Assembly: GCA_965225725.1 (NCBI GenBank)
Contig: CBDDBI010000010.1
Coordinates: 169,229-233,228 of the forward strand
Reading direction: 5' to 3'
Source of the DNA: an uncultured Granulicella sp.
Lineage (GTDB): Bacteria > Acidobacteriota > Terriglobia > Terriglobales > Acidobacteriaceae
Length of the DNA stretch: 64,000 nucleotides
Shown here: positions 1 to 64,000 of the stretch, piece after piece
How the letters are laid out: each line of letters begins with the position of its first letter
Numbering within the stretch: the stretch's first letter is position 1
Position numbers and translations under genes: made by a program
Notes under the pieces: model-generated
Seen by the model: the letters and a program-made list of their open reading frames with translations, nothing else
Database searches by the model: none
Told to the model about the DNA's origin: nothing

Positions 1-193
1 AAAGGTATCCGAACGTCACATCCGAGAGCCCGAACGCAGCGATCAGCGCGCCGTGCGACACCGACAGATTCACCCGGTCGAAGTAGTTGACGAGCACCCC
101 GAAGCCCAGCAGCCAGGCGATCGTCCAACGATGCCGGTTCATGCGTCCACCCTGATCCATCCCGTATCGACCCACCGGCTGTGGCTGCGCCAT
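1..193 (-). CDS. MFS transporter (ACS/anion:cation symporter-like), N-terminal part only; continues beyond window start
   Basis: Manual translation of the minus strand: MAQPQPVGRYGMDQGGRMNRHRWTIAWLLGFGVLVNYFDRVNLSVSHGALIAAFGLSDVTFGYL. The NYFDRxNLS motif is typical of TM1 in ACS-type MFS proteins. Start could also be 160 or 142. Confidence 0.8.
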   Translation of the reverse strand, partial: MAQPQPVGRYGMDQGGRMNRHRWTIAWLLGFGVLVNYFDRVNLSVSHGALIAAFGLSDVTFGYL

Positions 194-292
194 CTGCGTG
201 GAATGGTACGCGAAAGAGCGCGGCACGCGCGACCGCTGGCCTCAAGTCCGCGACAAGCTTCGGGCAAAGCTCTGAAGCCCACTCAAACCGGT

Positions 293-301
293 TGCTATAC
301 T
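293..301 (+). promoter_or_regulatory. Extended -10 promoter (TGcTATACT) for the TA operon
   Basis: TGcTATACT lies 18 nt upstream of ATG 319, with a GAGG SD at 310-313. Confidence 0.55.
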
Positions 302-318
302 TTGAAGACGAGGTCCCC

Positions 319-531
319 ATGCCCGTAATCGAAATTCCCTCTGAGATCGAATCAAAGATCGTTGCATTTTCGGCGAAGACGGGTGAATCCGCCGACCGTC
401 TCCTCAGCGAAGCCGTCCTCACCTATCTTGAAGATCGCGAGGATGCGATGATTGCCGCCGACCGCCTCAAGGACCTCGGCGCGCGCATCAGCCTCGAGGA
501 GATCGGCCGCAAGTATGGCCTGGCAGATTGA
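319..531 (+). CDS. RelB/DUF6290-like antitoxin (RHH-type)
   Basis: 70 aa MPVIEIPSEIESK...EAVLTYLEDREDAMIAADRL...ISLEEIGRKYGL. Acidic C-terminus typical of RelB/StbD; overlaps the toxin start. Confidence 0.8.
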   Translation: MPVIEIPSEIESKIVAFSAKTGESADRLLSEAVLTYLEDREDAMIAADRLKDLGARISLEEIGRKYGLAD

Positions 532-784
532 GTTCAGCGAACAGGCCGACCGCGACTTTGCGCGACTCGACAAGTCCATTCAGAAACGCATCTTCCAATT
601 CCTTCAACAGCGCATCGCACCTGCCGAAAACCCTCGCGCCTTTGGCAAAGCGTTGATGCACCAGTTGCGAGGTCTTTGGCGTTACCGCGTCGGAGACTAC
701 CGCGTCCTTTGCCAAATCGAAGATGAAAGACTCACGGTCCTGGTCGTCGAAGTGGAGCACCGTAGCCGCGCTTACGATCGCTAG
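515..784 (+). CDS. RelE/ParE (StbE-like) type II toxin
   Basis: MAWQIEFSEQADRDFARLDK...GLWRYRVGDYRVLCQIEDERLTVLVVEVEHRSRAY. WRYRVGDYR is the RelE-family signature. Confidence 0.9.
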   Translation: MAWQIEFSEQADRDFARLDKSIQKRIFQFLQQRIAPAENPRAFGKALMHQLRGLWRYRVGDYRVLCQIEDERLTVLVVEVEHRSRAYDR

Positions 785-878
785 CGCCTTTCACCCTGGC
801 TGAATCCCCTCTTTGTCATCTCGCAACGCAGCGGAAATCGCTCCGCTTCGAGCAAGCCTTAGACTGAAGTCAGCCCTT

Positions 879-1595
879 ATGTCTATCGCCGAAAAGTCGA
901 TCGCCGAAAATCTTGCCCAAGTCCGCACTCAGATCGCCGAAGCCTGCGCCCGCGCCGGGCGCCCGCAAGAAGACGTCGCCCTCATGGCTGTCTCCAAGAT
1001 GCATCCGGTCGAGGCGCTGCTCGAAGCCCACGCCGCCGGCCAGCGCCTCTTCGGCGAAAACCGCGTGCAGGAGTGGCAGCAGAAGGCGGAGCAAGCCGCG
1101 TCGCTCGAAGCCCTGGAGATGCACCTGATCGGACCGCTGCAATCGAACAAGACCACTCCCGCGGCCAAGCTCTTCCACGCCGCCGACACGGTCGACTCGC
1201 TCAAGGTCGCGCTACGCCTCAACGAAGCCGCACGCGCGCTCGGCAAGACGCTCCCCATCCTCGTCGAGGTCAAGCTCTCCCCTGAGGAGTCGAAGCACGG
1301 CCTTGCGCCTGCTGACCTTCCCTCGCTGCTCGAAGCCCTCAAGCCACTGGAATCCCTCTGCGTCTCCGGCCTGATGACCGTCGCACCCTGGCCGCAGGAC
1401 CTCGCCAACGCCGGCGAAGAAGCCCGCCCGTACTTCAGGGAGCTCCGCCGCCTGCGCGACCAGAACCTGCCGCAAACCCCCACCCTTACCCAACTCTCCA
1501 TGGGCATGTCCAACGACTTCGCCGCCGCCATCGAGGAGGGTTCTACCTGCGTGCGCATCGGCACCGCCATCTTCGGCAAGCGGAGCCTCTCCTGA
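879..1595 (+). CDS. yggS: PLP homeostasis protein, YggS/PROSC family
   Basis: AVSK (PLP lysine), FGENRVQE, HLIGPLQSNK, LSMGMSNDF and VRIGTAIFG motifs. Confidence 0.95.
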   Translation: MSIAEKSIAENLAQVRTQIAEACARAGRPQEDVALMAVSKMHPVEALLEAHAAGQRLFGENRVQEWQQKAEQAASLEALEMHLIGPLQSNKTTPAAKLFHAADTVDSLKVALRLNEAARALGKTLPILVEVKLSPEESKHGLAPADLPSLLEALKPLESLCVSGLMTVAPWPQDLANAGEEARPYFRELRRLRDQNLPQTPTLTQLSMGMSNDFAAAIEEGSTCVRIGTAIFGKRSLS

Positions 1596-1598
1596 ATC

Positions 1599-1629
1599 GG
1601 GTGCCCCACCCTCGCGGAGCTAGGGTGGG
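1599..1629. repeat. REP-like GGGTGCCCCA hairpin (family 2)
   Basis: gggtg-cccaccct-cgcggagct-agggtggg. Same GTGCCCCA lead and hairpin at 19162-19250 and 22878-22912. Confidence 0.6.
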
Positions 1630-1674
1630 CAGCGGTGGCGCCAGTAAGCGGCCTCGCGCCGCGGTGCCACGCCC

Positions 1675-1971
1675 GTGATCGCCACTCCCACCGAGGACGG
1701 CTGCCTGCTGCACCTCCGCGTTCATCCCGGAGCCCGCCGCAATGCGATCATCGGCATCCACGACAACGCGCTCAAAATCTCGCTTACAACCCCGCCCACC
1801 GACGGCCGCGCCAACGAAGCCCTGATCGCCTTCCTCGCCGAAGCACTCTCCATCCCGCGCGCCCGCCTCACGCTGACGCACGGCCTTGCCAGCCGCAGCA
1901 AGACCCTCCACATCACCGGTCTCAAACCCGCGGAAGTTGAGAAGCTGCTAAGCGCAGAGGAGAAGGCTTAG
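1675..1971 (+). CDS. DUF167/YggU family protein
   Basis: LRVHPGARRN, LKISLTTPPTDGRANEAL and GLASRSK motifs; usual position after yggS. Confidence 0.9.
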   Translation: MIATPTEDGCLLHLRVHPGARRNAIIGIHDNALKISLTTPPTDGRANEALIAFLAEALSIPRARLTLTHGLASRSKTLHITGLKPAEVEKLLSAEEKA

Positions 1972-1980
1972 GATCGCTGC

Positions 1981-2826
1981 ATGGGCTCTCCCACGCATAC
2001 GAGTCGATTGATCTTCCGGAGCGAAAGCGCTGGCCAACCAGACGGCGAAATGGTTCTGTTTCTGCACGGCTTCCCCCAGTTCGCCGACTCCTGGGAACCG
2101 ATTCTGCACGCCGTGGCGAACGCCGGCTACTTCGGCGTCGCGCTCGAACAGCGCGGCTACTCCGCCACAGCACGGCCGCCGAGGGTCGCCGACTACGCGA
2201 TTGAACACCTCGTCGCAGACGCACTTGCAGTCGCCGATCAACATGAATGCCCGCGCTTCCACGTCGTCGGCCACGACTGGGGCGCACTGGTAGGGTGGCA
2301 ACTCGCCGCACGACAGCCGGAACGCCTCCTGAGCCTGACCGCCCTGGCCGTGCCTCACCCGGACGCCTTCTTCCGCGCCGTGAAGTCCGACACCGACCAG
2401 CGTCGGCGCTCGGCTTACATCCCCTTCTTCCGCCTGCCGTTCCACGTCGCCGAGCGCGTGCTGCTTGCGGCCGATGCGAAGCTCCTCCGTAAGCTCTACG
2501 ACGGCAAGCTCACACCCGAAGCCCTCGAAGCCAACGTGCAAAGGCTCTCCGAGCCGGGCGCCCTGACCGCCGCGCTCAACTGGTACCGCGCGATTGACCT
2601 GAAGCAGTCGCGCACCGGCCCCATCCAGGTTCCAACGCTCTACGTCTGGGGCGACCAGGACAAGGCGCTCGGGGAGACGGCCGCGCTCGACACTCGCAAC
2701 TACGTCACCGGCCCGTACCACTTCGAACGGCTCTTCGGAGTCTCGCACTGGCTGATCGAAGAAGCCGGTCCGGCCATCGTCCCAATGCTGCTCCGCCATC
2801 TGCAAGCGAATCGCGACCAGTCTTGA
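1981..2826 (+). CDS. Alpha/beta hydrolase, epoxide hydrolase-like
   Basis: HGFPQ oxyanion motif, GHDWG nucleophile elbow, NWYRA, WGDQDKAL and SHW catalytic His. Confidence 0.85.
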   Translation: MGSPTHTSRLIFRSESAGQPDGEMVLFLHGFPQFADSWEPILHAVANAGYFGVALEQRGYSATARPPRVADYAIEHLVADALAVADQHECPRFHVVGHDWGALVGWQLAARQPERLLSLTALAVPHPDAFFRAVKSDTDQRRRSAYIPFFRLPFHVAERVLLAADAKLLRKLYDGKLTPEALEANVQRLSEPGALTAALNWYRAIDLKQSRTGPIQVPTLYVWGDQDKALGETAALDTRNYVTGPYHFERLFGVSHWLIEEAGPAIVPMLLRHLQANRDQS

Positions 2827-2919
2827 AGACTGCGCTTTGTGCCTCCGGCTCGCCGCCGTCACGCTTCCCGCATCCTTTGTTTTGGCCGCAAATCGCACAA
2901 CCGCTATACTCAACCCTTA

Positions 2920-4410
2920 ATGGACACAACGCAGGCGAAACTCTCCGAGCAGATCCCGATGAAGGACTATCTGCTCGACCACGCGTACGACGAGATGTTC
3001 CTGCGCCCCGAAGACACCCCCGCGAGCGATTCCCCGCAGCTGCACGAGCACTACGAGCCCCTGCTGACCCACTTCGCCAACCTGCCCGAAGGCGAACTGC
3101 AGCGGCGCAAGGCCGCCGCTGACCTTAGCTTCCTCAACCAGGGCATCACCTTCACCGTCTACGGTCGCGACGAAGGCAAAGAGCAGATCTTCCCGTATGA
3201 TCTGCTGCCGCGCATCATCACCAAGGCCGAGTGGGACAAGGTCGAACGCGGCCTCACCCAGCGCATCATGGCGCTCAACCTCTTCCTCAAGGACATTTAC
3301 AACGAGGGCCGCATCCTGGCCGACGGCGTCGTTCCGCGCGAGGTCGTCTACTCGTGCAAGCACTTCCGACGCCAGATGATTGGGCTGCAAGTGCCGCGCA
3401 ATGTTTACGTGGCGGTTTGCGGGACCGACCTCATTCGCCTCGAAAACGGCGAGTTCGTCGTGCTCGAAGACAATCTCCGCGTGCCCTCGGGCGTCAGCTA
3501 CATGCTGACGAACCGGCGCGTGATGAAGCGCATCTTCCCTCAGATTTTCAGAAACTACAACGTCCGTCCGATCGAGCAGTACACGCAGTTGCTGCTCGGG
3601 ACTTTGCGCTCGCTCGCGCCCGAAGGTCGCCCCGAACCGAACATCGTGCTGCTCTCACCGGGCGTCTTCAACTCCGCCTATTTTGAGCACGCGTACCTCG
3701 CGCGCCAGATGGGTATCGAGCTCGTCGAGGGCCGCGATCTCGTCACCCACGATAACGTCATCTACATGCGGACGACCTCCGGGCTACGGCGCGTCGACGT
3801 CATCTACCGCCGCGTCGACGACGACTTCATCGACCCGCTCGCCTTCCGCGGCGACTCCATCCTCGGCGTTTCGGGCCTCTTCAACGCCTACCGCGCCGGC
3901 AACGTCACGCTCGCCAACGCCTTCGGCACCGGCGTCGCCGACGACAAGGCGCTCTACGCCTACGTCCCCGACATCATCAAGTACTACCTCACCGAAGAGC
4001 CCGTGCTCGCCAACGTCGAAACCTACCTGATGACCCGGCCCAAGGAGCGCGAGTACACCCTCCAGAACCTCGACAAGCTGGTGGTGAAGGCAGTCGGCGA
4101 ATCCGGCGGCTACGGCATGCTGATCGGCCCGCAATCCACCGCTGCCGAGCGCGCCATCTTCGCCGAAAAGATTCAGGCCGACCCGCGTAACTACATCGCG
4201 CAACCGACGATCTCGTTCAGCCGCGCGCCATGCCTGATAGGCGACAGCCTGGAACCCCGCCACGTCGACCTGCGCCCCTATGTCCTCTACGGCGACAAGG
4301 TCTCGATCGTCCCCGGCGGCCTCACGCGCGTGGCGCTCAAACGCGGCTCCCTCGTCGTCAACTCCTCGCAAGGCGGCGGCAGCAAAGACACATGGGTCTT
4401 AAGTCAGTAA
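2920..4410 (+). CDS. Circularly permuted type 2 ATP-grasp protein (DUF404/DUF407)
   Basis: [54 protein letters not shown] and [15 protein letters not shown] motifs. Confidence 0.92.
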
Positions 4411-4426
4411 CGCGAGAAGGCCTTTG

Positions 4427-4475
4427 CGCGAAGCGCGTCCGGCGTACGCAGTACCGCCCGCCCGGCGTCAGGGCG
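4427..4475. repeat. Single arm of the modular palindromic element (family 1)
   Basis: 4439-4475 is the exact 37-bp reverse complement of 35108-35144. Confidence 0.8.
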
Positions 4476-4523
4476 TTACTTGTCTTCTGTTCCAGTTCCG
4501 ACTCGAGCACCAGATAGCTCGCC

Positions 4524-5033
4524 CTACTCCTTACCCCCGCTCCACTCCAGATAGCTCCGCCAATCCGTCTGCCCCGGCATCTGCGTCTGGAACTTGCCCG
4601 CCATCACGCCGCCTGAAAGTTCATAGGTCAGGCGAAACCGCGGGCCCGGCCCCGGCTCCGACAGAAACACCGCGGAGGTCGGCGTCGGCGTGGTCACATC
4701 GTAGTGAATCGTGTGCCCTTCGTTGTCGAAGTAGATCGCCTTCAGCGGCTGCCCCGGCCGATCCTCGTACACATACAGCAGATCCCCGTGCTCGCAGTCG
4801 AACGTCGCCGGCCCCTTGCACTTCGGGTCGCTCGAACTATGCCGCGCCAGCACATGCCCGCCCAGTTCATGGCGAAATGTATATACGCCGCTCGTCGCCA
4901 CGCCGCCGGCGCTCGCAACCCACGTCCCTTCGAGAAACCCGAGCGACTTCCACGCATCCGCGCCCGACGCAGGCGCCTGGCCCAACAGCGGCATAGCCCC
5001 AATCATCACCGACACTGCAAGCAGCTTCCTCAT
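4524..5033 (-). CDS. Secreted hypothetical protein, possibly calycin/DUF1794-like beta-barrel
   Basis: Signal peptide MRKLLAVSVMIGAMPLLGQA, then WKSLGFLEGTW (LxGxW start typical of lipocalin-like barrels); codon pattern of a real gene. Confidence 0.65.
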   Translation of the reverse strand: MRKLLAVSVMIGAMPLLGQAPASGADAWKSLGFLEGTWVASAGGVATSGVYTFRHELGGHVLARHSSSDPKCKGPATFDCEHGDLLYVYEDRPGQPLKAIYFDNEGHTIHYDVTTPTPTSAVFLSEPGPGPRFRLTYELSGGVMAGKFQTQMPGQTDWRSYLEWSGGKE

Positions 5034-5084
5034 CGCGTCATCCTTTCGTCCTGCGTTCGCAATACCCCGTTGTAAACTCGACCC

Positions 5085-6095
5085 ATGCTCTCACGCGTTG
5101 CCGACTCTCTCTACTGGATGTCCCGCTACCTCGAGCGTGCCGAGCATACAACCCGCCTGCTCGACGTCAACCTGAACCTGATGCTGGATGAGTCGGCCGC
5201 ATCGGCGGAAAAGCGGTGGCGTCGCGTTCTGCACGCTCTCAACAAGCCAAAGGACATCAAGTGGCACGGCGATCCCTACGACCTCGTTCGCTGCCTCACC
5301 TTTGATACCGAGTCGCGCTCCTCTATTCTCTCGCTTCTTATCTCCGCCCGGGAAAACTCCCGCCATGTTCGCGAGCAAATCTCCACCGAGCAGTGGCACC
5401 GTCTCAACTCGCTCTATCTCGCGGTCACGCGCCCCGACCTCCAGCGCCAGCCCGAGCCCGGCACCATGGCCGCCTCGGTCGGCATGGAGCCCGAAGTCCC
5501 CACCGAGTTCCTCCAGCAGGTGATGGAGGCCGTGCACCAGTTCCAGGGCGTTTCCGACTCCACCATGAGCCACGGCGAAGGCTGGCAGTTCATCCAGGTC
5601 GGCCGCTACATCGAGCGCGCCTCCGCCACCGCCTCGCTCCTCATCGCGTACCACGACGACCTTTGGGGCGAGCACACGGCCGACAAGCTCGAATCGAACG
5701 AATATCTGGACTGGATGGGCCTGCTGCGCTCGGCAACCGCCTTCGAGGCTTACTGCAAGGTCTACACCGCAGACCTGACGCCCGACCGCATCCTCGAATT
5801 CCTCCTGCTCGACGAGGAGTTCCCCCACTCGCTCCGCTTCGCCATCGACTCCATGCAGCACGCACTCGATGCCATCGACCGCAACTCCGGTGGCGTCCGC
5901 ACCGAGCCCCTGCAGCGCATCGCCGGCAAGGTCCAGGCCGCGCTCGCCTACTCCTCCGTGGACGAGATTTTCGAACGCGGCGTCGTCCCCTATCTTCACC
6001 GGATCCAGCACCAGCTCTCCGAGATTCACGACACCATGTACAACCTGTACATCGACTTCACGATTCAATCCGCCCTTACGGGGGCAAGCGCCTGA
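5085..6095 (+). CDS. Alpha-E domain protein (DUF403)
   Basis: MLSRVADSLYWMSRYLERAE, ARENSRHVREQIS, GRYIERA and FPHSLRF motifs. Confidence 0.92.
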   Translation: MLSRVADSLYWMSRYLERAEHTTRLLDVNLNLMLDESAASAEKRWRRVLHALNKPKDIKWHGDPYDLVRCLTFDTESRSSILSLLISARENSRHVREQISTEQWHRLNSLYLAVTRPDLQRQPEPGTMAASVGMEPEVPTEFLQQVMEAVHQFQGVSDSTMSHGEGWQFIQVGRYIERASATASLLIAYHDDLWGEHTADKLESNEYLDWMGLLRSATAFEAYCKVYTADLTPDRILEFLLLDEEFPHSLRFAIDSMQHALDAIDRNSGGVRTEPLQRIAGKVQAALAYSSVDEIFERGVVPYLHRIQHQLSEIHDTMYNLYIDFTIQSALTGASA

Positions 6096-6097
6096 CG

Positions 6098-6222
6098 GCA
6101 GCTTCTAGCTCCTAGCTTCTAGCTTCTAGCTAAAGACTTTTCTTGAAACGTCCGAGTTGGAGAACCGCATCATCCCGCATTTGCCTCTAGCTAGAAGCTA
6201 GGAGCTAGAAGCTAGAAGCTGC
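6098..6222. repeat. 35-bp inverted repeat built from tandem TAGCTTC heptamers
   Basis: Arms 6098-6132 and 6188-6222 match at 33/35 as reverse complements; 55-nt loop. Confidence 0.9.
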
Positions 6223-6242
6223 TCTTCTCCAAAGGAGAAACA

Positions 6243-7238
6243 ATGCTCTACTCCATCCGCCACCTCACGAAGTTCCTCTACTCCGCGCCGGTCTCCGAAT
6301 CCATGATGGAGACGCGCATGCACCCGCGCTCCGATGCCAACCAGCGCTGCCTTACCTTCCATCTATCGGTCTCGCCGCGCTGCCGCGTGTTCTCGTACCG
6401 CGATCACCTCGCCAACAACGTGCATCACTTCGATATTCCCGGCCAGCATCGGCAGCTCGTCATCGTCGCCGAATCGCTGGTCGAGGTTCAGCCCCAGCCC
6501 GACCTTCCCAGCTTTCTCGCGCCCGACGCCTGGCAGGATCTTGACGCTATCGTCGCCGCCGGCGACTACTGGGAGTTCCTCTTTCCGTCGGAGTTCTGCG
6601 CGCCCACCCCGCGACTCGACCAGCTCGCCACCGATCTCGACGTCCGCCGCCGCGACGACCCGCTCATGCTCCTGCATGAGCTCAACGAGCGCCTCTTCCG
6701 CTACTTTGACTACGTACCCCGCTCCACCAAGGTCGACTCCCCCATCGACCTCGCGCTCGAGAACCGCAAGGGCGTCTGCCAGGACTTCGCCCACATCATG
6801 ATCACGCTCATCCGCTCGAAGCTGCGCATCCCCTGCCGCTACGTCTCCGGCTACCTCGCGCACCGCCCCACCGACGAGGAGACCGATCGCTCTCGCGCCA
6901 GTGCCACCCACGCCTGGGTGGAGGTGCTGCTGCCGCACTTCGGGTGGGTCGGCTTCGACCCCACCAACTGGCTGATCGCGGGCGAACGCCACATCCGCAC
7001 CGCCATCGGCCGCGACTATGCCGATGTCCCGCCCACCCACGGCATGTTCCGCGGCCGTGCCACGTCGGAGCTCACGGTCGCGGTCCGCGTTACCCCTACC
7101 CAGGGCACGCCCATCCTCGACCAGGAGCTTCCCGTCCCCGAAGACTGGTCGATTCTTGTTGAAAAGGCACAGGCTTTGCCGGAGGGCCCACCCCCGCTCA
7201 CCCGCCTGCAGCAGATGGCGCAACAACAGCAGCAGTAG
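6243..7238 (+). CDS. Transglutaminase family protein with N-terminal Bact_transglu_N domain and poly-Gln tail
   Basis: Triad GVCQDFAH (Cys), ATHAW (His), GFDPTN (Asp); GRDYADVPP; SD aaggag at 6231. Confidence 0.92.
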   Translation: MLYSIRHLTKFLYSAPVSESMMETRMHPRSDANQRCLTFHLSVSPRCRVFSYRDHLANNVHHFDIPGQHRQLVIVAESLVEVQPQPDLPSFLAPDAWQDLDAIVAAGDYWEFLFPSEFCAPTPRLDQLATDLDVRRRDDPLMLLHELNERLFRYFDYVPRSTKVDSPIDLALENRKGVCQDFAHIMITLIRSKLRIPCRYVSGYLAHRPTDEETDRSRASATHAWVEVLLPHFGWVGFDPTNWLIAGERHIRTAIGRDYADVPPTHGMFRGRATSELTVAVRVTPTQGTPILDQELPVPEDWSILVEKAQALPEGPPPLTRLQQMAQQQQQ

Positions 7239-7310
7239 CCGTTCACCCTTGCCGAAGACGGCCCGAAGTTTTCATAGGATGGCACTCGCCGGCAGCCGGG
7301 AAAGTATGTC

Positions 7311-7338
7311 TTGACAAGGATGCTTCGACTTTTATAAA
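7311..7338 (+). promoter_or_regulatory. Sigma70 promoter of the TonB receptor gene
   Basis: TTGACA (7311-7316), 16-nt spacer, TATAAA (7333-7338). Confidence 0.65.
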
Positions 7339-7355
7339 ACCGTCTTTGTTCTGAA

Positions 7356-7613
7356 CTGAAGCGATTTAGTACTGCGAACCGAGACCCTCCCCAAGACACG
7401 AAAACCGGTCGCAGTCCAAACCCTGCCCTTCGAGTAACGACCACTGAAGGAAAGTCAGAACGGAAGCTCACAGCGTTCCGCAAGCGGACCTGTGTTTCTC
7501 ATTCGCTCCGTATCCCACAACCCGTCGAGGATCGCCTTTGTGCGTCCTTCAACTGTTCAGCACGGCTTCCGATCGTGGAAGACCGCTCAAAAAGGTTTAG
7601 TAAATCGATTCAG
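7356..7613. promoter_or_regulatory. Two inverted near-identical 16-mers, LacI-type operator-like (7356-7371 and 7598-7613)
   Basis: ctgaagcgatttagta versus the reverse complement of tagtaaatcgattcag match at 14/16; both are CG-centred pseudo-palindromes. Confidence 0.45.
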
Positions 7614-7634
7614 GCAACTCTTTCAGGAGTACCA

Positions 7635-10600
7635 ATGACACACCGCTTCAATCGGCTCCTCCCCAGGAAGACCGTACTCGGCACCAGTCTTCTCGCCGCC
7701 ACATGCTTCATCCCGGCCACAGCCCTACTCTTCACCCCGTCAGCCTTCGCCCAGGTTCAAAGCGGCACCCTCACCGGCACCGTCACCGACCCAACCGGTG
7801 CGGTCATCCCCAATGCCGCCATCGTGCTCACCAACCAGGCAAACGGTTCTAAGTTCACCAGCAAAAGCAATGGATCCGGCTCCTTCACTTTCACCGGCCT
7901 GCCCACGGGAGACTTCGCCATCAGCATCTCTTCGCCGGGCTTTCAGTCGTTCACGGAGAAGGGTATCCACCTCGACCCAGGTGACAGCCGCAGCCTTTCG
8001 AGCCTTAAGCTGGCCACCGGCGACACCAGCCAGTCCGTCACCGTCGAAGCGCAGGAAGACATCCCGCTCGACACCGGCGAGAAGTCCGACCTTATCACCG
8101 CCGAAGAGATCAAGCACCTCTCGGTCGAAGGCCGCGATGTCTCCGAGCTCTTCAAGACGCTGCCCGGTTTCGCTATCTCGTCGCAAAACAACACCAATGT
8201 CAATAACCAGGCCTACGACCCGTCGCAGACCAGCGTCGGCGGCGCGGCTGGCTCTTACTCGCCCAACGGCAGCATCCAGGGCATCAACATTCACCTGGAC
8301 GGCGCCAACGTCACCGACCCCGGCAACTATGGCGGCGGCCTGATCAACGTGAACTACGACCAAGTGGCCGAGGTGAAGGTGCAGACCTCGAACTTCGGAG
8401 CCGATGTGTCAAACGGCCCCATCGTCGTCAGCGTCGCCACCAAGTCCGGCACAGATCACTTCCACGGCGAACTCTACACCTACGCCCGTACGGCGGCGCT
8501 CAACTCCTCCGACGCGCTCAACGGTCCCACCAGCCAGCCCAAGGATCCCGAGCACGAGGTTTATCCTGGCTTTGCGATCGGCGGCCCGGTCCTGATCCCC
8601 GGAACCAACTTCAACCACAACCGCAAGCTCACCTTCTTCGCCGGCGCCGAAGACTACGCGCAGCGTTCGGTCTACGCCTACGGAAGCTCCGGCAGCGCCA
8701 TCGTCCATGGTCTTGTACCCACGGCGGCCATGCGTGCAGGAGACTACAGCGCCGCTTCGATCCAGAGCTTCCTCGGCCCCAACCTCTGCACCACGCCCAC
8801 CGCGTCCACCATGCAGACGGGCTCACCGTGCGCAAACACCAGCAACTATGCCTCCATCGACGTCGTGCCGACCTTCGACAAGAACGGCAATGCGATCGTC
8901 AACGGGCAGCTCCCGGCGACCGATATCGACCCGGGCATGGCGTACATCTTCAACACGTTTCCGTTGCCGAACAACGTGCCGACTGTCGCCAATCCCTACA
9001 ACTACCAGACCGACGACTACATCAATAACGATCTGTGGCAGGCGATCGGCCGCATCGACCTCGACATCAACGATAAGAATCATCTCTTCGCCCGCTACGA
9101 CACGGAGCATGGTGTCGCCGGGGAACCGGCAGCCGTCTACTACAACCCGAACGGAATCAACACGCCGGGCGGCGGCGGTCTCGAGCACACCAACGCGCAG
9201 TCGATGGCTGCAAACCTGACCACCATCATCAGCCCGACGATGACCAACCAGGTCTTCGCCAACCTCGTGTATCTGGATCAAAACTTCACCAGCGCGAACG
9301 TCTCCGTACTCACCGGGTACCCATACCAGGGTGCGTATGCGAACGGCCGTCACGTGTTGCCGCAGATCCAGGCTTACAACTCGCCCAGCGGCTCCGGCGG
9401 TCTACCTCTGGACATCGTTCCCGACTACTCGCTCGGCCCTGTTTTCGCACACAAGTTCGATCCCGAAGCCGGCGACAACGTCACCAAGGTCTGGGGTAAG
9501 CACACCGCCATTTTCGGCGTTTACGGTCAGCGCATCACCAACAACGAAGAAGAGACCAACCAGATCACAAACGGCGCCATCTCCAACTACTACCAGCCCG
9601 GCGCAGGATCGACCCAGGCCGACCTCAATGGCAACACTGTTACCTTCTCCGGTAACTTCTCCACCAACGAACTCGAAGGTTATGTCGGTGGCTACCAGCA
9701 GCAGAATGTGCTGCCCTCGGTCAACCTCTACTTCTGGAACACGGCCTTCTTCGCCACCGACTCCTGGAGGATCGGCAGCAACCTCACCTTCAACTACGGC
9801 GTTCGTTTCGATCACCAGGGCCTGTGGAACGATCAGGATGGCAAGGGCGTCGCGGTCTTCGATGCGTCGCAGATCACCAACCCCAGCCAGGGTTCACCGT
9901 ATCCGGGATTCCTGTGGCACGCGATCGATAAAAACATCCCGCTCTCCGGTGCAAAGTCCTACCCGTTCTTCGTCGAGCCTCGCGTTGGTTTCGCGTGGGA
10001 TACTCGCGGTAACGGCAAGACCGTACTCCGCGGCGGATGGGGTGAGTTCCGCGCACACGATTCCTGGAACAACACCTCCAACAGCGTCGAAGTTACGCAG
10101 AACGTTCAAACCTACACCACCGGCATCGCGTCGCTCGCCGCAATCAGCGGCTTGAACATCGCCAACCCGACCGCGGTCAACCGCACCTCGTACCTGACCA
10201 CGGGCGCGATGTATGCCACCACCCCTGGCGATCGCGAGCAGCCGCTCAGCGACACCTACAGTCTCACCTTTGACCAGGCATTGCCCAGCCACATCCACCT
10301 GGTCGTGAGCTACGTCGGAGCCAACAACCGCTTCCTCATCAACGGTGGCAGCACCCAGCCCGTCACGCTCGATAATGTCAACGCCATTCCGATCGGCGGC
10401 TTGTACCAGCCCGACCCGGACCCGGCCAGCCCGCAGTATGGACGGGTGCTGACCAACCTGAACGCCAACACGCTTCCCTACAGCCCTATCTACACGTCGA
10501 ATGCCGCCGGCGCCAGCACCCAGCAGCAGGATGAGTACCGCCCGCTGAATACCGCGAACGTTCAGTACAACGACATCGATGTGACCAACCACAACCTCTT

Positions 10601-11435
10601 CTCCAACTACAACGGCCTGCAGATTGCCGCTGCCCGGCAGACCGGCCGCCTCCTCTTCAACGTCAACTACACCTACTCGAAGGCACTGGGCGTGCGTGGA
10701 GCGGGTGCAGACGACAGCAACGGGTTCCCGACCACGCCGTTCAACATCCTGGATAACTACGGCACGGAGAGCTTCGACCGTCGCCACATCATCAACTCGA
10801 CCTATACGTTCGAGGTCGGCAACCCGGTCCACAACAAGCTCGTTGGGGAGTTCACCAACGGCTGGGAGCTCTCCGGCATCACCACCCTGCAGAGCGGTGC
10901 GGACGTCGTCGCCATCAACACCCCGAACCTGAGCCTTACCGGTACGGTCGGCGCGCCCAACCTTGCAAGCGGCACCGCCAACCCCAACGCAATCCCGGTC
11001 AGCAATGTCGAATACCTGGGAACGCCGGACGTCGACCTGCAGCCAACCGTCACCTGCAACCCGCGCGCAAACCTGGGCACCCACCAGTTTGCGAACGGCG
11101 CCTGCTTCGGTCTGCCGAACTTCCTCCAGAACGGTCAATACATTTTGCCCAGCCTGCGGGAACCCTGGTTCTTCGACACCGACATCAGCGCGCAGAAGGC
11201 CTTCGCCATCCGTGGAGAGCAGAACATCACCTTCCGCGCGTCGGCCTTCAACTTCGTCAACCACCCGCTGACCACGCTCTCGAGCGCGTTCAACACGCAG
11301 TACTACCTCAACTTCAACAACCCCAACAGCACCACCTTCGCGCAGTCATCGAGCAACACCAGCGCGGGTTTCGGTACGCTGCCCTTCAAGACCGGTCGCC
11401 GCATTATGGAGCTCTCGGCCAAGTACAACTTCTAA
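7635..11435 (+). CDS. TonB-dependent receptor, Oar-like, with N-terminal carboxypeptidase regulatory-like domain
   Basis: Signal peptide; GTLTGTVTDPTGAVIPNA; plug region; many NYGVRF/VGFAWD-type beta strands; terminal Phe (KYNF); SD aggag before ATG 7635. Confidence 0.92.
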   Translation: MTHRFNRLLPRKTVLGTSLLAATCFIPATALLFTPSAFAQVQSGTLTGTVTDPTGAVIPNAAIVLTNQANGSKFTSKSNGSGSFTFTGLPTGDFAISISSPGFQSFTEKGIHLDPGDSRSLSSLKLATGDTSQSVTVEAQEDIPLDTGEKSDLITAEEIKHLSVEGRDVSELFKTLPGFAISSQNNTNVNNQAYDPSQTSVGGAAGSYSPNGSIQGINIHLDGANVTDPGNYGGGLINVNYDQVAEVKVQTSNFGADVSNGPIVVSVATKSGTDHFHGELYTYARTAALNSSDALNGPTSQPKDPEHEVYPGFAIGGPVLIPGTNFNHNRKLTFFAGAEDYAQRSVYAYGSSGSAIVHGLVPTAAMRAGDYSAASIQSFLGPNLCTTPTASTMQTGSPCANTSNYASIDVVPTFDKNGNAIVNGQLPATDIDPGMAYIFNTFPLPNNVPTVANPYNYQTDDYINNDLWQAIGRIDLDINDKNHLFARYDTEHGVAGEPAAVYYNPNGINTPGGGGLEHTNAQSMAANLTTIISPTMTNQVFANLVYLDQNFTSANVSVLTGYPYQGAYANGRHVLPQIQAYNSPSGSGGLPLDIVPDYSLGPVFAHKFDPEAGDNVTKVWGKHTAIFGVYGQRITNNEEETNQITNGAISNYYQPGAGSTQADLNGNTVTFSGNFSTNELEGYVGGYQQQNVLPSVNLYFWNTAFFATDSWRIGSNLTFNYGVRFDHQGLWNDQDGKGVAVFDASQITNPSQGSPYPGFLWHAIDKNIPLSGAKSYPFFVEPRVGFAWDTRGNGKTVLRGGWGEFRAHDSWNNTSNSVEVTQNVQTYTTGIASLAAISGLNIANPTAVNRTSYLTTGAMYATTPGDREQPLSDTYSLTFDQALPSHIHLVVSYVGANNRFLINGGSTQPVTLDNVNAIPIGGLYQPDPDPASPQYGRVLTNLNANTLPYSPIYTSNAAGASTQQQDEYRPLNTANVQYNDIDVTNHNLFSNYNGLQIAAARQTGRLLFNVNYTYSKALGVRGAGADDSNGFPTTPFNILDNYGTESFDRRHIINSTYTFEVGNPVHNKLVGEFTNGWELSGITTLQSGADVVAINTPNLSLTGTVGAPNLASGTANPNAIPVSNVEYLGTPDVDLQPTVTCNPRANLGTHQFANGACFGLPNFLQNGQYILPSLREPWFFDTDISAQKAFAIRGEQNITFRASAFNFVNHPLTTLSSAFNTQYYLNFNNPNSTTFAQSSSNTSAGFGTLPFKTGRRIMELSAKYNF

Positions 11436-11457
11436 CCCAACCAGATCAACCGCGCCA

Positions 11458-11499
11458 AACAGAAACGCCCCACTCCGAAAGAAGTGGGGCGTTTCTGTT
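11458..11499. terminator. Intrinsic (probably bidirectional) terminator between convergent genes
   Basis: 17-bp stem aacagaaacgccccact / agtggggcgtttctgtt with T/A tracts on both sides. Confidence 0.85.
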
Positions 11500-11567
11500 G
11501 TTGGTTCCTTAGTCTGAATCAGTACTGATCGGTCCAATCCGTCTGATCGGTGTTAAGCCTTCCCTGC

Positions 11568-12338
11568 CTACAGGTTCAGCTTCTTGAACACCCGCTCCGG
11601 GATGTGCTGGATCACCCACATAATCGGGCCCCACTGGAACGGCACATACAGGTTGTCCGCCTTCGCGTCGATCGCCTTCACGATTGTCTGCGCCACGGCA
11701 TTCACATCCGCCATCTTCTCCGCGCCCGGCATGTGCGAGGTCATCGCCGTGCGCACCGGACCCGGCTTGATATTGAGGATGGTGACACCCTCGCGGTCGA
11801 CGCGATTTCGCAGCCCGCCAAGAAACGCCGACAGCGCCGCCTTCGAGCTGCCATAAAGGTAGTTCGACTTACGCCCTCGATCCCCCGCCACCGACGAGAT
11901 CACCGCCAGCACGCCCGCATGACGCTGGACGCAGAAGTTAGCCAGCCACGTCAGCAGCGACACCGCCGAGATGAAGTTGGTATGGATAATCTGTGCCGCC
12001 GTGGCGAAGTCTTGTTCCGCCCTGGCCTGGTCGCCCAGGATTCCGTGCGCAAGGTACGCCACATCCATCCCGCCCAGCGAGTTGATAGCGTGAGCCAGCA
12101 GCGCCGGGTGCTGCGTCGTATCGTCCAGATCGGACAACGCCGTGTCGACGTATCCGGCACCGCGTGTCTTCAGATCGGCCGCAACCGCCGCCAGCTTCTC
12201 AGCATTGCGTGCAACCAGGAAAAGGCTCGCGCCCTGCGAAGCCCAGATGCGGCAGGTTGCCTCGGCAATGCCCGACGTTGCGCCCAGAACCAGTATCTTC
12301 CGGCTTGCCGCCGGCGAAGTCGAAGCAGATGTACTCAT
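11568..12338 (-). CDS. SDR oxidoreductase, DprE2-like
   Basis: VLGATSGIA and SSVAGDRGRKSNYLYGSSKAAL (YxxxK); overlaps the DprE1-like stop codon. Confidence 0.85.
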   Translation of the reverse strand: MSTSASTSPAASRKILVLGATSGIAEATCRIWASQGASLFLVARNAEKLAAVAADLKTRGAGYVDTALSDLDDTTQHPALLAHAINSLGGMDVAYLAHGILGDQARAEQDFATAAQIIHTNFISAVSLLTWLANFCVQRHAGVLAVISSVAGDRGRKSNYLYGSSKAALSAFLGGLRNRVDREGVTILNIKPGPVRTAMTSHMPGAEKMADVNAVAQTIVKAIDAKADNLYVPFQWGPIMWVIQHIPERVFKKLNL

Positions 12339-13726
12339 AGGGTGGTGATATCTCCGGTAACGCGCTCCCAGAAGCTGGAGGTGATAAGAGGATCCTTGAA
12401 GCGGGCAAACTGCTCCCAGTTCGGGTAGAACGTGCGGAACTGCGGACCCGTCATCGCGGCATCCTTCGCCGGGTACAGCCGGCCGCCAAACTCCACCGTC
12501 ATGTCGCCCAGGCGCTGCATCAGCGGGAACGTCAGGTCGGGCTTGATCGGGAAGTCGAGCGCCAGCATGATGCCCGCTTGCGGAAAGCTCATCATGCCAC
12601 CCGAATCGATCGGTCCGAACGCCTTCAGCACCGCAAGGAAGCTCGCCAGGCCGGACTTCGCAATCTCCTTCAGGATGGCGACAGTGCCTTCCTTCGCGTC
12701 AGCCCACGGAATCGCATACTGAAACTGAACCAGCCCGCGCTTACCGTACATCCGGTTCCAGTGCAGCACCTTGTCCAGCGGGTAGAAGAACGGCTCGTAG
12801 TCCTGCACCGTCTTCACATGCGGCTTCATCTGCTTGTGGAAGAACACCGTATTGAACGCCGCGACACTCATGCTGTTCAACGCAAATCCCGGCGCGTTGA
12901 ACGGAAACACCAGCTTCGGCTCCGGGCTCGGCTCAAGCGGGCCCGGCACCTTCGCGTGATCGCCCAGCATATACACACCGCGTGCAAAGTTTTTGCCCGT
13001 GGAAGTACAGTCCACCCAGCTCACCGTGTACTCCACATCGGCGTACTGCTTCTTGATGGCGAGAAACTCGTCGATACCGTGGTACTGAATCCCCTCGTAA
13101 TCGATCCCGCGCGAGACAATCGGCTTCAACCGCAGCTGCGCCCAAGTAATCAGCCCCGTCAGGCCCATCCCGCCAATCGTGGCCAGGTACCAGTCCGGAT
13201 TCTCCGTGCGCGAGCAAAGTCTTCGCGTCCCATCGGAGCGCACCAACTCAAACTGCGGCACATAGCACCCGAACGAACCCGCCAGCTCATGATTCTTGCC
13301 GTGAACGTCGTTCGCGATGGCACCGCCCAGCGTCACGTACTTCGTACCCGGCGTTACCGGCAGAAAGAAGCCGCGCGGCACGGCAAAGTCCAGAATCTGC
13401 GCCAGCGTCGCGCCCGATTCGGCGGTCAAAATCCCGGTCTCCGGGTCGAAGTTCAGCAGACGGTTCATCCCCGTCGTCAGCACCAGGTTGCCGTCCTTCA
13501 GCAGGCAGCTATCGCCGTAGCTACGGCCCATGCCCACCGGCAGAATGCCATTGTGCAGGTCGGCAACGTTGGCCGGAAAGTCCTGCTGCCAGTGCATCGG
13601 CACAATCTTTGCGTCGTACCGCGGATACCGCCCCCAGCTCTCAAACGGCACATCGCCATCCGGCGGCGTCGGAACATCCGAAGTTACGCGTTCAGGAGCG
13701 GCAGCAGGCGAGGCAAAGGTAGACAT
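12335..13726 (-). CDS. FAD-binding oxidoreductase, DprE1-like
   Basis: GMGRSYGD, PVTPGTKYVTLGGAIANDVHGKNH, ATIGGMGLTG, LALDFP and GGRLYPAKD motifs. Confidence 0.88.
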   Translation of the reverse strand: MSTFASPAAAPERVTSDVPTPPDGDVPFESWGRYPRYDAKIVPMHWQQDFPANVADLHNGILPVGMGRSYGDSCLLKDGNLVLTTGMNRLLNFDPETGILTAESGATLAQILDFAVPRGFFLPVTPGTKYVTLGGAIANDVHGKNHELAGSFGCYVPQFELVRSDGTRRLCSRTENPDWYLATIGGMGLTGLITWAQLRLKPIVSRGIDYEGIQYHGIDEFLAIKKQYADVEYTVSWVDCTSTGKNFARGVYMLGDHAKVPGPLEPSPEPKLVFPFNAPGFALNSMSVAAFNTVFFHKQMKPHVKTVQDYEPFFYPLDKVLHWNRMYGKRGLVQFQYAIPWADAKEGTVAILKEIAKSGLASFLAVLKAFGPIDSGGMMSFPQAGIMLALDFPIKPDLTFPLMQRLGDMTVEFGGRLYPAKDAAMTGPQFRTFYPNWEQFARFKDPLITSSFWERVTGDITTL

Positions 13727-13771
13727 ACTCCTAGGATAGCGTCTTCAACGCAAAAGATGTTGCGGAAAGCA

Positions 13772-13799
13772 GAGGGGCACAGCGAAAGCTGTGCCCCTC
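13772..13799 (-). terminator. Hairpin downstream of rplT, probable terminator
   Basis: Perfect 12-bp stem gaggggcacagc-gaaa-gctgtgcccctc. Confidence 0.65.
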
Positions 13800-13835
13800 G
13801 TGTTACAAAGCCGAAAAGTGTTACAAAGCCGAAAA
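13800..13835. repeat. Exact 18-bp tandem duplication
   Basis: gtgttacaaagccgaaaa at 13800-13817 and 13818-13835. Confidence 0.9.
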
Positions 13836-13837
13836 AG

Positions 13838-14239
13838 CTAGACGGCTGCGGTCTGCTGACGTTTCGCGTGCTCCGCCGCAGCCTTCGTGCGTGCGTCCTT
13901 GGCGACGACCGCAAGCGCGGCAAACCCCGCCGCGTCATTCGCCGCGATGTCCGCCAGGATCTTGCGATCGAGCGTGTTGCCCGCCAGCTTCAGGCCGTTG
14001 ATAAACGTCGAGTAGCTCATGCCGTTCGCCAGCGCACCCGCGCCAATACGCACGATCCAGAGCGAGCGAAACTGACGCTTCTTCTGCTTACGGCCGGAAT
14101 AGGCAAACTTGAGACCGCGCTCGACAGCTTCTTGCGCAGCCTGGTACAGCTTGGATTTCGTGAGGAAGTAACCGCTTGCGCGCTTTAGAATCTTGCGGCG
14201 CCGGTCAGCGCGCTTTGTACTCCGTTTTACACGGGGCAT
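13838..14239 (-). CDS. rplT: 50S ribosomal protein L20
   Basis: [29 protein letters not shown] and [10 protein letters not shown]; SD aaggag upstream. Confidence 0.97.
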
Positions 14240-14409
14240 GGTGAATCTCCTTTTTGCGTAGTTCGTTTTAGCGGCTGGTGGAAAGGCTTCCACTTCACTC
14301 GCTCTTGCAAGCCTGAATCTCGATGGAGTTCGCTCAACGCTTGCTCCAGGGGCCCATCACGCAATTGCGGCCCAACTCGATCCAAACAACGGGTCAAAAC
14401 CTATGCAGC

Positions 14410-14607
14410 TCAGGCGTACGGCAGCATCCGCGCGACGTTGTAGTGATCCGCGTCCGAGATGAGTCCGGCCTTGCCCAGGCGGCTCTTGGTCTTGTTGTTC
14501 TTCGACGTCAGAATGTGGCGCATCTTCGAGTGGCCCCGCTTGAACTTGCCGGAACCAGTCTTCTTGAAGCGCTTGGCTGCGCCGGAGTGTGTCTTCAACT
14601 TTGGCAT
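14410..14607 (-). CDS. rpmI: 50S ribosomal protein L35
   Basis: MPKLKTHSGAAKRFKKTGSGK...RHILT...LPYA. Confidence 0.97.
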   Translation of the reverse strand: MPKLKTHSGAAKRFKKTGSGKFKRGHSKMRHILTSKNNKTKSRLGKAGLISDADHYNVARMLPYA

Positions 14608-14686
14608 GGTGTTCCCTTTAGGGTCGCCGACGGACAAGCGACATCTGCCAGTCTACACCAAAAGCGGCAGAAATCGTTTCGTAACT

Positions 14687-14866
14687 TGTCCTGCCGGACG
14701 GGCCCGCTCATCGCGCGGGGCGAGCCCTTCAGGCCGTATTGGGCTTCGCTTTATCTCCCGTCGGTCGCGAGGATAGACCCTGTGCCGACCAAAGGGAGGA
14801 CCACGCGAAGCAACAACCCCGCGAAGTGGTCGCTCCGCTCGATGAGCGGGCCCGTCCGGCAGGACA
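14687..14866. mobile_element. Modular palindromic element (MITE/BIME-like, family 1), full copy
   Basis: Perfect 27-bp terminal inverted repeat tgtcctgccggacgggcccgctcatcg plus an internal hairpin module. Confidence 0.8.
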
Positions 14867-14966
14867 TGCATTTGTATGCAGTAACCTGCATCAACATTCA
14901 CCGTCTTCGGCCTTTAATCCGACGTATCCTAGTCGTAGCCCCCACCTTAGAGAAAAAGAGGCCTCC

Positions 14967-16163
14967 ATGGTTTCGCTCGATCTCGACCTCATCGCCCTCG
15001 AAGACCAGTACGGCGCCCACAACTACCACCCGCTCGACGTCATCATCGCGCGCGCCTCCGGCTCCTGGGTCTACGACGTCGACAACCGGCGCTACCTCGA
15101 CTTCCTCGCCGCCTACTCCGCCGTCAACCAGGGCCACTGCCACCCGGCCATTCTCCAAGCCCTTACAGAACAAGCCCGCCGCGTCACCATCACCTCTCGC
15201 GCCTTTCGCAACGACCAACTGCCGCTCCTGCTCCGCGATCTCCACGAAATCACCGGCTTCGACGTGGCGCTACCGATGAACTCCGGCGCCGAAGCCGTCG
15301 AAACCGCGCTCAAGGCCGCGCGCAAATGGGGCGAAACCATCAAGGGCGTGCCCGCCGGCCGGGCCGAGATTCTCGTCTGCGGCAACAACTTCCACGGCCG
15401 CACCATCTCCATCGTCGGCTTTTCGTCCGAAGCCCAGTACCGCCACGGCTTCGGCCCCTTCGCCCCCGGCTTCGCCGCCGTCCCCTTCGGCGATATCGAA
15501 GCCCTCCGCCACGCCATCACCCCCAACACCGTCGCCTTCCTCGTCGAACCCGTCCAGGGCGAAGCCGGCATCATCCTGCCGCCCCCGGGCTACCTCGCGC
15601 AGGTCGCCGCGATCTGCCAGCAGCATAACGTCCTGCTGATGTGCGACGAGATTCAATCCGGCCTCGGCCGCACCGGCCGCCTCTTCGCCTTCGAGCACGA
15701 TGGCATCCGCCCAGACGTCTGCATCATCGGCAAGGCGCTCTCCGGCGGCTTCTACCCGGTCTCCGCCGTGCTCTCGCGCAAGGACGTTCTCGGCGTCTTC
15801 CGCCCCGGCGACCACGGCAGCACCTTTGGCGGCAATCCGCTCGCCTGCGCCGTCGCCCGCGCCGCGCTCAAGGTCGTCGTCGACGAAGACCTGCCCGCAC
15901 GCTCCGCCGAGCTCGGCTGCTACGCGCTCGACCGCCTCCAGCGCCTGCGCTCGCCCATCCTGCACGAGGTCCGCGGCAAGGGTCTTTGGATCGGCATCGA
16001 GCTGAACGTGCCGGCACGTCCACTCTGCGAAGCCCTCAAGAACCGCGGCGTGCTCTGCAAGGAGACGCACGAGAACGTCATCCGCCTGGCCCCGCCGCTC
16101 ACCATCGCCCCCGACGACCTGGCCTGGGGCATCGACCAGATCGAAGCGGTTCTAACCGCCTGA
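14967..16163 (+). CDS. rocD: Ornithine--oxo-acid transaminase
   Basis: GAHNYHPLDV, FLAAYSAVNQGHCHP, PMNSGAEAVETALK, DEIQSGLGRTG, GKALSGG and HGSTFGGNPLA. Confidence 0.93.
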   Translation: MVSLDLDLIALEDQYGAHNYHPLDVIIARASGSWVYDVDNRRYLDFLAAYSAVNQGHCHPAILQALTEQARRVTITSRAFRNDQLPLLLRDLHEITGFDVALPMNSGAEAVETALKAARKWGETIKGVPAGRAEILVCGNNFHGRTISIVGFSSEAQYRHGFGPFAPGFAAVPFGDIEALRHAITPNTVAFLVEPVQGEAGIILPPPGYLAQVAAICQQHNVLLMCDEIQSGLGRTGRLFAFEHDGIRPDVCIIGKALSGGFYPVSAVLSRKDVLGVFRPGDHGSTFGGNPLACAVARAALKVVVDEDLPARSAELGCYALDRLQRLRSPILHEVRGKGLWIGIELNVPARPLCEALKNRGVLCKETHENVIRLAPPLTIAPDDLAWGIDQIEAVLTA

Positions 16164-16169
16164 AAACCC

Positions 16170-16354
16170 TGTCCTGCCGGACGGGCGCCCTGGTCGCGGG
16201 CGGCGAGCACTTCGTGCCGTATTGGGCTTCGCGTGGCGCTCCCGTTGGTCGCGAAGCAGGGATGTCCCGCGCCCGACCAACGGGAGGACCACGCGAAGCT
16301 CCCAGCGTACGCAGTACCCGCCGCCCGCGGTCAGGGCGCCCGTCCGGCAGGACA
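16170..16354. mobile_element. Modular palindromic element (family 1), full copy
   Basis: 23-bp perfect TIR tgtcctgccggacgggcgccctg; central ctcccgttggtcg/cgaccaacgggag hairpin. Confidence 0.8.
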
Positions 16355-16375
16355 TGCCTTTCAGCACCTCGCGCA

Positions 16376-16384
16376 TGTTACAAT
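16376..16384 (+). promoter_or_regulatory. Extended -10 promoter of gyrB
   Basis: TGtTACAAT about 85 nt upstream of ATG 16470. Confidence 0.5.
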
Positions 16385-16415
16385 TTAGCTACGGGCAAGC
16401 GGGACAAACTGATGA

Positions 16416-19148
<2,733 letters not shown>

Positions 19149-19161
19149 CTCCCGCGACCAC

Positions 19162-19250
19162 GGTGCCCCATCAGCGCTTCTTTGGGTGCCCCATCCTGGT
19201 TTCTTTGGGTGCCCCATCCTTCGCGCCGTTGTCTCTCGCGAAGGGTGGGG
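19162..19250. repeat. Three GGTGCCCCATC units at 23-bp period, the last one opening a REP-like hairpin (family 2)
   Basis: Units at 19162, 19185 and 19208; hairpin ccccatccttcgcg...cgcgaagggtgggg. Confidence 0.8.
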
Positions 19251-19360
19251 TATCGTTCGCGGCAGCGAACGACCGCATCGCCCACCCCTAACCTAACAGG
19301 ACCATTGTGGCCGCTGTCCTTGCCACTTTTGCTGCGGAACTTGGCGCTTTCCGAACTCTC

Positions 19361-19395
19361 CTGACACCACGCTGTCAGCACCCCTCCCCTACTCT
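19361..19395 (+). promoter_or_regulatory. Palindrome CTGACA-N6-TGTCAG over the -35 position, with -10 TACTCT, upstream of the VOC gene
   Basis: ctgaca-ccacgc-tgtcag at 19361-19378; TACTCT at 19390-19395. Confidence 0.6.
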
Positions 19396-19436
19396 GCTCC
19401 TCAGAGCACCCCAAACCGCCCTGAGGAGAGCCCGCC

Positions 19437-19868
19437 ATGCCCACCAACGAAATCGAAGCCGCAGTGCAAATGACACCGCAAACCGCAGCCACCGCACCCA
19501 ACCCGCAAGACGCCGCCAACTGGTTCGAGATCCCCACCGCCGACCTCGAACGCGCCACCACCTTCTACGAACTCCTCCTCGGCCGCGAACTCCGGCGCGG
19601 CTTCTTTGGCGAACCCATGAGCCTCTTCGCCTCATCCCAGACCGGCGTCGGCGGAGCTCTCATCCATCGCGACCAGCAGCCACCCTCCTCGTGCGGCTCG
19701 CTCGTCTACCTCAACTGCGACTCCGGCCTTGCCTCCGCGCTCGACCGCATGACCGCCGGCAAACGCGGCCAGGTCGTCGTCCCCATCACCCCTGTCCCCG
19801 GCGGCCTCGGCATCTTTGCCGTCATCCGCGATTCCGAGGGCAACCACGTCGGACTCCACGAACACTAG
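19437..19868 (+). CDS. VOC/glyoxalase family protein
   Basis: NWFEIPTADLERATTFY, LVYLNCD and FAVIRDSEGNHVGLH; SD gaggag. Confidence 0.9.
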   Translation: MPTNEIEAAVQMTPQTAATAPNPQDAANWFEIPTADLERATTFYELLLGRELRRGFFGEPMSLFASSQTGVGGALIHRDQQPPSSCGSLVYLNCDSGLASALDRMTAGKRGQVVVPITPVPGGLGIFAVIRDSEGNHVGLHEH

Positions 19869-19874
19869 ATCATC

Positions 19875-20053
19875 TGTCCTGCCAGACAGGCGCCCTAACC
19901 GCGGGCAGCGGGTACTGCGTACGCCGGGAGCTTCGCGAGACCTCCCGTTGGTCGGCACAGATCTTCGTGCCGACCAAAGGAAGGAGCGACGCGAAGCCCA
20001 ACACAGCCCGAAGGGCTCGCCCCGCGCGACGAGCGGGCCCGTCCGGCAGGACA
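19875..20053. mobile_element. Modular palindromic element (family 1), full copy with arms in swapped order
   Basis: tgtcctgccagacaggcgccct...gagcgggcccgtccggcaggaca with central ttggtcggcac/gtgccgaccaa hairpin. Confidence 0.8.
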
Positions 20054-20071
20054 TATCCTCTAAACTTCCTT

Positions 20072-20779
20072 ATGCGCCGCGCCGACCGACTCTTCCGCAT
20101 CGTCCAGCTCCTGCGGCACAACCGCCTGCTCACCGCCGCGCGCCTGGCCGAAAAGCTCGAAGTCTCCACCCGCACCATCTACCGCGACGTCCTCGACCTC
20201 CAACTCTCCGGCATGCCCATCGAAGGCGAAGCCGGCGTCGGCTACACCCTCCGCCGCGACTTCGATCTCCCACCCCTTATGTTCACCGCCGCCGAACTCA
20301 CCGCGCTCGTCCTCGGCGCCCGCCTCGTCCAGGCCTGGGGCGGCGCCGAATCCGTCGTCGCAGCCTCGTCCGCCCTGCAGCGCATCGAAGCCGTCCTCCC
20401 CGCCGACCTCCGCGACAGCCTCACCGCCATCCAGATGTACGCGCCCGGCTTCCTCATGAAGCCCGCCGACCGGATCCTCCTCGATCGCCTCCACGCCGCC
20501 ATCCTCGCCACCCACCGCATCGAGTTCGACTACACCCGCGAAGACGGCGCCACCTCCCACCGCACCGCGCGCCCGCTCGGCCTCTTCTTCTGGTCCGGCG
20601 TCTGGACCCTCACCGCCTGGTGCGAGCTCCGCGAAACCTTCCGCAACTTCCGCATCGACCGCATCGCCGCCCTCACCACCCATCCCACGCCCACGCCCGC
20701 ACTCCCCGGCCAAACTCTCGCCGACTACCGCGCAAAAGTCCGCGCCGAATACGCCGCGTCCGAGACCTCAATGCAATAA
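20072..20779 (+). CDS. YafY-family transcriptional regulator (HTH + WYL domain)
   Basis: MRRADRLFRIVQLLR, LEVSTRTIYRDV, GEAGVGY, LPPLMFT and RNFRIDRI. Confidence 0.92.
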   Translation: MRRADRLFRIVQLLRHNRLLTAARLAEKLEVSTRTIYRDVLDLQLSGMPIEGEAGVGYTLRRDFDLPPLMFTAAELTALVLGARLVQAWGGAESVVAASSALQRIEAVLPADLRDSLTAIQMYAPGFLMKPADRILLDRLHAAILATHRIEFDYTREDGATSHRTARPLGLFFWSGVWTLTAWCELRETFRNFRIDRIAALTTHPTPTPALPGQTLADYRAKVRAEYAASETSMQ

Positions 20780-22703
20780 TGCGGTTCATGACCTCACCGC
20801 AATCCCCCGTCCAAACCGACCGCCGCCGCTTCCTCGCCCTCTGCTCCGCCGCCGGCCTCGGCCAGACGCTCTTCCCCGGCGCGCTCCTCGCCCTCGCCAC
20901 CAAATCCCATCATCAAGACGAAAAACCCGCCGACGACCATCAGCCCCTACCCAAAATCACCGCCGCGATGATCGACTACGCGGCCACCATCGCCGGCATC
21001 CACATCGAAGACGCCCAGAAAGACGCCATGCTCGACGGCCTCAACTCCCAGCGCGACGACGTCCTAACCATCCGCAAGCTCGACCTCCCCAACGCCGTCG
21101 CCCCCGCCTTCCTCTTCGACCCCGTCCCCGGCGGCATGCACCTCGAAACCCAGCGCCAGCCCCTCAAATCAGCCCACCCCCAGAAATCCCGCTCCAAAAC
21201 TACGATTCCCCCGAAGCCAACGCCGAAGAACTCGCCTTCCTCACCCTCCGCGAGCTCGCCGAGCTCATCCGCACCCGCCGCGTCACCTCCACCACGCTCA
21301 CCAAGATGTACCTCGCGCGCCTCAAGCGCTTCGACCCCCAACTCCACTTCGTCATCACCCTCACCGAAGAGCGCGCCCTCGCCCAGGCCGCCGCGGCCGA
21401 CGCCGAAATCGCCGCCGGCCACTACCGCGGACCGCTCCACGGCATCCCCTGGGGCGGCAAGGATCTCCTCGCCGTCAAAGGCTACCCCACCACCTGGGGC
21501 GCCGGCGGCTTCGAACACCAGACCTTCGACTACGACGCCGTCGTCGTCCAGCGCCTCGACGCCGCCGGCGCCGTGTTGATCGCCAAGCTCTCCATGGGCG
21601 CGCTCGCCCAAGGCGACATCTGGTTCGGTGCCCGCACCCGCAATCCCTGGAACCCCAAACAGGGCTCCAGCGGCTCTTCCGCCGGCTCCGCAAGCGCCAC
21701 CGCCGCCGGCTGCGTCGGCTTCTCCATCGGCACGGAAACCCTCGGCAGCATCTCTTCTCCTTCGACCCGCTGCGGCGCCACCGGCCTTCGCCCCTCCTTC
21801 GGGCTCGTCCCCCGCACCGGCGCCATGGCCCTCAGTTGGACCATGGACAAGATCGGCCCCATCTGCCGCGCCGTCGAAGACTGCGCCATCGTCCTCTCCG
21901 CCATCTACGGCGAAGACGGCCAAGACCTCTCCGTCCAGCCCGCCGCCTTCAACTGGGACGCCTCCTTCGACTGGCGCTCACTCCGCGTCGGCTACATCAA
22001 AACCAGCTTCGAACCCCGCGTCATGCCCGACATCCACCCGCCCGCCGACCCCTCCGACAAGGCCGCCGCCGACGAATACCAGCGCCGCATCGCCCGCGTC
22101 ACCCTCGCCATCGCCCGCTCCAACTACGACCTCCGCTACGCCGCCGACGCCCTCAACGTCCTCCGCCACAAGCTCGCCATCGACCTCATCCCCGTCGCCC
22201 TGCCCGACTTCCCCTTCGGTTCCATCGTGCCCGTGCTTGAGGCCGAGGCGGCCGCGGCGTTCGACCAGCTCACCCTCACCGGCCGCGACAAGCTCCTCAC
22301 CGCCCAAACCCCCAACGACTGGCCCAACCAGTTCCGCGTCGCCCGCTTCTACTCCGCCGTCGATTACATCCAGGCCATGCGCGCCCGCACCCTCGCCATC
22401 GCCAAAATGTCCGAGCTCTTCGCCCAGGTCGACGTCATCGTCACCCCGTCGGACGGCACCCAGCTCGTCGCCACCAACCTCACCGGCCAGCCCGCCGTCA
22501 TCGTCCCCAACGGACTACGCGGCGACGACGCCCCCGCTCCACCCCACGCCGGCGACGAAGACTTCTGGGACGCCGGCGGCCCCGGCACTCCCGTCTCCCT
22601 CACCTTCCTGGGCGCCCTCTACTCCGACGCCCGCGTAGCCTCCCTGGCCCGCGCCTACCAGCAAGCCACGGGATTCCACAAACTCCACCCCAAACTCACC
22701 TAA
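20779..22703 (+). pseudogene. Tat-exported amidase-signature enzyme, split by a single-base frameshift near 21166-21168 (mutation or sequencing error)
   Basis: N-terminal frame from 20779 has the TDRRRFLAL Tat motif. The catalytic frame (GGKDLL, GSSGSSAGS, ETLGSISSP) is open from 21168 to 22703. Adding one A to the AAA at 21166 restores a 641-aa ORF. Confidence 0.85.
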
Positions 22704-22732
22704 ACCAAACCCACTCAAACTCACGCATCCAT

Positions 22733-22912
22733 TAAGGGCACGGCTTCAGCCGTGCCCTTACTACTCTACCCAAACACCCGGCTTCAGCCGCTGAGGAACT
22801 CCTTCGCGCCGAACTTCACCGCTCCCAACGTTCCGAAGAAGTTGTGCCGCTTCTCCTCCGCCCCGCAATTCCCTCACGTGCCCCATTCATCGCGCCGTTT
22901 GCGATGAGTGGG
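22733..22912. repeat. Cluster of REP-like hairpins
   Basis: Perfect taagggcacggc-ttca-gccgtgccctta (22733-22760); cggcttcagccg near 22779; gtgccccattcatcgc...gcgatgagtggg (22878-22912). Confidence 0.7.
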
Positions 22913-22973
22913 AGCCGAACCAGCCCGTAGCGACAAGCTCGCACGTTACGATACCTGCAGGAGCGACCCCGCA

Positions 22974-23401
22974 ATGATCGACCGCAACACAATCCTTGCT
23001 CAGCTCGACAGCGCACCCAAAGACGTCTTCGTTGAGAGAATCCGCACGCTCCTGCACCGCGAAGACACCCGCCTCGTCTCCGACCGCGTCCCGAAGGTGA
23101 CCGTCTCCGAAGCGCACCGCCTCTGGACCACTCGCTGCGAAACACCGCCATCACGGGGCAGACACTCGAAGGCGCAGACTCGTTCCTCACGCGCCTCGAC
23201 AAACTCGCGCCGCAGAGGAAACTGGAAGAGTTCGCCTTCACCGGCTCCCACACCTCGGGCAATCTCTTCTTCGAAGCAAGCACCCACCACTTCATCGGAG
23301 CCATCCTCTTCGCCACGCGAGCACAACGCAAAAGCGCGTATTTCCATCGCCGACGAACCTACCCGGCGAACCATGCTAAGGGCACTGTAGACTCGTTTTG
23401 A
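22974..23401 (+). pseudogene. Hypothetical gene, apparently frameshifted near 23080-23125
   Basis: SD caggag precedes MIDRNTILAQLDS. Host-like codon usage shifts to the -1 frame (DHSLRNTAITGQTLEGADSFLTRLDKL...FIGAILFA), which stops at 23401. Confidence 0.4.
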
Positions 23402-23440
23402 CTGACTATATGAAGCCTGCGGCAGGAGAGAGACCAAGTC

Positions 23441-24550
23441 ATGTTTGTCTTAGGTACGGACGGAAAACTGGTTGCGATGAAGCAGAGGGAGTTCGAAAGA
23501 GAAACAGACTTCCAGCTCTTGCTTGAAGAATATCCGGCGTTGCTCTCGGGAGAGCTAATCGATCCGGAAAATACAAGACTTTGGCTGTTAGTCGCCCGTG
23601 AGATGACGATAGCAAGTGAAGAGAACGGACCGGGGTGGTGGTCGGTTGATCATTTGTTTCTAGATCAAGACGGCATCCCGACGATCGTTGAAGTGAAACG
23701 TACCTCGGACACACGGCTCCGCCGAGAGGTCATCGCGCAGATGCTAGATTATGCGGCAAACGGCTTAGCTCGTTGGAAGATGAACGACTTGAGAAGCAAG
23801 TTCGAATCAGAGTGTGAGAAAAAGAATCAGCAGCCCTCAGACATCTATGAGAATGCGTTTGGACCCGATCTAGACTACGAGATGTTCTGGACCTCCGTGA
23901 AGACTAACTTAGAGGCGAAGCGAATCCGTATGCTCCTTGTCGCGGACGTCATCCCTCGCGAGGTGAAGGCCGTGGTCGAGTTTCTCAATGCACAAATGGA
24001 CCCGGCCGAGATCTTGGCCCTTGAGCTTAGACAATTCGCGGGAGACAATGGCCTTCGCACCATCGTTCCCGCGATCTTCGGTCAAACCGAGACGGCGAGA
24101 AGTACCAAGGGCGCTACTGTAGGGCAAAGCTGGACCGAAGAAAGCGTACTCGCGGAACTGGAGACACGGCATGGTACCGTCTCCAGCAATGTCGCGCGCA
24201 CGATTGTCAATTGGATGCGTACCAATAAGGCGATGATTAGCTGTGGAAGAGGTAAGGTCGACGGCTCGATCAGCGCTGCATTTCACTCTGAGAGCCAGAA
24301 GGTGCATCCCCTGACGATCTATACCATGGGGCGGCTATATGTGAACGCAGGATATTGCATGTCAGGCGCCTTCAAGGAACCAGACAAACGACTCGAGTGG
24401 TTGCACAAACTAAATGAAATTGACGGGATAGCTTTGGCCCTTCGGGACGATAAGTTCCCCTCGATTTCGCTGGAGAGACTGTCGCCCGGAAACCGGTTGC
24501 AACAATTCCTTGAGGTTATGGACTGGTTCGTGGGCCAGTTGAACCAGTGA
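23441..24550 (+). CDS. PD-(D/E)XK nuclease-domain protein (NucS/EndoMS- or RecB-like N-terminus) with unknown C-terminal domain
   Basis: ETDFQLLLEEYPALL, VDHLFLDQDGIPTIVEVKR (D..ExK) and AQMLDY (QxxxY); visibly lower GC than neighbours; SD aggaga. Confidence 0.7.
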   Translation: MFVLGTDGKLVAMKQREFERETDFQLLLEEYPALLSGELIDPENTRLWLLVAREMTIASEENGPGWWSVDHLFLDQDGIPTIVEVKRTSDTRLRREVIAQMLDYAANGLARWKMNDLRSKFESECEKKNQQPSDIYENAFGPDLDYEMFWTSVKTNLEAKRIRMLLVADVIPREVKAVVEFLNAQMDPAEILALELRQFAGDNGLRTIVPAIFGQTETARSTKGATVGQSWTEESVLAELETRHGTVSSNVARTIVNWMRTNKAMISCGRGKVDGSISAAFHSESQKVHPLTIYTMGRLYVNAGYCMSGAFKEPDKRLEWLHKLNEIDGIALALRDDKFPSISLERLSPGNRLQQFLEVMDWFVGQLNQ

Positions 24551-24618
24551 GGCATGCTCTTCCTCAGCAGTTGGCTCTAATAGGACGGCGAATGTAAGTT
24601 ACAGACCCAAAGATGTTC

Positions 24619-25137
24619 CTACTCGATAGCCGCGAACGCCTCACTCAAATCCAGCCGAATCGCCGTCCCCGCCACCCTCAGATCCAGCGGATCGGCGTCC
24701 CGCAGACCCTCCGCGCCAAACGTAAACGCCGCTCGATAGACCGGATCGATCAGCCAGATGTTCTCGACGCCCATCACCAGATAATCCGTCAGCACCAACT
24801 TCGCGCGCGACATCCGGTCCTCCGGCGACAGAATCTCGATGCAGATCAGCGGCGGTGTCGCCGTCACGCGCTCCCGCGGAGCATCCGCCCGCAGCACCGC
24901 TACATCCGCGATCCGCACCTTGCGCTCCGCAACCCGGATGCGCTGTTCCGTGACGGGATGGATGTTCCATTCCTTGCGCCGCGCCCAGAAGCAGCTGCCG
25001 ATCGCAATCTGCAGCGTCGCGTGCTCGAACTCGCCCAAGTTCCGCTCCACAATCTCGCCGTCCACAAAATCGGCGTCGGGCCGGTAGGCGGTGCGCAGGT
25101 ACTCTTCCATCGAAACCAAAGACGTCGAAGTCGCCAT
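24619..25137 (-). CDS. Uma2 (DUF820) family endonuclease-like protein
   Basis: SMEEYL, DFVDGEIVE, RIADVAV, PPLICIEILSPED and GVENIWLIDP. Confidence 0.88.
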   Translation of the reverse strand: MATSTSLVSMEEYLRTAYRPDADFVDGEIVERNLGEFEHATLQIAIGSCFWARRKEWNIHPVTEQRIRVAERKVRIADVAVLRADAPRERVTATPPLICIEILSPEDRMSRAKLVLTDYLVMGVENIWLIDPVYRAAFTFGAEGLRDADPLDLRVAGTAIRLDLSEAFAAIE

Positions 25138-25198
25138 CGCCCCTCCTGCCTCCAGCATGAACCTCCCCCCACCCCCGCCGCAATGAAATAATGACCCC

Positions 25199-26008
25199 AT
25201 GCCGGATCAGGCCGACGCGTCGCACTCGCAATCCGGTTCGCCAGCCCCCACGCCCCCCCTTATCGAAGCCCGCAACCTCACCAAGCGCTACGGCGCCGCA
25301 ACCGTCGTCGACAACGTCTCGCTCACGCTCCACCGCGGCGAGACGCTCGGGCTCGTCGGCGAATCCGGCTCCGGCAAAAGCACCGTCGCGCGCATGATCC
25401 TGCGGCTCATCGAGCCCACCGCCGGCTCCGTCCACTTCGACTCCACCGACGTGCTCGCCGCCAACCAACGCGACCTCCGCAGACTCCGCTCGCGCATGCA
25501 GATGGTCTTCCAGGACCCCTTCGCCGCGCTCAACCCGCGCATGCGCGTCCGCGACATCGTCGCCGAACCCTTCCACATCCAGGGCGGCTTCTCCCGCAGC
25601 CACATCCTCGCCCGCACCGCCGAACTCCTCGCCGAGGTCGGCCTTGAACCCGACGCACTCCCCCGCTACCCGCACGAGTTCTCGGGCGGCCAGCGGCAGC
25701 GCATCAACATCGCCCGCGCCCTCGCCCTCAAACCCGACTTCCTGGCCTTAGACGAACCCGTCAGCGCCCTCGACGTCTCGGTCGGCGCCACCGTCATCAA
25801 CCTGCTGCGCGATCTCCAGCGCAAGCACGGCCTCACCTACCTCTTCATCTCGCATTCCATGCCGCTCATCCGCTACCTCTCGGACAACGTTGCCGTCATG
25901 GAGCGCGGGCGCCTGGTCGAAACCGGCCCGGTCCTCCAGGTCTGCGACCATCCCCGCGAACCCTACACCCAGCGCCTCATCGCCGCCACGCCCGAACTCC
26001 CAATCTGA
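25199..26008 (+). CDS. Peptide/nickel ABC transporter ATP-binding subunit (OppF/DppF-like), orphan
   Basis: GESGSGKS Walker A, YPHEFSGGQRQRI signature, DEPVSALD and HPREPYT. Confidence 0.92.
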   Translation: MPDQADASHSQSGSPAPTPPLIEARNLTKRYGAATVVDNVSLTLHRGETLGLVGESGSGKSTVARMILRLIEPTAGSVHFDSTDVLAANQRDLRRLRSRMQMVFQDPFAALNPRMRVRDIVAEPFHIQGGFSRSHILARTAELLAEVGLEPDALPRYPHEFSGGQRQRINIARALALKPDFLALDEPVSALDVSVGATVINLLRDLQRKHGLTYLFISHSMPLIRYLSDNVAVMERGRLVETGPVLQVCDHPREPYTQRLIAATPELPI

Positions 26009-26014
26009 AAACAA

Positions 26015-26168
26015 GTCCTGCCGGACGGGCCCGCTCACCACGCGGGGCGGGTACTGCGTACGCCGGGAGCTTCGCGTGCGCACGCGCCACAGTATCTCGT
26101 GCCGACCAACGGGAGGATCACGCGAAGCGATTACGGCACGAAGTGCTCGCCGCCCGCGACTAGGGCGC
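26015..26168. mobile_element. Modular palindromic element (family 1), right end truncated
   Basis: gtcctgccggacgggcccgctc...gtactgcgtacgccgggagcttcgcg...cgcccgcgactagggcg. Confidence 0.75.
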
Positions 26169-26190
26169 ACTTGCACCTCGGTACAATGGA

Positions 26191-26988
26191 GTGACTGTGA
26201 TTCACGCCCTCTCCCTCCATTGGCGCTTCCTCTGGCTCGTCTTCGCCTCGCTCATCGCCGGCATTATGAACGCCATGGCTGGAGGAGGTTCTTTCATTTC
26301 TTTTCCCGCGATGCTCGGAATGGGAATTCCGCCGGTCGAAGCAAACGCCACAAACACAGTCGCGCTTTGGCCCGGACAACTGACTTCGCTCGCGTCCCTC
26401 CGCAAAGACGTCCGAACCGACTTGCTCACGCTCGTCCTCGGAACGTCCGTCATTGGCGGAATCACCGGCGCGGAAACGCTTCTGCACACGCGTCAGCTCA
26501 CCTTTCTCCACCTGATTCCCTGGCTTTTGCTCATGGGAGCCTCGATCTTCGGCATCTCTGGACCAGTCTCCAAATGGCTGCGAAACCGCTCGGTCAAAGA
26601 CGCCTCTCAGCCACAAGTTGAACCGCCAATCAACCAGTTCGCGCTCTTCTTCGGCCTCTTTCCCATCTGCTTCTACATCGGATATTTTGGCGCGGGAGGA
26701 GGATTCCTCATCATGACCGTTCTAGCGCTCTTCGGCATGGAACAGATGCATCAGCTCAACGCCATGAAGGTCGTCGCAGCCTGCGCCTCGAACCTCTTTG
26801 CCATCTTCACCTTCATCGCCAGCGGCCGCATCGTCTGGCACGATTGCCTGGTCTCGATGGTCTTCGCCGCAACCGGAGGATTGATCGGAGCGCATTACGC
26901 CAAGCGGATGAATCCCGCAATCCTGCGCGCGGTCGTCGTCATCACCGGACTCACAATCGCCGCATACTTCTTCTACCGTCAGCGCTGA
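26191..26988 (+). CDS. Sulfite exporter TauE/SafE family membrane protein
   Basis: AGIMNAMAGGGSFISFP, ANATNTVALWPG and FYIGYFGAGGG. Confidence 0.88.
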   Translation: MTVIHALSLHWRFLWLVFASLIAGIMNAMAGGGSFISFPAMLGMGIPPVEANATNTVALWPGQLTSLASLRKDVRTDLLTLVLGTSVIGGITGAETLLHTRQLTFLHLIPWLLLMGASIFGISGPVSKWLRNRSVKDASQPQVEPPINQFALFFGLFPICFYIGYFGAGGGFLIMTVLALFGMEQMHQLNAMKVVAACASNLFAIFTFIASGRIVWHDCLVSMVFAATGGLIGAHYAKRMNPAILRAVVVITGLTIAAYFFYRQR

Positions 26989-26989
26989 C

Positions 26990-27037
26990 ACGCGAAGCGT
27001 TCACGCCACGAAGTGGTCGCTGCCCGCGATCAGGGCG
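26990..27037. repeat. Single arm of family 1 element
   Basis: acgcgaagc...cacgaagtggtcgctgcccgcgatcagggcg matches the arms at 14866 and 26168. Confidence 0.65.
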
Positions 27038-27065
27038 TAGTTGCCGTTGCCATTATCCTAGAGAC

Positions 27066-27506
27066 ATGAGTCACGAAGGAATCCGCATCATCAGCGAGCA
27101 GCAGGCGCGCCGCGAACTCGCCGCCGAGCGCCCGCTGCCCGCAGCCGCAGTTACGCCGGACAAAGTGCGCGTTAAGAAGTCCGAAGGTACAGGCGTGGAG
27201 ATCGACTGGAAAGACGGCCATAAGAGCAGTTGGAACTTCGCCTGGCTGCGCAACGCCTGTCCTTGCGCCACCTGCAATGAAGAACGCCAGAAATCCGGAC
27301 GCGAGCCTGGAACGCCGAAGCCGCGTCCGAGCGGTCCGCTGGTCATGTACGAAGCTCCGCCGCGCCCGCTCGAAGTCAGTCCCGTAGGCAAATACGCGGT
27401 GCGCTTCAAGTGGAACGACGGCCACGAATCCGGAATCTACTCCTGGGACTACTTGCGGCGCGTCTGCCACTGCGACGCGTGTCTCTCCGAACGAGAAGCC
27501 GAATAG
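27066..27506 (+). CDS. DUF971 (GBBH-like N-terminal) domain protein
   Basis: IDWKDGHKS, WLRNACPCATC, VGKYAVRFKWNDGHESGIYSWDYL, plus a second CHCDAC. Confidence 0.88.
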   Translation: MSHEGIRIISEQQARRELAAERPLPAAAVTPDKVRVKKSEGTGVEIDWKDGHKSSWNFAWLRNACPCATCNEERQKSGREPGTPKPRPSGPLVMYEAPPRPLEVSPVGKYAVRFKWNDGHESGIYSWDYLRRVCHCDACLSEREAE

Positions 27507-27509
27507 TCC

Positions 27510-28175
27510 CTAAATCTCCGAGTCCATCTTGGCTTCCTGGTAGTTGCTGATGTGCTCGTAGATCTCATCCGGGAACTTCAGGTTGCGGTAGAGGTTGCCG
27601 CAGTCCGGATCGTCCGGGAACGGAATGATGGGAAACTCCTGCTGCGCCTGGTACGAGAGGATCTTATCGCGTCGCGGCGGGTTGTAGTCCTTGCCTTCAA
27701 CTTGCCGCAGCATCAGGCGCGCCTTCTCTTCGTCAACGTCCTTGTCCTTCATCATCCAGGCGAGAACCTCATCGTGCGAGAGGAAGTGGCGCGCAACCAT
27801 GGCGAAGACCAGCCGACCGTAGTGTCCAATGTCTTTGCCGGCGTCGAGCGAATCCAACAGATGCGCCATCATGGAGTCTTTGCGGAGTTCGGCTTCCCCG
27901 CCCTGCGCATCGCCCGAACCTTTTGTAGCTTCAACGTCACCGGTATTGCGTTCTGTGCTCGGGCTTGGCGGAGTCTTCAACGAGTCGCCGCTGGGTGCGG
28001 GTTTGTGGGCTGCTGCGTTCTTCAGCTTGGCAAGTTCCGCCTCCGCGTGTTCGGCGCGTTCGGTCGCTTGCCGAAGCGCTTCGGACTGCTCGTCGGTGAT
28101 CTGCGGTTGATCGAGAACTACTTCGCGCTCTGCCATCTTCGGGCCCTCATTCTTGCGAATGGCTTTATTCGCCAT
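27510..28175 (-). CDS. Hypothetical protein; C-terminal half resembles the PriL C-terminal/PriX helical domain
   Basis: Clean ORF (start may be 28136). Segment MAHLLDSLDAGKDIGHYGRLVFAM...DVDEEKARLMLRQVEGKDYNPPRRDKI recalls the PriL CTD pattern; this is an alignment from memory only. Confidence 0.55.
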   Translation of the reverse strand: MANKAIRKNEGPKMAEREVVLDQPQITDEQSEALRQATERAEHAEAELAKLKNAAAHKPAPSGDSLKTPPSPSTERNTGDVEATKGSGDAQGGEAELRKDSMMAHLLDSLDAGKDIGHYGRLVFAMVARHFLSHDEVLAWMMKDKDVDEEKARLMLRQVEGKDYNPPRRDKILSYQAQQEFPIIPFPDDPDCGNLYRNLKFPDEIYEHISNYQEAKMDSEI

Positions 28176-28245
28176 CTCTTCGCTTTCTATGAGACGCGGC
28201 GCAGTCCTTTCTTGTTGCCTGCAACGTCTCTCTCTGCGGTGAAGG

Positions 28246-28830
28246 CTAAGCCTCGAGCAGCGTGAACAGTTCTTCGACGGAATGAGCGACGAGCAGAATG
28301 AGGCGGTTCTTCGGCTTCAGCACGCCATTTTCGACGCACTCGTCAAGGAACTTGAGCAAGGTGTCGTAGAAGCCGGCCGTGTTGAGCAGGATGATCGGCT
28401 TCTGGTGCAGTTTGAGGGTTTGCCAGGCGAGCACTTCGAACATCTCCTCGAAGGTGCCGAAGCCGCCGGGCAGGATAATGAAGGCGTCGGAGCGCTCGCC
28501 CATCAGCGCCTTGCGCGTGTGCATGGTGGAGGTGACGTGGAGCTCGGAGATGCCGTGATGCGCGACTTCGAGGTCGACGAGCACCTCTGGAATTACGCCG
28601 ACAACGTGACCGCCGGCTTCGAGTGCGGCTTCGGCCACGGCCCGCATCAGGCCCACGCGCGCGCCGCCGTAGATGAGCCCGATCCGTCGCGCCGCGAGCT
28701 CCCGGCCCAGGGACTCTGCGGCGCTGCGATAGAGGGGGTTAGTACCGTCCGCCGAGGCGCAGAAGACGGCTACATTGCGAATCCCGGCTGGCTGTTGGCC
28801 GGAGGCTTCTTCAGAGGAAACAAGCGTCAT
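28246..28830 (-). CDS. LOG family nucleotide phosphoribohydrolase (TIGR00730)
   Basis: VAVFCAS, LIYGGARVGLM, MHTRK and LPGGFGTFEE (PGGxGTxEE). Confidence 0.93.
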   Translation of the reverse strand: MTLVSSEEASGQQPAGIRNVAVFCASADGTNPLYRSAAESLGRELAARRIGLIYGGARVGLMRAVAEAALEAGGHVVGVIPEVLVDLEVAHHGISELHVTSTMHTRKALMGERSDAFIILPGGFGTFEEMFEVLAWQTLKLHQKPIILLNTAGFYDTLLKFLDECVENGVLKPKNRLILLVAHSVEELFTLLEA

Positions 28831-28915
28831 ACTTCGATTATCGCTTAGGTATGTCGCTCGACGATAACGAAGCACCTGGCGTCTAGAAACACTTGTAGCT
28901 CAAAGTAGGTTGGAG

Positions 28916-29236
28916 TTACTGAAGGTCGATGACCTGATTCTCAGTTTGCGAGCTAAGTTCGACAAGCACCTCGCCACGATGATGCGCGCCCGTGGAACTA
29001 TCGGCATAGATAATGGTACCGGCTGGAGCCTTGATCTTAAGGCCCTGGTGAGGCCCGATGGTGTAGCTGTGACCAGCTATCTTGATATCCTGGAAGATGG
29101 GCGCATCGTTGTGCAATGCGAGGCTGATGCGGTAGTCGGGCTGAACCGAATGCGGATGCAGATGCACCAGCTTCGGGAGCGGCGAGACAGCGGTGGAGGC
29201 GGACAACGCGAGTACGGCGAGGGACGTGTAGATCAT
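28916..29236 (-). CDS. Secreted hypothetical protein
   Basis: Signal-like MIYTSLAVLALSAS; SD aaggga upstream; beta-rich mature part. Confidence 0.7.
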   Translation of the reverse strand: MIYTSLAVLALSASTAVSPLPKLVHLHPHSVQPDYRISLALHNDAPIFQDIKIAGHSYTIGPHQGLKIKAPAGTIIYADSSTGAHHRGEVLVELSSQTENQVIDLQ

Positions 29237-29696
29237 TGGAATCTCCCTTTTCCATCAAAGGTTTTACTGAATTCGACTTACGCTGTCCGCCATGGTTCAG
29301 CCAGGCTCGTCGTGTTGGGTGTTACGTGGGTTGGACTGAGTTCGTTCCCGAATATTCGAACTATTTCTTGCGATTTACCGCATTTTGTTCTTAGGACCAT
29401 GGTCCCTGCTTTGGTAGAAAGCATTCGCCATGCCAAAGCTGCGGACTCCTGTTTGCAAGCACTTACTAGAGTTCGTCGGGCATGTAATAGTTGGAAGTGT
29501 TCGAAAGGCTGTGCGGAGTGTCCGGTTGTGAACGATTGCGGGGAATCATCGGAGTTACGGTGGAGTGCAAAACAAGAGCCTCGCGCAGAGAGCGACGCAG
29601 ATTGGCGCGGTTCCTGCCTCGGAAATCTTCGTCGTTTCCAGCGCTTTCTGCGCGAGGTTCTTCTTCACGCTGCGGCGACACTCTAAACTGACGAGA

Positions 29697-30257
29697 ATGC
29701 ACCTGACCCGCGCCACAGAAGCCGACTACCCTTCCATCGTTGGGATTGCCAACATTGCCTACCGCGGAGGTGGCGACTCGCCCGGTTGGACCACCGAAGC
29801 CAGCTATATTGAAGGCCCGCGCTTGACCGAACCTCAGCTCCGCGCGGAGCTGCTTGCCAAACCGGAGGCTCATCTGCTGACTCTGCGCGAGGACGGCGAC
29901 GACCTTCTGCTGGGGACCGTCTGGCTGGAGCCAAAGGGTGCGGGTGTATGGTATCTGGGGCTGCTAACCGTTCGGCCGGACCTGCAGCAACGGCAGCTTG
30001 GACGCGGTCTGCTGGCCGCAGCCGAGGCGTATGCGGCCGAGAACGGAGCCACGTGCATCCGCATGAGCGTCGTCAACATCCGCGCCGCGCTGATTGCCTG
30101 GTACGAGCGTCGCGGCTACGTGCGGACGGGCGAATCGGAGCCGTTTCCCTACGGCGACACGCGCTTCGGCAAGCCGTTGCGCGACGACCTGAGCTTCCTC
30201 AATCTTCAAAAGGAACTTGCACCAGCCGACCTCGACCTGCACAGGCCAAACCCTTAA
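29697..30257 (+). CDS. GNAT family N-acetyltransferase
   Basis: WTTEA, YLGLLTVRPDLQQRQLGRGLL (acetyl-CoA motif A) and LIAWYERRGY. Confidence 0.9.
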   Translation: MHLTRATEADYPSIVGIANIAYRGGGDSPGWTTEASYIEGPRLTEPQLRAELLAKPEAHLLTLREDGDDLLLGTVWLEPKGAGVWYLGLLTVRPDLQQRQLGRGLLAAAEAYAAENGATCIRMSVVNIRAALIAWYERRGYVRTGESEPFPYGDTRFGKPLRDDLSFLNLQKELAPADLDLHRPNP

Positions 30258-30283
30258 GATAGAGGTTGGGGTTTCTCAACGGA

Positions 30284-33130
<2,847 letters not shown>

Positions 33131-33186
33131 CCATCCCCGGCCAGGCCACTCGCCCGCACACCTTTCGAAAAGAGATCAGCAATCCC

Positions 33187-33342
33187 ATGGCAAACACCAA
33201 GAGCATTACCGATAAAGAAGAGCGCAAGAAGATCAAGCGGACTGCGCGGCGCAAGGCCGCTCCGAAGGCTCCGCGCACCGGCGCGCGTGGCGAGAACAAG
33301 GCGAAGGTGAAGAAGGCTTCGCGCGGTCAGTCGAAGCGCTAA
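33187..33342 (+). CDS. Small highly basic protein (51 aa, 20 Lys+Arg), below the ORF-track cut-off
   Basis: MANTKSITDKEERKKIKRTARRKAAPKAPRTGARGENKAKVKKASRGQSKR; fills the pcrA-permease gap; biased AAG/CGC codons. Confidence 0.75.
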   Translation: MANTKSITDKEERKKIKRTARRKAAPKAPRTGARGENKAKVKKASRGQSKR

Positions 33343-33541
33343 GCGTCGAAAGCTTAGGAGCGGCTGCCCCACGATCGGCGCGACATGCGCAGATCGTGGG
33401 GTCTTCGTGTTGGTGGAGCGTCGCGAGGTCGCGGCTTGCGATAACGTGCGCTTTGAACCATGGGAACATGGGGCAACGAGGGTTTCGTTGTAAGGTGGTG
33501 TTAATAACTGCCACTCCCACGCCTGGAGCGACCGCGTCCCC

Positions 33542-35104
33542 TTGCCGAGACAAATCTTTGCTAAAAAGTCCATCGACAAACTTATCTCCGACTCCGAGCG
33601 CCCGGAACATGCGCTGAAGAAGACGCTTGGGCCGGTTTCGCTGACCGCGCTTGGGGTTGGCATCGTGATCGGCTCAGGCATCTTCACGGTGATTGGTACC
33701 GCGATTGGCGGAAATCCTGCAACGACGGCGACGTGGTCGGAATCGCCTGTGATCGACCTGATCTGGGGTGCGCTGCACCATACGAGCGGGGTGGTTGCGG
33801 GCCGTCCCGGCGCAGGGCCGGCGCTGGTCATCTCGCTGTTGCTCGTCGCGTGTGTGTGCGCGCTCACCGGGCTGTGCTACGCGGAGCTCGCGAGCATGAT
33901 TCCGATCGCGGGGTCCGCCTACACCTATTCCTATGCGACTCTGGGCGAGTTGATCGCGTGGATTATCGGATGGGACCTGATTCTCGAATACGCGTTTGCC
34001 AATATGAGCGTCTCGGTGGGCTTCGCGGCGCACCTGGTGAATTTGCTTGACTGGTTCGGAATTCATCTTGACCCGAAGTGGCTGGAGCCGGCGTACCTGC
34101 CGCTGGGCGCGCAGGACCTGGCCGGGCACGATATCTTTGCGCCCGGGCTGCACTTTGGATTTGATATTCCAGCGTTCCTGATCGTGCTGATCATCACCTA
34201 CCTGCTGGTGCGCGGCATTCGCGAGTCGGCGCGGACGAACAACGCCATGGTGCTGATCAAGATCGGCGCCATTCTCACCTTCGTCTTCTTCGGCCTGAGC
34301 TTCATCCACCCGGCGTACTACCATCCGTTTGCGCCGACCGGAATGGGCGGGATCTTGGCTGGCGGGTCCATTATCTTCTTCACGTACATCGGCTTCGATG
34401 CCGTTTCGACGGCTTCGGAAGAGTGCAAGAAGCCGCAGCGCGATGTGCCGATTGGCATCATTGCGACGCTGATCGTTTGCACCGTGCTCTACATCGGCGT
34501 GGCGGCTGTGCTTACGGGTCTCGTGCCCTGGCAGTCGGTTGCGGGAGATGGAGCGCCAGTGGTGAACGCGCTGCAGCGCGTAGCGCTGACGCCGGGTGCG
34601 CATCGTCTGCACTGGGTTCGTCTTGCGGTGCTCTTCGGGGCGATTCTCGGGATGGTTTCGTCGATCCTGGTGGGGCAGTATGGGCAGGCGCGCATCTGGT
34701 TTGCGATGTCGCGCGACCGACTGCTGCCGGACCGCTTCAGCAACATCCACCCGCGGTTTCGCACTCCGGCCTTCGCCACCTGGGTTGCGGGCATCCTGGT
34801 TGCAATTCCAGCGGGGCTGTTCGACGTGGGTACGCTGGCGGAGATGTCGAACATCGGAACGCTGTTTGCGTTTGTGCTGGTTTCGATCGGCGTGATCGTG
34901 CTGCGCTACAAGGATCCGGAGCGCCCGCGTGGGTTCCGCGTGCCGTTCGGCCCGGTGATACCGATTCTGAGCGTGTGCTTTTGCATCCTGCTAATGGCTG
35001 GGCTGCCGGCGCGGACTTGGATTCGCTTCTTTCTATGGCTGATCATTGGGCTCTTTGTCTACGTGCTGTACTCGCGCAAGCGCAGCGAGTTCTACGAACA
35101 GTAG
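33542..35104 (+). CDS. Amino acid permease (APC superfamily, cationic amino acid transporter-like)
   Basis: LGVGIVIGSGIF, YAELASMIPIAGSAYTY, FFTYIGFDAVST and QARIWFAMSRD. Confidence 0.93.
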   Translation: MPRQIFAKKSIDKLISDSERPEHALKKTLGPVSLTALGVGIVIGSGIFTVIGTAIGGNPATTATWSESPVIDLIWGALHHTSGVVAGRPGAGPALVISLLLVACVCALTGLCYAELASMIPIAGSAYTYSYATLGELIAWIIGWDLILEYAFANMSVSVGFAAHLVNLLDWFGIHLDPKWLEPAYLPLGAQDLAGHDIFAPGLHFGFDIPAFLIVLIITYLLVRGIRESARTNNAMVLIKIGAILTFVFFGLSFIHPAYYHPFAPTGMGGILAGGSIIFFTYIGFDAVSTASEECKKPQRDVPIGIIATLIVCTVLYIGVAAVLTGLVPWQSVAGDGAPVVNALQRVALTPGAHRLHWVRLAVLFGAILGMVSSILVGQYGQARIWFAMSRDRLLPDRFSNIHPRFRTPAFATWVAGILVAIPAGLFDVGTLAEMSNIGTLFAFVLVSIGVIVLRYKDPERPRGFRVPFGPVIPILSVCFCILLMAGLPARTWIRFFLWLIIGLFVYVLYSRKRSEFYEQ

Positions 35105-35106
35105 AA

Positions 35107-35216
35107 GCGCCCTGACGCCGGGCGGGCGGTACTGCGTACGCCGGGAGCTTCGCGTGAAAGCCAATATCCCACGAAGTGGTCGCCGCGCGGGATGAGCGCG
35201 CCCGTGCGGCAGCACA
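35107..35216. repeat. Family 1 element lacking the central hairpin (arm A + arm B)
   Basis: gcgccctgacg...gtactgcgtacgccgggagcttcgcg followed by cacgaagtggtcgc...cccgtgcggcagcaca. Confidence 0.75.
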
Positions 35217-35219
35217 TCC

Positions 35220-35951
35220 TCACTCCTCGTCGTTATCCTTGAAGGCGACGACTTCGTCTGTGGCATCGCTGGCGCGAAGCTCCGCCAGCAGCCGGCGATG
35301 CATTGGCTTGGTCGCCACGACCGAAAACGCCACCCGCTCCAGGCCGCCGATATTGTCGCGGTCGAGCACGGCCAGGCGCTCGCCGGCTCCGTCGAGCACG
35401 GACAGAATCGCTCTCTGCATCCGCTGTAGCGCGGCCTCTGTGTCTGTCGCAGCGCGGACATCGGCGCGCACCTCGTAGACCATGGCGTAGCGCTTCCAGC
35501 CGAGATTGCCTTCGAAGGCGCCGATGATCTGCAGCAGGATGAGCACGAGTCCGGTGGCGATCGCGGCCTCCACATACAAGCCGGCGCCGCAGGTCATGCC
35601 GATAGCCGCAACGACGAAGACGGTGGCCGCGCTGGTGAGGCCAATGGTCTTGCTCTTGGTGTGCAGGATGAGGCCAGCACCCAGGAAGCCGACGCCCTGC
35701 ACGATGTTCGCGGCGATCTGCCCGCGGTTCGAGGTCTGGTCACCGGCGATAACGACGGACATGATGGTGAAGAGCGCGGAGCCCATTGAGATGAGCATGT
35801 TGGTGCGGAGGCCGCTGTCTTTATGTCGCCATTCGCGCTCAATACCAATGAGGCCGCCCATCGCGCAGGCCATCAGCAGACGCGTGGTCGAGCTCTGCGA
35901 GAGCAGCATCTGTTGGAAGGTTGAGAAGTGGAGATGGCTGGGATCGATCAT
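35220..35951 (-). CDS. MgtC/SapB family membrane protein
   Basis: GGLIGIEREW, GLRTNMLI, IAANIVQGVGFLGAG and GLTSAATVF. Confidence 0.9.
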   Translation of the reverse strand: MIDPSHLHFSTFQQMLLSQSSTTRLLMACAMGGLIGIEREWRHKDSGLRTNMLISMGSALFTIMSVVIAGDQTSNRGQIAANIVQGVGFLGAGLILHTKSKTIGLTSAATVFVVAAIGMTCGAGLYVEAAIATGLVLILLQIIGAFEGNLGWKRYAMVYEVRADVRAATDTEAALQRMQRAILSVLDGAGERLAVLDRDNIGGLERVAFSVVATKPMHRRLLAELRASDATDEVVAFKDNDEE

Positions 35952-36037
35952 CCTGGTTGGGCTCAAGCGCCAGAATACGCTCGCAGCGAGGCAGTTTGAA
36001 CACGGGGAATCCGCGTGGGCACGAGTATCCTTAGAAG

Positions 36038-37087
36038 ATGCCGCGCAAGCAACAACCCGCACCTGTCATCGAAATCCCGGAATGGCTTCGGCACCTGCCG
36101 AAGGCTGAGCTGCACCTGCACCTCGAAGGCACGATCGTGCCGGAGACGCTGCTTGAGTTATCGAGGCGGCACGATGCCGAGCCGCTGACGCTGGAATCGA
36201 TTCGCGAGCTTTACGTCTATAAGGATTTTCTCGGCTTCATGGATGCGTTCAAAGCAGTTTCATCGCGGCTGAAAGGCCCGGACGACTACGAGCTGATTAC
36301 GTACAACATGATTCGCGATCTGGCCGCTCAGGGCGTCGTCCACGCCGAGGTGTATATCTCGTTCGGGATTATCTACTACTGGAAGAACACGGCGGTTGAG
36401 CCGTTTGTAGAGGCGATCGAGCGGGCGCGGGTGCGGGCCGAGCAGGAGTTTGGCACGACCATCTACTGGCTGATTGATGCCGTGCGGCACTTCGGCGCGG
36501 AGGAGGCGCAGAAGGTCTTTCGCAAGGCGGCGGAGCTGCGCACGACCTATCCGAGCATCGTAGGGATCGGGATTGGCGGCGATGAGGCGCGCGGCGCGGC
36601 CGACCTGTTCAAAGAGAGCTACGCGGAGGCCAAAGCCGCCGGGCTGCGGCTTACGGCGCACGCGGGGGAGACTGGCGGGCCCGTGAATGGGCCGGCGAGC
36701 ATCTGGGCGGCGCTGAACATCGGCGCCGAACGGATTGGACATGCGCTGGCCGCGCAGCACGATAGCGACTTGATGCGGGTGTTGAGCGAGAAGCAGGTGC
36801 CGCTGGAGCTGAACCTGACTTCGAATATCCGGACGGGTTGCTGCGCGAGGTTCGAGGAGCATCCGCTGCGACGGTACTTCGAGGAGGGACTGATGATTAC
36901 GATCAACTCCGACGATCCGCCGATGTTCGGATCAAACCTGCTGGAGGAGTACGTGCTGGTGCAGAAGCTGTTCGAGTTCTCGCTGGAGCAGATGCGGGAG
37001 CTGGCGGCGAATTCGGTGGAGGCCAGCTTTTTGCCACCTGAGCGCAAGCTGAAGTTGCTGGCGGCGATCGAGCAGTATCGGGCTTGA
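36038..37087 (+). CDS. add: Adenosine deaminase
   Basis: LPKAELHLHLEG, AHAGE, RIGH and NSDDPPMFG. Confidence 0.92.
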   Translation: MPRKQQPAPVIEIPEWLRHLPKAELHLHLEGTIVPETLLELSRRHDAEPLTLESIRELYVYKDFLGFMDAFKAVSSRLKGPDDYELITYNMIRDLAAQGVVHAEVYISFGIIYYWKNTAVEPFVEAIERARVRAEQEFGTTIYWLIDAVRHFGAEEAQKVFRKAAELRTTYPSIVGIGIGGDEARGAADLFKESYAEAKAAGLRLTAHAGETGGPVNGPASIWAALNIGAERIGHALAAQHDSDLMRVLSEKQVPLELNLTSNIRTGCCARFEEHPLRRYFEEGLMITINSDDPPMFGSNLLEEYVLVQKLFEFSLEQMRELAANSVEASFLPPERKLKLLAAIEQYRA

Positions 37088-37101
37088 AACGGAGACAAAA
37101 A

Positions 37102-37190
37102 CGCTCTCGCAAAGAGCGCAAAGGAAGCCAGGTTACGCCAAGGTTTTCCTTCGCGCAACTTGGCTCGCTTGGCGCTCTTTGCGAGAGCGC
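37102..37190. repeat. Inverted repeat of family 3 (CGCTCTCGCAAAGAGCGC)
   Basis: cgctctcgcaaagagcgc versus gcgctctttgcgagagcg; the same unit recurs at 51887-51914; lies between convergent genes. Confidence 0.75.
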
Positions 37191-37198
37191 TTTTTGCT

Positions 37199-37843
37199 TT
37201 AACGGGGCGCGGGCACCATGACGGCGCTGGGGTCTACCTTGGGGATGCCGAAGTGGCCTCCCAGGTGCATCAGGTCAAGTGGGCGCAGGTCGCAGGCTAC
37301 CTGGATAACGTTCATGTTCTTGGGGCCGCGGGTGAGGACGGTGACCGCGTCGACGTCGGAGCCGGAGAAGTGCAGCCACATGTCGGTGATGGTCTTACTC
37401 GGCTGGGCGCTGTTGGCGGGAGTCTGGTTGGCGTTGACGAGATGCTTCCATCCGGCGGCCTTGTAGCTATCAAGCAGGGCCGTCATCGCTTCGGGCGTGT
37501 AGAAGGCTGGCTGCTTGTAGTGGTAGGTATCAAAGGTGACGCCGCGAAGCGCAAGCGCCGCTCGCTTGGCGTCCATGCCGTTGGCCTCCAGGATGCCCTG
37601 CGCGACGGCTAGCGAATCCTTGTCGAAGGTATAGCCGAAGTGGGTGGCGGGCTGGTCGGTGAGCGAGGCGAGCTCCTGCGAGAAGTTGGGCGGCTGCGGA
37701 AGCGGAACGGCAGGCGCTGACGCCCCATAGGCGTCAGGTGGAGGCGGCGCAACGGAGGCGGCGTACTGCTGAGTGAACTGCTGTTGGGCGAAGGCGGGGG
37801 CGCTGAGCAGCGCGGCGAGGAGGAGGGTTGAAGTTGCACGCAT
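37199..37843 (-). CDS. Secreted hypothetical protein, possibly DUF4252-like
   Basis: Signal peptide ending AFAQ; C-terminal DLRPLDLMHLGGHFGIP. Confidence 0.6.
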   Translation of the reverse strand: MRATSTLLLAALLSAPAFAQQQFTQQYAASVAPPPPDAYGASAPAVPLPQPPNFSQELASLTDQPATHFGYTFDKDSLAVAQGILEANGMDAKRAALALRGVTFDTYHYKQPAFYTPEAMTALLDSYKAAGWKHLVNANQTPANSAQPSKTITDMWLHFSGSDVDAVTVLTRGPKNMNVIQVACDLRPLDLMHLGGHFGIPKVDPSAVMVPAPR

Positions 37844-37902
37844 GCGAGGTTCTCCTGCAGGAGTTAGACCCCGGTTTGAAAAGAAAGTTTGCGTTCAAGG
37901 CT

Positions 37903-37980
37903 TGTCCTGCCGGACGGGCCCGCTTGTCGCGCGGAGCGAGCAATTCGTGCCGTGATCGCTTCGCGTGGCCGCGCGGCACA
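37903..37980. repeat. Half copy of family 1 element
   Basis: tgtcctgccggacgggcccgct...gcttcgcgtgg. Confidence 0.75.
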
Positions 37981-38042
37981 AGGTTGTGTGACAACCGAGC
38001 GGAGGACTAAGTGAAGCTTTTGGCGTCGCGACATTCTTCTCG

Positions 38043-39029
38043 TCATTGGCCCGGTTTGGGAGCGAAGTAGCCGGTTCGCGCGCGTACGTGGTACTTGTCG
38101 TTGGTCGCCTGCAGGTAGATGGTGCGGAAGCTGCCATCCTGTTTGAAGTCCGACGGGGTGTATTCGAGGGAGTACTGGCTGCGCAGCTCTTCTTCGATGT
38201 CGCGGAAGCCGAGGGCTACGTCTTCGAGGCGTTCAGGGAAGAAGGTGCGGCCGCCGGTGGCGTCGGAGATGGTCTGCAGGACGTCCGAACCTTTGCCGCG
38301 GGTGGGGCTGGTGTCGGTCGAGATGGTGTAGACGATGGTTTCGGCGCGCTGGCACATCTTGATGGCGTCGGATTCGAGCGCACGGCTGTAGTTATCATCG
38401 CCGTCGGAGACGAGGATGATGGCCTTGCGAACGGGCGTGTCCTCTTTGAGCGTGAGCATCTGCTGTTGGCAGGTGTGGTAGAGCGAGTCGAAGAGCGCGG
38501 TGCCGCCGCCGGGGCGAAGCTTACGGATCCCCTGGTTGAGCGCGTCGATGTTGTTGGTGTAGTCCTGAGTCAGATCGGTGGTGATGTCGAAGCCTTCGAC
38601 GAAGGCGCGGTCGCCGGGATGGAGGACCTGCAGAAAGAAGTCGAGGGCGGAGTCCTGCTCGAACTTGAAGCGCGTGCGGATAGAGCTGGACGTATCGAGC
38701 ATGATGCCGATGCGGAGCGGGAGGTTCGTCTGCTGGGTGAAGCTGACGACCGAGGCGGGCGGGCGTCCGTCGTCGAGGAGACCGAAGTCAGAGCGCTTGA
38801 GGCCGGTGATGAAGCGGCCCTTCTTGTCAGTCACGGTGAAGACGAGGTCGACCAGGTTGACGCCGGTCTTGAAGGTGAAGGTGGGTTCCTGGCCAGGTGG
38901 GGTGGCGTTCTGCGTGGGCTGCGGCTGCTGAGTCGGCGGTGGCGGAGTTGCCGGAGTCTGAGCGGCGGCGAAGCAGGTGAGTGCGGCAGCGAGGAGGGTC
39001 GAGCGGAACATGGCTTGCGGATGGGTCAC
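38043..39029 (-). CDS. VWA domain protein (acidobacterial VWFA type), exported
   Basis: FKTGVNLVDLVFTVTD, MIDAS DTSSS, GGTALFD, LVSDGDDN, TGGR and ELRSQYSLEY. Confidence 0.9.
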   Translation of the reverse strand: MTHPQAMFRSTLLAAALTCFAAAQTPATPPPPTQQPQPTQNATPPGQEPTFTFKTGVNLVDLVFTVTDKKGRFITGLKRSDFGLLDDGRPPASVVSFTQQTNLPLRIGIMLDTSSSIRTRFKFEQDSALDFFLQVLHPGDRAFVEGFDITTDLTQDYTNNIDALNQGIRKLRPGGGTALFDSLYHTCQQQMLTLKEDTPVRKAIILVSDGDDNYSRALESDAIKMCQRAETIVYTISTDTSPTRGKGSDVLQTISDATGGRTFFPERLEDVALGFRDIEEELRSQYSLEYTPSDFKQDGSFRTIYLQATNDKYHVRARTGYFAPKPGQ

Positions 39030-39203
39030 GCGTCGATTCTATCGCTTTTGCTCAGGTTCTGGGGCGCGTGGCAGAACAGGGGTGCGTGGGCAGCGATGTG
39101 CGGCTGCGCAGCAGGCGCAGGGAGATGGAAAGGCTCATTTCGAAAGCTGTCAGCTGGGGAGATGTAAGAGCTGAGTCCTAGAGTTACGGTTGAGGCCGGT
39201 GGG

Positions 39204-40256
39204 TCACGGCAACGGCTCGGCGTAGTAAGCCTGGCGGGTGCGGGCGGTTGTACCTGGTTGCGAGACTTTCACGTCGATGGAGTGGTATTCGTTGGGGTGT
39301 TCGGCGGGTGCGGGGGTAAAGCTGATCTCGTAGTATTCGGCGGCGTCGTCGACTGCGTGCTGGATGAGCTCGTTGATGTTGTTGTTGCTGTTGAGAACCA
39401 AGCCGCCGGAGTGGGTGGCGAGAACCTGGAGCGAAAGATCCGCGAAGTCGGTCTGGCCCGGCTTGGCGACGCCTTTGAGGTATTGCTGGTAGTAGAAGCG
39501 GTTCTCGATGGGCTGATTGTTGCCGCGGGGATCGACCGCATAGAGGGTGACGTTGGCTTCCTGGAGCTGGTGCGTCAGCTCGACGATCTGGTCAAATATG
39601 CCCTGCTGCTGCTTGTAGCTGATCTGAATGCGCGGACCGGAGAAGAGCGCCCAGCCGGGCGAGACGAAGATGAGGAGCTTGCGGCCGGAGACCTTGCCTT
39701 CGGCGGCGACGAGGCTGCGGAGGGCGGTGAGCGACCTGTCGAGGCGCTCTTCGGCGCCGTAGAAGCCAGTATCGCGGCCAATGATGCGAAGTCCGGTGAC
39801 CTGGGAATCGAGCGCGGCCTTGATGTTGTTGCCGTCGCGCGTACTGCTGGGCTGCACCTGCAAACCTTTATCGGTGAGGATGGCCAAGGCGGTGGGACGG
39901 GCGAGTTGCCCGTTGTTGGCGGTAAAGAACTTGTCGAGCTGCTGGCGCTCGTAGGCAATGGTGGTGTAGTTGGCGTTGACGGCGTCGATGACGATGAGCA
40001 CGCGGACCGGGGCGTCGGAGCCGAGGTGGCGGAAGGACTTGATGGGCTGAGCGACGCCGTTGTCGAGCAGGGTGAAGTCTGATTCCGGGAGAATCTGTTC
40101 GACCGGCTCGTCGTGCCGGCCGGTGACGACGACGGCGAGTCGAATGTCCGCGCCTTGCGGGTTTGCGGGCTTTGCGGCGGGGACCGGTTCCTGTGCAAAG
40201 AGGGTAAAGGAGGCGGCAGCGAGAAGTGGTAGAACGAAGCGGAGAGCAAATTTCAT
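39204..40256 (-). CDS. Second acidobacterial VWA domain protein with degenerate MIDAS
   Basis: Signal peptide; VIDAVNA in place of DxSxS; GRKLLIFVSPG, YAVDPRG and YYEISF. Confidence 0.85.
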   Translation of the reverse strand: MKFALRFVLPLLAAASFTLFAQEPVPAAKPANPQGADIRLAVVVTGRHDEPVEQILPESDFTLLDNGVAQPIKSFRHLGSDAPVRVLIVIDAVNANYTTIAYERQQLDKFFTANNGQLARPTALAILTDKGLQVQPSSTRDGNNIKAALDSQVTGLRIIGRDTGFYGAEERLDRSLTALRSLVAAEGKVSGRKLLIFVSPGWALFSGPRIQISYKQQQGIFDQIVELTHQLQEANVTLYAVDPRGNNQPIENRFYYQQYLKGVAKPGQTDFADLSLQVLATHSGGLVLNSNNNINELIQHAVDDAAEYYEISFTPAPAEHPNEYHSIDVKVSQPGTTARTRQAYYAEPLP

Positions 40257-40378
40257 GAGAAACCCCTTTGGCTTCAGGGCTTGATGGCACGGCGCATCTC
40301 ACGCTTGGAGGCGGCTGGCCCTGGGCTTTCTGGGTAGTGGACGCTTGCGGACGGGCCAGAGTTGCAAACAGCCTGGAA

Positions 40379-41482
40379 TCAGCTGCGCAGCTTCCCCAGA
40401 AACTCGACAAGTTCGGGAGCAAGCGGGGCCTCGAGGTTGAGGGTCTGGCGGGTGCGGGGGTGCTCGAATTCGAGCTGTGCGGCGTGGAGGAAGTTGCGTT
40501 CGAGCTCCAGCGCGGGCTCGCAGTTATCCGTGCGTTTGAGCACGTGCGGCGCGCCATAGAGGAAGTCGCCAACCACCGGATGGCCGAGCGACTGGAGGTG
40601 CACGCGAATCTGGTGGGTGCGGCCGGTCTCGATTTTGACTTCGACGAGCGTAAATGGGCCGTAGGGAGTGACCAGACGCTCGAGAACGTGGACGTGCGAG
40701 ACCGCGGAACGCCCGTCGGCACGGCGCGTGGTCATGCGGATGCGGCGGACGAGGTCACGGGCGATCGGCAGGGTGACCGTTGTGTCGTCCTTGGCGAGAT
40801 GCCCGTGAGCCAAGGCAAGGTAGGTCTTGTGGACCTCGCGGGCGGAGAACATCTCGCCCAATTTGCGGTGGGTGACGTCGTCTTTGGCGACGACGATGGC
40901 GCCAGAGGTCTGCTTGTCGAGGCGATGGACGATGCCCGGGCGCAGGGCTCCGCCGACGTCTGAAAGCTGCTGAAGATGGAACAGAAGCGCGTTCACCAGC
41001 GTGCCGCGGTTGCGGTCGTCTTCGGAGCTGCCGGCACCGGCGTGGACCATCATGCCCGCGGGTTTGTCGACGACGGCGAGGTATTTGTCTTCGAAGAGAA
41101 AGTTGAGCGGAATGTCTTCGGGAGTGGCGTGGAGGGGTTCGGGATTGGGCTGACCCTCGATCTCAATGGCCTCGCCGCCCTTCAGCTTGTCCTTGCATTT
41201 GGGGGTGGCACCGTCGACGCGCACCTGGCCGGCGTCGATGAGGAGCTGGACGCGGGCGCGGGAGATGTCGGGAAGAGCCTGCGAGAGGTACTGGTCAAGG
41301 CGGAGACCGGCGGCTTCGGGGGGAGCTTCGAAGCTGCGGATGGTGGAGTCGTCGGCGTCGTCTTCAAACTCGAGCGTGGGGATGATCGGCGGCATCTCCG
41401 GCTCGGCAAAGCGGGTGGCGACGTATTCGGCGCGAACGGAGTGGTGGCGCTGGCCTTTGGGCAGCATGTTTCTGGACGGCAT
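40379..41482 (-). CDS. rluD: RluA-family 23S rRNA pseudouridine synthase with S4 domain
   Basis: RLDQYL...SRARVQLLI (S4), VDKPAGM, HRLDKQTSG (catalytic Asp) and TGRTHQIRVH. Start uncertain because of an N-terminal extension. Confidence 0.9.
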   Translation of the reverse strand: MPSRNMLPKGQRHHSVRAEYVATRFAEPEMPPIIPTLEFEDDADDSTIRSFEAPPEAAGLRLDQYLSQALPDISRARVQLLIDAGQVRVDGATPKCKDKLKGGEAIEIEGQPNPEPLHATPEDIPLNFLFEDKYLAVVDKPAGMMVHAGAGSSEDDRNRGTLVNALLFHLQQLSDVGGALRPGIVHRLDKQTSGAIVVAKDDVTHRKLGEMFSAREVHKTYLALAHGHLAKDDTTVTLPIARDLVRRIRMTTRRADGRSAVSHVHVLERLVTPYGPFTLVEVKIETGRTHQIRVHLQSLGHPVVGDFLYGAPHVLKRTDNCEPALELERNFLHAAQLEFEHPRTRQTLNLEAPLAPELVEFLGKLRS

Positions 41483-41599
41483 GGGCTCTTTCCTTACCTT
41501 TTGATGGTAGCTGGTTTGGGGAGAAGAACAGGCAACGGCAAGGGCGTTCGCGCAGAGAGCGCGGAGAAAGGCGCAGATTTTCGCGGAGAAGGACTTGCT

Positions 41600-42346
41600 T
41601 TACTGCTCCGTTACCGGTCTTTGGAGGGGCAGGAGGCGCAGGAGGAGAGCCAGGCCCGCGAGGATCATGGCGATGGCGGCGATTTGGAGCAGGTCGAGGT
41701 TCAGGAAGGTGGTCTCGCCCGGCTGGCGCAGGAAGGTGAGGAGGAATTGCGCGAGGCCGGCGGCGGTGAGGGTTGCGCCGGCAGTGATGCCGGCGGGCAG
41801 GTTGCGGCGGAGAAGTTGCAGTGCGCCGACCTGGAGCAGGAGCGCCACGGCTGCGACGTAGAGGGCGACGGGGTGTAGCCGGATAGCGTCGCCCGCCATC
41901 GGGGGGACGCCCCAGGGGAGGGTCGTGGGCATGCCCGGGTCGGAGCCTTCGGCGAAGTGGCCGAGGGCGAGTGCTGCCCAGACGAGTGCGCCGCAGGGGG
42001 CCCAAGCGTCGAGCGCGGTGAGGATGGGGATGCGATGCAAGTAGAGCCAGGCGAAGGCGGCCGCGGCGGTCAGGGTCAAGCCGGTTGCGGTGAGCGAAGG
42101 GACCGCCAGGACCAAAATGGGAAAGGCGCGAAAAGTCTTCCAGAAGGTGACGACGAGGATGACGCGCGAGAGAACGAATGCGGCGACGACGGTGAAGATG
42201 CCGGCGTCCCACAGCTTCTGCGGCGGCAGGCTGGCGAGGCGGGCGGTGCGCTCGGAGAGCAGGAGCGCGAGGATGAGACCAACTGCGGCGAATGCGCCGA
42301 AGGTGGGGAGGGAGAGATGTCCGAGGTGAAAGAGGGTGGGGTACAC
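41600..42346 (-). CDS. Prolipoprotein diacylglyceryl transferase-like protein (divergent Lgt)
   Basis: MYPTLFHLG...FG start, LDAWAP, LPWG, HPVALY and FLRQP; next to rluD; several catalytic positions look substituted. Confidence 0.75.
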   Translation of the reverse strand: MYPTLFHLGHLSLPTFGAFAAVGLILALLLSERTARLASLPPQKLWDAGIFTVVAAFVLSRVILVVTFWKTFRAFPILVLAVPSLTATGLTLTAAAAFAWLYLHRIPILTALDAWAPCGALVWAALALGHFAEGSDPGMPTTLPWGVPPMAGDAIRLHPVALYVAAVALLLQVGALQLLRRNLPAGITAGATLTAAGLAQFLLTFLRQPGETTFLNLDLLQIAAIAMILAGLALLLRLLPLQRPVTEQ

Positions 42347-42433
42347 GCTCTTGTCAGTTTATGCGGAAATGGCGAAGAACGAGCACAGAGGCACAGAGGG
42401 CACCAAAGCTCACAAAGAGTGCTGGATAGAGAC

Positions 42434-42628
42434 GAAATCGACCCGCTGGGCCGTGCGTCGAAGCGCAGGTGAACCCGTCTAAGACGGTGGGATCTAGCCG
42501 TGGTTCTTTAGGCTTTCCGGACTGGCGGACCTAGCACACCGAACCATGTCTACGAGCCAAACCCCTGTTCATTAAGTATTGGTTCAACCTGCGTTGTTCG
42601 CGCACCTGCTTTGCAGGCCGGCGATTTC
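42434..42628 (-). ncRNA. ssrS: 6S RNA
   Basis: Ends pair (gaaatcg/cgatttc); gcaggttgaacc pairs with ggttcacctgc around a central bubble; about 195 nt; downstream of zapA as in many bacteria; has its own promoter. Confidence 0.8.
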
Positions 42629-42644
42629 GTTTGCGACTGGTTGG

Positions 42645-42673
42645 ATGCTAACCGGGAGGGTGGATTATGGCAA
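42645..42673 (-). promoter_or_regulatory. Sigma70 promoter of 6S RNA
   Basis: TTGCCA-17 nt-TAGCAT on the minus strand just upstream of the paired 5' end. Confidence 0.6.
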
Positions 42674-42714
42674 GTCAAGTATGCCGCTCAGGAAAACTTC
42701 GATGAGACGGATGT

Positions 42715-43521
42715 TTAAGATTTCTGGTCGTCGGGAACGGCAATACGGTTGAAGTCGTCGGCTAATTTGTAAAGCGCCATTGCGACATCGGGGCCGGTGA
42801 GGGGTTTACCGTGGCCGGGCGCGACGACGCGCGGCTCGAGCGCGGCGAGCTTGTGTACGGAGGCTTTGGCGGCTGCCCAGTCGCTGGTGAAGTAGGCGGG
42901 CGGCCCGTGGAGCTCGGTGTGCTGGGAGAGCGCGGCGTCGAAGAAGCTCTCGGACTTTGTGGTGCAGAAGGCGTCGCCTACCAGGAGCACATCATCCTCA
43001 GCCCGGTAAAAAGAACAGTGGCCCGGCGTGTGGCCCGGAGTGCGAAGGACGGTCCAGCCGGGCATCACCGGGACTTCTGAGCCATCGCCGGGCAACGCCT
43101 GGAGGCGCGGACCGAGGTCTACGGGGCCGGTGGGGAGGGTAGGCGAGAGCAACGACATGCTGCCGCCGCCGGCGCGCCAGTCGGGCGAAGGGTAGGATTC
43201 CTGACCCGTGAGGTAGGGGAACTCGGCGGGGTGGGCGTAGATGGGGATGTTCCACTTGTCGGCAAGTTCGCGGGCTTCGCTGACGTGGTCGAAGTGCCCG
43301 TGCGTGAGCACGATGGCGTTCGGGGCGGAGTGGAAGAACTCACGCGCCCAGCTGTCGATGCGGCGGGCAGACAGGGGCAGGCCGGCATCGATCAGAGTCC
43401 ATTCGCCATTGGGATGAGTGACGCCGAAGACGTTGACGAAGACGATGCGCAGACCGATAACGCCGGGTGCAATTGCGTCGAGGGGAAGTGCGTCCCGTTC
43501 GGAGATTTCTACCTTATCCAT
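42715..43521 (-). CDS. MBL-fold metallo-hydrolase (YflN-like)
   Basis: LIDAG, LTHGHFDHV, TPGHTPGH, LLVGDAF and APGHG. Confidence 0.9.
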   Translation of the reverse strand: MDKVEISERDALPLDAIAPGVIGLRIVFVNVFGVTHPNGEWTLIDAGLPLSARRIDSWAREFFHSAPNAIVLTHGHFDHVSEARELADKWNIPIYAHPAEFPYLTGQESYPSPDWRAGGGSMSLLSPTLPTGPVDLGPRLQALPGDGSEVPVMPGWTVLRTPGHTPGHCSFYRAEDDVLLVGDAFCTTKSESFFDAALSQHTELHGPPAYFTSDWAAAKASVHKLAALEPRVVAPGHGKPLTGPDVAMALYKLADDFNRIAVPDDQKS

Positions 43522-43657
43522 CGCCCATTACCTCTCGGCGTTTGGATGCGGGGAGTAGCAGGGACGGAAGCTTTCGGCGGACTGTGCGGCGCGGGAGAGA
43601 CGCTTATGTTCCATGTCACAAACATCAGCACATGGCGCACCCGGGAACCCGGCCGGG

Positions 43658-44011
43658 TTAGCCGGCGCGGCGGACGGGTTCGTGGTCGAACTCGTCGAGA
43701 ACCTGGTCGAGCATGCCGCTGAGAGAGGCGGAACGGCTGCGGACGACCTCAGTTTGCGTGGCCGCGATCTCGCGGAAACGCTCGCGCAGGCAGATCAGCT
43801 CGTCGGCGATGTTGAGCGAAGCCAGAACGGCGACGCGGAGGGAATCGACGGTGTTTCCCTGGTCGGCGACTGCGCGCATCTTGGTGTCGACGACGTGGGC
43901 GAGGTGCTCGATATAGGCGGGGTCTGTGCCACGCAGGGTGTAGATCTGGTCGTAGATCTCGACCGAGACCGGCTGATCGGGAGAAGTTTCTTGCATCATT
44001 TCGTCCTGCAT
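43658..44011 (-). CDS. zapA: Cell division protein ZapA
   Basis: VSVEIYDQIYTL, LAHVVDTKM and LRVAVLASLNIADEL. Confidence 0.9.
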   Translation of the reverse strand: MQDEMMQETSPDQPVSVEIYDQIYTLRGTDPAYIEHLAHVVDTKMRAVADQGNTVDSLRVAVLASLNIADELICLRERFREIAATQTEVVRSRSASLSGMLDQVLDEFDHEPVRRAG

Positions 44012-44079
44012 GGTCTTGCCCTTTCCGGCTTGGCCCAGCCTGTATTGCGTACGCGGCCCGTTTTGGTGTCGTGTGGTGT

Positions 44080-44349
44080 TTAGACCAGTTCGTCCATCTG
44101 TTGCAGCATCTTTTCGACACGGGCACGGACGGCGTCGCGCTCCTGGTTGAGCGAGGTAATCTGAGTCTGCGCGTGATTGGAGGCAGCGGTCAGCACCTCG
44201 AGCTGCTCGCGGAGCGCGGCAGCTTCGGCCTCGGCGGCGGCGCGGGCTTCGCGTTCGCGGCGCACGATCTCTACGGCACGGAGAACCTTCTGCTCGAGGG
44301 CCTGGAAATCGTCCGCACTGATGGCTGGGCTTGTGGTGTTGGTATCCAA
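44080..44349 (-). CDS. ZapB-like coiled-coil protein
   Basis: Continuous heptad pattern (FQALEQKV...LNQERDAVRARVEKMLQQMD) directly upstream of zapA. Confidence 0.7.
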   Translation of the reverse strand: MDTNTTSPAISADDFQALEQKVLRAVEIVRREREARAAAEAEAAALREQLEVLTAASNHAQTQITSLNQERDAVRARVEKMLQQMDELV

Positions 44350-44538
44350 GTTAACACTCTCCCACGCCCAGTATAGAGGTGGTTAACGTGGATTTCTGCA
44401 CCGAAAGTGGAGCTGGACTCAACTTGGGAACCATGGCTGGCGGCAACGAATTCTGGTAGTTGTTATTACATCCGAGCGCGGCGAGCCTTCGTATCTCGAA
44501 CAGAGCGATGAACTCCGGTGGACGAGGGGAATAGATCG

Positions 44539-44793
44539 ATGGGCGATGCCTACGTGCGAGGAGGGGATGGTCTGCAGGCTGAGCGGTTCGCCGACCCATT
44601 TTCCGATTTAGAGGTACCGCAGCCTCTGCAAGCCAGCCTGGTGCGGCATCGCGAGGATTTGGCACAGCTGGTGCGGAATCTGAAGTCCGCGGGCGTGAGC
44701 GAAGAGCAGATAGAGACCAGCGTCACCGTGCTGGTGGAGTCCTACCGCCAAGAGCTCTTGCGCGCGATTCGTTTGATGATGAGGGAAGGATGA
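44539..44793 (+). CDS. Hypothetical protein, translationally coupled to the diguanylate cyclase
   Basis: SD gagggga; ATGA overlap at 44790-44793. Confidence 0.65.
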   Translation: MGDAYVRGGDGLQAERFADPFSDLEVPQPLQASLVRHREDLAQLVRNLKSAGVSEEQIETSVTVLVESYRQELLRAIRLMMREG

Positions 44794-45791
44794 TGGACAC
44801 AAAGCTGGTGGACGAGCCGGCCCGCCTGGCGGCGGTGAAGCGGTACGAGATTCTGGACACTGCGCCCGAGGCTGCGTTCGACCGGATCACCGGTTTGGTA
44901 AAGGCCGTGCTGGATGTGCCGATGGCTTCGGTCTCGTTGATCGACGCGAATCGGCAATGGTTGAAGTCGTGCGTGGGGATGGATGGGAGCGACACGGCAC
45001 GGGAGATCACTTTTTGTACGCACACCATTCAGTCGCGGGAGCCGATGGTTGTACCCGATGCAGCGGCGGACCCGCGGTTTACGGGCAATCCATTGGTGCT
45101 TGGGCCGCCGCACATCGCGAGCTACCTCGGGGTTCCGCTGGCGACGCCCGACGGGTATAACCTGGGCGCCTTGTGCGCGATCGATACGAAGCCGCGCAAT
45201 TTTAGCGATGCGCAGGTAGAGGTGATGAAGAGCTTCGCGGCGCTGGCGATGAATGAGCTGGAGTTGCGCAGGATTGCGCAGGTTGACTTTCTAACCGGCG
45301 CGGCGACCCGGCGGGGTTTCTGCCAGGAGATGGAGAAAGCCATCTCGCGCTTTTCACGGCATGGGCGCGGCAGCGCGCTGGTAACGTTGGACATCGACCA
45401 CTTCAAAAAGGTGAACGACACCTATGGGCATCCGGCCGGAGACATGGTGCTTCGGACTGTAGGAGCAAGGCTGGAGCGGCTGACGCGGAAGAGTGACCTG
45501 GTAGGGCGGCTGGGTGGCGAAGAGTTCGGAATTCTGCTGACCGACGCAAATCTGGGCGAGGCGATTCAATCTGCGGAGAGGTTTCGCGCTGCGCTCGAAT
45601 CATTGGTCATCAAGCATGACCCTCCGTTGCGAGTGACGGCGAGCTTCGGGATCGCGGTGCTGGATGACGAGAGCCGGACCCCGGATGACTGGCTGGCCTT
45701 GGCGGATCATGCGCTGTACGAGGCGAAGCGAGGCGGACGCAATCGTTGCAGCGTAGCACCGGAGTACTCCGGTGCCGTTCGCAAGGGATAG
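44790..45791 (+). CDS. GAF-GGDEF diguanylate cyclase
   Basis: EPARLAAVKRYEILDT GAF start; DIDHFKKVNDTYGHPAGD; RKSD I-site; GGEEF. Confidence 0.93.
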   Translation: MMDTKLVDEPARLAAVKRYEILDTAPEAAFDRITGLVKAVLDVPMASVSLIDANRQWLKSCVGMDGSDTAREITFCTHTIQSREPMVVPDAAADPRFTGNPLVLGPPHIASYLGVPLATPDGYNLGALCAIDTKPRNFSDAQVEVMKSFAALAMNELELRRIAQVDFLTGAATRRGFCQEMEKAISRFSRHGRGSALVTLDIDHFKKVNDTYGHPAGDMVLRTVGARLERLTRKSDLVGRLGGEEFGILLTDANLGEAIQSAERFRAALESLVIKHDPPLRVTASFGIAVLDDESRTPDDWLALADHALYEAKRGGRNRCSVAPEYSGAVRKG

Positions 45792-45842
45792 GGACTGTTT
45801 TGCAGGCTCGGCGAAGGTGTGCGGGATTCGTGTGACAGGCGC

Positions 45843-47081
45843 TTACGCGCGGCTGGGAGGCAATGCCGGGCGAAGCCTGCGCGAAAGCACGTAGACCGCG
45901 ACGATGGCGGCGAGCAAGCCGGAGGCAGCGGCGATGCCCAATGACCAGCGCGGACCGAAGCGATTCGCGACCCAGCCGCAGATCGGTGCTCCGATGGGTG
46001 TGCCGCCCAGCGCGATCGCGACGCGGAGCGCCATCACCCGGCCGCGCATAGCGGGTTCGGTGGAGAGCTGCATCATGCTGTTGGTGCCGTTTGAGAAGGT
46101 GAGGACAGCCGCGCCGCTGAGGGCGAGAGCGGCGGCGAAGGACCAGTACCCGGGGGCCAATCCGGCAAGGGTGCAGCCAACGCCGAATACTGCGGCGCCG
46201 ATGGCGAGTGACCGCAAGCTGGGGTTTCGATGGCGCGCGGCAAACAACGATCCTGCAAGCGTGCCGGCGGCCATGATGGACGAGAGCAGGCCGAAGCCGC
46301 GAGCGTTCGAGTGGAAGACGCTGACGGCCATGGTCGAGATGAAGATGGGGAAGTTGAAGCCGAACGTGCCGATGAGGAAGAGCATGATGAGGATGGCCCG
46401 AAGGTCGGGCCTCGTCCAGACATACCGAAGGCCTTCCTTGAATCCGGACGCGGTGCGATGCGCGCGGGCACTGTTGCGAAGCTCCGACTGCCGGAAAAAG
46501 GACATCGAGAGCAGCACGGCTGCGAAGGAGATTCCGTTGAGCAGAAAGGCCCATCCGATACCGACTCTGGCGATGAGCAGGCCGGCGGCGGCGGGACCGA
46601 TGATCTGGGCTGCGTTGAACGACATGGAGTTCAACGCGACGGCGTTGGGTAGGTCCTCGTCGCCTACCATCTCAGCCACGAAGGTCTGTCGTACGGGCGC
46701 ATCGAGCGCGGCGGCGGAGCCGGAGAGAAAGGCGAGGAGATAGACCTGCCAAAGGCGGACGACTCCCGCGATCGTGAACGCGCCGAGGATGAGTGCAAGC
46801 ACGCCCAGGGTGGACTGGGTGAGCATCAGGAGCTTGCGTTGATTGAGGCGGTCGGCAGCGGAGCCAGTCCAGGGCAGAAACAGGAGCTGCGGTGCGAACT
46901 GCAGGCTCATGACGATGCCGAGCGCGGAGGCGTCGTGGTGAGTGAGTTGGGTAAGCACAAGCCAGTCCTGGGCGACGCGCTGCATCCAGGTGCCGGTGTT
47001 TGAGACGAGTGCGCCTGCTGTCCACAAGCGGAAGTTAAAGCTGCGCAGCGAGCGAAAGGTGCCGGAGCCGGGTGTCGTCAT
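45843..47081 (-). CDS. MFS transporter (H+ antiporter/DUF894-like)
   Basis: FRSLRSFNFRLW, SNTGTWMQRVAQDWLV, DAPVRQTFVAE and MRGRVMA. Confidence 0.9.
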   Translation of the reverse strand: MTTPGSGTFRSLRSFNFRLWTAGALVSNTGTWMQRVAQDWLVLTQLTHHDASALGIVMSLQFAPQLLFLPWTGSAADRLNQRKLLMLTQSTLGVLALILGAFTIAGVVRLWQVYLLAFLSGSAAALDAPVRQTFVAEMVGDEDLPNAVALNSMSFNAAQIIGPAAAGLLIARVGIGWAFLLNGISFAAVLLSMSFFRQSELRNSARAHRTASGFKEGLRYVWTRPDLRAILIMLFLIGTFGFNFPIFISTMAVSVFHSNARGFGLLSSIMAAGTLAGSLFAARHRNPSLRSLAIGAAVFGVGCTLAGLAPGYWSFAAALALSGAAVLTFSNGTNSMMQLSTEPAMRGRVMALRVAIALGGTPIGAPICGWVANRFGPRWSLGIAAASGLLAAIVAVYVLSRRLRPALPPSRA

Positions 47082-47407
47082 GAGCGCGTCGGCGCGTTGC
47101 CCCCGTGGAACTGGCCGAAGTGGCGCGCGGAGAAGATCGCGATAAGAAGTGCGCCGAGAGCCAACGCGACAACATCGCTCGAAGAGCGTAGTTCAAAATC
47201 GCCCACGCGGGCCAGGAGCAGGTAGGCGATGACGAGGTTGAAGAAGCCCCACACGACGTTGACCGTGGATGACGAGAGACCTTTGCCGGAAGGTTGGGCG
47301 AAGGGACTCTGAAATGGCCGCCCCATCGTGCCGGAGACAAAGTGCGGGATCGCGTTGGTTGCGAAGATGCCGCCGAAGAAGTACGAGACGAGCCAGAGCC
47401 AGTTCAT
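47078..47407 (-). CDS. Small membrane protein
   Basis: Three hydrophobic segments; ATGA overlap with the MFS gene. Confidence 0.8.
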   Translation of the reverse strand: MNWLWLVSYFFGGIFATNAIPHFVSGTMGRPFQSPFAQPSGKGLSSSTVNVVWGFFNLVIAYLLLARVGDFELRSSSDVVALALGALLIAIFSARHFGQFHGGNAPTRS

Positions 47408-47489
47408 AGTTGAATCTTCCCTTCTTTCCTCGATGCTTCAAGTTGGCGGACGAGCAAGACGCGCGGGGCAGGCACTTGTCAGCCGATGG

Positions 47490-47960
47490 TCAGTCTTTGA
47501 CCAGGCGCTCCAGCAGTTCGAGTGCGGTCTGGAGCTGCTGCTGCTCGGAGTGTGAAAGCTTGTGGGAGATGGTGGTGGTCAGCCAATCCTGCCTGGCGGC
47601 GCGCCCCTGCTCGATCATCTTGCTGCACTTGGGCGTAAGCGACATCAGGGTTTTGCGGCCGTCGCCAGGATCAGGCACGCCGCGCAGTAAGCCAGCCTCC
47701 TGCAAGGGCGCGACGATGGCGCTCATGGACTGCGGGCGCATCCCTTCCGCGCGCGCGAGTTGAGAGACGGTGGTGGCGCCTTCGCGTTCGAGGCGCAGGA
47801 TCACGGAGGTCTGAGCGGCCGTGAGATCGTTACCGGCACCATGCAGGCGTACGCGCAGCTTAAGCTTGCGGAAGACGGTGCGAAGATCGGCGGCGAGCTT
47901 GCGGGTAAGCGCGGATTGCGAAGACGACGATCGACTGCTCACACGAGCAGCATCGCACAT
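47490..47960 (-). CDS. MarR family transcriptional regulator
   Basis: LTAAQTSVILRL, TVSQLARAEGMRPQSMS and DPGDGRKTLMSLT. Start 47960 or 47942. Confidence 0.9.
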   Translation of the reverse strand: MCDAARVSSRSSSSQSALTRKLAADLRTVFRKLKLRVRLHGAGNDLTAAQTSVILRLEREGATTVSQLARAEGMRPQSMSAIVAPLQEAGLLRGVPDPGDGRKTLMSLTPKCSKMIEQGRAARQDWLTTTISHKLSHSEQQQLQTALELLERLVKD

Positions 47961-47961
47961 A

Positions 47962-47976
47962 TACAGTCTAACTGTA
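47962..47976. promoter_or_regulatory. Probable MarR autoregulatory operator overlapping the -10 box
   Basis: TACAGT-cta-ACTGTA palindrome; the minus strand carries TAGACT within it, 4 nt before ATG 47960. Confidence 0.65.
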
Positions 47977-47988
47977 AAGTTTAGCTGT

Positions 47989-50058
47989 TTAGCTCCGCAG
48001 GACGCCCCCAAGGGACTCGAGCGCGGCGATGATGGACCCGGACCATGCAGCGAGGTCGGTATCCACGAGCGTACGATCGTTCGATTGGAAGACGGTGCGG
48101 ATGAGAATGGAGAAGTTGCCGGGGTTCTTCTTTGGGCCGCGGAAGATCTCGACGGCTTCGAGCCGTTGGAGCTCGGAAATGGCCAGGGCGTGGATTGCGC
48201 CAGCGATCGAGTGCCACTGGGTCGCGTCGGCGAAGGTGAAGGAGAAGTCGCGCTCGACGGCCTGGTAGCGGGAGAGCTCGCGGGCGAGGACGTGGCGGAG
48301 CGGGAGTTGGAAGAGCTCGGCGAGACGTAGCTCGGCGAGGTAGATGGGCTGGCGTAGCTTGCGCTTCGTCGCTTCGGCGGAGGTGAGCTGGCCGAAGGTG
48401 GCGATGGGCTTGCTGTCGAGCGTGACGACGGCGACGCGGCCGGGTTCGAAGGCCTGTGGAACGGCTTCGATGCTGAAGGCGGGAGCAGGGGTTTGGAAGA
48501 GAGCGAGCAGCGATTCGATCGCGCCTTTGAGCTCGAAGAAGGGAGCGTCCTGCGCGGAATGCACGGGCGTGGCGGGGACGGCGCCGGTAAGGCCGAGGGC
48601 AAGCGATTCCACCTCATCCACCGACGCGGCGGAGCCGGTGAAGATGGCGCCGGCTTCGAACAGGCGCGCGGTGACCACGTCGCGGTTGAGATTATGGGCG
48701 AGCATGGTGACCATGCCGGGCAGCAGCGAGGGCCGCAGGTTCGCGGCCTCTTCGCTGAGCGGGTTTTCGAGCGCGACGGCGGGAGTTTCCGGGGCGAAGA
48801 ACGCGCTTTCTGCCGCGCTTGCGAAGGTGCTCGATATGGCTTCGGAGAAGCCGAGCTGGAAGAGCTTCGCTTTGATGACCTGCTGCTTGCGGGCTAGCGG
48901 ATGGGCCACGGTGACGCCAGGGGTCGGCAGCGTGTTCGCGAAGCCGTTGTAGCCGTAGACGCGGGCCACCTCTTCGATCAGGTCGATCTCGCGCGTGAGG
49001 TCAAGGCGCCAGGAGGGCAGCTTGACCTCGTAGAGGTCACTGCCGAGCGGGTGGAGCACGCAGCCGAGCGCGGTAAGGTAGCGGCGGACGAGATCGGAGG
49101 TGATGCCTTCGGGAGCGACCGTCGTACCGAGCAGGCGCTTGACGTTGTGGATGGAGAGCTGGATGGACGGACGCGCGGCGGTGATGGCGCGAAGCTCAGG
49201 GATGCAGATGTCGACGAGCTCGCCTTCAAGACTTCCGCCGCATGCGGAGAGGATCGCTTTCGTGACCAGCGCGTTGGCGATGGGCGCTGCGGCGAAATCT
49301 GCGCCGCGCTCAAAGCGGTGGCTGGCGTCGGTGTGGATGAGGTGATGGCGCGAGCTGGCGCGGATGGTCGCGGGGTCGAACCATGCGGCTTCGACGAGGA
49401 CGTTTTTGGTTTCGGCGGTGATCATCGAATCCCAGCCGCCCATCACGCCGGCGAGGCCGAGGGCTTTCGCTTGATCTGCGACGACTAAGTCGTCTGACAC
49501 CAGGGAGCGGGTGGTGCCGTCGAGCAGCTTGATCTGCTCGCCGGAGCAGGCGCGGCGCACGACGATGCCGCCCTCGAGCTTGTCGAGATCGAAGGCGTGC
49601 GTGGGATGGCCCATGCCGAGCAGGACGAAGTTGGTGGCGTCGACTGCGTTCGAGATCTGCTTCTGGCCGAGGTCGTTGAAGTAGCCGGCCAACGTGCCTT
49701 CGCTGGGCGCGATGGTAACGTTGCGGATCACCTGCGCGGTGAAGCGGCCGCACAGGGTCGGTTCTTCGATGCTGACTGGGAACGGCTTCGCAGCAGCGCT
49801 GCGGACGGGCAGCACGGTGTCGAGCGGCGGGAGCGCGACATTGTAGATGGCGGCCGCCTCGCGGGCGACGCCGTAGTGGTTCATCGCGTCGACGCGGTTG
49901 GTGGTGATGTCCATGTCGAAGACCGAGCCTGAGCCGGAGGCGGCGCGGAAGATGCCTTCGACGGCGATGCCGCGCAGGGTAAGGTCTTCGGCGAGCCGGG
50001 CGTCATCGACGGAGAGCGCGGGCAGGTAGGAGCGGAGCCAACTGGTGAGAATCTTCAT
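47989..50058 (-). CDS. pheT: Phenylalanine--tRNA ligase beta subunit, short form lacking the B2 OB domain
   Basis: TNRVDAMNHYGVARE, NAVDATNF, HAFDLDKL, TDASHRFERG, WRLDLTREIDLIEEVARVYGY, NPLSEE and VERDFSF. Confidence 0.95.
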   Translation of the reverse strand: MKILTSWLRSYLPALSVDDARLAEDLTLRGIAVEGIFRAASGSGSVFDMDITTNRVDAMNHYGVAREAAAIYNVALPPLDTVLPVRSAAAKPFPVSIEEPTLCGRFTAQVIRNVTIAPSEGTLAGYFNDLGQKQISNAVDATNFVLLGMGHPTHAFDLDKLEGGIVVRRACSGEQIKLLDGTTRSLVSDDLVVADQAKALGLAGVMGGWDSMITAETKNVLVEAAWFDPATIRASSRHHLIHTDASHRFERGADFAAAPIANALVTKAILSACGGSLEGELVDICIPELRAITAARPSIQLSIHNVKRLLGTTVAPEGITSDLVRRYLTALGCVLHPLGSDLYEVKLPSWRLDLTREIDLIEEVARVYGYNGFANTLPTPGVTVAHPLARKQQVIKAKLFQLGFSEAISSTFASAAESAFFAPETPAVALENPLSEEAANLRPSLLPGMVTMLAHNLNRDVVTARLFEAGAIFTGSAASVDEVESLALGLTGAVPATPVHSAQDAPFFELKGAIESLLALFQTPAPAFSIEAVPQAFEPGRVAVVTLDSKPIATFGQLTSAEATKRKLRQPIYLAELRLAELFQLPLRHVLARELSRYQAVERDFSFTFADATQWHSIAGAIHALAISELQRLEAVEIFRGPKKNPGNFSILIRTVFQSNDRTLVDTDLAAWSGSIIAALESLGGVLRS

Positions 50059-50141
50059 GGGGGATCGTCGCTTTCCAGTGTACCGTTTGCGCTGGCGCGG
50101 GGGATGGGGCGATGATGGCTGGGCAGGTAGGGGGAGTGTCT

Positions 50142-51056
50142 ATGCGCTTTGCGTTTGTCATTGCTGCGTTGTTTTTGGGTGTGAGTGCGTTTGGGCAGCA
50201 GAGTGGCTGGCCGCCGGCGCCGGGGCACACCGTGCTGACGGTCTGGCCGGGCGCAGCGCCGGATGCGACGCCCGCGGCGGGTCCGGAGGAGAATAAGGCC
50301 AAGCCAGGCGAGGGTTATATCGCCGGACGGCCAATCATTCGGCTGGGCAACGTTTCGACGCCCACGCTGACGTTGTATCCGGCAGTCGGGAAGCCGACGG
50401 GCGCGGCGGTGGTGGTGTTTCCGGGGGGCGCGTACCAGATCCTGGCCATCGACCTTGAAGGGACAGAGGTGTGTGACTGGCTGACGCATCGCGGCGTTGC
50501 GTGCATCATTCTGAAGTACCGGGTGCCGAACTCGGGGCCGTATCCCAGGTCGCCGCAGGCACTTGAGGATGCGCAGAGGGCGATGGGCCTGGTGCGGCAG
50601 CACGCGGCGGAGTGGGGCATCGATCCGCACCGGTTGGGCGTGCTGGGGTTCTCAGCCGGCGCGCACCTGGCGGCTGCGCTGAGCACGCACTATACGCAGA
50701 GGCTGTATCCGGAAATTGATGCTGCGGATCAACAGTCGTGCCGGCCGGATTTCGCGTTCATCATCTACCCGGGGTACCTGGCCGATTCGAGCAAGGGCTT
50801 TGCGTTTTCACCCGATATTCCGGTGACCGCGGAGACGCCGCCAAGCTTCATCCTGCAGGCGGAGAACGACTACCAGGCGCACGTGGAGAATGCAATCCAG
50901 TACTTTATGGCGCTGAAGCAGGTGAAGGTGCCGGCGGAGCTGCATATCTACACCGAAGGCGGGCACGGGTTCGGGCTGCGGCGCACTTCCCTGCCAATCA
51001 CAGACTGGACCGACCTCGCCGACCGGTGGCTGAAGACGATCAAGATGGTTCCGTAG
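50142..51056 (+). CDS. Secreted alpha/beta hydrolase (acetylxylan/BD-FAE-like esterase)
   Basis: Signal peptide; FPGGAY, GFSAG nucleophile and GGHGFG. Confidence 0.88.
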   Translation: MRFAFVIAALFLGVSAFGQQSGWPPAPGHTVLTVWPGAAPDATPAAGPEENKAKPGEGYIAGRPIIRLGNVSTPTLTLYPAVGKPTGAAVVVFPGGAYQILAIDLEGTEVCDWLTHRGVACIILKYRVPNSGPYPRSPQALEDAQRAMGLVRQHAAEWGIDPHRLGVLGFSAGAHLAAALSTHYTQRLYPEIDAADQQSCRPDFAFIIYPGYLADSSKGFAFSPDIPVTAETPPSFILQAENDYQAHVENAIQYFMALKQVKVPAELHIYTEGGHGFGLRRTSLPITDWTDLADRWLKTIKMVP

Positions 51057-51073
51057 GACATCGAAACGAAGCG

Positions 51074-51880
51074 ATGGCGACAAGGACACAAATCGCGAAG
51101 GTGTATCCGGTGCAGGTGCTGCGGGAACACTGCACCGAGTTGGAGGCTGCGATCGAGCTGACGCTGGTGAAGCCACGACGGAAGCCGGTCCATGATCTCC
51201 GGACGAGCACCCGGCGCATCGAAGCTCAATTGGAGTTGTTGGATCTGCTCAAGGGAGACGAGCCGAAGCTTGCGGGGCTCGACGGGCGCGCGGCGAAGGT
51301 GCGGAAGCTACTGGGTGCGGTGCGCAAGGCCGCCGGCAAAGTGCGCGATCTGGATGTGCAGCGCGATCTGGTGCGCGACGCGCTGGATGCGGATTCCCCC
51401 AGGCAGATGAAGGCCGATGTGAAGCACCTGCGAACGACGTTAAAGGCCGAGCGCGTGGGCGAGGCGGCGGAGTTGCTGCGGGAACTCGGAGGCCATGCGC
51501 GGAAGCTGGGGCCGAAGCTCGAAAAGCTGCTGAAGCGGTTGGAGCCGGCCATGGGGCTGGGCGTGCCGGCGAGCAGGTTGCAGAAGCTGGTGCGCGGGTG
51601 GTACGAGCAGCAGATTGCAGGATTGGGCGACTCGCATGATGATCTGCACGGGATTCGCAAGGCAGCGAAGCTGGCCCGTTATATGGCGGAGTCCGGAAGC
51701 ATCGCGGCGGCGCAGGAGTTTGAGAACGTCCAGCAGATGGGTGGAGCGTGGCACGACAGCTTGACGCTGCGCGAGGTGGCGCATGATGAGCTGGGCAAAC
51801 GGTCGAAGCTGGTGGAGAAGTTCGCGCACCAGGAACGGGCTACGCTCGAGGACTTCCGCGCGACTTTGGGGCTGGAGTAA
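51074..51880 (+). CDS. CHAD domain protein
   Basis: VHDLRTSTRRIEA, GKVRDLDV, LHGIRKAAKLARY and GAWHD. Confidence 0.88.
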   Translation: MATRTQIAKVYPVQVLREHCTELEAAIELTLVKPRRKPVHDLRTSTRRIEAQLELLDLLKGDEPKLAGLDGRAAKVRKLLGAVRKAAGKVRDLDVQRDLVRDALDADSPRQMKADVKHLRTTLKAERVGEAAELLRELGGHARKLGPKLEKLLKRLEPAMGLGVPASRLQKLVRGWYEQQIAGLGDSHDDLHGIRKAAKLARYMAESGSIAAAQEFENVQQMGGAWHDSLTLREVAHDELGKRSKLVEKFAHQERATLEDFRATLGLE

Positions 51881-51886
51881 CGGAGA

Positions 51887-51914
51887 GCGCTCTCGCAAAG
51901 AGCGCGAAGGAAGC
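51887..51914. repeat. Family 3 repeat unit
   Basis: gcgctctcgcaaagagcgcgaaggaagc, nearly identical to the unit at 37102. Confidence 0.7.
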
Positions 51915-51933
51915 AAAGGTTCGCGAATGAGGG

Positions 51934-52254
51934 CTAGACGAGTTCGAGGGCGGCGCAGTGGAGGAAGAGCGCTTCGCGTTCGAGTTCTTCGAGGCTGAAG
52001 TGGATGCGGTCGAGGTTGTCTTCGCGAAGGTCTTCCACTTGCAGGCGCAGGAGCTGGTCGAAGCCGTCGCCGGTGGGGTTGAGCTCGAGGTTCTGGACGT
52101 CGCGGCAGAGGAGCGTCGCTGTGGGTGCGCCTTTGTGGCCGACGGTCAGCTTCAGGTCGTAGGTGCTGCCGGTTTTGCGGAGGTCGAAGGCGAGGAGCTC
52201 GGTGGCGCTCTTGAGCGCCTTGTTGATGGCGGCGAGATCAGGCGATTGGCTCAT
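51934..52254 (-). CDS. Hypothetical protein
   Basis: 106-aa ORF 12 nt downstream of pheS, host-like codons. Confidence 0.7.
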   Translation of the reverse strand: MSQSPDLAAINKALKSATELLAFDLRKTGSTYDLKLTVGHKGAPTATLLCRDVQNLELNPTGDGFDQLLRLQVEDLREDNLDRIHFSLEELEREALFLHCAALELV

Positions 52255-52266
52255 ATGAGGTAGATC

Positions 52267-53373
52267 CTAGGCGAACTGTTCCAGGAAGCGCAGATCACCG
52301 GAGTAGAAGTGGCCGATGTCTGAGACGCCGTGGAGAATCATGGCGATGCGCTCGACACCCATACCGAAGGCGAAGCCGCTGACGCGCGCGGGGTCGTAGG
52401 GGGCGGGGTCGAGCCCGAGCCGCCGGCGCTCTTCGGTAACCGCCTGGAAGACGGCGGGGTCGACCATTCCGCAGCCGAGGAGCTCGATCCAGCCGGAGTG
52501 CTTGCACTTGCGGCAGCCGGTGCCGCCGCAGAAGATGCAGGATATCTGCACGTCGGCGGAGGGTTCGGTGAACGGAAAGAAGCTGGGGAAGAAGCGGGTT
52601 TTCACATCGGCGCCGAAGAGCGCGCGCATCGCGTGGTCGAGCGTGCCTTTCAGGTCCGAGAAGGTGATGTCGGGGCCGACGCAGAGACCTTCCACCTGGT
52701 GAAAGATGGGAGAGTGCGTGGCGTCGGCGGCGTCGTTGCGGTGGACTTTGCCGGGGATGACGATGCGCAGCGGCGGCGCCTGCGCGACCATGGTGCGGAT
52801 CTGGACGGGGCTGGTGTGCGTGCGCATCAGCAGCCGGTCGCGGCTGGGTTTGGAGGATTGGCCGGCGATCTGGAGGGTGTCCTGGGTGTCGCGGGCGGGG
52901 TGGTTTTCCGGGAAGTTGAGCGCTTCGAAGTTGTAGAAATCGCTCTCGACCTGGGGGCCGAGCTCGGTCGAATAGCCAAGCTGGTGGAAGACCTCGACGA
53001 CGCGATCCATGGTGGTGAGCAGCGGGTGCGCGATGCCGGCCGGGCGGATGATGCCGGGGAGGGTGACGTCGAGCTGCGGGAACCTGGGCGCGGGTGCGGC
53101 TGCAGGGGCGTCGAGAACTTCTTCGATCTCTTGCTTGAGCTGGTTGAAGCGGATGCCGAGCGGCTTGCGCGCTTCGGCGGGCGCGGATTTAAGCCACGCA
53201 TCGGAGACGAGCTTGAGGCGGCCTTGCTTGCGGCCGAGCCAATGCAGGCGGAACGCTTCAGCGTCGCGCGCGGCCTCTGCGGTGGAGGCCTTCACTTCGA
53301 CCTCGAGGAGGGCGAAGGCGTGGTCGAGCGAAGGCTCGGAGTAGTCGGGCAGTTGCGGGATGGAATCGCTCAT
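52267..53373 (-). CDS. pheS: Phenylalanine--tRNA ligase alpha subunit
   Basis: NFEALNFPENHPARDTQDT, RTHTSPVQ, HSPIFHQVEG, FFPFTEPSAD and GFAFGMGVER. Confidence 0.97.
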   Translation of the reverse strand: MSDSIPQLPDYSEPSLDHAFALLEVEVKASTAEAARDAEAFRLHWLGRKQGRLKLVSDAWLKSAPAEARKPLGIRFNQLKQEIEEVLDAPAAAPAPRFPQLDVTLPGIIRPAGIAHPLLTTMDRVVEVFHQLGYSTELGPQVESDFYNFEALNFPENHPARDTQDTLQIAGQSSKPSRDRLLMRTHTSPVQIRTMVAQAPPLRIVIPGKVHRNDAADATHSPIFHQVEGLCVGPDITFSDLKGTLDHAMRALFGADVKTRFFPSFFPFTEPSADVQISCIFCGGTGCRKCKHSGWIELLGCGMVDPAVFQAVTEERRRLGLDPAPYDPARVSGFAFGMGVERIAMILHGVSDIGHFYSGDLRFLEQFA

Positions 53374-53421
53374 CGTGTCCTATCCAGCGTAAACGATGGA
53401 GCCCGTGGGCGTTTGCGGCGG

Positions 53422-54555
53422 CTAGGCGATGGCGACCGGTTTCTGCTCGGGCTCGGCGTAGACGAACCGTCCACGGCCGCTCTGCTTGGCCTGGTAGAGG
53501 GCATCGTCGGCGCGCTTGAGCAGGTGTGCGGAGTCAACTTCGCCCGGCGATGGCAGCGAGATACCGACACTGGCGCCGACCGTGACGCGGTGATTGCTGA
53601 CGTGGAAGGGCTTGCCGAGCGTGTAGGTGATGCGCTCGGCAAGAGTTTCCGCGTTGCTGCGCTGGGTAACCGGCAGTTGCAGGACTGCAAATTCGTCCCC
53701 GCCGAGCCGCGCCACGATGTCTTTGGCGCGGACGATGGAGACGAGCCGCTCGCCGACCTGGTGGAGGAGTTGATCGCCGACCGCATGGCCGTACGCGTCG
53801 TTGACCGGCTTGAAGGCGTCGAGATCGATAAAGAGGATGGCGAACGTGACGCCCTCGTCGCACAGGCTATCGAGTGCCGCGCAGAAGCCGCGACGGTTCA
53901 GGAGGCCGGTCAGCGGATCCCGTTCCGACAACGTGCGGAGCTTGCGCTGGATGCGGATCTGCTCGACGACGATATCGAACTTCTCCTGCACAGCCCGGCA
54001 GTGCGCGATGGCGAACATGGCGAGCATGGCCTCTGCAGTGAGGGCGATGATGTCCTGCGGATTCCATAGGCAGACGGCCAGCACACAGAGCATCACCACG
54101 CCGTGCAGCTTCGCTGTCCTCGGGCTGGCACTGATGCGCCCGCTGATGCCGTTGCAGAGGATGAAGATGCCAAGCATGCAGAGCATCTCCACCGGTTGGC
54201 GATGGAGGTGGAAGTTCCAGACCGTAGTGGCTGCCAGGCCGCTGAAGTAGGAGAGCAGGACGGCGTTGAAGACGTGCTGGCGCGGCTTGCTCGCGAGGAA
54301 GAGCTTGCGGTAGGCGGCCGATCGCTCCAGCCGCAGAACGACAAAGACGCGGATTGCGGCGAGCAGCGTGAGCAGGACGGCGATCACGCCAACCACGCGA
54401 TCTTGGTAGTGGATCGCTACGACGACCGTCGCGCCCACCATGCCGATGGCTCCGAGGAGCACGGTGTGGACCAGGCCGCGGAGGGACATCTCGGTTAACT
54501 CCGCGCGGACATCTTCGTAACCGCGCGGGTCCATTCGGTTGGGTGCGGACTCCAT
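53422..54555 (-). CDS. Membrane-anchored diguanylate cyclase
   Basis: About six TM helices; DPLTGLLNR, DLDAFKPVNDAYGHAVGD and RLGGDEF. Confidence 0.92.
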   Translation of the reverse strand: MESAPNRMDPRGYEDVRAELTEMSLRGLVHTVLLGAIGMVGATVVVAIHYQDRVVGVIAVLLTLLAAIRVFVVLRLERSAAYRKLFLASKPRQHVFNAVLLSYFSGLAATTVWNFHLHRQPVEMLCMLGIFILCNGISGRISASPRTAKLHGVVMLCVLAVCLWNPQDIIALTAEAMLAMFAIAHCRAVQEKFDIVVEQIRIQRKLRTLSERDPLTGLLNRRGFCAALDSLCDEGVTFAILFIDLDAFKPVNDAYGHAVGDQLLHQVGERLVSIVRAKDIVARLGGDEFAVLQLPVTQRSNAETLAERITYTLGKPFHVSNHRVTVGASVGISLPSPGEVDSAHLLKRADDALYQAKQSGRGRFVYAEPEQKPVAIA

Positions 54556-54635
54556 GACTGGAGTAGGTATCGGCTAATTGCGCAGGGAACTTCGGCCGTG
54601 TACCAGGACCGGCGGCCCATGAGGCAGGAGAGTGG

Positions 54636-56144
54636 TTATATGGCGGAGGCGACAACAAGGGCGACGACGACGCCGAGGAGCAGAGACCGCTTGTCGGTGA
54701 TGGCGTAGACGACCGGGTCTTCGTTGAGCTCGCCGCGGCTGGCGAGCAGCCAAAGCTGCATGACCCACAGGAGGAAGACGGGGAGCAGGAACCAGAGGCG
54801 GCCCGCGTGATGGTAAAGCCGCGTGTCCAGGCTGGAGATGTAGAGCATGAGCACGACGACCGAGGCGTATGCGGCGGAGGTCCCGAAGCTGCGGAGTTGC
54901 TCGATATCCGAGAGCAGGTAGCCGCGACCGTTGGATGGGGCTTTGTCGCGCAGGCGCAGACTTTCGAGCTCCGCGAAACGCTTGACGAAGGCAAGCGAAA
55001 GGAAGAAGAAGATGGAAAAGCCGCCCAGCCAGTTCGAGACTGGTACGCCGCTGGCCGCGGAGCCGGCGAAGATGCGGATGGTGTAGAGCAGCGAAAGCAC
55101 AATGACGTCCACCAGCACGACGCGCTTGAGGGCGAACGAGTACGCGGTCGTGGTGACGGCGTAGATGAGCAGCCAGGCGACGGGGCTCCACCAGTGCAGG
55201 AGCGGGGAGCCGGTGAGCGCGACAATGCGCGGCAGCGCAAGCATGAGCACGAGCGAGATGGCCAGGAATGTGACGAGAACCATGACGCCGGAGATGGCGG
55301 AGAGATTGCCGGCGGCGAAGGGCCGTCGCTGTTTGGAATGGTGGCGGCGGTCGGCCTCGATATCCAGCAAATCGTTAACGATGTACGTCGCGGAGGCGCA
55401 GAGGCCGAAGGCGAAGAACGCAATCACTGCGCCGAGTATCGGGCCGGCCGGGTGGGCCGCGTGCCAGACGTGCGCGAGAAGCAGCGGAAGAAAGATGAGA
55501 GCATTTTTCGCCCACTGGTGCAGGCGGATCGCCTTGAGCCACGCCTTGTGCGTGGGAACGCCGTCGCGGAAGATGTGAGCGGGGGTGACCTTAGCGGCGC
55601 GCAGGCCGCTCATCAGCGCGGCGTCGGGGTTGGCAACCATGGGTTCCAGGCAGCCAACCAGGATGGGGATATCCGGGCGCGCGTTGCCGATGTAGGAGAA
55701 GCGCTCGCCGAAGAGCGCGCGGAAGGCCTGCAGCTTGTTGTTGCCGGCCAGGTTGTTGGCTCCATCAGACGCGAGAACGCCCTTGAAGATGGGGTGATGC
55801 TCGGCGATGCGGTCAGCGAGCGAGCGGTCGGCGGCGGTCGCGAGGTAGATTTCGCGGCCCTGGGCGTGCTGGTGAAAGAGAAATTCGAGCAGCGGCTTGT
55901 TGTACGGGAGCACGGCGACGTCAATGGTTACGGCGGAGGTAACATGCTGCTTGAACTTTGCCTTACCCTGTGAGAGCCAGCCAGGGATGGAGAGGAGCGC
56001 TCGAGGGTTCTGGCGGACGAGCGCGAGCACGGAATCCACGAGGGTGTCGGATTTCACGAGCGTGCCGTCGAGGTCCACGCACAGCGGCAGGGTCTTCACG
56101 GGCGTGGACACCGAGGGATCGAGCGACTGGGAGATTGAGGACAC
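54636..56144 (-). CDS. HAD-phosphatase/UbiA prenyltransferase fusion (DPPR synthase-like)
   Basis: N-terminal DLDGTL (HAD motif I); LHQWAKN, NDLLDIEADRRH..K.RRP, YSFALKR, KRFAE and DDP-like NEDPV. Confidence 0.88.
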   Translation of the reverse strand: MSSISQSLDPSVSTPVKTLPLCVDLDGTLVKSDTLVDSVLALVRQNPRALLSIPGWLSQGKAKFKQHVTSAVTIDVAVLPYNKPLLEFLFHQHAQGREIYLATAADRSLADRIAEHHPIFKGVLASDGANNLAGNNKLQAFRALFGERFSYIGNARPDIPILVGCLEPMVANPDAALMSGLRAAKVTPAHIFRDGVPTHKAWLKAIRLHQWAKNALIFLPLLLAHVWHAAHPAGPILGAVIAFFAFGLCASATYIVNDLLDIEADRRHHSKQRRPFAAGNLSAISGVMVLVTFLAISLVLMLALPRIVALTGSPLLHWWSPVAWLLIYAVTTTAYSFALKRVVLVDVIVLSLLYTIRIFAGSAASGVPVSNWLGGFSIFFFLSLAFVKRFAELESLRLRDKAPSNGRGYLLSDIEQLRSFGTSAAYASVVVLMLYISSLDTRLYHHAGRLWFLLPVFLLWVMQLWLLASRGELNEDPVVYAITDKRSLLLGVVVALVVASAI

Positions 56145-56243
56145 CGGCGGAGCTCCAGGAGAGATTTAATTCCTTCGGGCACAACTCACCCTACCCTTGG
56201 CCGCGGGAAGGTGAGTGTAGGAAAAGCTTACACGCCTTTGATG

Positions 56244-56277
56244 AAACGTTCCGCGTTTAGGTAACCGCGGAACGTTT
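56244..56277 (-). terminator. Hairpin downstream of glgP, probable terminator
   Basis: 12-bp stem aaacgttccgcg / cgcggaacgttt. Confidence 0.6.
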
Positions 56278-56405
56278 ATTTGGCCTCGATCGGATCTTCC
56301 GGCGGAAGCTGCTGCCTCCAGCGTAACCAGAAGGCGGCGGCCCGGAACCAGCGACCAACAGGCGCTCCCTGCTGAAGTGGAGAGACTCTGTGCGGAGGTA
56401 TCTGC

Positions 56406-58217
56406 TTACTTCGTGCCCACCAACTGCGCGGGCATGGGTACGACGACTTCGGATGATTTCTCGGTTTCGGGCGTGGCGTCGGTAACGGGCGCCTGCGGGA
56501 AGTATGCGTTTGAAAAGTACTGGCCCAGCATGCGGTCCGTGTTGAAAAAGCTGCCATTCATCGCGATGCAATGCTGCTGCATGCGCGCCCAGGCGTTGGG
56601 CCGGGCGTAGAGCGGGGCAATGCGGTTTTCAAGCTTGTCGTAAAGGCTCTGCGCTTCGGCGGCATCGCTGTCGCCGTCGTCGATGGCCCAGCCGGTCACG
56701 TCTTCGGCGCAACCCTCAATCCACCAGCCGTCGAGAATCGACAGGCTCGGCACACCGTTCAGCGCGGCCTTCATGCCGCTGGTGCCGGACGCCTCGTACG
56801 GGCGGCGCGGGGTGTTGATCCAGACGTCAACGCCCTGGGTGAGGATGGCGCCGAGTTCCCAGTCATAGTTCTCGAGGTAGATAATGCGCAGCGAGCCGGT
56901 GGAGATCTTGCCAGCGATCTCAAAGACCTCCTGGATGAGGCCCTTGCCGGGGATGTCCGCGGGATGGGCTTTGCCCGCGAAGACGATCTGCAGGCCGCCG
57001 ATCTTCTTGGCGATCTTGGCGAGACGCTTGGGGTCTTCGAGCAGCAGGTTGGCGCGCTTGTAGGTGGCGACGCGGCGCGCGAAGCCGAGGGTGAGTACGC
57101 TCTCGTTCAGCGCCTCGCCGGTGCGCGCGGCGACGGTTTCGACCAGCTTGCGCTTGCCCACGCGGTGCGCGTTGGCGATGCGGCTTGGCTTGATGCCGTA
57201 AACAGAGCGGAAGTACTGGTTGTCATGTCGCCAGCGCGGCATCTCCGCGTCGAACAGGCGCTGCAGCGGCTTGGCGACCCAGGTGCCGGCGTGCACGCCA
57301 TTGGTCACGGATTCGACGTGATAGTCCGGGAACATCTGCTGCGAGACCTTGCCGTGCTGCATGGCGACGCCGTTCACCCAGCGCGAGAATCGCAGGGCGA
57401 TGTACGTCATGTTCATCAGGTTGTTATGCAGGCCGCCAAAGCGCTCGATGGTTTGCGCGCGGTCGTTGCCGAGCACGGCGTACATCTGGTCAAGGCCGAA
57501 CTGGTCGTGCCCGGCAGGCACCGGCGTGTGGGTGGTGAAGACGCACTGCTGGGCGACAGCGAGGCGGTCCTCTTCGGTGCAGGCAGCGAGCGTCTTGCCG
57601 GGCTCCAGGCGGTCTTCGAGCAGGCCGATGGCGAGCAGCGCGGCATGGCCTTCGTTCATGTGATAAACCCACGGCATGCAGCCAAGCTTGTGCAGCAACT
57701 TGACCCCGGCGAGCCCGAGAACAGTCTCCTGGCAGAGGCGATAGTAGGTGTCGCCGCCGTAGAGCTTATCGGTAAGGCGGCGGTCGTAGGGGTCGTTGCC
57801 TTCAAGGTCGCAGTCCAGCAGGAAGACGGGGATGATGTGGCCGGCGACGCCGACGACGTCGAAGCGCCAGGCGCAGACCTTGATCTCGCGGCCCTGCATG
57901 GTGAGGGTGAGGGTCTCGCCGGCGGAGGGTAGCTTCTCCGGATTCCAGCACACGTCGGTCTCAGACTGCTTGCCGCCCGCATCCAGATGCTGCTCGAAGT
58001 AGCCTTTCCGATGGCAAAGCGACACCGCGACCATCGGCGCGCCGGTATCGGCCGCAGAGCGCAGGGTATCGCCGGCCAGCACACCCAGGCCGCCCGAGTA
58101 GGTGGGAATGGCCGGGTCGAGCGCGATCTCCATGGAGAAGTAGGCGATGGTGCGTGCGCTCAGGTCGAAGGCAGGCTTGGTTTCCGTGGTCGTTACGTTT
58201 TGCGTCTCGGTGCTCAT
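56406..58217 (-). CDS. glgP: Alpha-glucan (glycogen/maltodextrin) phosphorylase
   Basis: YFSMEI, YSGGLGVLAGD, HMNEGHA, FTTHTP, FARRVATYKR, EASGTSGMK (PLP Lys) and LDGWW; SD gaggag before ATG 58217. Confidence 0.93.
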   Translation of the reverse strand: MSTETQNVTTTETKPAFDLSARTIAYFSMEIALDPAIPTYSGGLGVLAGDTLRSAADTGAPMVAVSLCHRKGYFEQHLDAGGKQSETDVCWNPEKLPSAGETLTLTMQGREIKVCAWRFDVVGVAGHIIPVFLLDCDLEGNDPYDRRLTDKLYGGDTYYRLCQETVLGLAGVKLLHKLGCMPWVYHMNEGHAALLAIGLLEDRLEPGKTLAACTEEDRLAVAQQCVFTTHTPVPAGHDQFGLDQMYAVLGNDRAQTIERFGGLHNNLMNMTYIALRFSRWVNGVAMQHGKVSQQMFPDYHVESVTNGVHAGTWVAKPLQRLFDAEMPRWRHDNQYFRSVYGIKPSRIANAHRVGKRKLVETVAARTGEALNESVLTLGFARRVATYKRANLLLEDPKRLAKIAKKIGGLQIVFAGKAHPADIPGKGLIQEVFEIAGKISTGSLRIIYLENYDWELGAILTQGVDVWINTPRRPYEASGTSGMKAALNGVPSLSILDGWWIEGCAEDVTGWAIDDGDSDAAEAQSLYDKLENRIAPLYARPNAWARMQQHCIAMNGSFFNTDRMLGQYFSNAYFPQAPVTDATPETEKSSEVVVPMPAQLVGTK

Positions 58218-58448
58218 GGTGCCAATCTCCTCAGTCGCCATCCAGCCCCGTCCCGGCTGCTGGCTTCTCTTGCTGTGCCGGCCTGCCGAACGCTGGATCG
58301 GCAGAACCCCATCTGAACCACCGCAATGTCCCGATACCCTAGAGACTATCAAACCCGATCCCGGCAAATAGCTGGTCGGAGCCTGACTTTTGTGCAATCC
58401 ACACCACACATTGGTTCTATGGAATGGCCAATTGGCTGGATTGCTGGC

Positions 58449-59783
58449 TTATGCGGCGGCGAGAAGGAGTTCGAAGATTCGGTGAATCCACTCGCGGTGT
58501 TCCCATTTCATCAACACGGAGCGCAGGCAGGTGACGGAGTTGGCGGCGGAGGCGGATCCAGCCGGCCAGGTCTCAGGCGCAAAGAGTGCCGCCGGCAGCT
58601 TCGCCAGGGCGAGGTGCAGACCGAACTCCGCGGCGCGATCGAAGGCGCGCTGCGCGGCGGCAGAACTTTCCTCGATGGTAGCGCCGGCGCAGGCCCAGAT
58701 GACGATATCGAGCTGCGGCGGCGCGGATGGAACGAGGAATTTGGCGGAATCGCTGAGCAGTCGGTAAAACTCCGTTGCGGCCAAGTGACAGCCTCCGAGA
58801 GCTTGCGCGAACTCTCCGTCACGGGTGAGTGGCAGCAGCCGCTGCGTGCTCCAGAGCGCGACGGCGGCGGCGCCGGCACGCGAGCACTCAAGCGTGATCT
58901 CGCCCAGGTGGAGTTCGCCCGAGGTGAAGTAGGTGTAGGGTGAATCGTGTTTGTAGAACCGGCCGACTGCGGGATCGGCGAAGAGGACGCAGCCGCAGCC
59001 ATAGGGCTGGAGGCCGTGCTTGTGCGGATCCACGACGATGGAATCAGCTTGAGAGATGGCCGCATAGGCCGCGGATGCCTCGGCCGAGAGGTTGCTGGCG
59101 AGCGCGAAGTAGCCGCCGTAGGCTGCGTCGACGTGGACGCGGAAGCTGTACTTCTCGCGCAGCTTCAAGATTTGGTCGACCGGATCGACCGCACCGGTCG
59201 CCGTGGTGCCGAGGGTGACGACGACCGTGCCGACGTCTCCTCGCTTCAGCTCCTGTTCGAGCGCCTCAATCGACATGCAGTTGCGTGAGTCCACGGCGAC
59301 CGGGCGAAAACCGAGCCCGAGAACGCCGGTAATCCGGGAGTGGGTGTAGTGGGCCTGCGACGAGGCGAGCACGACTTTGCCCGGGGCAAGCTGCCCGGCG
59401 ACCCAGAGCGCTTCCAGGTTGGCGAAGGTTCCGCCGCTGGTAAGGTGGCCGAGATGCTGCTTGAACCCGAACATGGCAGCTATCTCGGCAACGGCTTCGA
59501 TCTCCATCGCCGAGCTGGCGCGGCCGCCGTCGAGCGCGTGGTTGTTGGGATTGACCGCCATCGCCATCGCGTACGCAGCGCGGGCGACGACATGCGGCGG
59601 CTTCAGCATCTGCCCCGCGTAGAGAGGGCTGGCGTAGGGGTAGTTGTCGCCCATGCGGCGGGCCGCTTCGTAGAGCACCGCCGAAGCGCCGTCGGGGATG
59701 GCTGCAGGCGGAGCTCCAAGTACGCTATCCAGCTCCGCCTGCGCGCCCTGGAGAAGCTGGAGGAAGGCCTCAGAAGAGGTCAT
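58449..59783 (-). CDS. PLP-dependent group II decarboxylase
   Basis: TSGGTFANL, AHY, GTTATGAVDP, HVDAAYGG and DPHK (PLP Lys). Confidence 0.88.
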   Translation of the reverse strand: MTSSEAFLQLLQGAQAELDSVLGAPPAAIPDGASAVLYEAARRMGDNYPYASPLYAGQMLKPPHVVARAAYAMAMAVNPNNHALDGGRASSAMEIEAVAEIAAMFGFKQHLGHLTSGGTFANLEALWVAGQLAPGKVVLASSQAHYTHSRITGVLGLGFRPVAVDSRNCMSIEALEQELKRGDVGTVVVTLGTTATGAVDPVDQILKLREKYSFRVHVDAAYGGYFALASNLSAEASAAYAAISQADSIVVDPHKHGLQPYGCGCVLFADPAVGRFYKHDSPYTYFTSGELHLGEITLECSRAGAAAVALWSTQRLLPLTRDGEFAQALGGCHLAATEFYRLLSDSAKFLVPSAPPQLDIVIWACAGATIEESSAAAQRAFDRAAEFGLHLALAKLPAALFAPETWPAGSASAANSVTCLRSVLMKWEHREWIHRIFELLLAAA

Positions 59784-60085
59784 GCGTTATTCCACCAACC
59801 CCACTTCGACCAAATGCCGAAGGCAAGCACGAGAAGAAATGCCGCGGTGGTGAGGATACCGGACGTCCGAATGCGCTTTCGAGCCGCTTCCACCGCAAGG
59901 ATGACGAGATAGATAAGGAGCATAAGAAGCAGGCCTTCAGGCGAGAAGTAGCGGGTGGACGTGAGCGCAGGGTGCGAGAGAAACCACCGCAGATGGAGAG
60001 GATCAAAGAGCGCGATTACCGGAGTCAGCGCGAAGAGTGCGGCGAAGACGAGCAGTTGCACGAGAAAGATAAGCGCATTTTTCAT
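59780..60085 (-). CDS. Small membrane protein
   Basis: Three hydrophobic segments; ATGA overlap with the decarboxylase. Confidence 0.7.
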   Translation of the reverse strand: MKNALIFLVQLLVFAALFALTPVIALFDPLHLRWFLSHPALTSTRYFSPEGLLLMLLIYLVILAVEAARKRIRTSGILTTAAFLLVLAFGIWSKWGWWNNA

Positions 60086-60160
60086 AGCTGGAAGAACTCC
60101 CATCAAGTTTACTCGAGGCGTACGTTGGCGCATGCCAGGTACAGGCGGCAGAACCGGCCA

Positions 60161-61801
60161 TTACTTGATGTTGGCTTCGAAGACGCGGAAGCGGTGCTCC
60201 AGTTCCCACTGCTCCGCGGCGTGCGGGTTCGCCTTCAGGAAGTCGCCGCAAGCGCCGGATGCGGCTTCGGCACCCAGGGGCAGCGAGGCGCATGGCTTCA
60301 CTGTCTTCGAGAAGTCATCGGGCCGCGCCCACAGGCTTTCTCCCGGCAGGAAGGTGTGTTCGACGCCGGTGCGCGCCATCTGCTTCAGATCGGCGTAGTC
60401 GAGCCCGAACTCCAGCGCGGCAGTCTCGTACTCGTGCGTAAGATCGATGCGCGAGACGCCTTCATCGTCCGTATTGAGCGATACCGGCACATGAGCCGCG
60501 CGGTAGTTGGGCAGAGGATGATTGGGGGCTACGATGCCGAGAATGCCCTCATTCGAGGTCAGGTTGATCTCGATCATCACGTGCTTTGCCGCGAGCTCCC
60601 GCAGCAGCCCGTTAGGGTCAGTCTCGTACATAACGTCGACGCCGTGGCCGATGCGTTCCGCGTGGCCGAGATCGACCGCTTCATGGATGTGGAAGCGCAG
60701 CCCGGCGGGCGGCACCATTCCGGGTGCGAGCTCGCCCGCGTGCAGCGAGATATGCACCTTCGGGTAGATGGAGTGGAGGTAGTCGAGCATGCGCATCTGC
60801 CGGCTGTACTCGCTCATGGCGCGGTAATCGTCTTCAGGCTGCACGAAGTTGATGCCAACCACGTCGGGGTCAACGGAGGCGACTTCGAAGCCGAGCAGCG
60901 TCTGCGCGAAGACCTGCTGCGGCGTGTTCGCGCGGAGAATCTGGTAGATCCACTCGATCTTCACCTGGCAGGCCGGCAGCGCGGTAGGCGTGCCGCAGTG
61001 CTCCAGGCGTTTACGCTCTGCGAGCGCATCGTCGAACTCGGCTCGATCGACTGCGACCTCTTCGCGGAGCCCGGCGGCGAGGAGCTTGTCGCGCAGGCTG
61101 GAAAGCTCCGCGCGAGAGGTGCCGGAGACGTCGCCCGGCACGCTCGACGCTGCGGTTGTCTCTGGCTTCAGCGGCGCAGGCCAGCCGATCTGGTTTCCGA
61201 TCTCGCGCGCATGGGTGAAGGTCGGCGTGTTCATAATCTCGAGATACTGCTCGTTCTGGGCGGCGGCGCGGCTCGCTACCTCGTCGAGCCACTCGCCCGT
61301 GTGCTTGCCGCTGAAGGCGCCGAAGCGTGCGAAGGTGGCGAAGAACTGATCATGGCCGTCAATGCCGGACTTCGGTACGAAGGTGCGAAGGGAGAAGGAA
61401 TCTACGAGAGCGTTGTATAGGTTTTGCGCCTCCGGATTCCGCGGAGACATCACCTCAGACGCGGAAACCGAGCCGGCCGAACATGCGGCTCCGGTGTCGA
61501 GCGGTTTGACGAGGGCCAGCTTGGCGGTGTCGACGCAGAGGCCGTCTTCGACCGCGTCCTTGAGGAAGGTTTCCGCGTAGACGGCTCCGGAGAGGTGCAT
61601 GTGCAGATCAGCGCCCTTGGGCATGGATTCCAGGAACGCGTGGAGGGCCAGAGGTCCACCTTTGCGGGCTCTCTCAAATGCTGCTGAGGCACGCTGCTCG
61701 CTGCCCCTTCCTGCGGCTGGAGAGGCGGAGGTGACGGGCGTTTGCGCGCACACGGTGAGGGGTGCAGCCAGCCCCAGGAAAGCAATCGATCGTAAAAGCA
61801 T
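60161..61801 (-). CDS. Secreted adenosine deaminase-like protein
   Basis: Signal peptide; MPKGADLHMHLSG, LHAGE, RIGHG and NTDD. Confidence 0.85.
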   Translation of the reverse strand: MLLRSIAFLGLAAPLTVCAQTPVTSASPAAGRGSEQRASAAFERARKGGPLALHAFLESMPKGADLHMHLSGAVYAETFLKDAVEDGLCVDTAKLALVKPLDTGAACSAGSVSASEVMSPRNPEAQNLYNALVDSFSLRTFVPKSGIDGHDQFFATFARFGAFSGKHTGEWLDEVASRAAAQNEQYLEIMNTPTFTHAREIGNQIGWPAPLKPETTAASSVPGDVSGTSRAELSSLRDKLLAAGLREEVAVDRAEFDDALAERKRLEHCGTPTALPACQVKIEWIYQILRANTPQQVFAQTLLGFEVASVDPDVVGINFVQPEDDYRAMSEYSRQMRMLDYLHSIYPKVHISLHAGELAPGMVPPAGLRFHIHEAVDLGHAERIGHGVDVMYETDPNGLLRELAAKHVMIEINLTSNEGILGIVAPNHPLPNYRAAHVPVSLNTDDEGVSRIDLTHEYETAALEFGLDYADLKQMARTGVEHTFLPGESLWARPDDFSKTVKPCASLPLGAEAASGACGDFLKANPHAAEQWELEHRFRVFEANIK

Positions 61802-61856
61802 GAGCCCATCTTAGAGCAGATTCGCTTTGACTCCGGCGTCTATTCGACAACGTAGC

Positions 61857-61886
61857 TTGGCGCGAACGCCGCTCCATTGCTATACT
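61857..61886 (+). promoter_or_regulatory. Promoter upstream of tRNA-Phe
   Basis: TTGGCG-18 nt-TATACT with TGc extended -10. Confidence 0.5.
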
Positions 61887-62041
61887 GAGGTTGCGTTTGC
61901 GCGGCAAACCCTGGAAGCACGTTTGCGGCGGATTTACTCCTCTTGTCTCCTGATCAAAATCCTGGAGCAGACAGGCCGGTAGAACAGACGTTTGTGCGCC
62001 TTCGATCCTTCTTGGCGGTCGGCCACAACAAGCATCGCCAA

Positions 62042-62116
62042 GGCCAGATAGCTCAGTGGTAGAGCGCGGCCCTGAAAAGGCCGGCGTCGGCGGTTCGATC
62101 CCGTCTCTGGCCACCA
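62042..62116 (+). tRNA. tRNA-Phe (GAA)
   Basis: Acceptor stem GGCCAGA/TCTGGCC, D arm GCTC/GAGC, anticodon arm CGGCC-CTGAAAA-GGCCG, GTTCGAT T loop, encoded CCA. Confidence 0.97.
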
Positions 62117-62218
62117 CATTCTAAAGCACTTAGTAGCAACCAGAATTAACTCAGATTAGTTCAAGACACATATAGGACACATCCTTGATAGCAAGTGGGA
62201 CCTCTCGGTACCACTCAG

Positions 62219-63352
62219 TCAAGCTCGCTGTCCTGCTTTCTTTTGTGCAACGGCACTCTCTCCCCCCTCTGGCTGCGGTTCCAGCTTGCTCCAAAGCTCG
62301 CGGGAAACGTTGCCGGTCTTCACGATGTGCGCCCTGGCTAGGTCGGCGTATCGCTCCGTCATCCTGATGTTGGAATGACCGAGCAACTTCGAAAGCTCGT
62401 AGAGGTCGCCACCCGACATCATGTACCAAGAAGCAAAGGTGTGGCGCAGATCGTGGAAACGAAAGTCTCGAATCTTTGCCCTCTCAAGCAATTCATGAAA
62501 ACTCTTATCCGCACGCTGACGCCCACTGGTTGCACCTGGTTCGGGAGGCAAGATGCGATCCTCCCCTATGACGGACGGGTATCGCCGAATCTCTTCTCCG
62601 AGTTCAGGCGGCATTGGTACAAGGCGCACTTTGCCCTTCTTGAGCCTTGCCCTCACGGCGATTAATCCCTCGCCGTAGAGGATGTCCTCCCACTCGAGCC
62701 GAAAGATCTCTCCCTTTCGCATACCCGTTCCAACGGCAATCAGGACCAGCAGACGAAGCCGAAGATTCGTCTGGTTGATGTCCTTAGTCCCTCTCCGGTA
62801 CATCCTCTCGTCGAGAGCCACCTTTAATCGGAGAAGTTCCTCCTTGGAAAGGTAGCGCTTCCTCGCATCATCGATGTGCTCTACTTCGACCTGGTCGGCG
62901 GGGTTCCGATCAAGTCCGGTCACCGTCGTCCAGATGGTAGATGCCTTCCTCATCATGTGGTGCATGACGTGGAAGTGGCGCTCCGCAGTGTTCACGGCCA
63001 ACTCACGAACATCCGTCAGGTAGTCGTACCATTCCTGCACAGCCATTCCATCCACCTCTCTCACGAACATTCGTCCAAGTTGCGATCGAATGCCTTCGAC
63101 GATGCTCTTCTCTCGATCCGCTGATTTTTTCTTTACCCCGTACTGCTCCCAGTAACGGTCGATCAGGTCGTCCATCCGGTAGTTGATTTCCTTCTTCACA
63201 TCGAGGTGCCGGTTTTCAGCTCGAAGTGTGAGCTTCTTTCGCTCAATATCTCTTGCAAGAGTGGCCGAGCCGTGGACCAGTACGCTCCGGGCGCGACCTC
63301 CCTCTCTCCAACGGACTTTGTACAGTCCTTCGTCTAGCTTTGTGACAGACAT
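62219..63352 (-). CDS. Tyrosine recombinase/phage integrase
   Basis: GMRKGE (R), KKGK (K), FHDLRH (HxxR), LGHSN (H) and RYADL (Y). Confidence 0.93.
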   Translation of the reverse strand: MSVTKLDEGLYKVRWREGGRARSVLVHGSATLARDIERKKLTLRAENRHLDVKKEINYRMDDLIDRYWEQYGVKKKSADREKSIVEGIRSQLGRMFVREVDGMAVQEWYDYLTDVRELAVNTAERHFHVMHHMMRKASTIWTTVTGLDRNPADQVEVEHIDDARKRYLSKEELLRLKVALDERMYRRGTKDINQTNLRLRLLVLIAVGTGMRKGEIFRLEWEDILYGEGLIAVRARLKKGKVRLVPMPPELGEEIRRYPSVIGEDRILPPEPGATSGRQRADKSFHELLERAKIRDFRFHDLRHTFASWYMMSGGDLYELSKLLGHSNIRMTERYADLARAHIVKTGNVSRELWSKLEPQPEGGESAVAQKKAGQRA

Positions 63353-63363
63353 CTGACGTCTCC

Positions 63364-63615
63364 TTAGTCAATGGTTCCGATTGTGTGTTCGTCGATATAG
63401 CGGTTTAGAGCCACTAGATCGAAGCGCAACGCACGACCGGCCTTGACGTGAGGAATCGCCCGTAGCTGGACCCACTTGTGGAGCGTATCCACACTGACGC
63501 CCAAATACTGGGCAGCCTCCCCGACGTTCAGGAGCCGCCTTCCAATGCTTCCATTTGACACTATTGCCGTTGACTTTTCAGTTGTTGCGCCGATGTCTCG
63601 CTGTAGTCCGTGCAT
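63364..63615 (-). CDS. Excisionase-like HTH (HTH_17) protein
   Basis: LLNVGEAAQYLGVSVDTLHKWV...IPHVKAGRALRFD. Confidence 0.88.
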   Translation of the reverse strand: MHGLQRDIGATTEKSTAIVSNGSIGRRLLNVGEAAQYLGVSVDTLHKWVQLRAIPHVKAGRALRFDLVALNRYIDEHTIGTID

Positions 63616-63774
63616 AAACACTTTTCCTCCTTGCACTTGCGGCGCTTCGCAGCAACATGCTCGCCAGATTTGATCGGAGATTTTCCTCGTGGAGCGGACC
63701 TGATCCAACACCGACCCGTTCCATCCGCCTTGGTACGTGTGCTGCGGCGACGCTTGTTCATATGTAGGTTGGGT

Positions 63775-64000
63775 TCAAAACTCGGTCAAATCCCCCTGTC
63801 TTTTGCCCTTTCCGATCCGCGCATTGTCGAGGTCACCGTCCCAACCTCCCTCTGTTCGAGTTCGAGCGCAAGATGCGATGAAGTCATCATCTTGCCTAGG
63901 ACACATAAGAGCGGACAGATTTGACCGAGTTTCGGAATCGCTCCATGCTGGCACCGTGTTCGAGGAGGTGGCCATGGGGCTGAGGGCGAAGTATTTCTTG
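63775..64000 (-). CDS. C-terminal part of a gene entering from beyond the window end
   Basis: The frame stays open to the window edge (KKYFALSPMATSS...); no recognisable motif. Confidence 0.4.
   Translation of the reverse strand, partial: KKYFALSPMATSSNTVPAWSDSETRSNLSALMCPRQDDDFIASCARTRTEGGWDGDLDNARIGKGKRQGDLTEF

Follow-up and report, generated by a model that had tools for sequence, protein, structure and literature searches.

A hitherto undescribed family of small REP/BIME-like hairpin repeats in one genus of Acidobacteriaceae

The BIMEs of Escherichia coli, mosaics of y and z units (y, z1 and z2) that are associated with TnpA-REP/RAYT (PMC8266576), are among the closest described counterparts of the repeats considered here. 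Similar to BIMEs, the family that we describe is intergenic, carries its units in inverted orientation, is a mosaic of a few modules with stems preserved by compensatory change, and forms pairs that mostly combine two unlike unit types (PMC8266576). In addition, a stop codon is found no more than 15 nt from many of its copies, as is the case for many E. coli REPs (PMC12306157). However, the family has no GTAG tag, and each unit comprises three short hairpins (stems of 4-5 bp) and a 13-nt core rather than one imperfect palindrome of ~12 bp; moreover, it has no REPtron (no Y1 gene flanked by units), persists in genomes without any Y1 gene, and almost never iterates its pairs in tandem (1 locus). 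In the REPINs of Pseudomonas fluorescens (Bertels & Rainey, 2011, PMC3116915), two inverted units likewise form a long hairpin, single units occur alongside pairs, and inheritance is vertical and lineage-specific. In our family, however, a pair joins arms that differ from each other, a cognate RAYT is absent, and the single units are oriented with replication and are thus not simply decayed pairs. A further parallel is offered by the CGTC-tagged REPs (Di Nocera et al., 2013, PMC3733652), in which head-to-head dimers predominate, heterodimers are frequent and a dedicated transposase was not found. The stems of those repeats measure 8-9 bp and begin with A-T pairs, their loops comprise 4-5 nt, and a CCA tail is present, whereas our units contain several hairpins each, with GC-rich stems of 4-5 bp; CGTC families were not reported from Acidobacteria in that study (PMC3733652). 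Foldback MITEs (Correia/NEMIS, ERIC, RUP) resemble the family in their length of 120-190 bp, their imperfect palindrome and their insertion beside genes with a likely effect on mRNA; unlike them, our family shows neither a TA or other target duplication nor a parent IS, and its half-elements are abundant and oriented. The RIME of Sinorhizobium is also a bacterial MITE with a long foldback structure.

The window, by which we mean the whole stretch of 64,000 nucleotides that was analysed, belongs to the 5.45-Mb genome (G000) of an uncultured Granulicella sp. A first-pass annotation had reported eight copies of a mosaic palindrome of the BIME/REPIN/MITE type in it. That classification agrees with our results, and all eight copies exist and are genuine members of a hitherto undescribed family of small non-coding hairpin repeats. 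Seven loci are supported by a profile of the unit (HMM), and the eighth, given as 4427-4475, shrinks to a 37-nt fragment (4439-4475, minus strand) of A' and S' modules, without T and without core, that is 84-90% identical to other copies (86-90% to their S and A modules) and lies below the unit-HMM threshold. The building block is a unit of ~85 nt and not a 180-bp palindrome; the palindromes of 160-190 bp that had been annotated are two unlike units joined head to head via the core. Each unit consists, in order, of a T hairpin (GTCC-TGCC-GGAC), an S hairpin (5-bp variable stem), an A hairpin (4-bp variable stem, TKC loop), the box GCTTCGCG and the core CTCCCGTTGGTCG. This structure is illustrated by the full inverted pair (T> <T) at 16163-16361, recognized by sequence and unit HMM between the stop codon TGA (16161-16163) and the gyrB leader, with GTCC beginning 7 nt past the stop. 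On the plus strand, its left unit contains the T hairpin (16171-16182), the S hairpin (16186-16202; stem CGCCC/GGGCG, 7-nt loop), the A hairpin (16207-16217; GCAC-TTC-GTGC) and the GCTTCGCG box (16226-16233), a mini hairpin GC-TTC-GC whose columns are nearly invariant. The central hairpin (16239-16286) is formed by the core (16239-16251) and its complement (16274-16286).

Two further full inverted pairs (T> <T) are located at 14682-14873, upstream of a gene for a 398-aa enzyme (nhmmer E values of 3e-18 and 1e-21), and at 19871-20060, 7 nt past the stop codon TAG (19866-19868; sequence and unit HMM). The pair at 26007-26168, supported in the same way, has a right unit without T (T> <) and is placed between the stop codon TGA (26006-26008) and the TACAAT box of the next gene. 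The unit HMM also supports a single unit without T at 26987-27037 (minus strand), inserted between two genes for which relatives show an ATGA overlap, a truncated pair without central hairpin (> <T) at 35107-35219, and a single unit with T at 37897-37979 (plus strand, E value of 6e-17). The first-pass annotation had advised a search for empty sites in sister strains, and such sites were found in relatives. The site of 14682-14873 is empty in G182; that of 16163-16361 is short in G174 and G238 and carries no element there; that of 26007-26168 is empty in G182, G166, G203 and G229 and holds a diverged single unit in G221; and that of 26987-27037 shows the overlapping, empty state in G182 and G166 and a diverged unit in G221.

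The T stem is invariant in G000 and varies between sister species in a compensatory manner (GCGC-TGCC-GCGC and GGCC-TGYC-GGCC). The S stem has at least six variants, and in 96-97% of units its positions 27-41 and 29-39 form Watson-Crick pairs, versus 48-51% expected. A perfect 4-bp A stem is found in 307 of 355 units, with Watson-Crick pairs in 96-98% of units against an expectation of 46-75%. The first-pass annotation had recognized two interchangeable arm types; arm types do vary, but their number was understated, because the A hairpin has at least six stem variants that fall into two classes. Base pairing is thus maintained through many compensatory changes in S and A and, between species, in T. 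In folding, single units performed no better than shuffled sequences, and pairs performed better (z = -15; the pair at 16163-16361 folds with -167 kcal/mol). The make-up of the loci in the unit HMM confirms that arms are shuffled between copies. The S types of the left and right units are independent (22 pairs with the same type, 19.5 expected), and the A stems are preferentially unlike (5 the same versus 22.8±4 expected; class combinations Y-Z 69, Z-Z 36 and Y-Y 4). Terminal inverted repeats, TGTCCTGCCGGACGGG ... CCCGTCCGGCAGGACA, occur at 55 loci; the sequence logo upstream of T reads (T)ARAGRCTT and contains no GTAG tag.

In the whole of G000, the unit HMM detects 355 units at 243 loci, far more than the few copies of the window; they account for ~0.5% of the DNA. 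Single units make up 133 loci and head-to-head inverted pairs 109, tandem iteration of pairs is confined to 1 locus, and the T end is missing from ~40% of units. The motifs that had been reported were correct: the terminal 16-mer occurs exactly 138 times and the core 17-mer 58 times in the genome, and a control search with the reversed pattern of a 15-mer gave 0 matches. All 119 genomic copies of the core 13-mer lie inside family loci. The elements also produce long spurious ORFs and break assemblies. The range of the family is one GTDB genus, whose members bear the names Tunturiibacter, Edaphobacter and Granulicella, with 0-215 copies per species; the exact T motif is missing in half of the species of that genus, a count that diverged variants may escape. 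Apart from one weak model match in G121, to the core module only, the family was not found when 141 other genera of Acidobacteriaceae were sampled with one representative each. Rfam gave nothing at the gathering threshold and only chance matches to microRNA models at an E-value threshold, and no description of the family was found in the literature searched. The lineage specificity and novelty suggested by the first-pass annotation are thus upheld, unlike its proposal of recent activity. No two T-bearing units of G000 are identical over 83 nt, the identity between nearest neighbours has a median of 93%, and some sites are shared not only by strains that are ~91% identical but also with a species whose flanking DNA is 70-85% identical; judged by this divergence, the copies are not recent. 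The 37-bp exact match between copies that had been taken as a sign of recency reflects conserved modules.

The position of the elements is equally distinctive. Loci are intergenic in 95% of cases, and at 170 of the 243 (70%) an end and a stop codon are at most 15 nt apart, typically 6-7 nt, the gene ends being those predicted by an ORF caller written for this analysis. The stop codon precedes GTCC by 6-7 nt at 47 of 77 gene-adjacent T ends, in agreement with the earlier remark that copies are intergenic and follow stop codons closely, and pairs adjoin the stop at this distance even where 100-500 nt are free on the opposite side. This position prompted a comparison with integron attC sites, which we rejected: the ends do not fit the R''/R' core sites (RYYYAAC / GTTRRRY), and the copies are dispersed singly among housekeeping genes (gyrB, purL, panC). 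With origin and terminus placed by GC skew only, the orientation of single units tracks the skew along contig C8, being +23/-4 at 0-1.2 Mb and +6/-28 at 1.2-2.8 Mb (Fisher p = 2e-5), and shows no bias at 2.8-4.4 Mb (25/22), where the GC skew is flat too. An apparent replicate is provided by G231, in which, among the matches listed, the plus strand carries all 35 of the unpaired T motifs located in the first 1.36 Mb. In contrast, orientation is independent of the strand of the flanking gene (37 with, 34 against). Single units point with replication, not transcription.

Hairpin units in inverted pairs, many singles and an orientation linked to replication are all features of a strict REPIN-RAYT system, in which the units would be REPs and the pairs REPINs copied by a domesticated Y1 transposase (RAYT) of the same genome. 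G000 has 8 Y1_Tnp genes, and REP/RAYT biology operates in this genome because three of them are flanked by short repeat families of their own. However, all 8 lie at least 4.8 kb from the nearest HMM-detected unit, so that the Y1 gene flanked by the same arms for which the first-pass annotation had suggested a search is not found among them. A partial unit does occur ~110 nt past the 3′ end of one Y1 gene (C8:2973051-2973494), but on one side only, the other side being occupied by an unrelated palindrome. The GTAG tag is absent as well. Furthermore, three high-copy relatives (G161, G179 and G245) have 52-71 exact T motifs and zero Y1_Tnp (PF01797) matches, and three others (G183, G199 and G181) show the reverse, with 6-8 Y1 genes and zero T motifs. 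We consider copying by such a RAYT unlikely, and the earlier supposition that a RAYT or IS transposase spreads the family in trans finds no support in these observations or in the search of G000, which revealed no IS with these ends.

An origin as classical MITEs, i.e., internally deleted IS with terminal inverted repeats of 15-25 bp (TGTCCTGCCGGACGGG...) mobilized in trans by a DDE transposase on double-stranded DNA, would account for the TG...CA-type termini, the length of 160-190 bp, the inverted repeat that extends weakly ~9 nt outward and the patchy copy number among species. However, 133 loci are single units and ~40% of units have no T end, the internal hairpins covary, and orientation follows replication. 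No consistent direct repeat was seen in the flanks of 45 pairs, as the first-pass annotation had also noted, and the ends do not require TA (only 43 of 192 have it at -9/-8). No parent IS with these ends and a transposase was found in G000: wherever T ends converge within 6 kb, the genes between them are purF, purL, dUTPase, panC, nadC and the like and not a transposase, and a look-alike repeat of 5 copies is only ~70 nt long. A plasmid match for the element was not found either. This explanation is very unlikely in our view.

We give equally little credence to a functional RNA or terminator under selection, i.e., a stem-loop of the 3′-UTR that ends transcription or protects mRNA and is repeated only secondarily. 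The position 6-7 nt past stop codons and ahead of downstream promoters, the very stable hairpin and the compensatory stem changes would suit it. In orthologous copies of two strains, moreover, T, A and the core are identical though the adjacent non-coding DNA has diverged; the S stem shows a compensatory multi-base replacement between ~91% identical strains. Against it, the single units are oriented by replication without a strand preference relative to flanking genes, no U-tract is present, no intrinsic terminator was found at element ends (13 terminator-like calls in the region versus 13.1 in shuffles), and Rfam contains no match. In addition, sister species have 0 copies, orthologous sites are empty, and an inversion and a deletion remnant were seen between strains ~91% identical. 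Finally, the core might be a chromosomal site at which a host protein common to the Acidobacteriaceae binds or acts (e.g., a nucleoid, topoisomerase or recombination factor), with the hairpins as lineage-specific packaging. In favour of this reading, the orientation is tied to replication, and at least five other genera have the core 13-mer in 9-51 copies, inside quite different repeats, while the T module occurs in one genus only. However, there are only ~120 core copies per genome and 0-2 in most genera, half of the same-genus species are without the exact T motif, and there is no candidate protein; we regard this reading as the least likely of all.

We believe, with a probability of roughly 0.6, that the family consists of genus-restricted, non-coding dispersed repeats of the REP/BIME kind that spread, are reshaped and act as follows. 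Their mobility is deduced indirectly, from the patchy copy number and the empty orthologous sites, and no clean presence/absence junction was found. Spread, present or past, would occur at the replication fork by a process that targets hairpins of single-stranded DNA; its agent would be a nuclease or transposase that is structure-specific and provided in trans. Such a process would explain why hairpins rather than sequences are conserved, why single units point with replication, and why neither a target duplication nor a parent IS is seen. According to PMC6006769, single-strand transposons target the lagging strand. The copies are later reshaped by inversion and deletion, as observed between strains, and probably by short-patch gene conversion; gene conversion has been proposed for the evolution of REPs (Higgins, 1988, cited in PMC8266576). 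A transcribed element at 6-7 nt would present a very stable stem-loop to the terminating ribosome and at the mRNA 3′ end. According to PMC12306157, which cites Liang et al. (2015), REPs stall ribosomes when no more than 15 nt separate them from a stop codon; by analogy, our elements likely affect mRNA 3′-end stability and translation termination of the upstream gene. More tentatively, the core CTCCCGTTGGTCG, conserved over several Acidobacteriaceae genera inside otherwise unrelated repeats, may be recognized by a host factor, or by an enzyme other than Y1, that acts on single-stranded hairpin DNA, a proposal that we hold to be possible but doubtful. If it is true, the family would represent a third REP-like class in addition to the superfamilies tagged GTAG and CGTC, propagated by a new machinery, and its elements would have a built-in preference for the first nucleotides past the stop codon.

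Acidobacteriaceae rank among the most abundant bacteria of soils, and next to nothing has been described of their dispersed repeats. For annotators, the family is a caution about spurious long ORFs and broken assemblies, and its 0-215 copies among species of one genus may serve as a typing marker. The three covarying hairpins and the core could be used to seek the enzyme that copies REP-like repeats without a RAYT, a question that was left open for the CGTC repeats. Moreover, the family would provide a natural test outside E. coli of the idea that a stem-loop located at most 15 nt from a stop codon modulates both mRNA decay and the termination of translation.

Alignments of pairs and of all units show that the mosaic hairpin family is built from a repeating unit some 85 nt long. 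From its outer end, the unit begins with a weakly conserved (T)ARAGRCTT, which is followed by the T hairpin (GTCC-TGCC-GGAC) and GGG, by the S module (a 5-bp stem with a loop of 5-7 nt), and by the A module (a 4-bp stem with the loop TTC or TGC); the inner end consists of GCTTCGCG and the core CTCCCGTTGGTCG(GCAC). In a pair, two units are joined head to head, and the central hairpin is formed by both cores. Pairs occur in size classes of 168 nt and 178 nt because the 168-nt class has a shorter inner end, CCGCGCGGCAC.

A profile HMM trained on 192 verified units detected 355 units at 243 loci in the Granulicella genome (5.45 Mb, 14 contigs, 62% G+C; the window covers C10:169229-233228), which amount to 28.6 kb or 0.53% of its length. 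The loci comprise 55 inverted pairs with T at both ends, 45 with T at one end and nine that lack T ends, 61 single units that carry T and 72 that do not, and one double pair. The exact terminal 16-mer occurs 138 times and the exact core 17-mer 58 times, and a control in which the 15-mer of the T motif was read backward returned no copies. All eight copies of the palindromic element reported in the window by the first-pass annotation could be found in the sequence. Seven of them are HMM loci, at 14682-14873, 16163-16361, 19871-20060, 26007-26168, 26987-27037, 35107-35219 and 37897-37979, and the eighth, which was recovered by repeat comparison at 4439-4475, is only a 37-nt fragment of a unit.

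Evidence for the small hairpins comes from compensatory variation. In 307 of the 355 units, the A stem shows full complementarity, although its sequence varies (CCAC/GTGG, GTAC/GTAC, GCAC/GTGC, GCCC/GGGC, TCAC/GTGA, CTAC/GTAG and others), and each of its base pairs is of the Watson-Crick type in 96-98% of units compared with the 46-75% expected from column make-up. The corresponding values for the S stem, whose types include CCCGC, CGCCC, CGCGC, CGTCC, CTCGC and CCCAC, are 96-97% and 48-51%, and the pairing signal is lost when the partner column is shifted. The T stem is invariant within this genome, and the forms found in other species of the genus, GCGC-TGCC-GCGC and GGCC-TGYC-GGCC, represent compensatory changes. 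Related copies are among the units counted, and the case for pairing is built on how many different stem types exist: at least six for S, at least six for A and three for T. Single units fold no better than shuffled sequences, and therefore the small hairpins are not supported by thermodynamics alone; it is the covariation that supports them. For a pair, the folding energy is -167 kcal/mol (z = -15).

A pair does not consist of one arm in duplicate. The left and right S stems are combined independently (22 the same, 19.5±3.5 expected), whereas unlike A stems are strongly over-represented (the same A stem on both sides in 5 pairs, against 22.8±4.0 by chance). When the variants of the A stem are grouped into the classes Y and Z, 69 pairs are Y-Z, 36 are Z-Z and four are Y-Y.

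Other repeats and RNA genes also occur in the window. Another palindrome, whose arms measure 47 nt (AAAAACGCTCTCGCAAAGAGCGC...), lies at 37097-37194, and with a related copy 14.7 kb away (51886-51930) it constitutes a second repeat family in the window. An inverted repeat at 6098-6222, with 38-nt arms built of short tandem units (GCTTCTAGCT...), directly follows a gene that ends at 6095. The window further contains a 6S RNA gene on the minus strand (42436-42622; Rfam RF00013, 57.7 bits) and a tRNA gene on the plus strand (62042-62113). Elsewhere in the assembly, contig C13 (10,334 bp) has a G+C content of 31.8% vs. 62% for the genome, and a host-trained model recognises almost no coding sequence in it; this contig is probably foreign or contaminant DNA.

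The complete unit is characteristic of one genus. Among 101 species of the host's GTDB genus, 49 carry the exact 15-mer of T, and copy numbers range from 0 to 215; in 141 other genera, each represented by one genome, the number of copies is 0-1. A species of the genus that lacks the exact 15-mer (G058) was found by a covariance model of the unit to carry a variant T. In the family sample, matches to this model were confined to the genus, except for a weak match to the core module only in G121, a genome of another genus. Named hosts of true units are Tunturiibacter empetritectus, T. gelidiferens, T. psychrotolerans, Granulicella sp. S190 and L60, and Acidobacteriaceae bacterium KBS 89, together with numerous MAGs named Edaphobacter, Granulicella or Terriglobus. 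The 13-mer of the core, CTCCCGTTGGTCG, has a wider distribution than the unit. All 119 of its copies in the Granulicella genome fall within the mosaic hairpin family, and at least five other genera have 9-51 copies of it within different, genus-specific repeats (L238-L244, from G121, G081, G048, G070 and G126). It lies inside a 148-nt tandem array in G048 and in 235-nt spaced repeats with the motif GATTCCCTTCGGGAATGACAA in G081, and it forms part of the loop of hairpins in G070 and G126. No Rfam family and no sequence of the plasmid collection matches the element.

With gene ends and stop codons as predicted by our own ORF caller, 95% of the loci are intergenic, and they are enriched between convergent genes and depleted between divergent genes. 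At 170 of the 243 loci, an end lies no more than 15 nt from a predicted stop codon, and among 77 T ends that point at the 3′ terminus of a gene, 47 have the stop codon 6 or 7 nt ahead of GTCC. This abutment is kept even when 100-500 nt of free spacer is available at the opposite side of the element, and in convergent contexts the element is abutted by both stop codons. Near the ends, TAA is found 46 times, TAG 42 times and TGA 34 times, and this mixture indicates real stop codons rather than a fixed sequence target; a target duplication of the TA or YTAR type is therefore unsupported. No direct repeats flanking pairs were found, and the outer 9 nt of pairs show a weak extension of the inverted symmetry. 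The gene that ends at window 16163 has its stop at an unchanged position in a relative without the element there. No canonical terminators were called at the elements. Between the element and gyrB, a leader (window 16362-16470) is conserved across species and contains a TTACAAT box followed by ...GGGCAAGCGGNACAAACTGNTGATTTGACGCGG; this conservation suggests a regulated 5′ UTR of gyrB.

The first-pass annotation had proposed mobilisation in trans by a RAYT or an IS transposase. The genome has eight genes with the Y1 transposase domain. None of the eight lies within 4.8 kb of an HMM-detected unit; beside one of them there is a partial unit, confined to a single flank. Adjacency to a RAYT was rejected for the mosaic hairpin family. 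Three others (C8:3204906-3205421, C8:782437-782925 and C8:3770685-3771245) have repeats of 35-50 nt on either side, each gene with a separate family of 50-100 genomic copies, and thus look like ordinary, classical REP/RAYT systems that coexist with the mosaic hairpin family. One repeat copy of these flanking families lies at about 1599-1630 of the window. Of 101 genomes of the genus, 85 contain Y1 genes, and no link between these genes and the element is apparent: G161, G179 and G245 have 52-71 T motifs and no Y1 gene, whereas G183, G199 and G181 have 6-8 Y1 genes and no T motif. Nor does the genome contain an IS with these ends. A 5-copy repeat (CAAGTGCGTCCTCGTGCCGGACGGGCACC...) considered as an IS end is only about 70 nt long and represents a variant of the unit without T. 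Convergent T ends 1.6-5.4 kb apart were rejected as a composite element since those less than 6 kb apart bracket housekeeping genes, such as purF, purL, dUTPase, panC and nadC.

Single units are not preferentially oriented along the genes that flank them (37 with, 34 against), and the idea that their core CCTCCC might pair with the next gene's ribosome-binding site (anti-Shine-Dalgarno) was dropped for this reason. On contig C8 (4.65 Mb), they are oriented along the GC skew, independently of local gene strand, with 23 on the plus and four on the minus strand at 0-1.2 Mb, six and 28 at 1.2-2.8 Mb, and 25 and 22 at 2.8-4.4 Mb, where the skew is flat. The replichore split at the skew maximum (1.14 Mb) and minimum (2.94 Mb), from which alone origin and terminus are inferred, gives a Fisher p of 2e-5. 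The top strand of the unit thus lies on the strand with the lagging-strand-template sequence, and this is the bias described for single-strand transposons of the IS200/IS605 family (PMC6006769). In a related genome, G231, all 35 of the unpaired T motifs among the positions listed for the first 1.36 Mb are on the plus strand, and minus-strand motifs occur there only as partners in pairs; this looks like a replicate of the C8 bias.

The copies are not young, contrary to the suggestion of recent activity: the median nearest-neighbour identity of T-bearing units is 93%, and no two are identical. In relatives, the orthologous sites of three window loci are empty in G182, and two of the same sites are occupied by diverged single units in G221, with flanking DNA 70-85% identical. 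The insert at window 26987-27037 parts two neighbouring genes; in G182 and G166 these genes overlap (ATGA). A metagenome scan for near-identical empty sites yielded closest relatives with at most 80% protein identity. The T. empetritectus strains M8US30 and M8UP27 (about 91% identity) offered no clean empty site, and no fresh insertion was seen. These strains share conserved orthologous copies, three single units in which T, A and the core are identical and the S stem has been swapped for another complementary stem (CCTCC/GGAGG vs. CTCGC/GCGGG; CGCCC/GGGCG vs. CTCGC/GCGAG). Moreover, one pair is inverted, with a second hairpin family nested in S, and another has been cut down to a deletion remnant. 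We tentatively attribute these changes to short-patch gene conversion among the copies and to inversions and deletions driven by the palindromes. The second hairpin family (GGGGTCCCCGCAAAC...GTTTGCGGGGACCCC) lies inside the S module in both strains (L230 of M8UP27; L101/L231) and is a recurrent composite module.

The mosaic hairpin family resembles REP/BIME elements in several respects. Its pairs consist of unlike units inverted around a linker, as in BIMEs (PMC8266576), its stems are preserved by compensatory change, and its copies often lie within 15 nt of a stop codon. E. coli REPs at such a distance (≤15 nt) cause ribosome stalling and reduce how strongly the upstream gene is expressed (Liang, Rudd and Deutscher 2015, cited in PMC12306157). 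With the CGTC repeats (PMC3733652), the family shares the lack of a dedicated transposase. The defining tests of the REPIN-RAYT, CGTC-REP, MITE and attC families all fail for it. We therefore file the mosaic hairpin family with the REP/BIME kind, as a new form outside every named family.

What the first reader, a model, noticed from the sequence alone, without database searches (positions are those of the whole stretch)
26000..29700. Strand-composition switch with genes converging on it
Seen (hand counts of 60-nt lines on the + strand): 12721 (minus gene) C22/G14 and 21901 (plus gene) C25/G15, versus 31321 (plus gene) C16/G25 and 38881 (minus gene) C13/G30. So the skew flips regardless of gene strand, between about 26.0 and 28.2 kb. 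Roughly 70 percent of genes on both sides point toward the switch. Known: a C-rich to G-rich flip normally marks oriC, but genes usually point away from oriC. I found no DnaA-box cluster, dnaA or dif site. Inference: either an inversion/assembly breakpoint (two truncated family-1 elements lie at 26015 and 26990), a cryptic origin (AT-richer gap 29237-29696), or a terminus in a genome with C-rich leading strands.
Basis: partly seen in the sequence, partly recalled or inferred. Interest (0 to 1): 0.65.

Follow-up and report, generated by a model that had tools for sequence, protein, structure and literature searches.

The report
Origin-like step in sawtooth strand bias
The C-rich to G-rich flip is real and is not a rearrangement or assembly scar: it is one of about 45 sharp upward steps in a saw-tooth strand-bias pattern across this soil acidobacterium's genome, a pattern that looks like many DNA-copying start points and that I found described for no bacterium.

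Summary
The four hand counts reproduce exactly. GC skew runs -0.18 (1-26 kb) and +0.20 (36-56 kb), and the change point is at 27.0-27.5 kb. Third-codon skew goes from about -0.5 to +0.4 whatever the gene strand.

The genome is an Acidobacteriaceae (Granulicella-like), 5.4 Mb; the window lies on a 243-kb contig.

It is not a breakpoint or misjoin. Gene order across the flip is kept in 9 of 10 congeners and 27 family loci, most with one-signed skew. The contig has no long repeats.

It is not oriC or a terminus. rpmH-dnaA-dnaN-parB lie on another contig, there is no DnaA-box cluster or dif site, and the polarity is wrong for a terminus.

The genome's skew is a saw-tooth of sharp rises and gradual falls: 41 up against 9 down (p about 6e-6). 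A congener shows the same. Slow codon positions track fast ones without lag, so the pattern is not fading inversions.

Best reading (about 0.4): a fixed point from which replication-type asymmetry runs outward, that is, a non-oriC start zone. Against this:
- the steps have no origin-like DNA;
- nearby genes lean towards them;
- dnaA lies at no step in three relatives.

The "converging genes" are largely a detection effect.

The parts
1..26000 (.). C-rich (on +) domain. It continues about 100 kb to the left on the contig.
   Evidence: GC skew -0.18; third-position skew -0.3 to -0.7 in genes of both strands
26982..27542 (.). The step: change point of third-position GC skew. The all-site support interval is 26978-28278.
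   Evidence: Likelihood change-point scans. Strand-corrected third-position skew by gene runs -0.49, -0.33, -0.17, -0.01, +0.21 across 25199-28875.
28300..61000 (.). G-rich (on +) domain: weak at 28-36 kb, full at 36-56 kb, then falling to zero by about 61 kb.
26191..26988 (+). TauE/SafE-family membrane protein, the last clearly C-skewed gene
   Evidence: Pfam PF01925, E 4.7e-37
27066..27506 (+). GBBH-like_N (DUF971) protein. Its stop lies 3 bp from the stop of the next gene.
   Evidence: Pfam PF06155, E 2.4e-28; sequence read
27510..28175 (-). 221-aa protein without a Pfam family, tail-to-tail with the previous gene. No paralogue in the genome.
   Evidence: Conserved at this position in relatives.
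28246..28875 (-). LOG-family (lysine-decarboxylase-like) gene, used as the synteny anchor
   Evidence: Pfam PF03641, E 3.2e-45; 80 related loci
29237..29696 (.).
   Evidence: GC 0.517. No DnaA box, no Rfam match, only a 24-nt inverted repeat at 29571-29594 / 29642-29665.
30266..33130 (+). UvrD/PcrA helicase
   Evidence: Pfam PF00580, E 7.9e-94, and PF13361
16443..19148 (+). gyrB, here separated from dnaA-dnaN, about 8 kb left of the step
   Evidence: Pfam DNA_gyraseB, Toprim, GyrB_C
26015..26168 (.). Family-1 palindromic repeat. A partial second copy is at 26989-27044.
   Evidence: Direct repeat D2, 84% identity. About 294 sites genome-wide, not enriched at steps. The fold is not better than shuffles.
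23441..25200 (.). Low-GC, skew-free insert (ORF without a Pfam hit plus a Uma2 nuclease gene), absent from relatives
   Evidence: GC 0.57 and skew about 0; Pfam PF05685; missing between the 21306 and 25199 orthologues in relatives

Best explanation
Shown: the flip is a genuine, long-standing switch of replication-type (G+T against C+A) mutational asymmetry. It lies inside an ancestral, unrearranged gene block. It is one of about 45 sharp upward steps (median spacing 80 kb) in a genome-wide saw-tooth, in which the skew jumps up within a few kb and then drifts down over tens of kb. Inferred: the step marks a fixed point from which the asymmetric process runs outward in both directions. DNA to its left has long been copied mostly leftward and DNA to its right mostly rightward. 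In other words it behaves like a replication start zone other than oriC, and the forks from it end at scattered places, which gives the gradual falls. The convergence of genes on the step is mostly incidental. Coding strands here are slightly C-rich at third positions (-0.06), which makes steps at convergent junctions easier to see, and beyond 10 kb there is no orientation bias at all.
For: 1. Synteny across the step is kept in 9 of 10 congeners and 27 family loci, most of them with skew of one sign. A local rearrangement therefore cannot have made it.
2. Sharp steps are asymmetric genome-wide. All sites, half-window 8 kb, step of at least 0.25: 31 up against 5 down. Third positions, step of at least 0.45: 42 against 11. 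Strand-corrected gene level, step of at least 0.4: 41 against 9; at least 0.5: 27 against 3; binomial p about 6e-6. The statistic does not change under reverse complement. An inversion creates one up and one down step of equal sharpness.
3. The same asymmetry appears in 1.2 Mb of relatives: steps of at least 0.3, 8 up against 0 down. The saw-teeth can be seen directly.
4. Slow sites (codon positions 1+2) follow fast sites linearly (slope 0.15). The intercept is +0.0135 +/- 0.002 in the replichore-oriented frame. Fading inversions predict a clearly negative intercept.
5. AT3 skew is anticorrelated with GC3 skew (r = -0.74), the classical leading-strand signature.
6. Polarity: rRNA, tuf, ribosomal-protein and rpoBC loci lie on the regionally G-rich strand. 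rRNA operons of G008 (both), G002 and G000 sit at upward steps with a G-rich sense strand downstream, as rRNA operons do when they point away from origins.
7. In G000 the rpmH-dnaA-dnaN region lies 5-6 kb from one of the strongest steps.
Against: - The steps have no origin-like DNA. The nearest intergenic gap is not longer (105 against 130 nt) or AT-richer (GC 0.574 against 0.583) than average. There is no shared motif, no shared gene family and no DnaA-box cluster anywhere on the three large contigs. The window's step sits at a 3-bp tail-to-tail junction.
- 58-63% of genes within 10 kb point towards the steps, so they would be head-on to forks leaving them. Convergent junctions are enriched about twofold.
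- dnaA is not at an upward step in G004, G008 or the isolate Edaphobacter modestus; it sits on falling slopes.
- Far from dnaA the reversed zones are short (20-40 kb). Simple origin-timing models do not predict this.
- No bacterium is known to use more than one origin per chromosome (PMC4403523).
- An earlier, similar reading elsewhere in this scan fell on the same kinds of check (e1-2689436).
Confidence: 0.4

Rival explanations
1. A polar process other than replication makes the steps. It would expose the strand that runs 5' to 3' away from a fixed site, and it would fade with distance. Candidates are very long read-through or divergent transcription and R-loops from strongly transcribed units, or rolling-circle or transfer-like strand displacement from nick sites.
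For: Large steps lie across both rRNA operons of G008 and the operon of G002, and a smaller one next to the operon of G000. Three of 48 tRNA genes lie within 1 kb of a step (P = 0.04). Steps also lie at the rpoBC and ribosomal-protein clusters. Far from dnaA the anomaly is one-sided and decays over 20-40 kb. No origin-like DNA would be needed.
Against: - The skew does not depend on the strand of the genes it covers, so the transcripts would have to run antisense through many genes for tens of kb.
- Genes near steps lean towards them rather than away.
- Full sign reversal around 4.1-4.3 Mb would need the process to outweigh replication.
- The steps at rpoBC and the ribosomal-protein genes are confounded by codon bias.
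- RNase H genes are present.
Confidence: 0.18
2. The step is a relic of past inversions or translocations whose skew has not yet re-equilibrated, in a lineage that rearranges very fast.
For: G000 and G008 share only blocks of 10-40 kb. C8 has about 59 skew segments. Two G000 steps (C8:3126290 and 2330120) fall within about 3 kb of synteny breaks against G008. Rearrangement is the standard explanation for local skew minima (PMC4403523; PMC8941118).
Against: - This step lies inside a block that is intact in 9 of 10 congeners.
- Three of five mappable G008 steps also lie inside shared blocks.
- Sharp rises outnumber sharp falls about 4 to 9 fold, whereas inversions make them in equal numbers.
- Slow sites show no lag.
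- The genome has almost no long repeats.
Confidence: 0.15
3. The steps are fixed places where forks meet. Convergent or strongly transcribed units would act as fork traps. This requires a lineage whose leading strand is C-rich, with replication starting diffusely in the falling slopes.
For: Genes lean towards the steps (58-63% within 10 kb) and convergent junctions are enriched twofold. Tight junctions without spare DNA suit termination. dnaA of G004, G008 and E. modestus sits on falling slopes near the + to - crossing. A checker preferred 'forks meeting' for similar steps in a planctomycete (e1-2689436).
Against: - It would put the sole rRNA operon of G000 and its ribosomal-protein, tuf and rpoBC clusters head-on.
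- About half of the rRNA operons in the genus would be head-on.
- No bacterium with a C-rich leading strand is known (general knowledge).
- A fixed oriC at dnaA should give a sharp fall, and none is seen.
- It still needs dozens of start zones.
Confidence: 0.12
4. Contig C10 is a separate circular replicon of about 243 kb (a chromid), and the step is its single origin.
For: If closed into a circle, C10 has one upward step (196 kb) and one gradual fall (about 90 kb) nearly opposite it. The two arms would be 137 and 106 kb.
Against: - C10 has no ParB or DnaA gene.
- Its ends do not overlap and no ORF spans the junction.
- It carries the only rRNA operon, gyrB and uvrD.
- Its genes lie on the single chromosome of G008, G004 and G012.
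- C8 has about 40 equivalent steps.
Confidence: 0.1
5. Homologous replacement: the right-hand flank was imported from a relative in which the block had the opposite skew.
For: Relatives carry the block with either skew sign.
Against: Genes on both sides have the same nearest relative (G005) at similar identity: 72-88% on the left and 65-85% on the right. The G-rich domain spans more than 30 kb. Imports would make sharp rises and sharp falls equally often.
Confidence: 0.03

Closest known systems
N-domains of mammalian genomes (skew profiles with upward jumps at replication origins and linear decline between them; general knowledge, see also PMC3459929 for yeast)
   Same: Abrupt upward skew jumps, near-linear falls between them, independence from gene strand, and domain sizes of tens to hundreds of kb.
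   Different: This is a bacterium with DnaA, a classical rpmH-dnaA-dnaN region and a global two-arm trend. No origin mapping exists for it. Genes lean towards the jumps rather than away from them.
GC-skew switch at bacterial oriC
   Same: C-rich to G-rich polarity, the G+T-rich strand signature, and rRNA operons pointing away from some steps.
   Different: There are about 45 steps instead of one. The steps have no DnaA-box cluster and no AT-rich spacer, and they are not next to dnaA. The position is not shared by relatives, and dnaA of three relatives is not at a step.
Local skew inversions left by chromosomal inversions (as in rearranged Salmonella or Yersinia genomes; PMC8941118 'Anomalies')
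   Same: Many sign changes of skew along one chromosome in a fast-rearranging lineage.
   Different: Here the sharp changes are almost all upward, the step lies in conserved gene order, no flanking repeats exist, and slow sites do not lag.
Origin-independent initiation at oriK sites (constitutive stable DNA replication of E. coli rnhA or recG mutants; general knowledge)
   Same: Several non-oriC start places, some at rRNA operons and other strongly transcribed units.
   Different: That is known only in mutants. RNase H genes are present here. Most steps, including the window's, are not at obviously strongly transcribed genes.
Multiple origins of archaeal chromosomes (Sulfolobus, Haloferax)
   Same: Several fixed start sites on one circular chromosome.
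   Different: Archaea have 2-4 origins, each next to an orc1/cdc6 gene and with conserved boxes. Here there are dozens of steps with no common gene or motif.

Membership tests
Bacterial chromosomal origin (oriC) | Skew switches from C-rich to G-rich on the top strand | tested here: met
Bacterial chromosomal origin (oriC) | Cluster of DnaA boxes | tested here: not met
   No hit within 15 kb of the step at up to 1 mismatch. No cluster of 3 or more in 600 bp on C8, C10 or C14.
Bacterial chromosomal origin (oriC) | AT-rich unwinding region in an intergenic spacer at the switch | tested here: not met
   The change point is at a 3-bp tail-to-tail junction. The only AT-richer gap (GC 0.517) lies about 2 kb away.
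Bacterial chromosomal origin (oriC) | Next to dnaA, dnaN, rpmH or parAB | tested here: not met
   These lie at C8:3.92-3.94 Mb. Only gyrB is nearby, 8 kb away.
Bacterial chromosomal origin (oriC) | Position conserved among relatives | tested here: not met
   Most relatives have one-signed skew across the same genes. Upward steps occur near the block in 4 of 11 congeners, at different junctions.
Replication terminus / dif region | Skew switches from G-rich to C-rich | tested here: not met
   The polarity is the opposite.
Replication terminus / dif region | dif (XerCD) site | tested here: not met
   None in the window. The only dif-like 28-mer is at C8:1291965.
Inversion or translocation breakpoint | Gene order broken relative to relatives at the switch | tested here: not met
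   Order and orientation are kept in 9 of 10 congeners and 27 family loci.
Inversion or translocation breakpoint | Repeats or mobile elements at the ends | tested here: not met
   No repeat of 400 bp or more on C10. Family-1 repeats are not enriched at steps: 3 of 42 against 1.8 expected.
Inversion or translocation breakpoint | Slow sites lag behind fast sites in the reversed DNA | tested here: not met
   Intercept +0.0135 +/- 0.002, not negative.
Assembly misjoin | Junction unsupported by independent sequence | tested here: not met
   The same junction is present in many independent genomes.
Plasmid or chromid origin | Replicon-specific rep and par genes, and a circular molecule | tested here: inconclusive
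   No ParB or DnaA on C10. No end overlap or spanning ORF. Other Rep families were not searched. The skew of C10 alone would fit a circle.
N-domain-type multi-origin skew landscape | Sharp upward jumps, gradual falls, independent of gene strand | tested here: met
   41 up against 9 down after strand correction. Profiles. 58% of adjacent 10-kb increments are negative, skewness +0.61.
N-domain-type multi-origin skew landscape | Mapped replication initiation at the jumps | not testable with these tools
R-loop-dependent (oriK-like) initiation | Sites at strongly transcribed units | tested here: inconclusive
   rRNA operons lie at steps in 4 of 9 cases. tRNA genes: 3 of 48, P = 0.04. No such gene is evident at the window's step.
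R-loop-dependent (oriK-like) initiation | Loss of RNase HI | tested here: not met
   Two RNase_H matches above cut-off in the genome.

The most novel reading that the evidence does not exclude
Chromosomes of this Granulicella-like genus, and more weakly of other Acidobacteriaceae, are copied from dozens of fixed start zones with scattered fork meeting. This would be a eukaryote-like replication programme in a bacterium that still keeps dnaA. The window's step would be one such zone, and the saw-tooth skew would be its mutational footprint.
Probability: 0.25. Interest if true: 0.95.

Novelty: new variant of a known kind. Interest (0 to 1): 0.62.

Why it matters
Bacteria are taken to copy each chromosome from one origin, and no natural exception has been shown (PMC4403523). 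Skew plots with many turns are routinely put down to inversions or misassembly.

In this genome a sharp turn sits inside conserved gene order. Sharp turns are almost all of the origin-like sign, and slow-evolving sites show no sign of fading. The routine explanation therefore does not fit.

If the steps are start zones, a common group of soil bacteria would have a replication programme unknown in bacteria, and it could be tested directly in cultivable relatives.

If they are not, some other strongly polar, site-anchored mutational process is at work, and it can rewrite third codon positions from -0.5 to +0.5.

Either way there are practical consequences:
- skew-based origin finders and misassembly tests will mislead in this family;
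- the excess of sharp rises over sharp falls, combined with the slow-site test, gives a way to tell relics from standing asymmetry in any genome.

Tried and rejected
- DnaA-box scans (E. coli consensus, up to 1 mismatch) found no cluster in the window or the genome. Even the rpmH-dnaA spacer has only boxes with 2 mismatches, so the scan has little power in this lineage.
- dif searches with three consensus sequences gave one weak candidate far from any switch.
- Family-1 repeats, shared motifs, shared gene families and paralogues of the 221-aa protein are not linked to the steps.
- Loss of RNase H as a cause of origin-independent initiation is rejected, because the genes are present.
- Circularity of C10 is not supported, but it is not excluded either.
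- A slope test on the 20-kb loci of relatives was uninformative: 25 negative against 25 positive, as any stationary saw-tooth gives.
- I first inferred from positions 1+2 that window 27.5-37 kb had turned G-rich only recently. I retract this. The genes to its right carry a gene-specific positive offset in every congener, whatever their third-position skew.
- I first took the dnaA-adjacent step in G000 as proof of polarity. In G004, G008 and E. modestus dnaA is not at a step, so that argument is weak.
- 'Genes converge on the steps' as a general rule holds only within 10 kb (58-63%). It is partly a detection effect of a -0.06 coding-strand term.
- Conservation of a step near uvrD in the genus: 4 of 11 genomes, at different junctions, which is not clearly above chance.
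- Literature searches for a bacterial saw-tooth skew found nothing.

Full report
**1. The observation**

The window is G000:C10:169229-233228. The assembly has 5.45 Mb in 14 contigs: C8 4.65 Mb, C14 366 kb, C10 243 kb. GC content is 62%.

- Plus-strand GC skew is -0.18 over 1-26 kb, about 0 over 26-28.3 kb, +0.08 over 28.3-36 kb and +0.20 over 36-56 kb.
- The cumulative minimum is at 27941. The likelihood change point has a support interval of 26978-28278, which narrows to 26982-27542 on third codon positions.
- Third-position skew, expressed on the + strand, is -0.3 to -0.7 on the left and +0.2 to +0.5 on the right for genes of either strand.
- In the window 16 of 24 genes on the left are on + and 24 of 31 on the right are on -.

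**2. Organism and replication landmarks**

Relatives of the LOG gene are Granulicella, Edaphobacter and Terriglobus, so the genome is an Acidobacteriaceae.

- dnaA is at C8:3939446-3940879 (-). rpmH lies divergent across a 650-bp spacer that holds only degenerate DnaA boxes. dnaN is 2 kb downstream and parB 17 kb away.
- The only rRNA operon is on C10 at about 145-150.4 kb, on the - strand.
- The cumulative skew of C8 peaks near 1.18 Mb. A dif-like 28-mer lies at C8:1291965.
- The rRNA operon, both tuf genes, the ribosomal-protein cluster and rpoBC lie on the regionally G-rich strand, as do 21 of 34 tRNAs. The usual polarity (G-rich leading strand) therefore probably holds.
- Genes as a whole show no strand preference relative to skew: 51% are on the G-rich strand.

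**3. Not a breakpoint or a misjoin**

I compared window proteins with 63 family-level loci and with 40-kb stretches from 10 same-genus genomes.

- The order amidase (21306) - ABC ATPase (25199) - TauE (26191) - GBBH-like (27066) - 221-aa protein (27510) - LOG (28246) - uvrD (30266) - permease (33542) - deaminase (36038) - 37199 to 44080 is kept, with the same relative orientations, in 27 family loci and 9 of 10 congeners.
- Most of those relatives carry skew of one sign across the whole block. The sign differs between relatives.
- C10 has no repeat of 400 bp or more.
- The 'family-1 elements' are short palindromic repeats with about 294 sites genome-wide. They are not enriched at skew steps.
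- Genes on both flanks have the same nearest relative at similar identity, so a recent import of one flank is unlikely.

**4. The flip is one tooth of a genome-wide saw-tooth**

C8 has about 59 skew segments, but the profile is not a square wave. The skew jumps up within a few kb and then drifts down over 30-140 kb. The sign of a step does not change under reverse complement, so counts of rises and falls are meaningful.

| Measure | Threshold | Up | Down |
|---|---|---|---|
| All sites, half-window 8 kb | at least 0.25 | 31 | 5 |
| All sites, half-window 8 kb | at least 0.3 | 16 | 1 |
| Third positions | at least 0.45 | 42 | 11 |
| Gene level, coding-strand term removed | at least 0.4 | 41 | 9 |
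| Gene level, coding-strand term removed | at least 0.5 | 27 | 3 |

- The binomial p for the gene-level counts is about 6e-6.
- Of adjacent 10-kb increments, 58% are negative. The positive ones are fewer and larger (skewness +0.61).
- Median spacing of upward steps on C8 is 80 kb.
- AT3 skew mirrors GC3 skew (r = -0.74), the classical replication signature.
- The same picture holds in the single-contig congener G008: in the 400 kb fetched around uvrD, 6 up against 0 down at a step of at least 0.3. Pooled over 1.2 Mb of relatives it is 8 against 0.
- The isolate Edaphobacter modestus DSM 18101 shows weaker, smoother waves. The pattern is therefore not an artefact of metagenome assembly.

**5. 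Why fading inversions do not explain it**

- An inversion makes one sharp fall and one sharp rise of equal size. Later inversions preserve the sign and size of internal steps, and re-equilibration shrinks both alike.
- Events that span the origin or the terminus only split the single fall at the terminus. They cannot give about 40 sharp rises with few sharp falls.
- After an inversion, fast sites should re-equilibrate ahead of slow ones. In a frame oriented by replichore, skew at positions 1+2 should then lag, giving a negative intercept at zero third-position skew. Observed: slope 0.15 and intercept +0.0135 +/- 0.002. With the frame defined instead by the mean over +/-200 kb, the intercept is +0.019 +/- 0.003.
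- Intermediate skew is therefore close to a standing state.
- Three of five mappable steps in G008 also lie inside blocks shared with G000.

**6. What the steps look like**

- Under the usual polarity an upward step is a place from which forks diverge.
- On the minus-skew arm (2.34-2.66 Mb) the anomaly lies to the right of each step and relaxes over 20-40 kb. Around 4.09-4.34 Mb the teeth swing fully from +0.26 to -0.27.
- In operon orientation both rRNA operons of G008 sit across jumps of about 0.55-0.6. The operon of G002 sits across a jump of about 0.28, and that of G000 next to one of about 0.2. The downstream flank is G-rich on the sense strand in 6 of 8 informative cases.
- Three of 48 tRNA genes lie within 1 kb of a step (P = 0.04).
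- In G000 a strong step lies 5-6 kb from the rpmH-dnaA spacer.

**7. What speaks against start zones**

- The steps have no common motif, no common gene family and no DnaA-box cluster.
- Their nearest intergenic gaps are neither longer nor AT-richer than average.
- The window's step falls at a tail-to-tail junction with a 3-bp spacer. The AT-richer gap at 29237-29696 is 2 kb away and featureless.
- After strand correction, 58% of genes within 10 kb still point to the steps, and convergent junctions make up 34% against an 18.6% background. Beyond 10 kb the figure is 50%. Part of this is a detection effect of the coding-strand term: -0.06 at third positions and +0.03 at positions 1+2.
- dnaA of G004 and G008 lies 18-28 kb from the nearest upward steps, on falling slopes. 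The same holds for E. modestus.
- An earlier case in this scan with similar steps lost its multi-origin reading on these same kinds of check.

**8. Verdict**

The flip is real and old, and it lies in unrearranged DNA. It is not oriC, not a terminus, not a breakpoint and not a misjoin.

The most economical reading (about 0.4) is a fixed site from which replication-type asymmetry diverges, that is, a secondary start zone with dispersed fork meeting. The rivals are:
- a non-replicative polar process anchored at strongly transcribed units (0.18);
- rearrangement relics (0.15);
- fixed fork-meeting sites with reversed polarity (0.12);
- C10 as a separate replicon with its origin here (0.10);
- homologous replacement (0.03).

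I found no paper that describes such a saw-tooth in bacteria. The literature holds that no bacterium is known to use two origins on one chromosome, and that local skew minima need not be origins (PMC4403523).

The decisive test is marker frequency or fork-direction mapping in a cultivable congener.

Noticed in passing
relatives: G008:C1:3456573-3458074 and 3746463-3747964; G002:C1:2985160-2986659: Both rRNA operons of G008 and the operon of G002 sit exactly across large upward skew jumps. The upstream flank falls to about -0.27 and the downstream flank starts at about +0.33 and declines with distance.
   Followed up: partly
G000:C8:1291965-1291992: The only dif-like 28-mer in the genome (ACGTCCGATAACACATATTATGTACAGT, 21 of 28 to B. 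subtilis dif). It lies next to a tRNA-Ser gene, in uniformly negative skew, about 110 kb from the cumulative-skew maximum.
   Followed up: no
G000:C8:3940880-3941530 (locus L001:2410-3062): The rpmH-dnaA spacer of about 650 bp is relatively AT-rich but holds only DnaA-box-like 9-mers with 2 mismatches (for example TTTTCCACT, TTATGTACA). The DnaA box of this lineage may differ from the E. coli consensus.
   Followed up: partly
G000:C8:4340000-4648271 and C14:310000-366289: These contig ends have lower GC (0.50-0.57) and almost no skew. They carry a second, weak DnaA-like match (C8:4413990) and an extra ParB gene (C8:4494242). They are probably integrated or plasmid-derived DNA.
   Followed up: no
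G000:C13 (10334 bp): A contig with 31.8% GC made largely of tandem copies of a unit of about 200 nt. It is probably not part of this organism.
   Followed up: no
window 23441-25200: A low-GC, skew-free insert (369-aa ORF without a Pfam hit plus a Uma2-family nuclease gene) that relatives lack between the amidase and ABC ATPase genes. It lies 2 kb left of the step.
   Followed up: partly
window 16443-19148: gyrB is separated from dnaA-dnaN (which are on C8) and lies 8 kb left of the step. It is part of the block conserved across the family.
   Followed up: partly
window 29237-29696: An intergenic gap of 330-460 nt (GC 0.517) upstream of the GNAT gene. It has no Rfam match and a 24-nt inverted repeat (29571-29594 / 29642-29665). 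This is long for the genome, where the median gap is 130 nt.
   Followed up: partly
genome-wide (G000): Coding strands are slightly C-rich at third positions (-0.06) and slightly G-rich at positions 1+2 (+0.03). rpoBC and the ribosomal-protein genes are markedly C-rich at third positions, which produces gene-sized false 'steps' (for example C8:2657-2671 kb and C8:105.7 kb).
   Followed up: yes
G000 contig ends: The right end of C12 equals the left end of C8 (409 bp, 100%). The left end of C9 is the inverted left end of C14 (286 bp, 100%). The ends of C10 match nothing.
   Followed up: no
G000 against G008 (G008:C1:1725001-2125000): Two species of one genus (uvrD 87% identical) share only blocks of about 10-40 kb, scattered over the genome, although the G000 assembly has almost no long repeats.
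   Followed up: partly

What the first reader, a model, noticed from the sequence alone, without database searches (positions are those of the whole stretch)
54636..56144. HAD-UbiA fusion may supply both upstream steps of the arabinose-donor pathway
Seen: N-terminal HAD DxDGT domain fused to a DPPR-synthase-like UbiA domain, 41 kb from the DprE pair. Known: mycobacteria use UbiA (Rv3806c) and a separate phosphatase to make DPR from PRPP. Inference: the fusion performs both prenyl transfer and dephosphorylation, so the window encodes the full four-step route in two unlinked loci; no arabinosyltransferase or GtrA flippase is visible here.
Basis: inference. Interest (0 to 1): 0.55.

Follow-up and report, generated by a model that had tools for sequence, protein, structure and literature searches.

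The report
Fused phosphatase–prenylphosphate ribosyltransferase gene
This soil acidobacterium carries a two-domain enzyme of an already characterised kind that most likely makes a lipid-linked ribose, which a nearby enzyme pair would convert into the lipid-linked D-arabinose donor; the gene is a real but ordinary member of a widespread family.

Summary
Window 54636-56144 (-) encodes a 502-aa protein. Its N-terminal HAD phosphatase domain keeps all four catalytic motifs. Its C-terminal nine-helix UbiA domain is closest to M. tuberculosis DPPR synthase Rv3806c (Z 28.7, rmsd 2.7 A). A DprE1-like/DprE2-like pair lies 40.9 kb away at 11568-13726 (-).

- The whole protein matches the curated NCBIfam family NF006088 (548 bits, cut-off 351).
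- The same HAD-plus-PPPRS layout was shown biochemically for Citrobacter youngae ORF15 (Kelly et al., PNAS 2024). ORF15 makes polyprenyl-P-ribofuranose, and its HAD Asp mutant accumulates the 5-phosphate intermediate.
- In 42 of 80 loci fetched from many phyla, the fusion gene is followed directly by dprE1, and in 33 also by dprE2.

So the usual form is one operon, and this lineage has split it. The fusion now sits upstream of pheS and dprE1-dprE2 sit behind rpmI-rplT. Both halves are kept in all 11 genomes checked with the split arrangement.

The transferase and flippase were not identified. The genome has 17 PMT_2-type GT-C candidates, none on the window's contig, and no Emb or AftA type. 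The acceptor glycan is unknown.

Verdict: a new member of a known kind, of modest interest.

The parts
54636..56144 (-). Gene for the bifunctional HAD phosphatase / polyprenyl-phosphate 5-phosphoribosyltransferase (502 aa, stop codon included)
   Evidence: ORF. NCBIfam NF006088 over the full length, 548 bits against a cut-off of 351. It is the only match to this family in the 5.45-Mb genome.
55560..56099 (-). HAD (C1-capped, HAD-IB-like) phosphatase domain, residues about 16-195, predicted to be the phosphoribose 5-phosphatase
   Evidence: Across 56 diverse fused homologues: motif I D24-L-D26-G-T28 and motif III K137 are invariant; motif II T103 is T or S in all 56; motif IV is G153-[N/D]-xxx-D158 with G153 and D158 invariant. 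The model aligns to 3fvv at Z 17.3 and to SerB phosphoserine phosphatases at Z about 14. Foldseek also lists AlnB, the alnumycin P phosphatase.
54639..55553 (-). UbiA-family membrane domain, residues about 198-502, nine helices, polyprenyl-phosphate phosphoribosyltransferase type
   Evidence: Aligns to 8j8j (Rv3806c) at Z 28.7, rmsd 2.7 A, 286 of 290 residues and 29% identity; the next UbiA structures reach Z 20.4. N257-D258-xx-D261-xxx-D265, K271, R274, K388 and R389 are invariant, and E392 is kept in 55 of 56. NCBIfam DPPRS models score E 1e-31, against E 1e-7 for 4-hydroxybenzoate prenyltransferase models.
12335..13726 (-). DprE1-like FAD oxidase (463 aa), predicted polyprenyl-P-ribose 2'-oxidase
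   Evidence: NF053785 at 322 bits, below its cut-off of 500. Best PDB hits are mycobacterial DprE1 at E 3e-66, and the lysine of the YTAKD segment is kept as YPAKD. It is the only such gene found in the genome.
11568..12338 (-). DprE2-like short-chain reductase (256 aa); overlaps the end of dprE1 by 4 bases
   Evidence: NF005489 at 283 bits (cut-off 267); the DprE2 model NF053786 at 193 bits (cut-off 250). The best PDB hit is DprE2, 21gq_C, at E 2.9e-35.
13838..14239 (-). rplT (ribosomal protein L20), directly upstream of dprE1; context of the split
   Evidence: Translation and sequence. The rplT-dprE1-dprE2 order is conserved in five same-genus genomes and in G205.
14410..14607 (-). rpmI (ribosomal protein L35); context
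   Evidence: Read directly from the sequence.
52267..53373 (-). pheS, downstream of the fusion gene; context of the split
   Evidence: Pfam and TIGR00468. The fusion gene is followed directly by pheS in G087 and G123, and in 13 close relatives among L043-L056.
53422..54555 (-). GGDEF diguanylate cyclase gene lying between the fusion gene and pheS in this genome only; not considered part of the pathway
   Evidence: Pfam GGDEF, E 1e-41. It is absent from this position in relatives.

Best explanation
The gene encodes a bifunctional cytoplasm-facing membrane enzyme. Its C-terminal UbiA-type domain transfers 5-phosphoribose from PRPP to a polyprenyl phosphate, probably undecaprenyl phosphate. Its N-terminal HAD domain then removes the 5-phosphate through an aspartyl-phosphate intermediate on D24, giving polyprenyl-P-beta-D-ribofuranose. 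In this organism that product is most likely the substrate of the DprE1-like oxidase and DprE2-like reductase encoded 41 kb away. Together they would epimerise C2 to give polyprenyl-P-D-arabinofuranose, a donor for a periplasmic GT-C glycosyltransferase that is still unidentified. Shown here: domain architecture, conserved catalytic motifs, fold, family membership and conserved gene linkage. Inferred: the activities, the lipid carrier, the coupling to DprE1/E2 and the final glycan.
For: Family: NF006088 over the full length, above its cut-off. Fold: the UbiA half aligns to Rv3806c at Z 28.7 and the HAD half to HAD-IB phosphatases at Z 14-17, on a model with pLDDT 93.7. Catalytic residues: in 56 fused homologues of 36-62% identity, the HAD motif residues D24, D26, K137 and D158 and the NDxxDxxxD motif are invariant, and motif II is always T or S. 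Precedent: C. youngae ORF15 has the same N-terminal HAD and C-terminal PPPRS order. It makes farnesyl-P-Ribf from PRPP, its D18A mutant accumulates farnesyl-P-Rib-5-P, and its N247/D248/D251/D255 are required (PMC11127046). The corresponding positions here are D24 and N257/D258/D261/D265. Linkage to DprE: 42 of 80 loci from Acidobacteriota, Myxococcota, Alpha-, Beta- and Gammaproteobacteria and Nitrospirota have dprE1 about 60-100 bp downstream of the fusion gene, and 33 also have dprE2. G062, of the same family, has a fusion-dprE1-dprE2 operon. 31 of 34 acidobacterial genomes with DprE1 also have a DPPRS-like UbiA. This genome has exactly one of each. All 11 genomes checked with the split arrangement keep both halves.
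Against: No activity was measured. The protein scores below the NCBIfam equivalog cut-offs for actinobacterial DPPRS (110 bits against 207-474). The DprE1-like and DprE2-like proteins are also below their equivalog cut-offs. Six of the 14 acidobacterial genomes with the fused gene had no DprE1-like match, so the fusion does not need DprE1/E2, and ribofuranose itself may be the sugar transferred. No flippase or GT-C gene is linked to either locus here. No D-arabinofuranose glycan from Acidobacteria turned up in the literature searched. ORF15's D18A mutant kept some activity, so the phosphatase step may not depend strictly on the HAD domain.
Confidence: 0.75

Rival explanations
1. The fusion makes polyprenyl-P-ribofuranose as the final donor, for a ribofuranose or xylofuranose side chain as in Citrobacter O1/O2. 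The DprE1/E2-like pair is not its obligate partner, or uses only part of the pool.
For: Six of the 14 acidobacterial genomes with the fused gene (G111, G179, G016, G068, G095, G184) have no DprE1-like match at E<=1e-40. 38 of the 80 fetched loci lack an adjacent dprE1. The characterised prototype transfers Ribf.
Against: This genome has the DprE pair and no other DPPRS-like gene that could supply its substrate. Both halves are retained together in all 11 split-arrangement genomes checked. At least 13 of the 38 loci without an adjacent dprE1 belong to the split lineage, and the five of its genomes that were checked carry dprE1 elsewhere.
Confidence: 0.15
2. The HAD domain is not the phosphoribose 5-phosphatase. 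It might be structural or regulatory, or act on some other phosphoester, with a separate phosphatase doing the dephosphorylation as Rv3807c does in mycobacteria.
For: The Pfam HAD match is weak (22.8 bits, below the cut-off). Motif IV begins with Asn rather than Asp in 42 of 56 family members. ORF15 D18A kept some product formation.
Against: The nucleophile and general acid D24/D26, the Ser/Thr at 103, K137 and D158 are kept across 56 sequences of 36-62% identity. The fold is a complete capped HAD. The ORF15 D18A mutant accumulated the 5-phosphate intermediate.
Confidence: 0.05
3. The UbiA domain is an aromatic prenyltransferase. JGI annotates relatives as 4-hydroxybenzoate polyprenyltransferase/phosphoserine phosphatase.
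For: Source annotations of homologues. Weak hits to ubiA models, E 1e-7.
Against: DPPRS models score 24 orders of magnitude better than ubiA models. The best structure is Rv3806c by a margin of 8 Z units. The Asn-led NDxxDxxxD motif matches the residues required in ORF15. The gene forms a conserved operon with dprE1/dprE2.
Confidence: 0.02

Closest known systems
Citrobacter youngae O1 ORF15, a polyprenyl phosphoribofuranose synthase with an N-terminal PRP domain (Kelly et al., PNAS 2024, PMC11127046)
   Same: Same domain order: N-terminal HAD phosphatase, C-terminal nine-helix UbiA/PPPRS. The same catalytic positions are present (D18 against D24; N247/D248/D251/D255 against N257/D258/D261/D265). 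The structural match to Rv3806c is similar (published Z 25.9, rmsd 2.7 A; here Z 28.7, rmsd 2.7 A).
   Different: ORF15 lies in an O-antigen locus beside a flippase and a GT136 GT-C, and supplies Ribf, or Xylf through an SDR epimerase. The gene here stands among housekeeping genes, no transferase or flippase is linked, and its likely partners are DprE1/E2 homologues. Sequence identity to ORF15 was not measured.
Mycobacterium tuberculosis Rv3806c (DPPR synthase) plus Rv3807c (PAP2 phosphatase), followed by DprE1/DprE2
   Same: The same four chemical steps are predicted. The UbiA, DprE1 and DprE2 components are homologous, each with the mycobacterial protein as its best PDB hit.
   Different: The phosphatase is a fused HAD domain, not a separate PAP2 protein. 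The carrier is probably undecaprenyl rather than decaprenyl phosphate. No Emb- or AftA-type arabinosyltransferases are present. All three proteins score below the NCBIfam cut-offs for the actinobacterial equivalogs.
Rhizobial noeCHOP / noeCNHOP arabinosylation operons and the Pseudomonas (PA7 group) D-Araf pilin glycosylation genes
   Same: These are Gram-negative bacteria using homologues of DPPRS, DprE1 and DprE2 to make a polyprenyl-P-D-Araf donor (PMC5080398; PMC11127046).
   Different: In those systems the genes are clustered with their transferase (NoeP, TfpW), and the phosphatase is separate where one is known (NoeN; a separate enzyme in P. aeruginosa). Here the phosphatase is fused and the module is split between two loci.
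NCBIfam NF006088 (PRK08238), 'UbiA family prenyltransferase'
   Same: Full-length member above the curated cut-off.
   Different: None detected. The family's name gives no specific function.

Membership tests
NCBIfam NF006088 (PRK08238) fused HAD-UbiA family | Full-length match above the curated cut-off of 351 bits | tested here: met
   548.4 bits, residues 16-502 against profile positions 9-480 of 482.
HAD superfamily phosphatase | Four catalytic motifs: DxDx[T/V]; S/T; K/R; and an acidic motif IV | tested here: met
   D24-L-D26-G-T28, T103, K137 and G153-N-xxx-D158. D24, D26, K137 and D158 are invariant, and position 103 is T or S, in all 56 homologues. Motif IV starts with N, the family norm, instead of D.
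HAD superfamily phosphatase | Rossmann-like core with a cap domain | tested here: met
   Model residues 16-194 align to 3fvv at Z 17.3 (176 residues, rmsd 3.1 A) and to SerB/PSP structures at Z about 14.
Pfam PF12710 HAD | Score above the gathering cut-off of 27 bits | tested here: not met
   22.8 bits. Many homologues do carry a precomputed PF12710 hit.
Polyprenyl-phosphate phosphoribosyltransferase (DPPRS/PPPRS) branch of UbiA | Asn-led first Asp-rich motif NDxxDxxxD, required in Rv3806c and ORF15 | tested here: met
   N257, D258, D261 and D265 are invariant in 56 of 56. The requirement for these residues comes from PMC11127046.
Polyprenyl-phosphate phosphoribosyltransferase (DPPRS/PPPRS) branch of UbiA | Closest solved structure is DPPRS rather than another UbiA enzyme | tested here: met
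   8j8j at Z 28.7 against 20.4 for the next UbiA structure. By phmmer, E 1.3e-20 against 4e-3.
NCBIfam decaprenyl-phosphate phosphoribosyltransferase equivalogs (NF008976/7/8) | Score above the curated cut-offs (207-474 bits) | tested here: not met
   91-110 bits. The protein is related to the actinobacterial enzyme but is not an equivalog of it.
ORF15-type PRP-PPPRS bifunctional synthase | PRPP-dependent formation of polyprenyl-P-Ribf, with the 5-phosphate intermediate accumulating in the HAD Asp mutant | not testable with these tools
   Needs the biochemical assay used in PMC11127046.
ORF15-type PRP-PPPRS bifunctional synthase | Direct sequence homology to ORF15 (AWU66546.1) over both domains | not tested
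   The ORF15 sequence was not obtainable through the tools. Only the architecture and the published residue positions were compared.
Three-component pentofuranose modification system (PPPRS + flippase + GT-C in one locus) | Flippase and GT-C genes encoded next to the synthase | tested here: not met
   The neighbours are a GGDEF gene, pheS, pheT and an alpha-glucan phosphorylase gene. No PMT_2, GtrA, Emb or AftA hit lies on the window's contig.
DprE1 (NF053785) | Score above the 500-bit cut-off; DprE1 as the closest characterised relative | tested here: inconclusive
   322 bits, below the cut-off. The best PDB hits are all DprE1 at E 3e-66, 58 orders of magnitude ahead of other FAD oxidases.
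DprE2 (NF053786) | Score above the 250-bit cut-off; DprE2 as the closest characterised relative | tested here: inconclusive
   193 bits, below the cut-off. The best PDB hit is DprE2 at E 2.9e-35, against 2e-19 for the next SDR. The gene overlaps dprE1 by 4 bases.

The most novel reading that the evidence does not exclude
Members of this Acidobacteriaceae lineage decorate an undescribed envelope glycan, lipid or glycoprotein with D-arabinofuranose. The donor module has been split into two unlinked loci but is still retained together. The transferase belongs to a GT-C type unrelated to the Emb/Aft enzymes and to the transferases linked to the operon in Proteobacteria.
Probability: 0.5. Interest if true: 0.45.

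Novelty: new member of a known kind. Interest (0 to 1): 0.28.

Why it matters
The result corrects misleading public annotations of this family, which call it '4-hydroxybenzoate polyprenyltransferase/phosphoserine phosphatase'. It extends the lipid-linked pentofuranose donor pathway, characterised in 2024, to Acidobacteria, a dominant and poorly studied soil phylum whose surface glycans are barely known. It shows that the three-gene donor module (fusion, dprE1, dprE2) is a widely distributed cassette that is paired with very different transferases. It does not open a new mechanism.

Tried and rejected
1. A single-sequence AlphaFold run gave a useless model (pLDDT 43). It was replaced by a run with a 56-sequence alignment.

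2. GT-C partner, first attempt. In G180 a 9-TM protein lies between the fusion gene and dprE1. Its best relative in this genome is C8:539839-541230, a PMT_2-type protein of 463 aa beside an fpg-like gene. That relative is only 28-31% identical, and none of the five same-genus genomes had a match to the G180 protein. It was rejected as the conserved partner.

3. GT-C partner, second attempt. HMMs or phmmer searches were built from seven groups of large multi-TM proteins encoded beside the operon in other phyla. None found anything in this genome. Those proteins have no Pfam family and are barely related to each other.

4. A family-level PMT_2 scan drew a different sample of genomes, so it could not serve as a phyletic profile. 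It showed only that Acidobacteriaceae carry 5-20 such genes each.

5. A small conserved ORF upstream of dprE1 was suspected to be a GtrA-like flippase, like Rv3789. It is ribosomal protein L20.

6. Window ORF 33542-35104 (10 TM) is an amino-acid permease, not a GT-C.

7. The idea that one reciprocal recombination between fusion|dprE1 and rplT|pheS produced both new junctions was tested. G062, G203 and G204 have an intact cassette and adjacent rplT-pheS, as the idea predicts. Acidipila rosea (G201) and G202 have an intact cassette but separated rplT and pheS. The idea is left unresolved.

8. The 955-aa open frame at the fusion gene in G184 looks like a spurious upstream extension in very GC-rich DNA, not a further fusion.

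9. The scan's earlier findings held nothing relevant to this look-up.

Full report
**What is there.**
Window 54636-56144 (-) is a 502-aa ORF.
- Pfam finds a UbiA domain at residues 219-465. It also finds a sub-threshold HAD match at 64-161.
- NCBIfam places the whole protein, residues 16-502, in the curated family NF006088/PRK08238 at 548 bits against a cut-off of 351.
- Decaprenyl-phosphate phosphoribosyltransferase models are the next best at E 1e-31, but below their own cut-offs. 4-hydroxybenzoate prenyltransferase models reach only E 1e-7.
- The gene is the only match to this family in the 5.45-Mb genome.
- The closest named relatives are Granulicella proteins at 72% identity. The nearest named loci come from Acidobacteriaceae such as Acidipila, Edaphobacter and Terracidiphilus. 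The organism is therefore an Acidobacteriaceae.

**The two domains.**
An AlphaFold model built on 56 diverse homologues is confident (pLDDT 93.7, pTM 0.90).
- Residues 198-502 form nine membrane helices. They align to M. tuberculosis DPPR synthase Rv3806c (8j8j) at Z 28.7, rmsd 2.7 A, over 286 of 290 residues. Other UbiA enzymes reach Z 20.4 or less (Foldseek; sequence).
- Residues 16-194 form a capped HAD fold. It is nearest to HAD-IB proteins: 3fvv at Z 17.3 and SerB phosphoserine phosphatases at Z about 14. Foldseek also lists AlnB, the alnumycin P phosphatase.
- Across 56 fused homologues of 36-62% identity, the following HAD positions are conserved:
  - the nucleophile and acid pair D24 and D26, in DLDGT (invariant);
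  - the motif II Thr/Ser at 103 (T or S in all 56);
  - the motif III Lys137 (invariant);
  - the motif IV Asp158 (invariant).
- The UbiA residues N257, D258, D261, D265, K271, R274, K388 and R389 are also invariant, and E392 is kept in 55 of 56.
- This pattern is what two active catalytic sites would produce.

**The DprE pair.**
- The gene at 12335-13726 (-) has mycobacterial DprE1 as its best solved relative, at E 3e-66. The next FAD oxidase family is at 1e-8.
- The gene at 11568-12338 (-) overlaps it by four bases. Its best solved relative is DprE2 at E 3e-35, with the next SDR at 2e-19.
- Both score below the NCBIfam cut-offs for the actinobacterial equivalogs.
- The pair lies 40.9 kb from the fusion gene, and each gene is single-copy in the genome.

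**Prior knowledge.**
Kelly et al. (PNAS 2024, PMC11127046) characterised C. youngae O1 ORF15, which has an N-terminal HAD 'PRP' domain and a C-terminal PPPRS domain.
- Membranes with ORF15 convert farnesyl phosphate and PRPP to farnesyl-P-ribofuranose.
- The D18A mutant accumulates the 5-phosphate intermediate.
- N247, D248, D251 and D255 are required.
- The authors state that glycans containing Araf come with DprE1/E2 homologues beside the same machinery.

Rhizobial noeCHOP/noeCNHOP operons and Pseudomonas pilin arabinosylation are older Gram-negative precedents.

**Gene context elsewhere.**
The family is very large. A search of 1.84 billion representatives found 3055 hits at E<=1e-30, and the best 150 match the query over both domains.
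- Eighty loci were fetched from Acidobacteriota, Myxococcota, Nitrospirota, Planctomycetota and Alpha-, Beta- and Gammaproteobacteria.
- In 42 of them a dprE1 homologue starts about 60-100 bp after the fusion gene, and in 33 a dprE2 homologue follows.
- In many proteobacterial loci a large multi-TM protein with no Pfam family comes next, presumably the transferase. These proteins are highly diverse.
- Mesorhizobium-type loci instead carry a small EamA-type transporter and an NAD-dependent epimerase in place of dprE2.
- Among 201 acidobacterial genomes, 14 carry the fused form and 34 carry DprE1.
  - 31 of those 34 also have a DPPRS-like UbiA, which often lies next to DprE1.
  - Six of the 14 fused-gene genomes lack DprE1.
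- These counts include the unpublished genomes G024, G049 and G152. No claim here rests on them alone.
- G062, in the same family as the window's organism, has an uninterrupted fusion-dprE1-dprE2 operon.

**The split in this lineage.**
- In the window's genus and its nearest relatives the cassette is broken. dprE1-dprE2 follow rpmI-rplT, and the fusion gene precedes pheS-pheT.
- The two halves lie 33 kb to 1.25 Mb apart in different genomes.
- All 11 genomes checked with this arrangement keep both halves. This argues for continued functional coupling without physical linkage.
- In this genome alone, a GGDEF gene has been inserted between the fusion gene and pheS.
- One reciprocal recombination could have made both junctions, but the test gave mixed results.

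**What is missing.**
- No flippase or GT-C is encoded in the window or on its contig.
- The genome holds 17 PMT_2-type GT-C hits and two GtrA-like genes elsewhere.
- It has no Emb- or AftA-type arabinosyltransferase.
- It has no relatives of the transferase-like proteins linked to the operon in other phyla.
- One weak candidate, C8:539839-541230, had no counterpart detected in the genus and was rejected.
- No paper linking Acidobacteria with DprE1 or D-arabinofuranose was found in the library searched. The acceptor is unknown.

**Verdict.**
This is a real feature that was correctly read. It is a new acidobacterial member of a known and recently characterised enzyme type.
- The most likely function is two-step synthesis of polyprenyl-P-ribofuranose that feeds DprE1/E2 to give polyprenyl-P-D-arabinofuranose (confidence 0.75).
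- The main alternative is that ribofuranose itself is the transferred sugar (0.15).
- The modest points of interest are the split but jointly retained cassette and the unidentified transferase and glycan.

Noticed in passing
window 11568-14607 and 52267-56144: The two halves of the arabinose-donor cassette sit at the two halves of the normally contiguous rpmI-rplT-pheS-pheT operon: rplT is followed by dprE1-dprE2, and the fusion gene is followed by pheS. A GC-rich hairpin lies between rplT and dprE1 at about 13775-13800. One reciprocal recombination could explain both junctions. However, two genomes with an intact cassette also have rplT and pheS apart.
   Followed up: partly
window about 26000-29000: GC skew changes sign from negative to positive, and cumulative skew reaches its minimum here. 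Most genes to the left are on the + strand (gyrB at 16443-19148) and most to the right are on the - strand. This may be a replication origin or terminus, or an inversion boundary.
   Followed up: no
window 62001-64000: GC content drops to 0.548 from about 0.63. A phage-type integrase gene lies at 62219-63352 (-). This may be the edge of an integrated element.
   Followed up: no
L072:11515-13902, L083:11431-13614, L092:11539-13533, L099:11411-13732: Large multi-TM proteins (577-795 aa, 7-11 predicted helices) are encoded directly after fusion-dprE1-dprE2 in Undibacterium, Duganella, Pseudomonas and Stenotrophomonas. They have no Pfam family and are barely related to each other. They are candidate arabinofuranosyltransferases of uncatalogued GT-C types.
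   Followed up: partly
L114:7884-12326 (Mesorhizobium waimense) and similar loci L090, L091, L106, L110, L116, L122: A variant cassette: fusion gene, dprE1, a 157-aa EamA-type half-transporter and a 335-aa NAD-dependent epimerase/dehydratase-family protein instead of dprE2. This suggests a different reductase and a linked flippase.
   Followed up: partly
L016:7760-9862 (-) (genome G110): A single 700-aa ORF carries a DprE1-type FAD domain followed by an SDR domain. This is an apparent DprE1-DprE2 fusion, next to an unfused DPPRS-like UbiA gene.
   Followed up: no
window 2839-7238: A cluster encoding a circularly permuted ATP-grasp protein, an alpha-E domain protein and a transglutaminase-like protein. 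The order is conserved next to the DprE pair in same-genus genomes. It looks ordinary.
   Followed up: no
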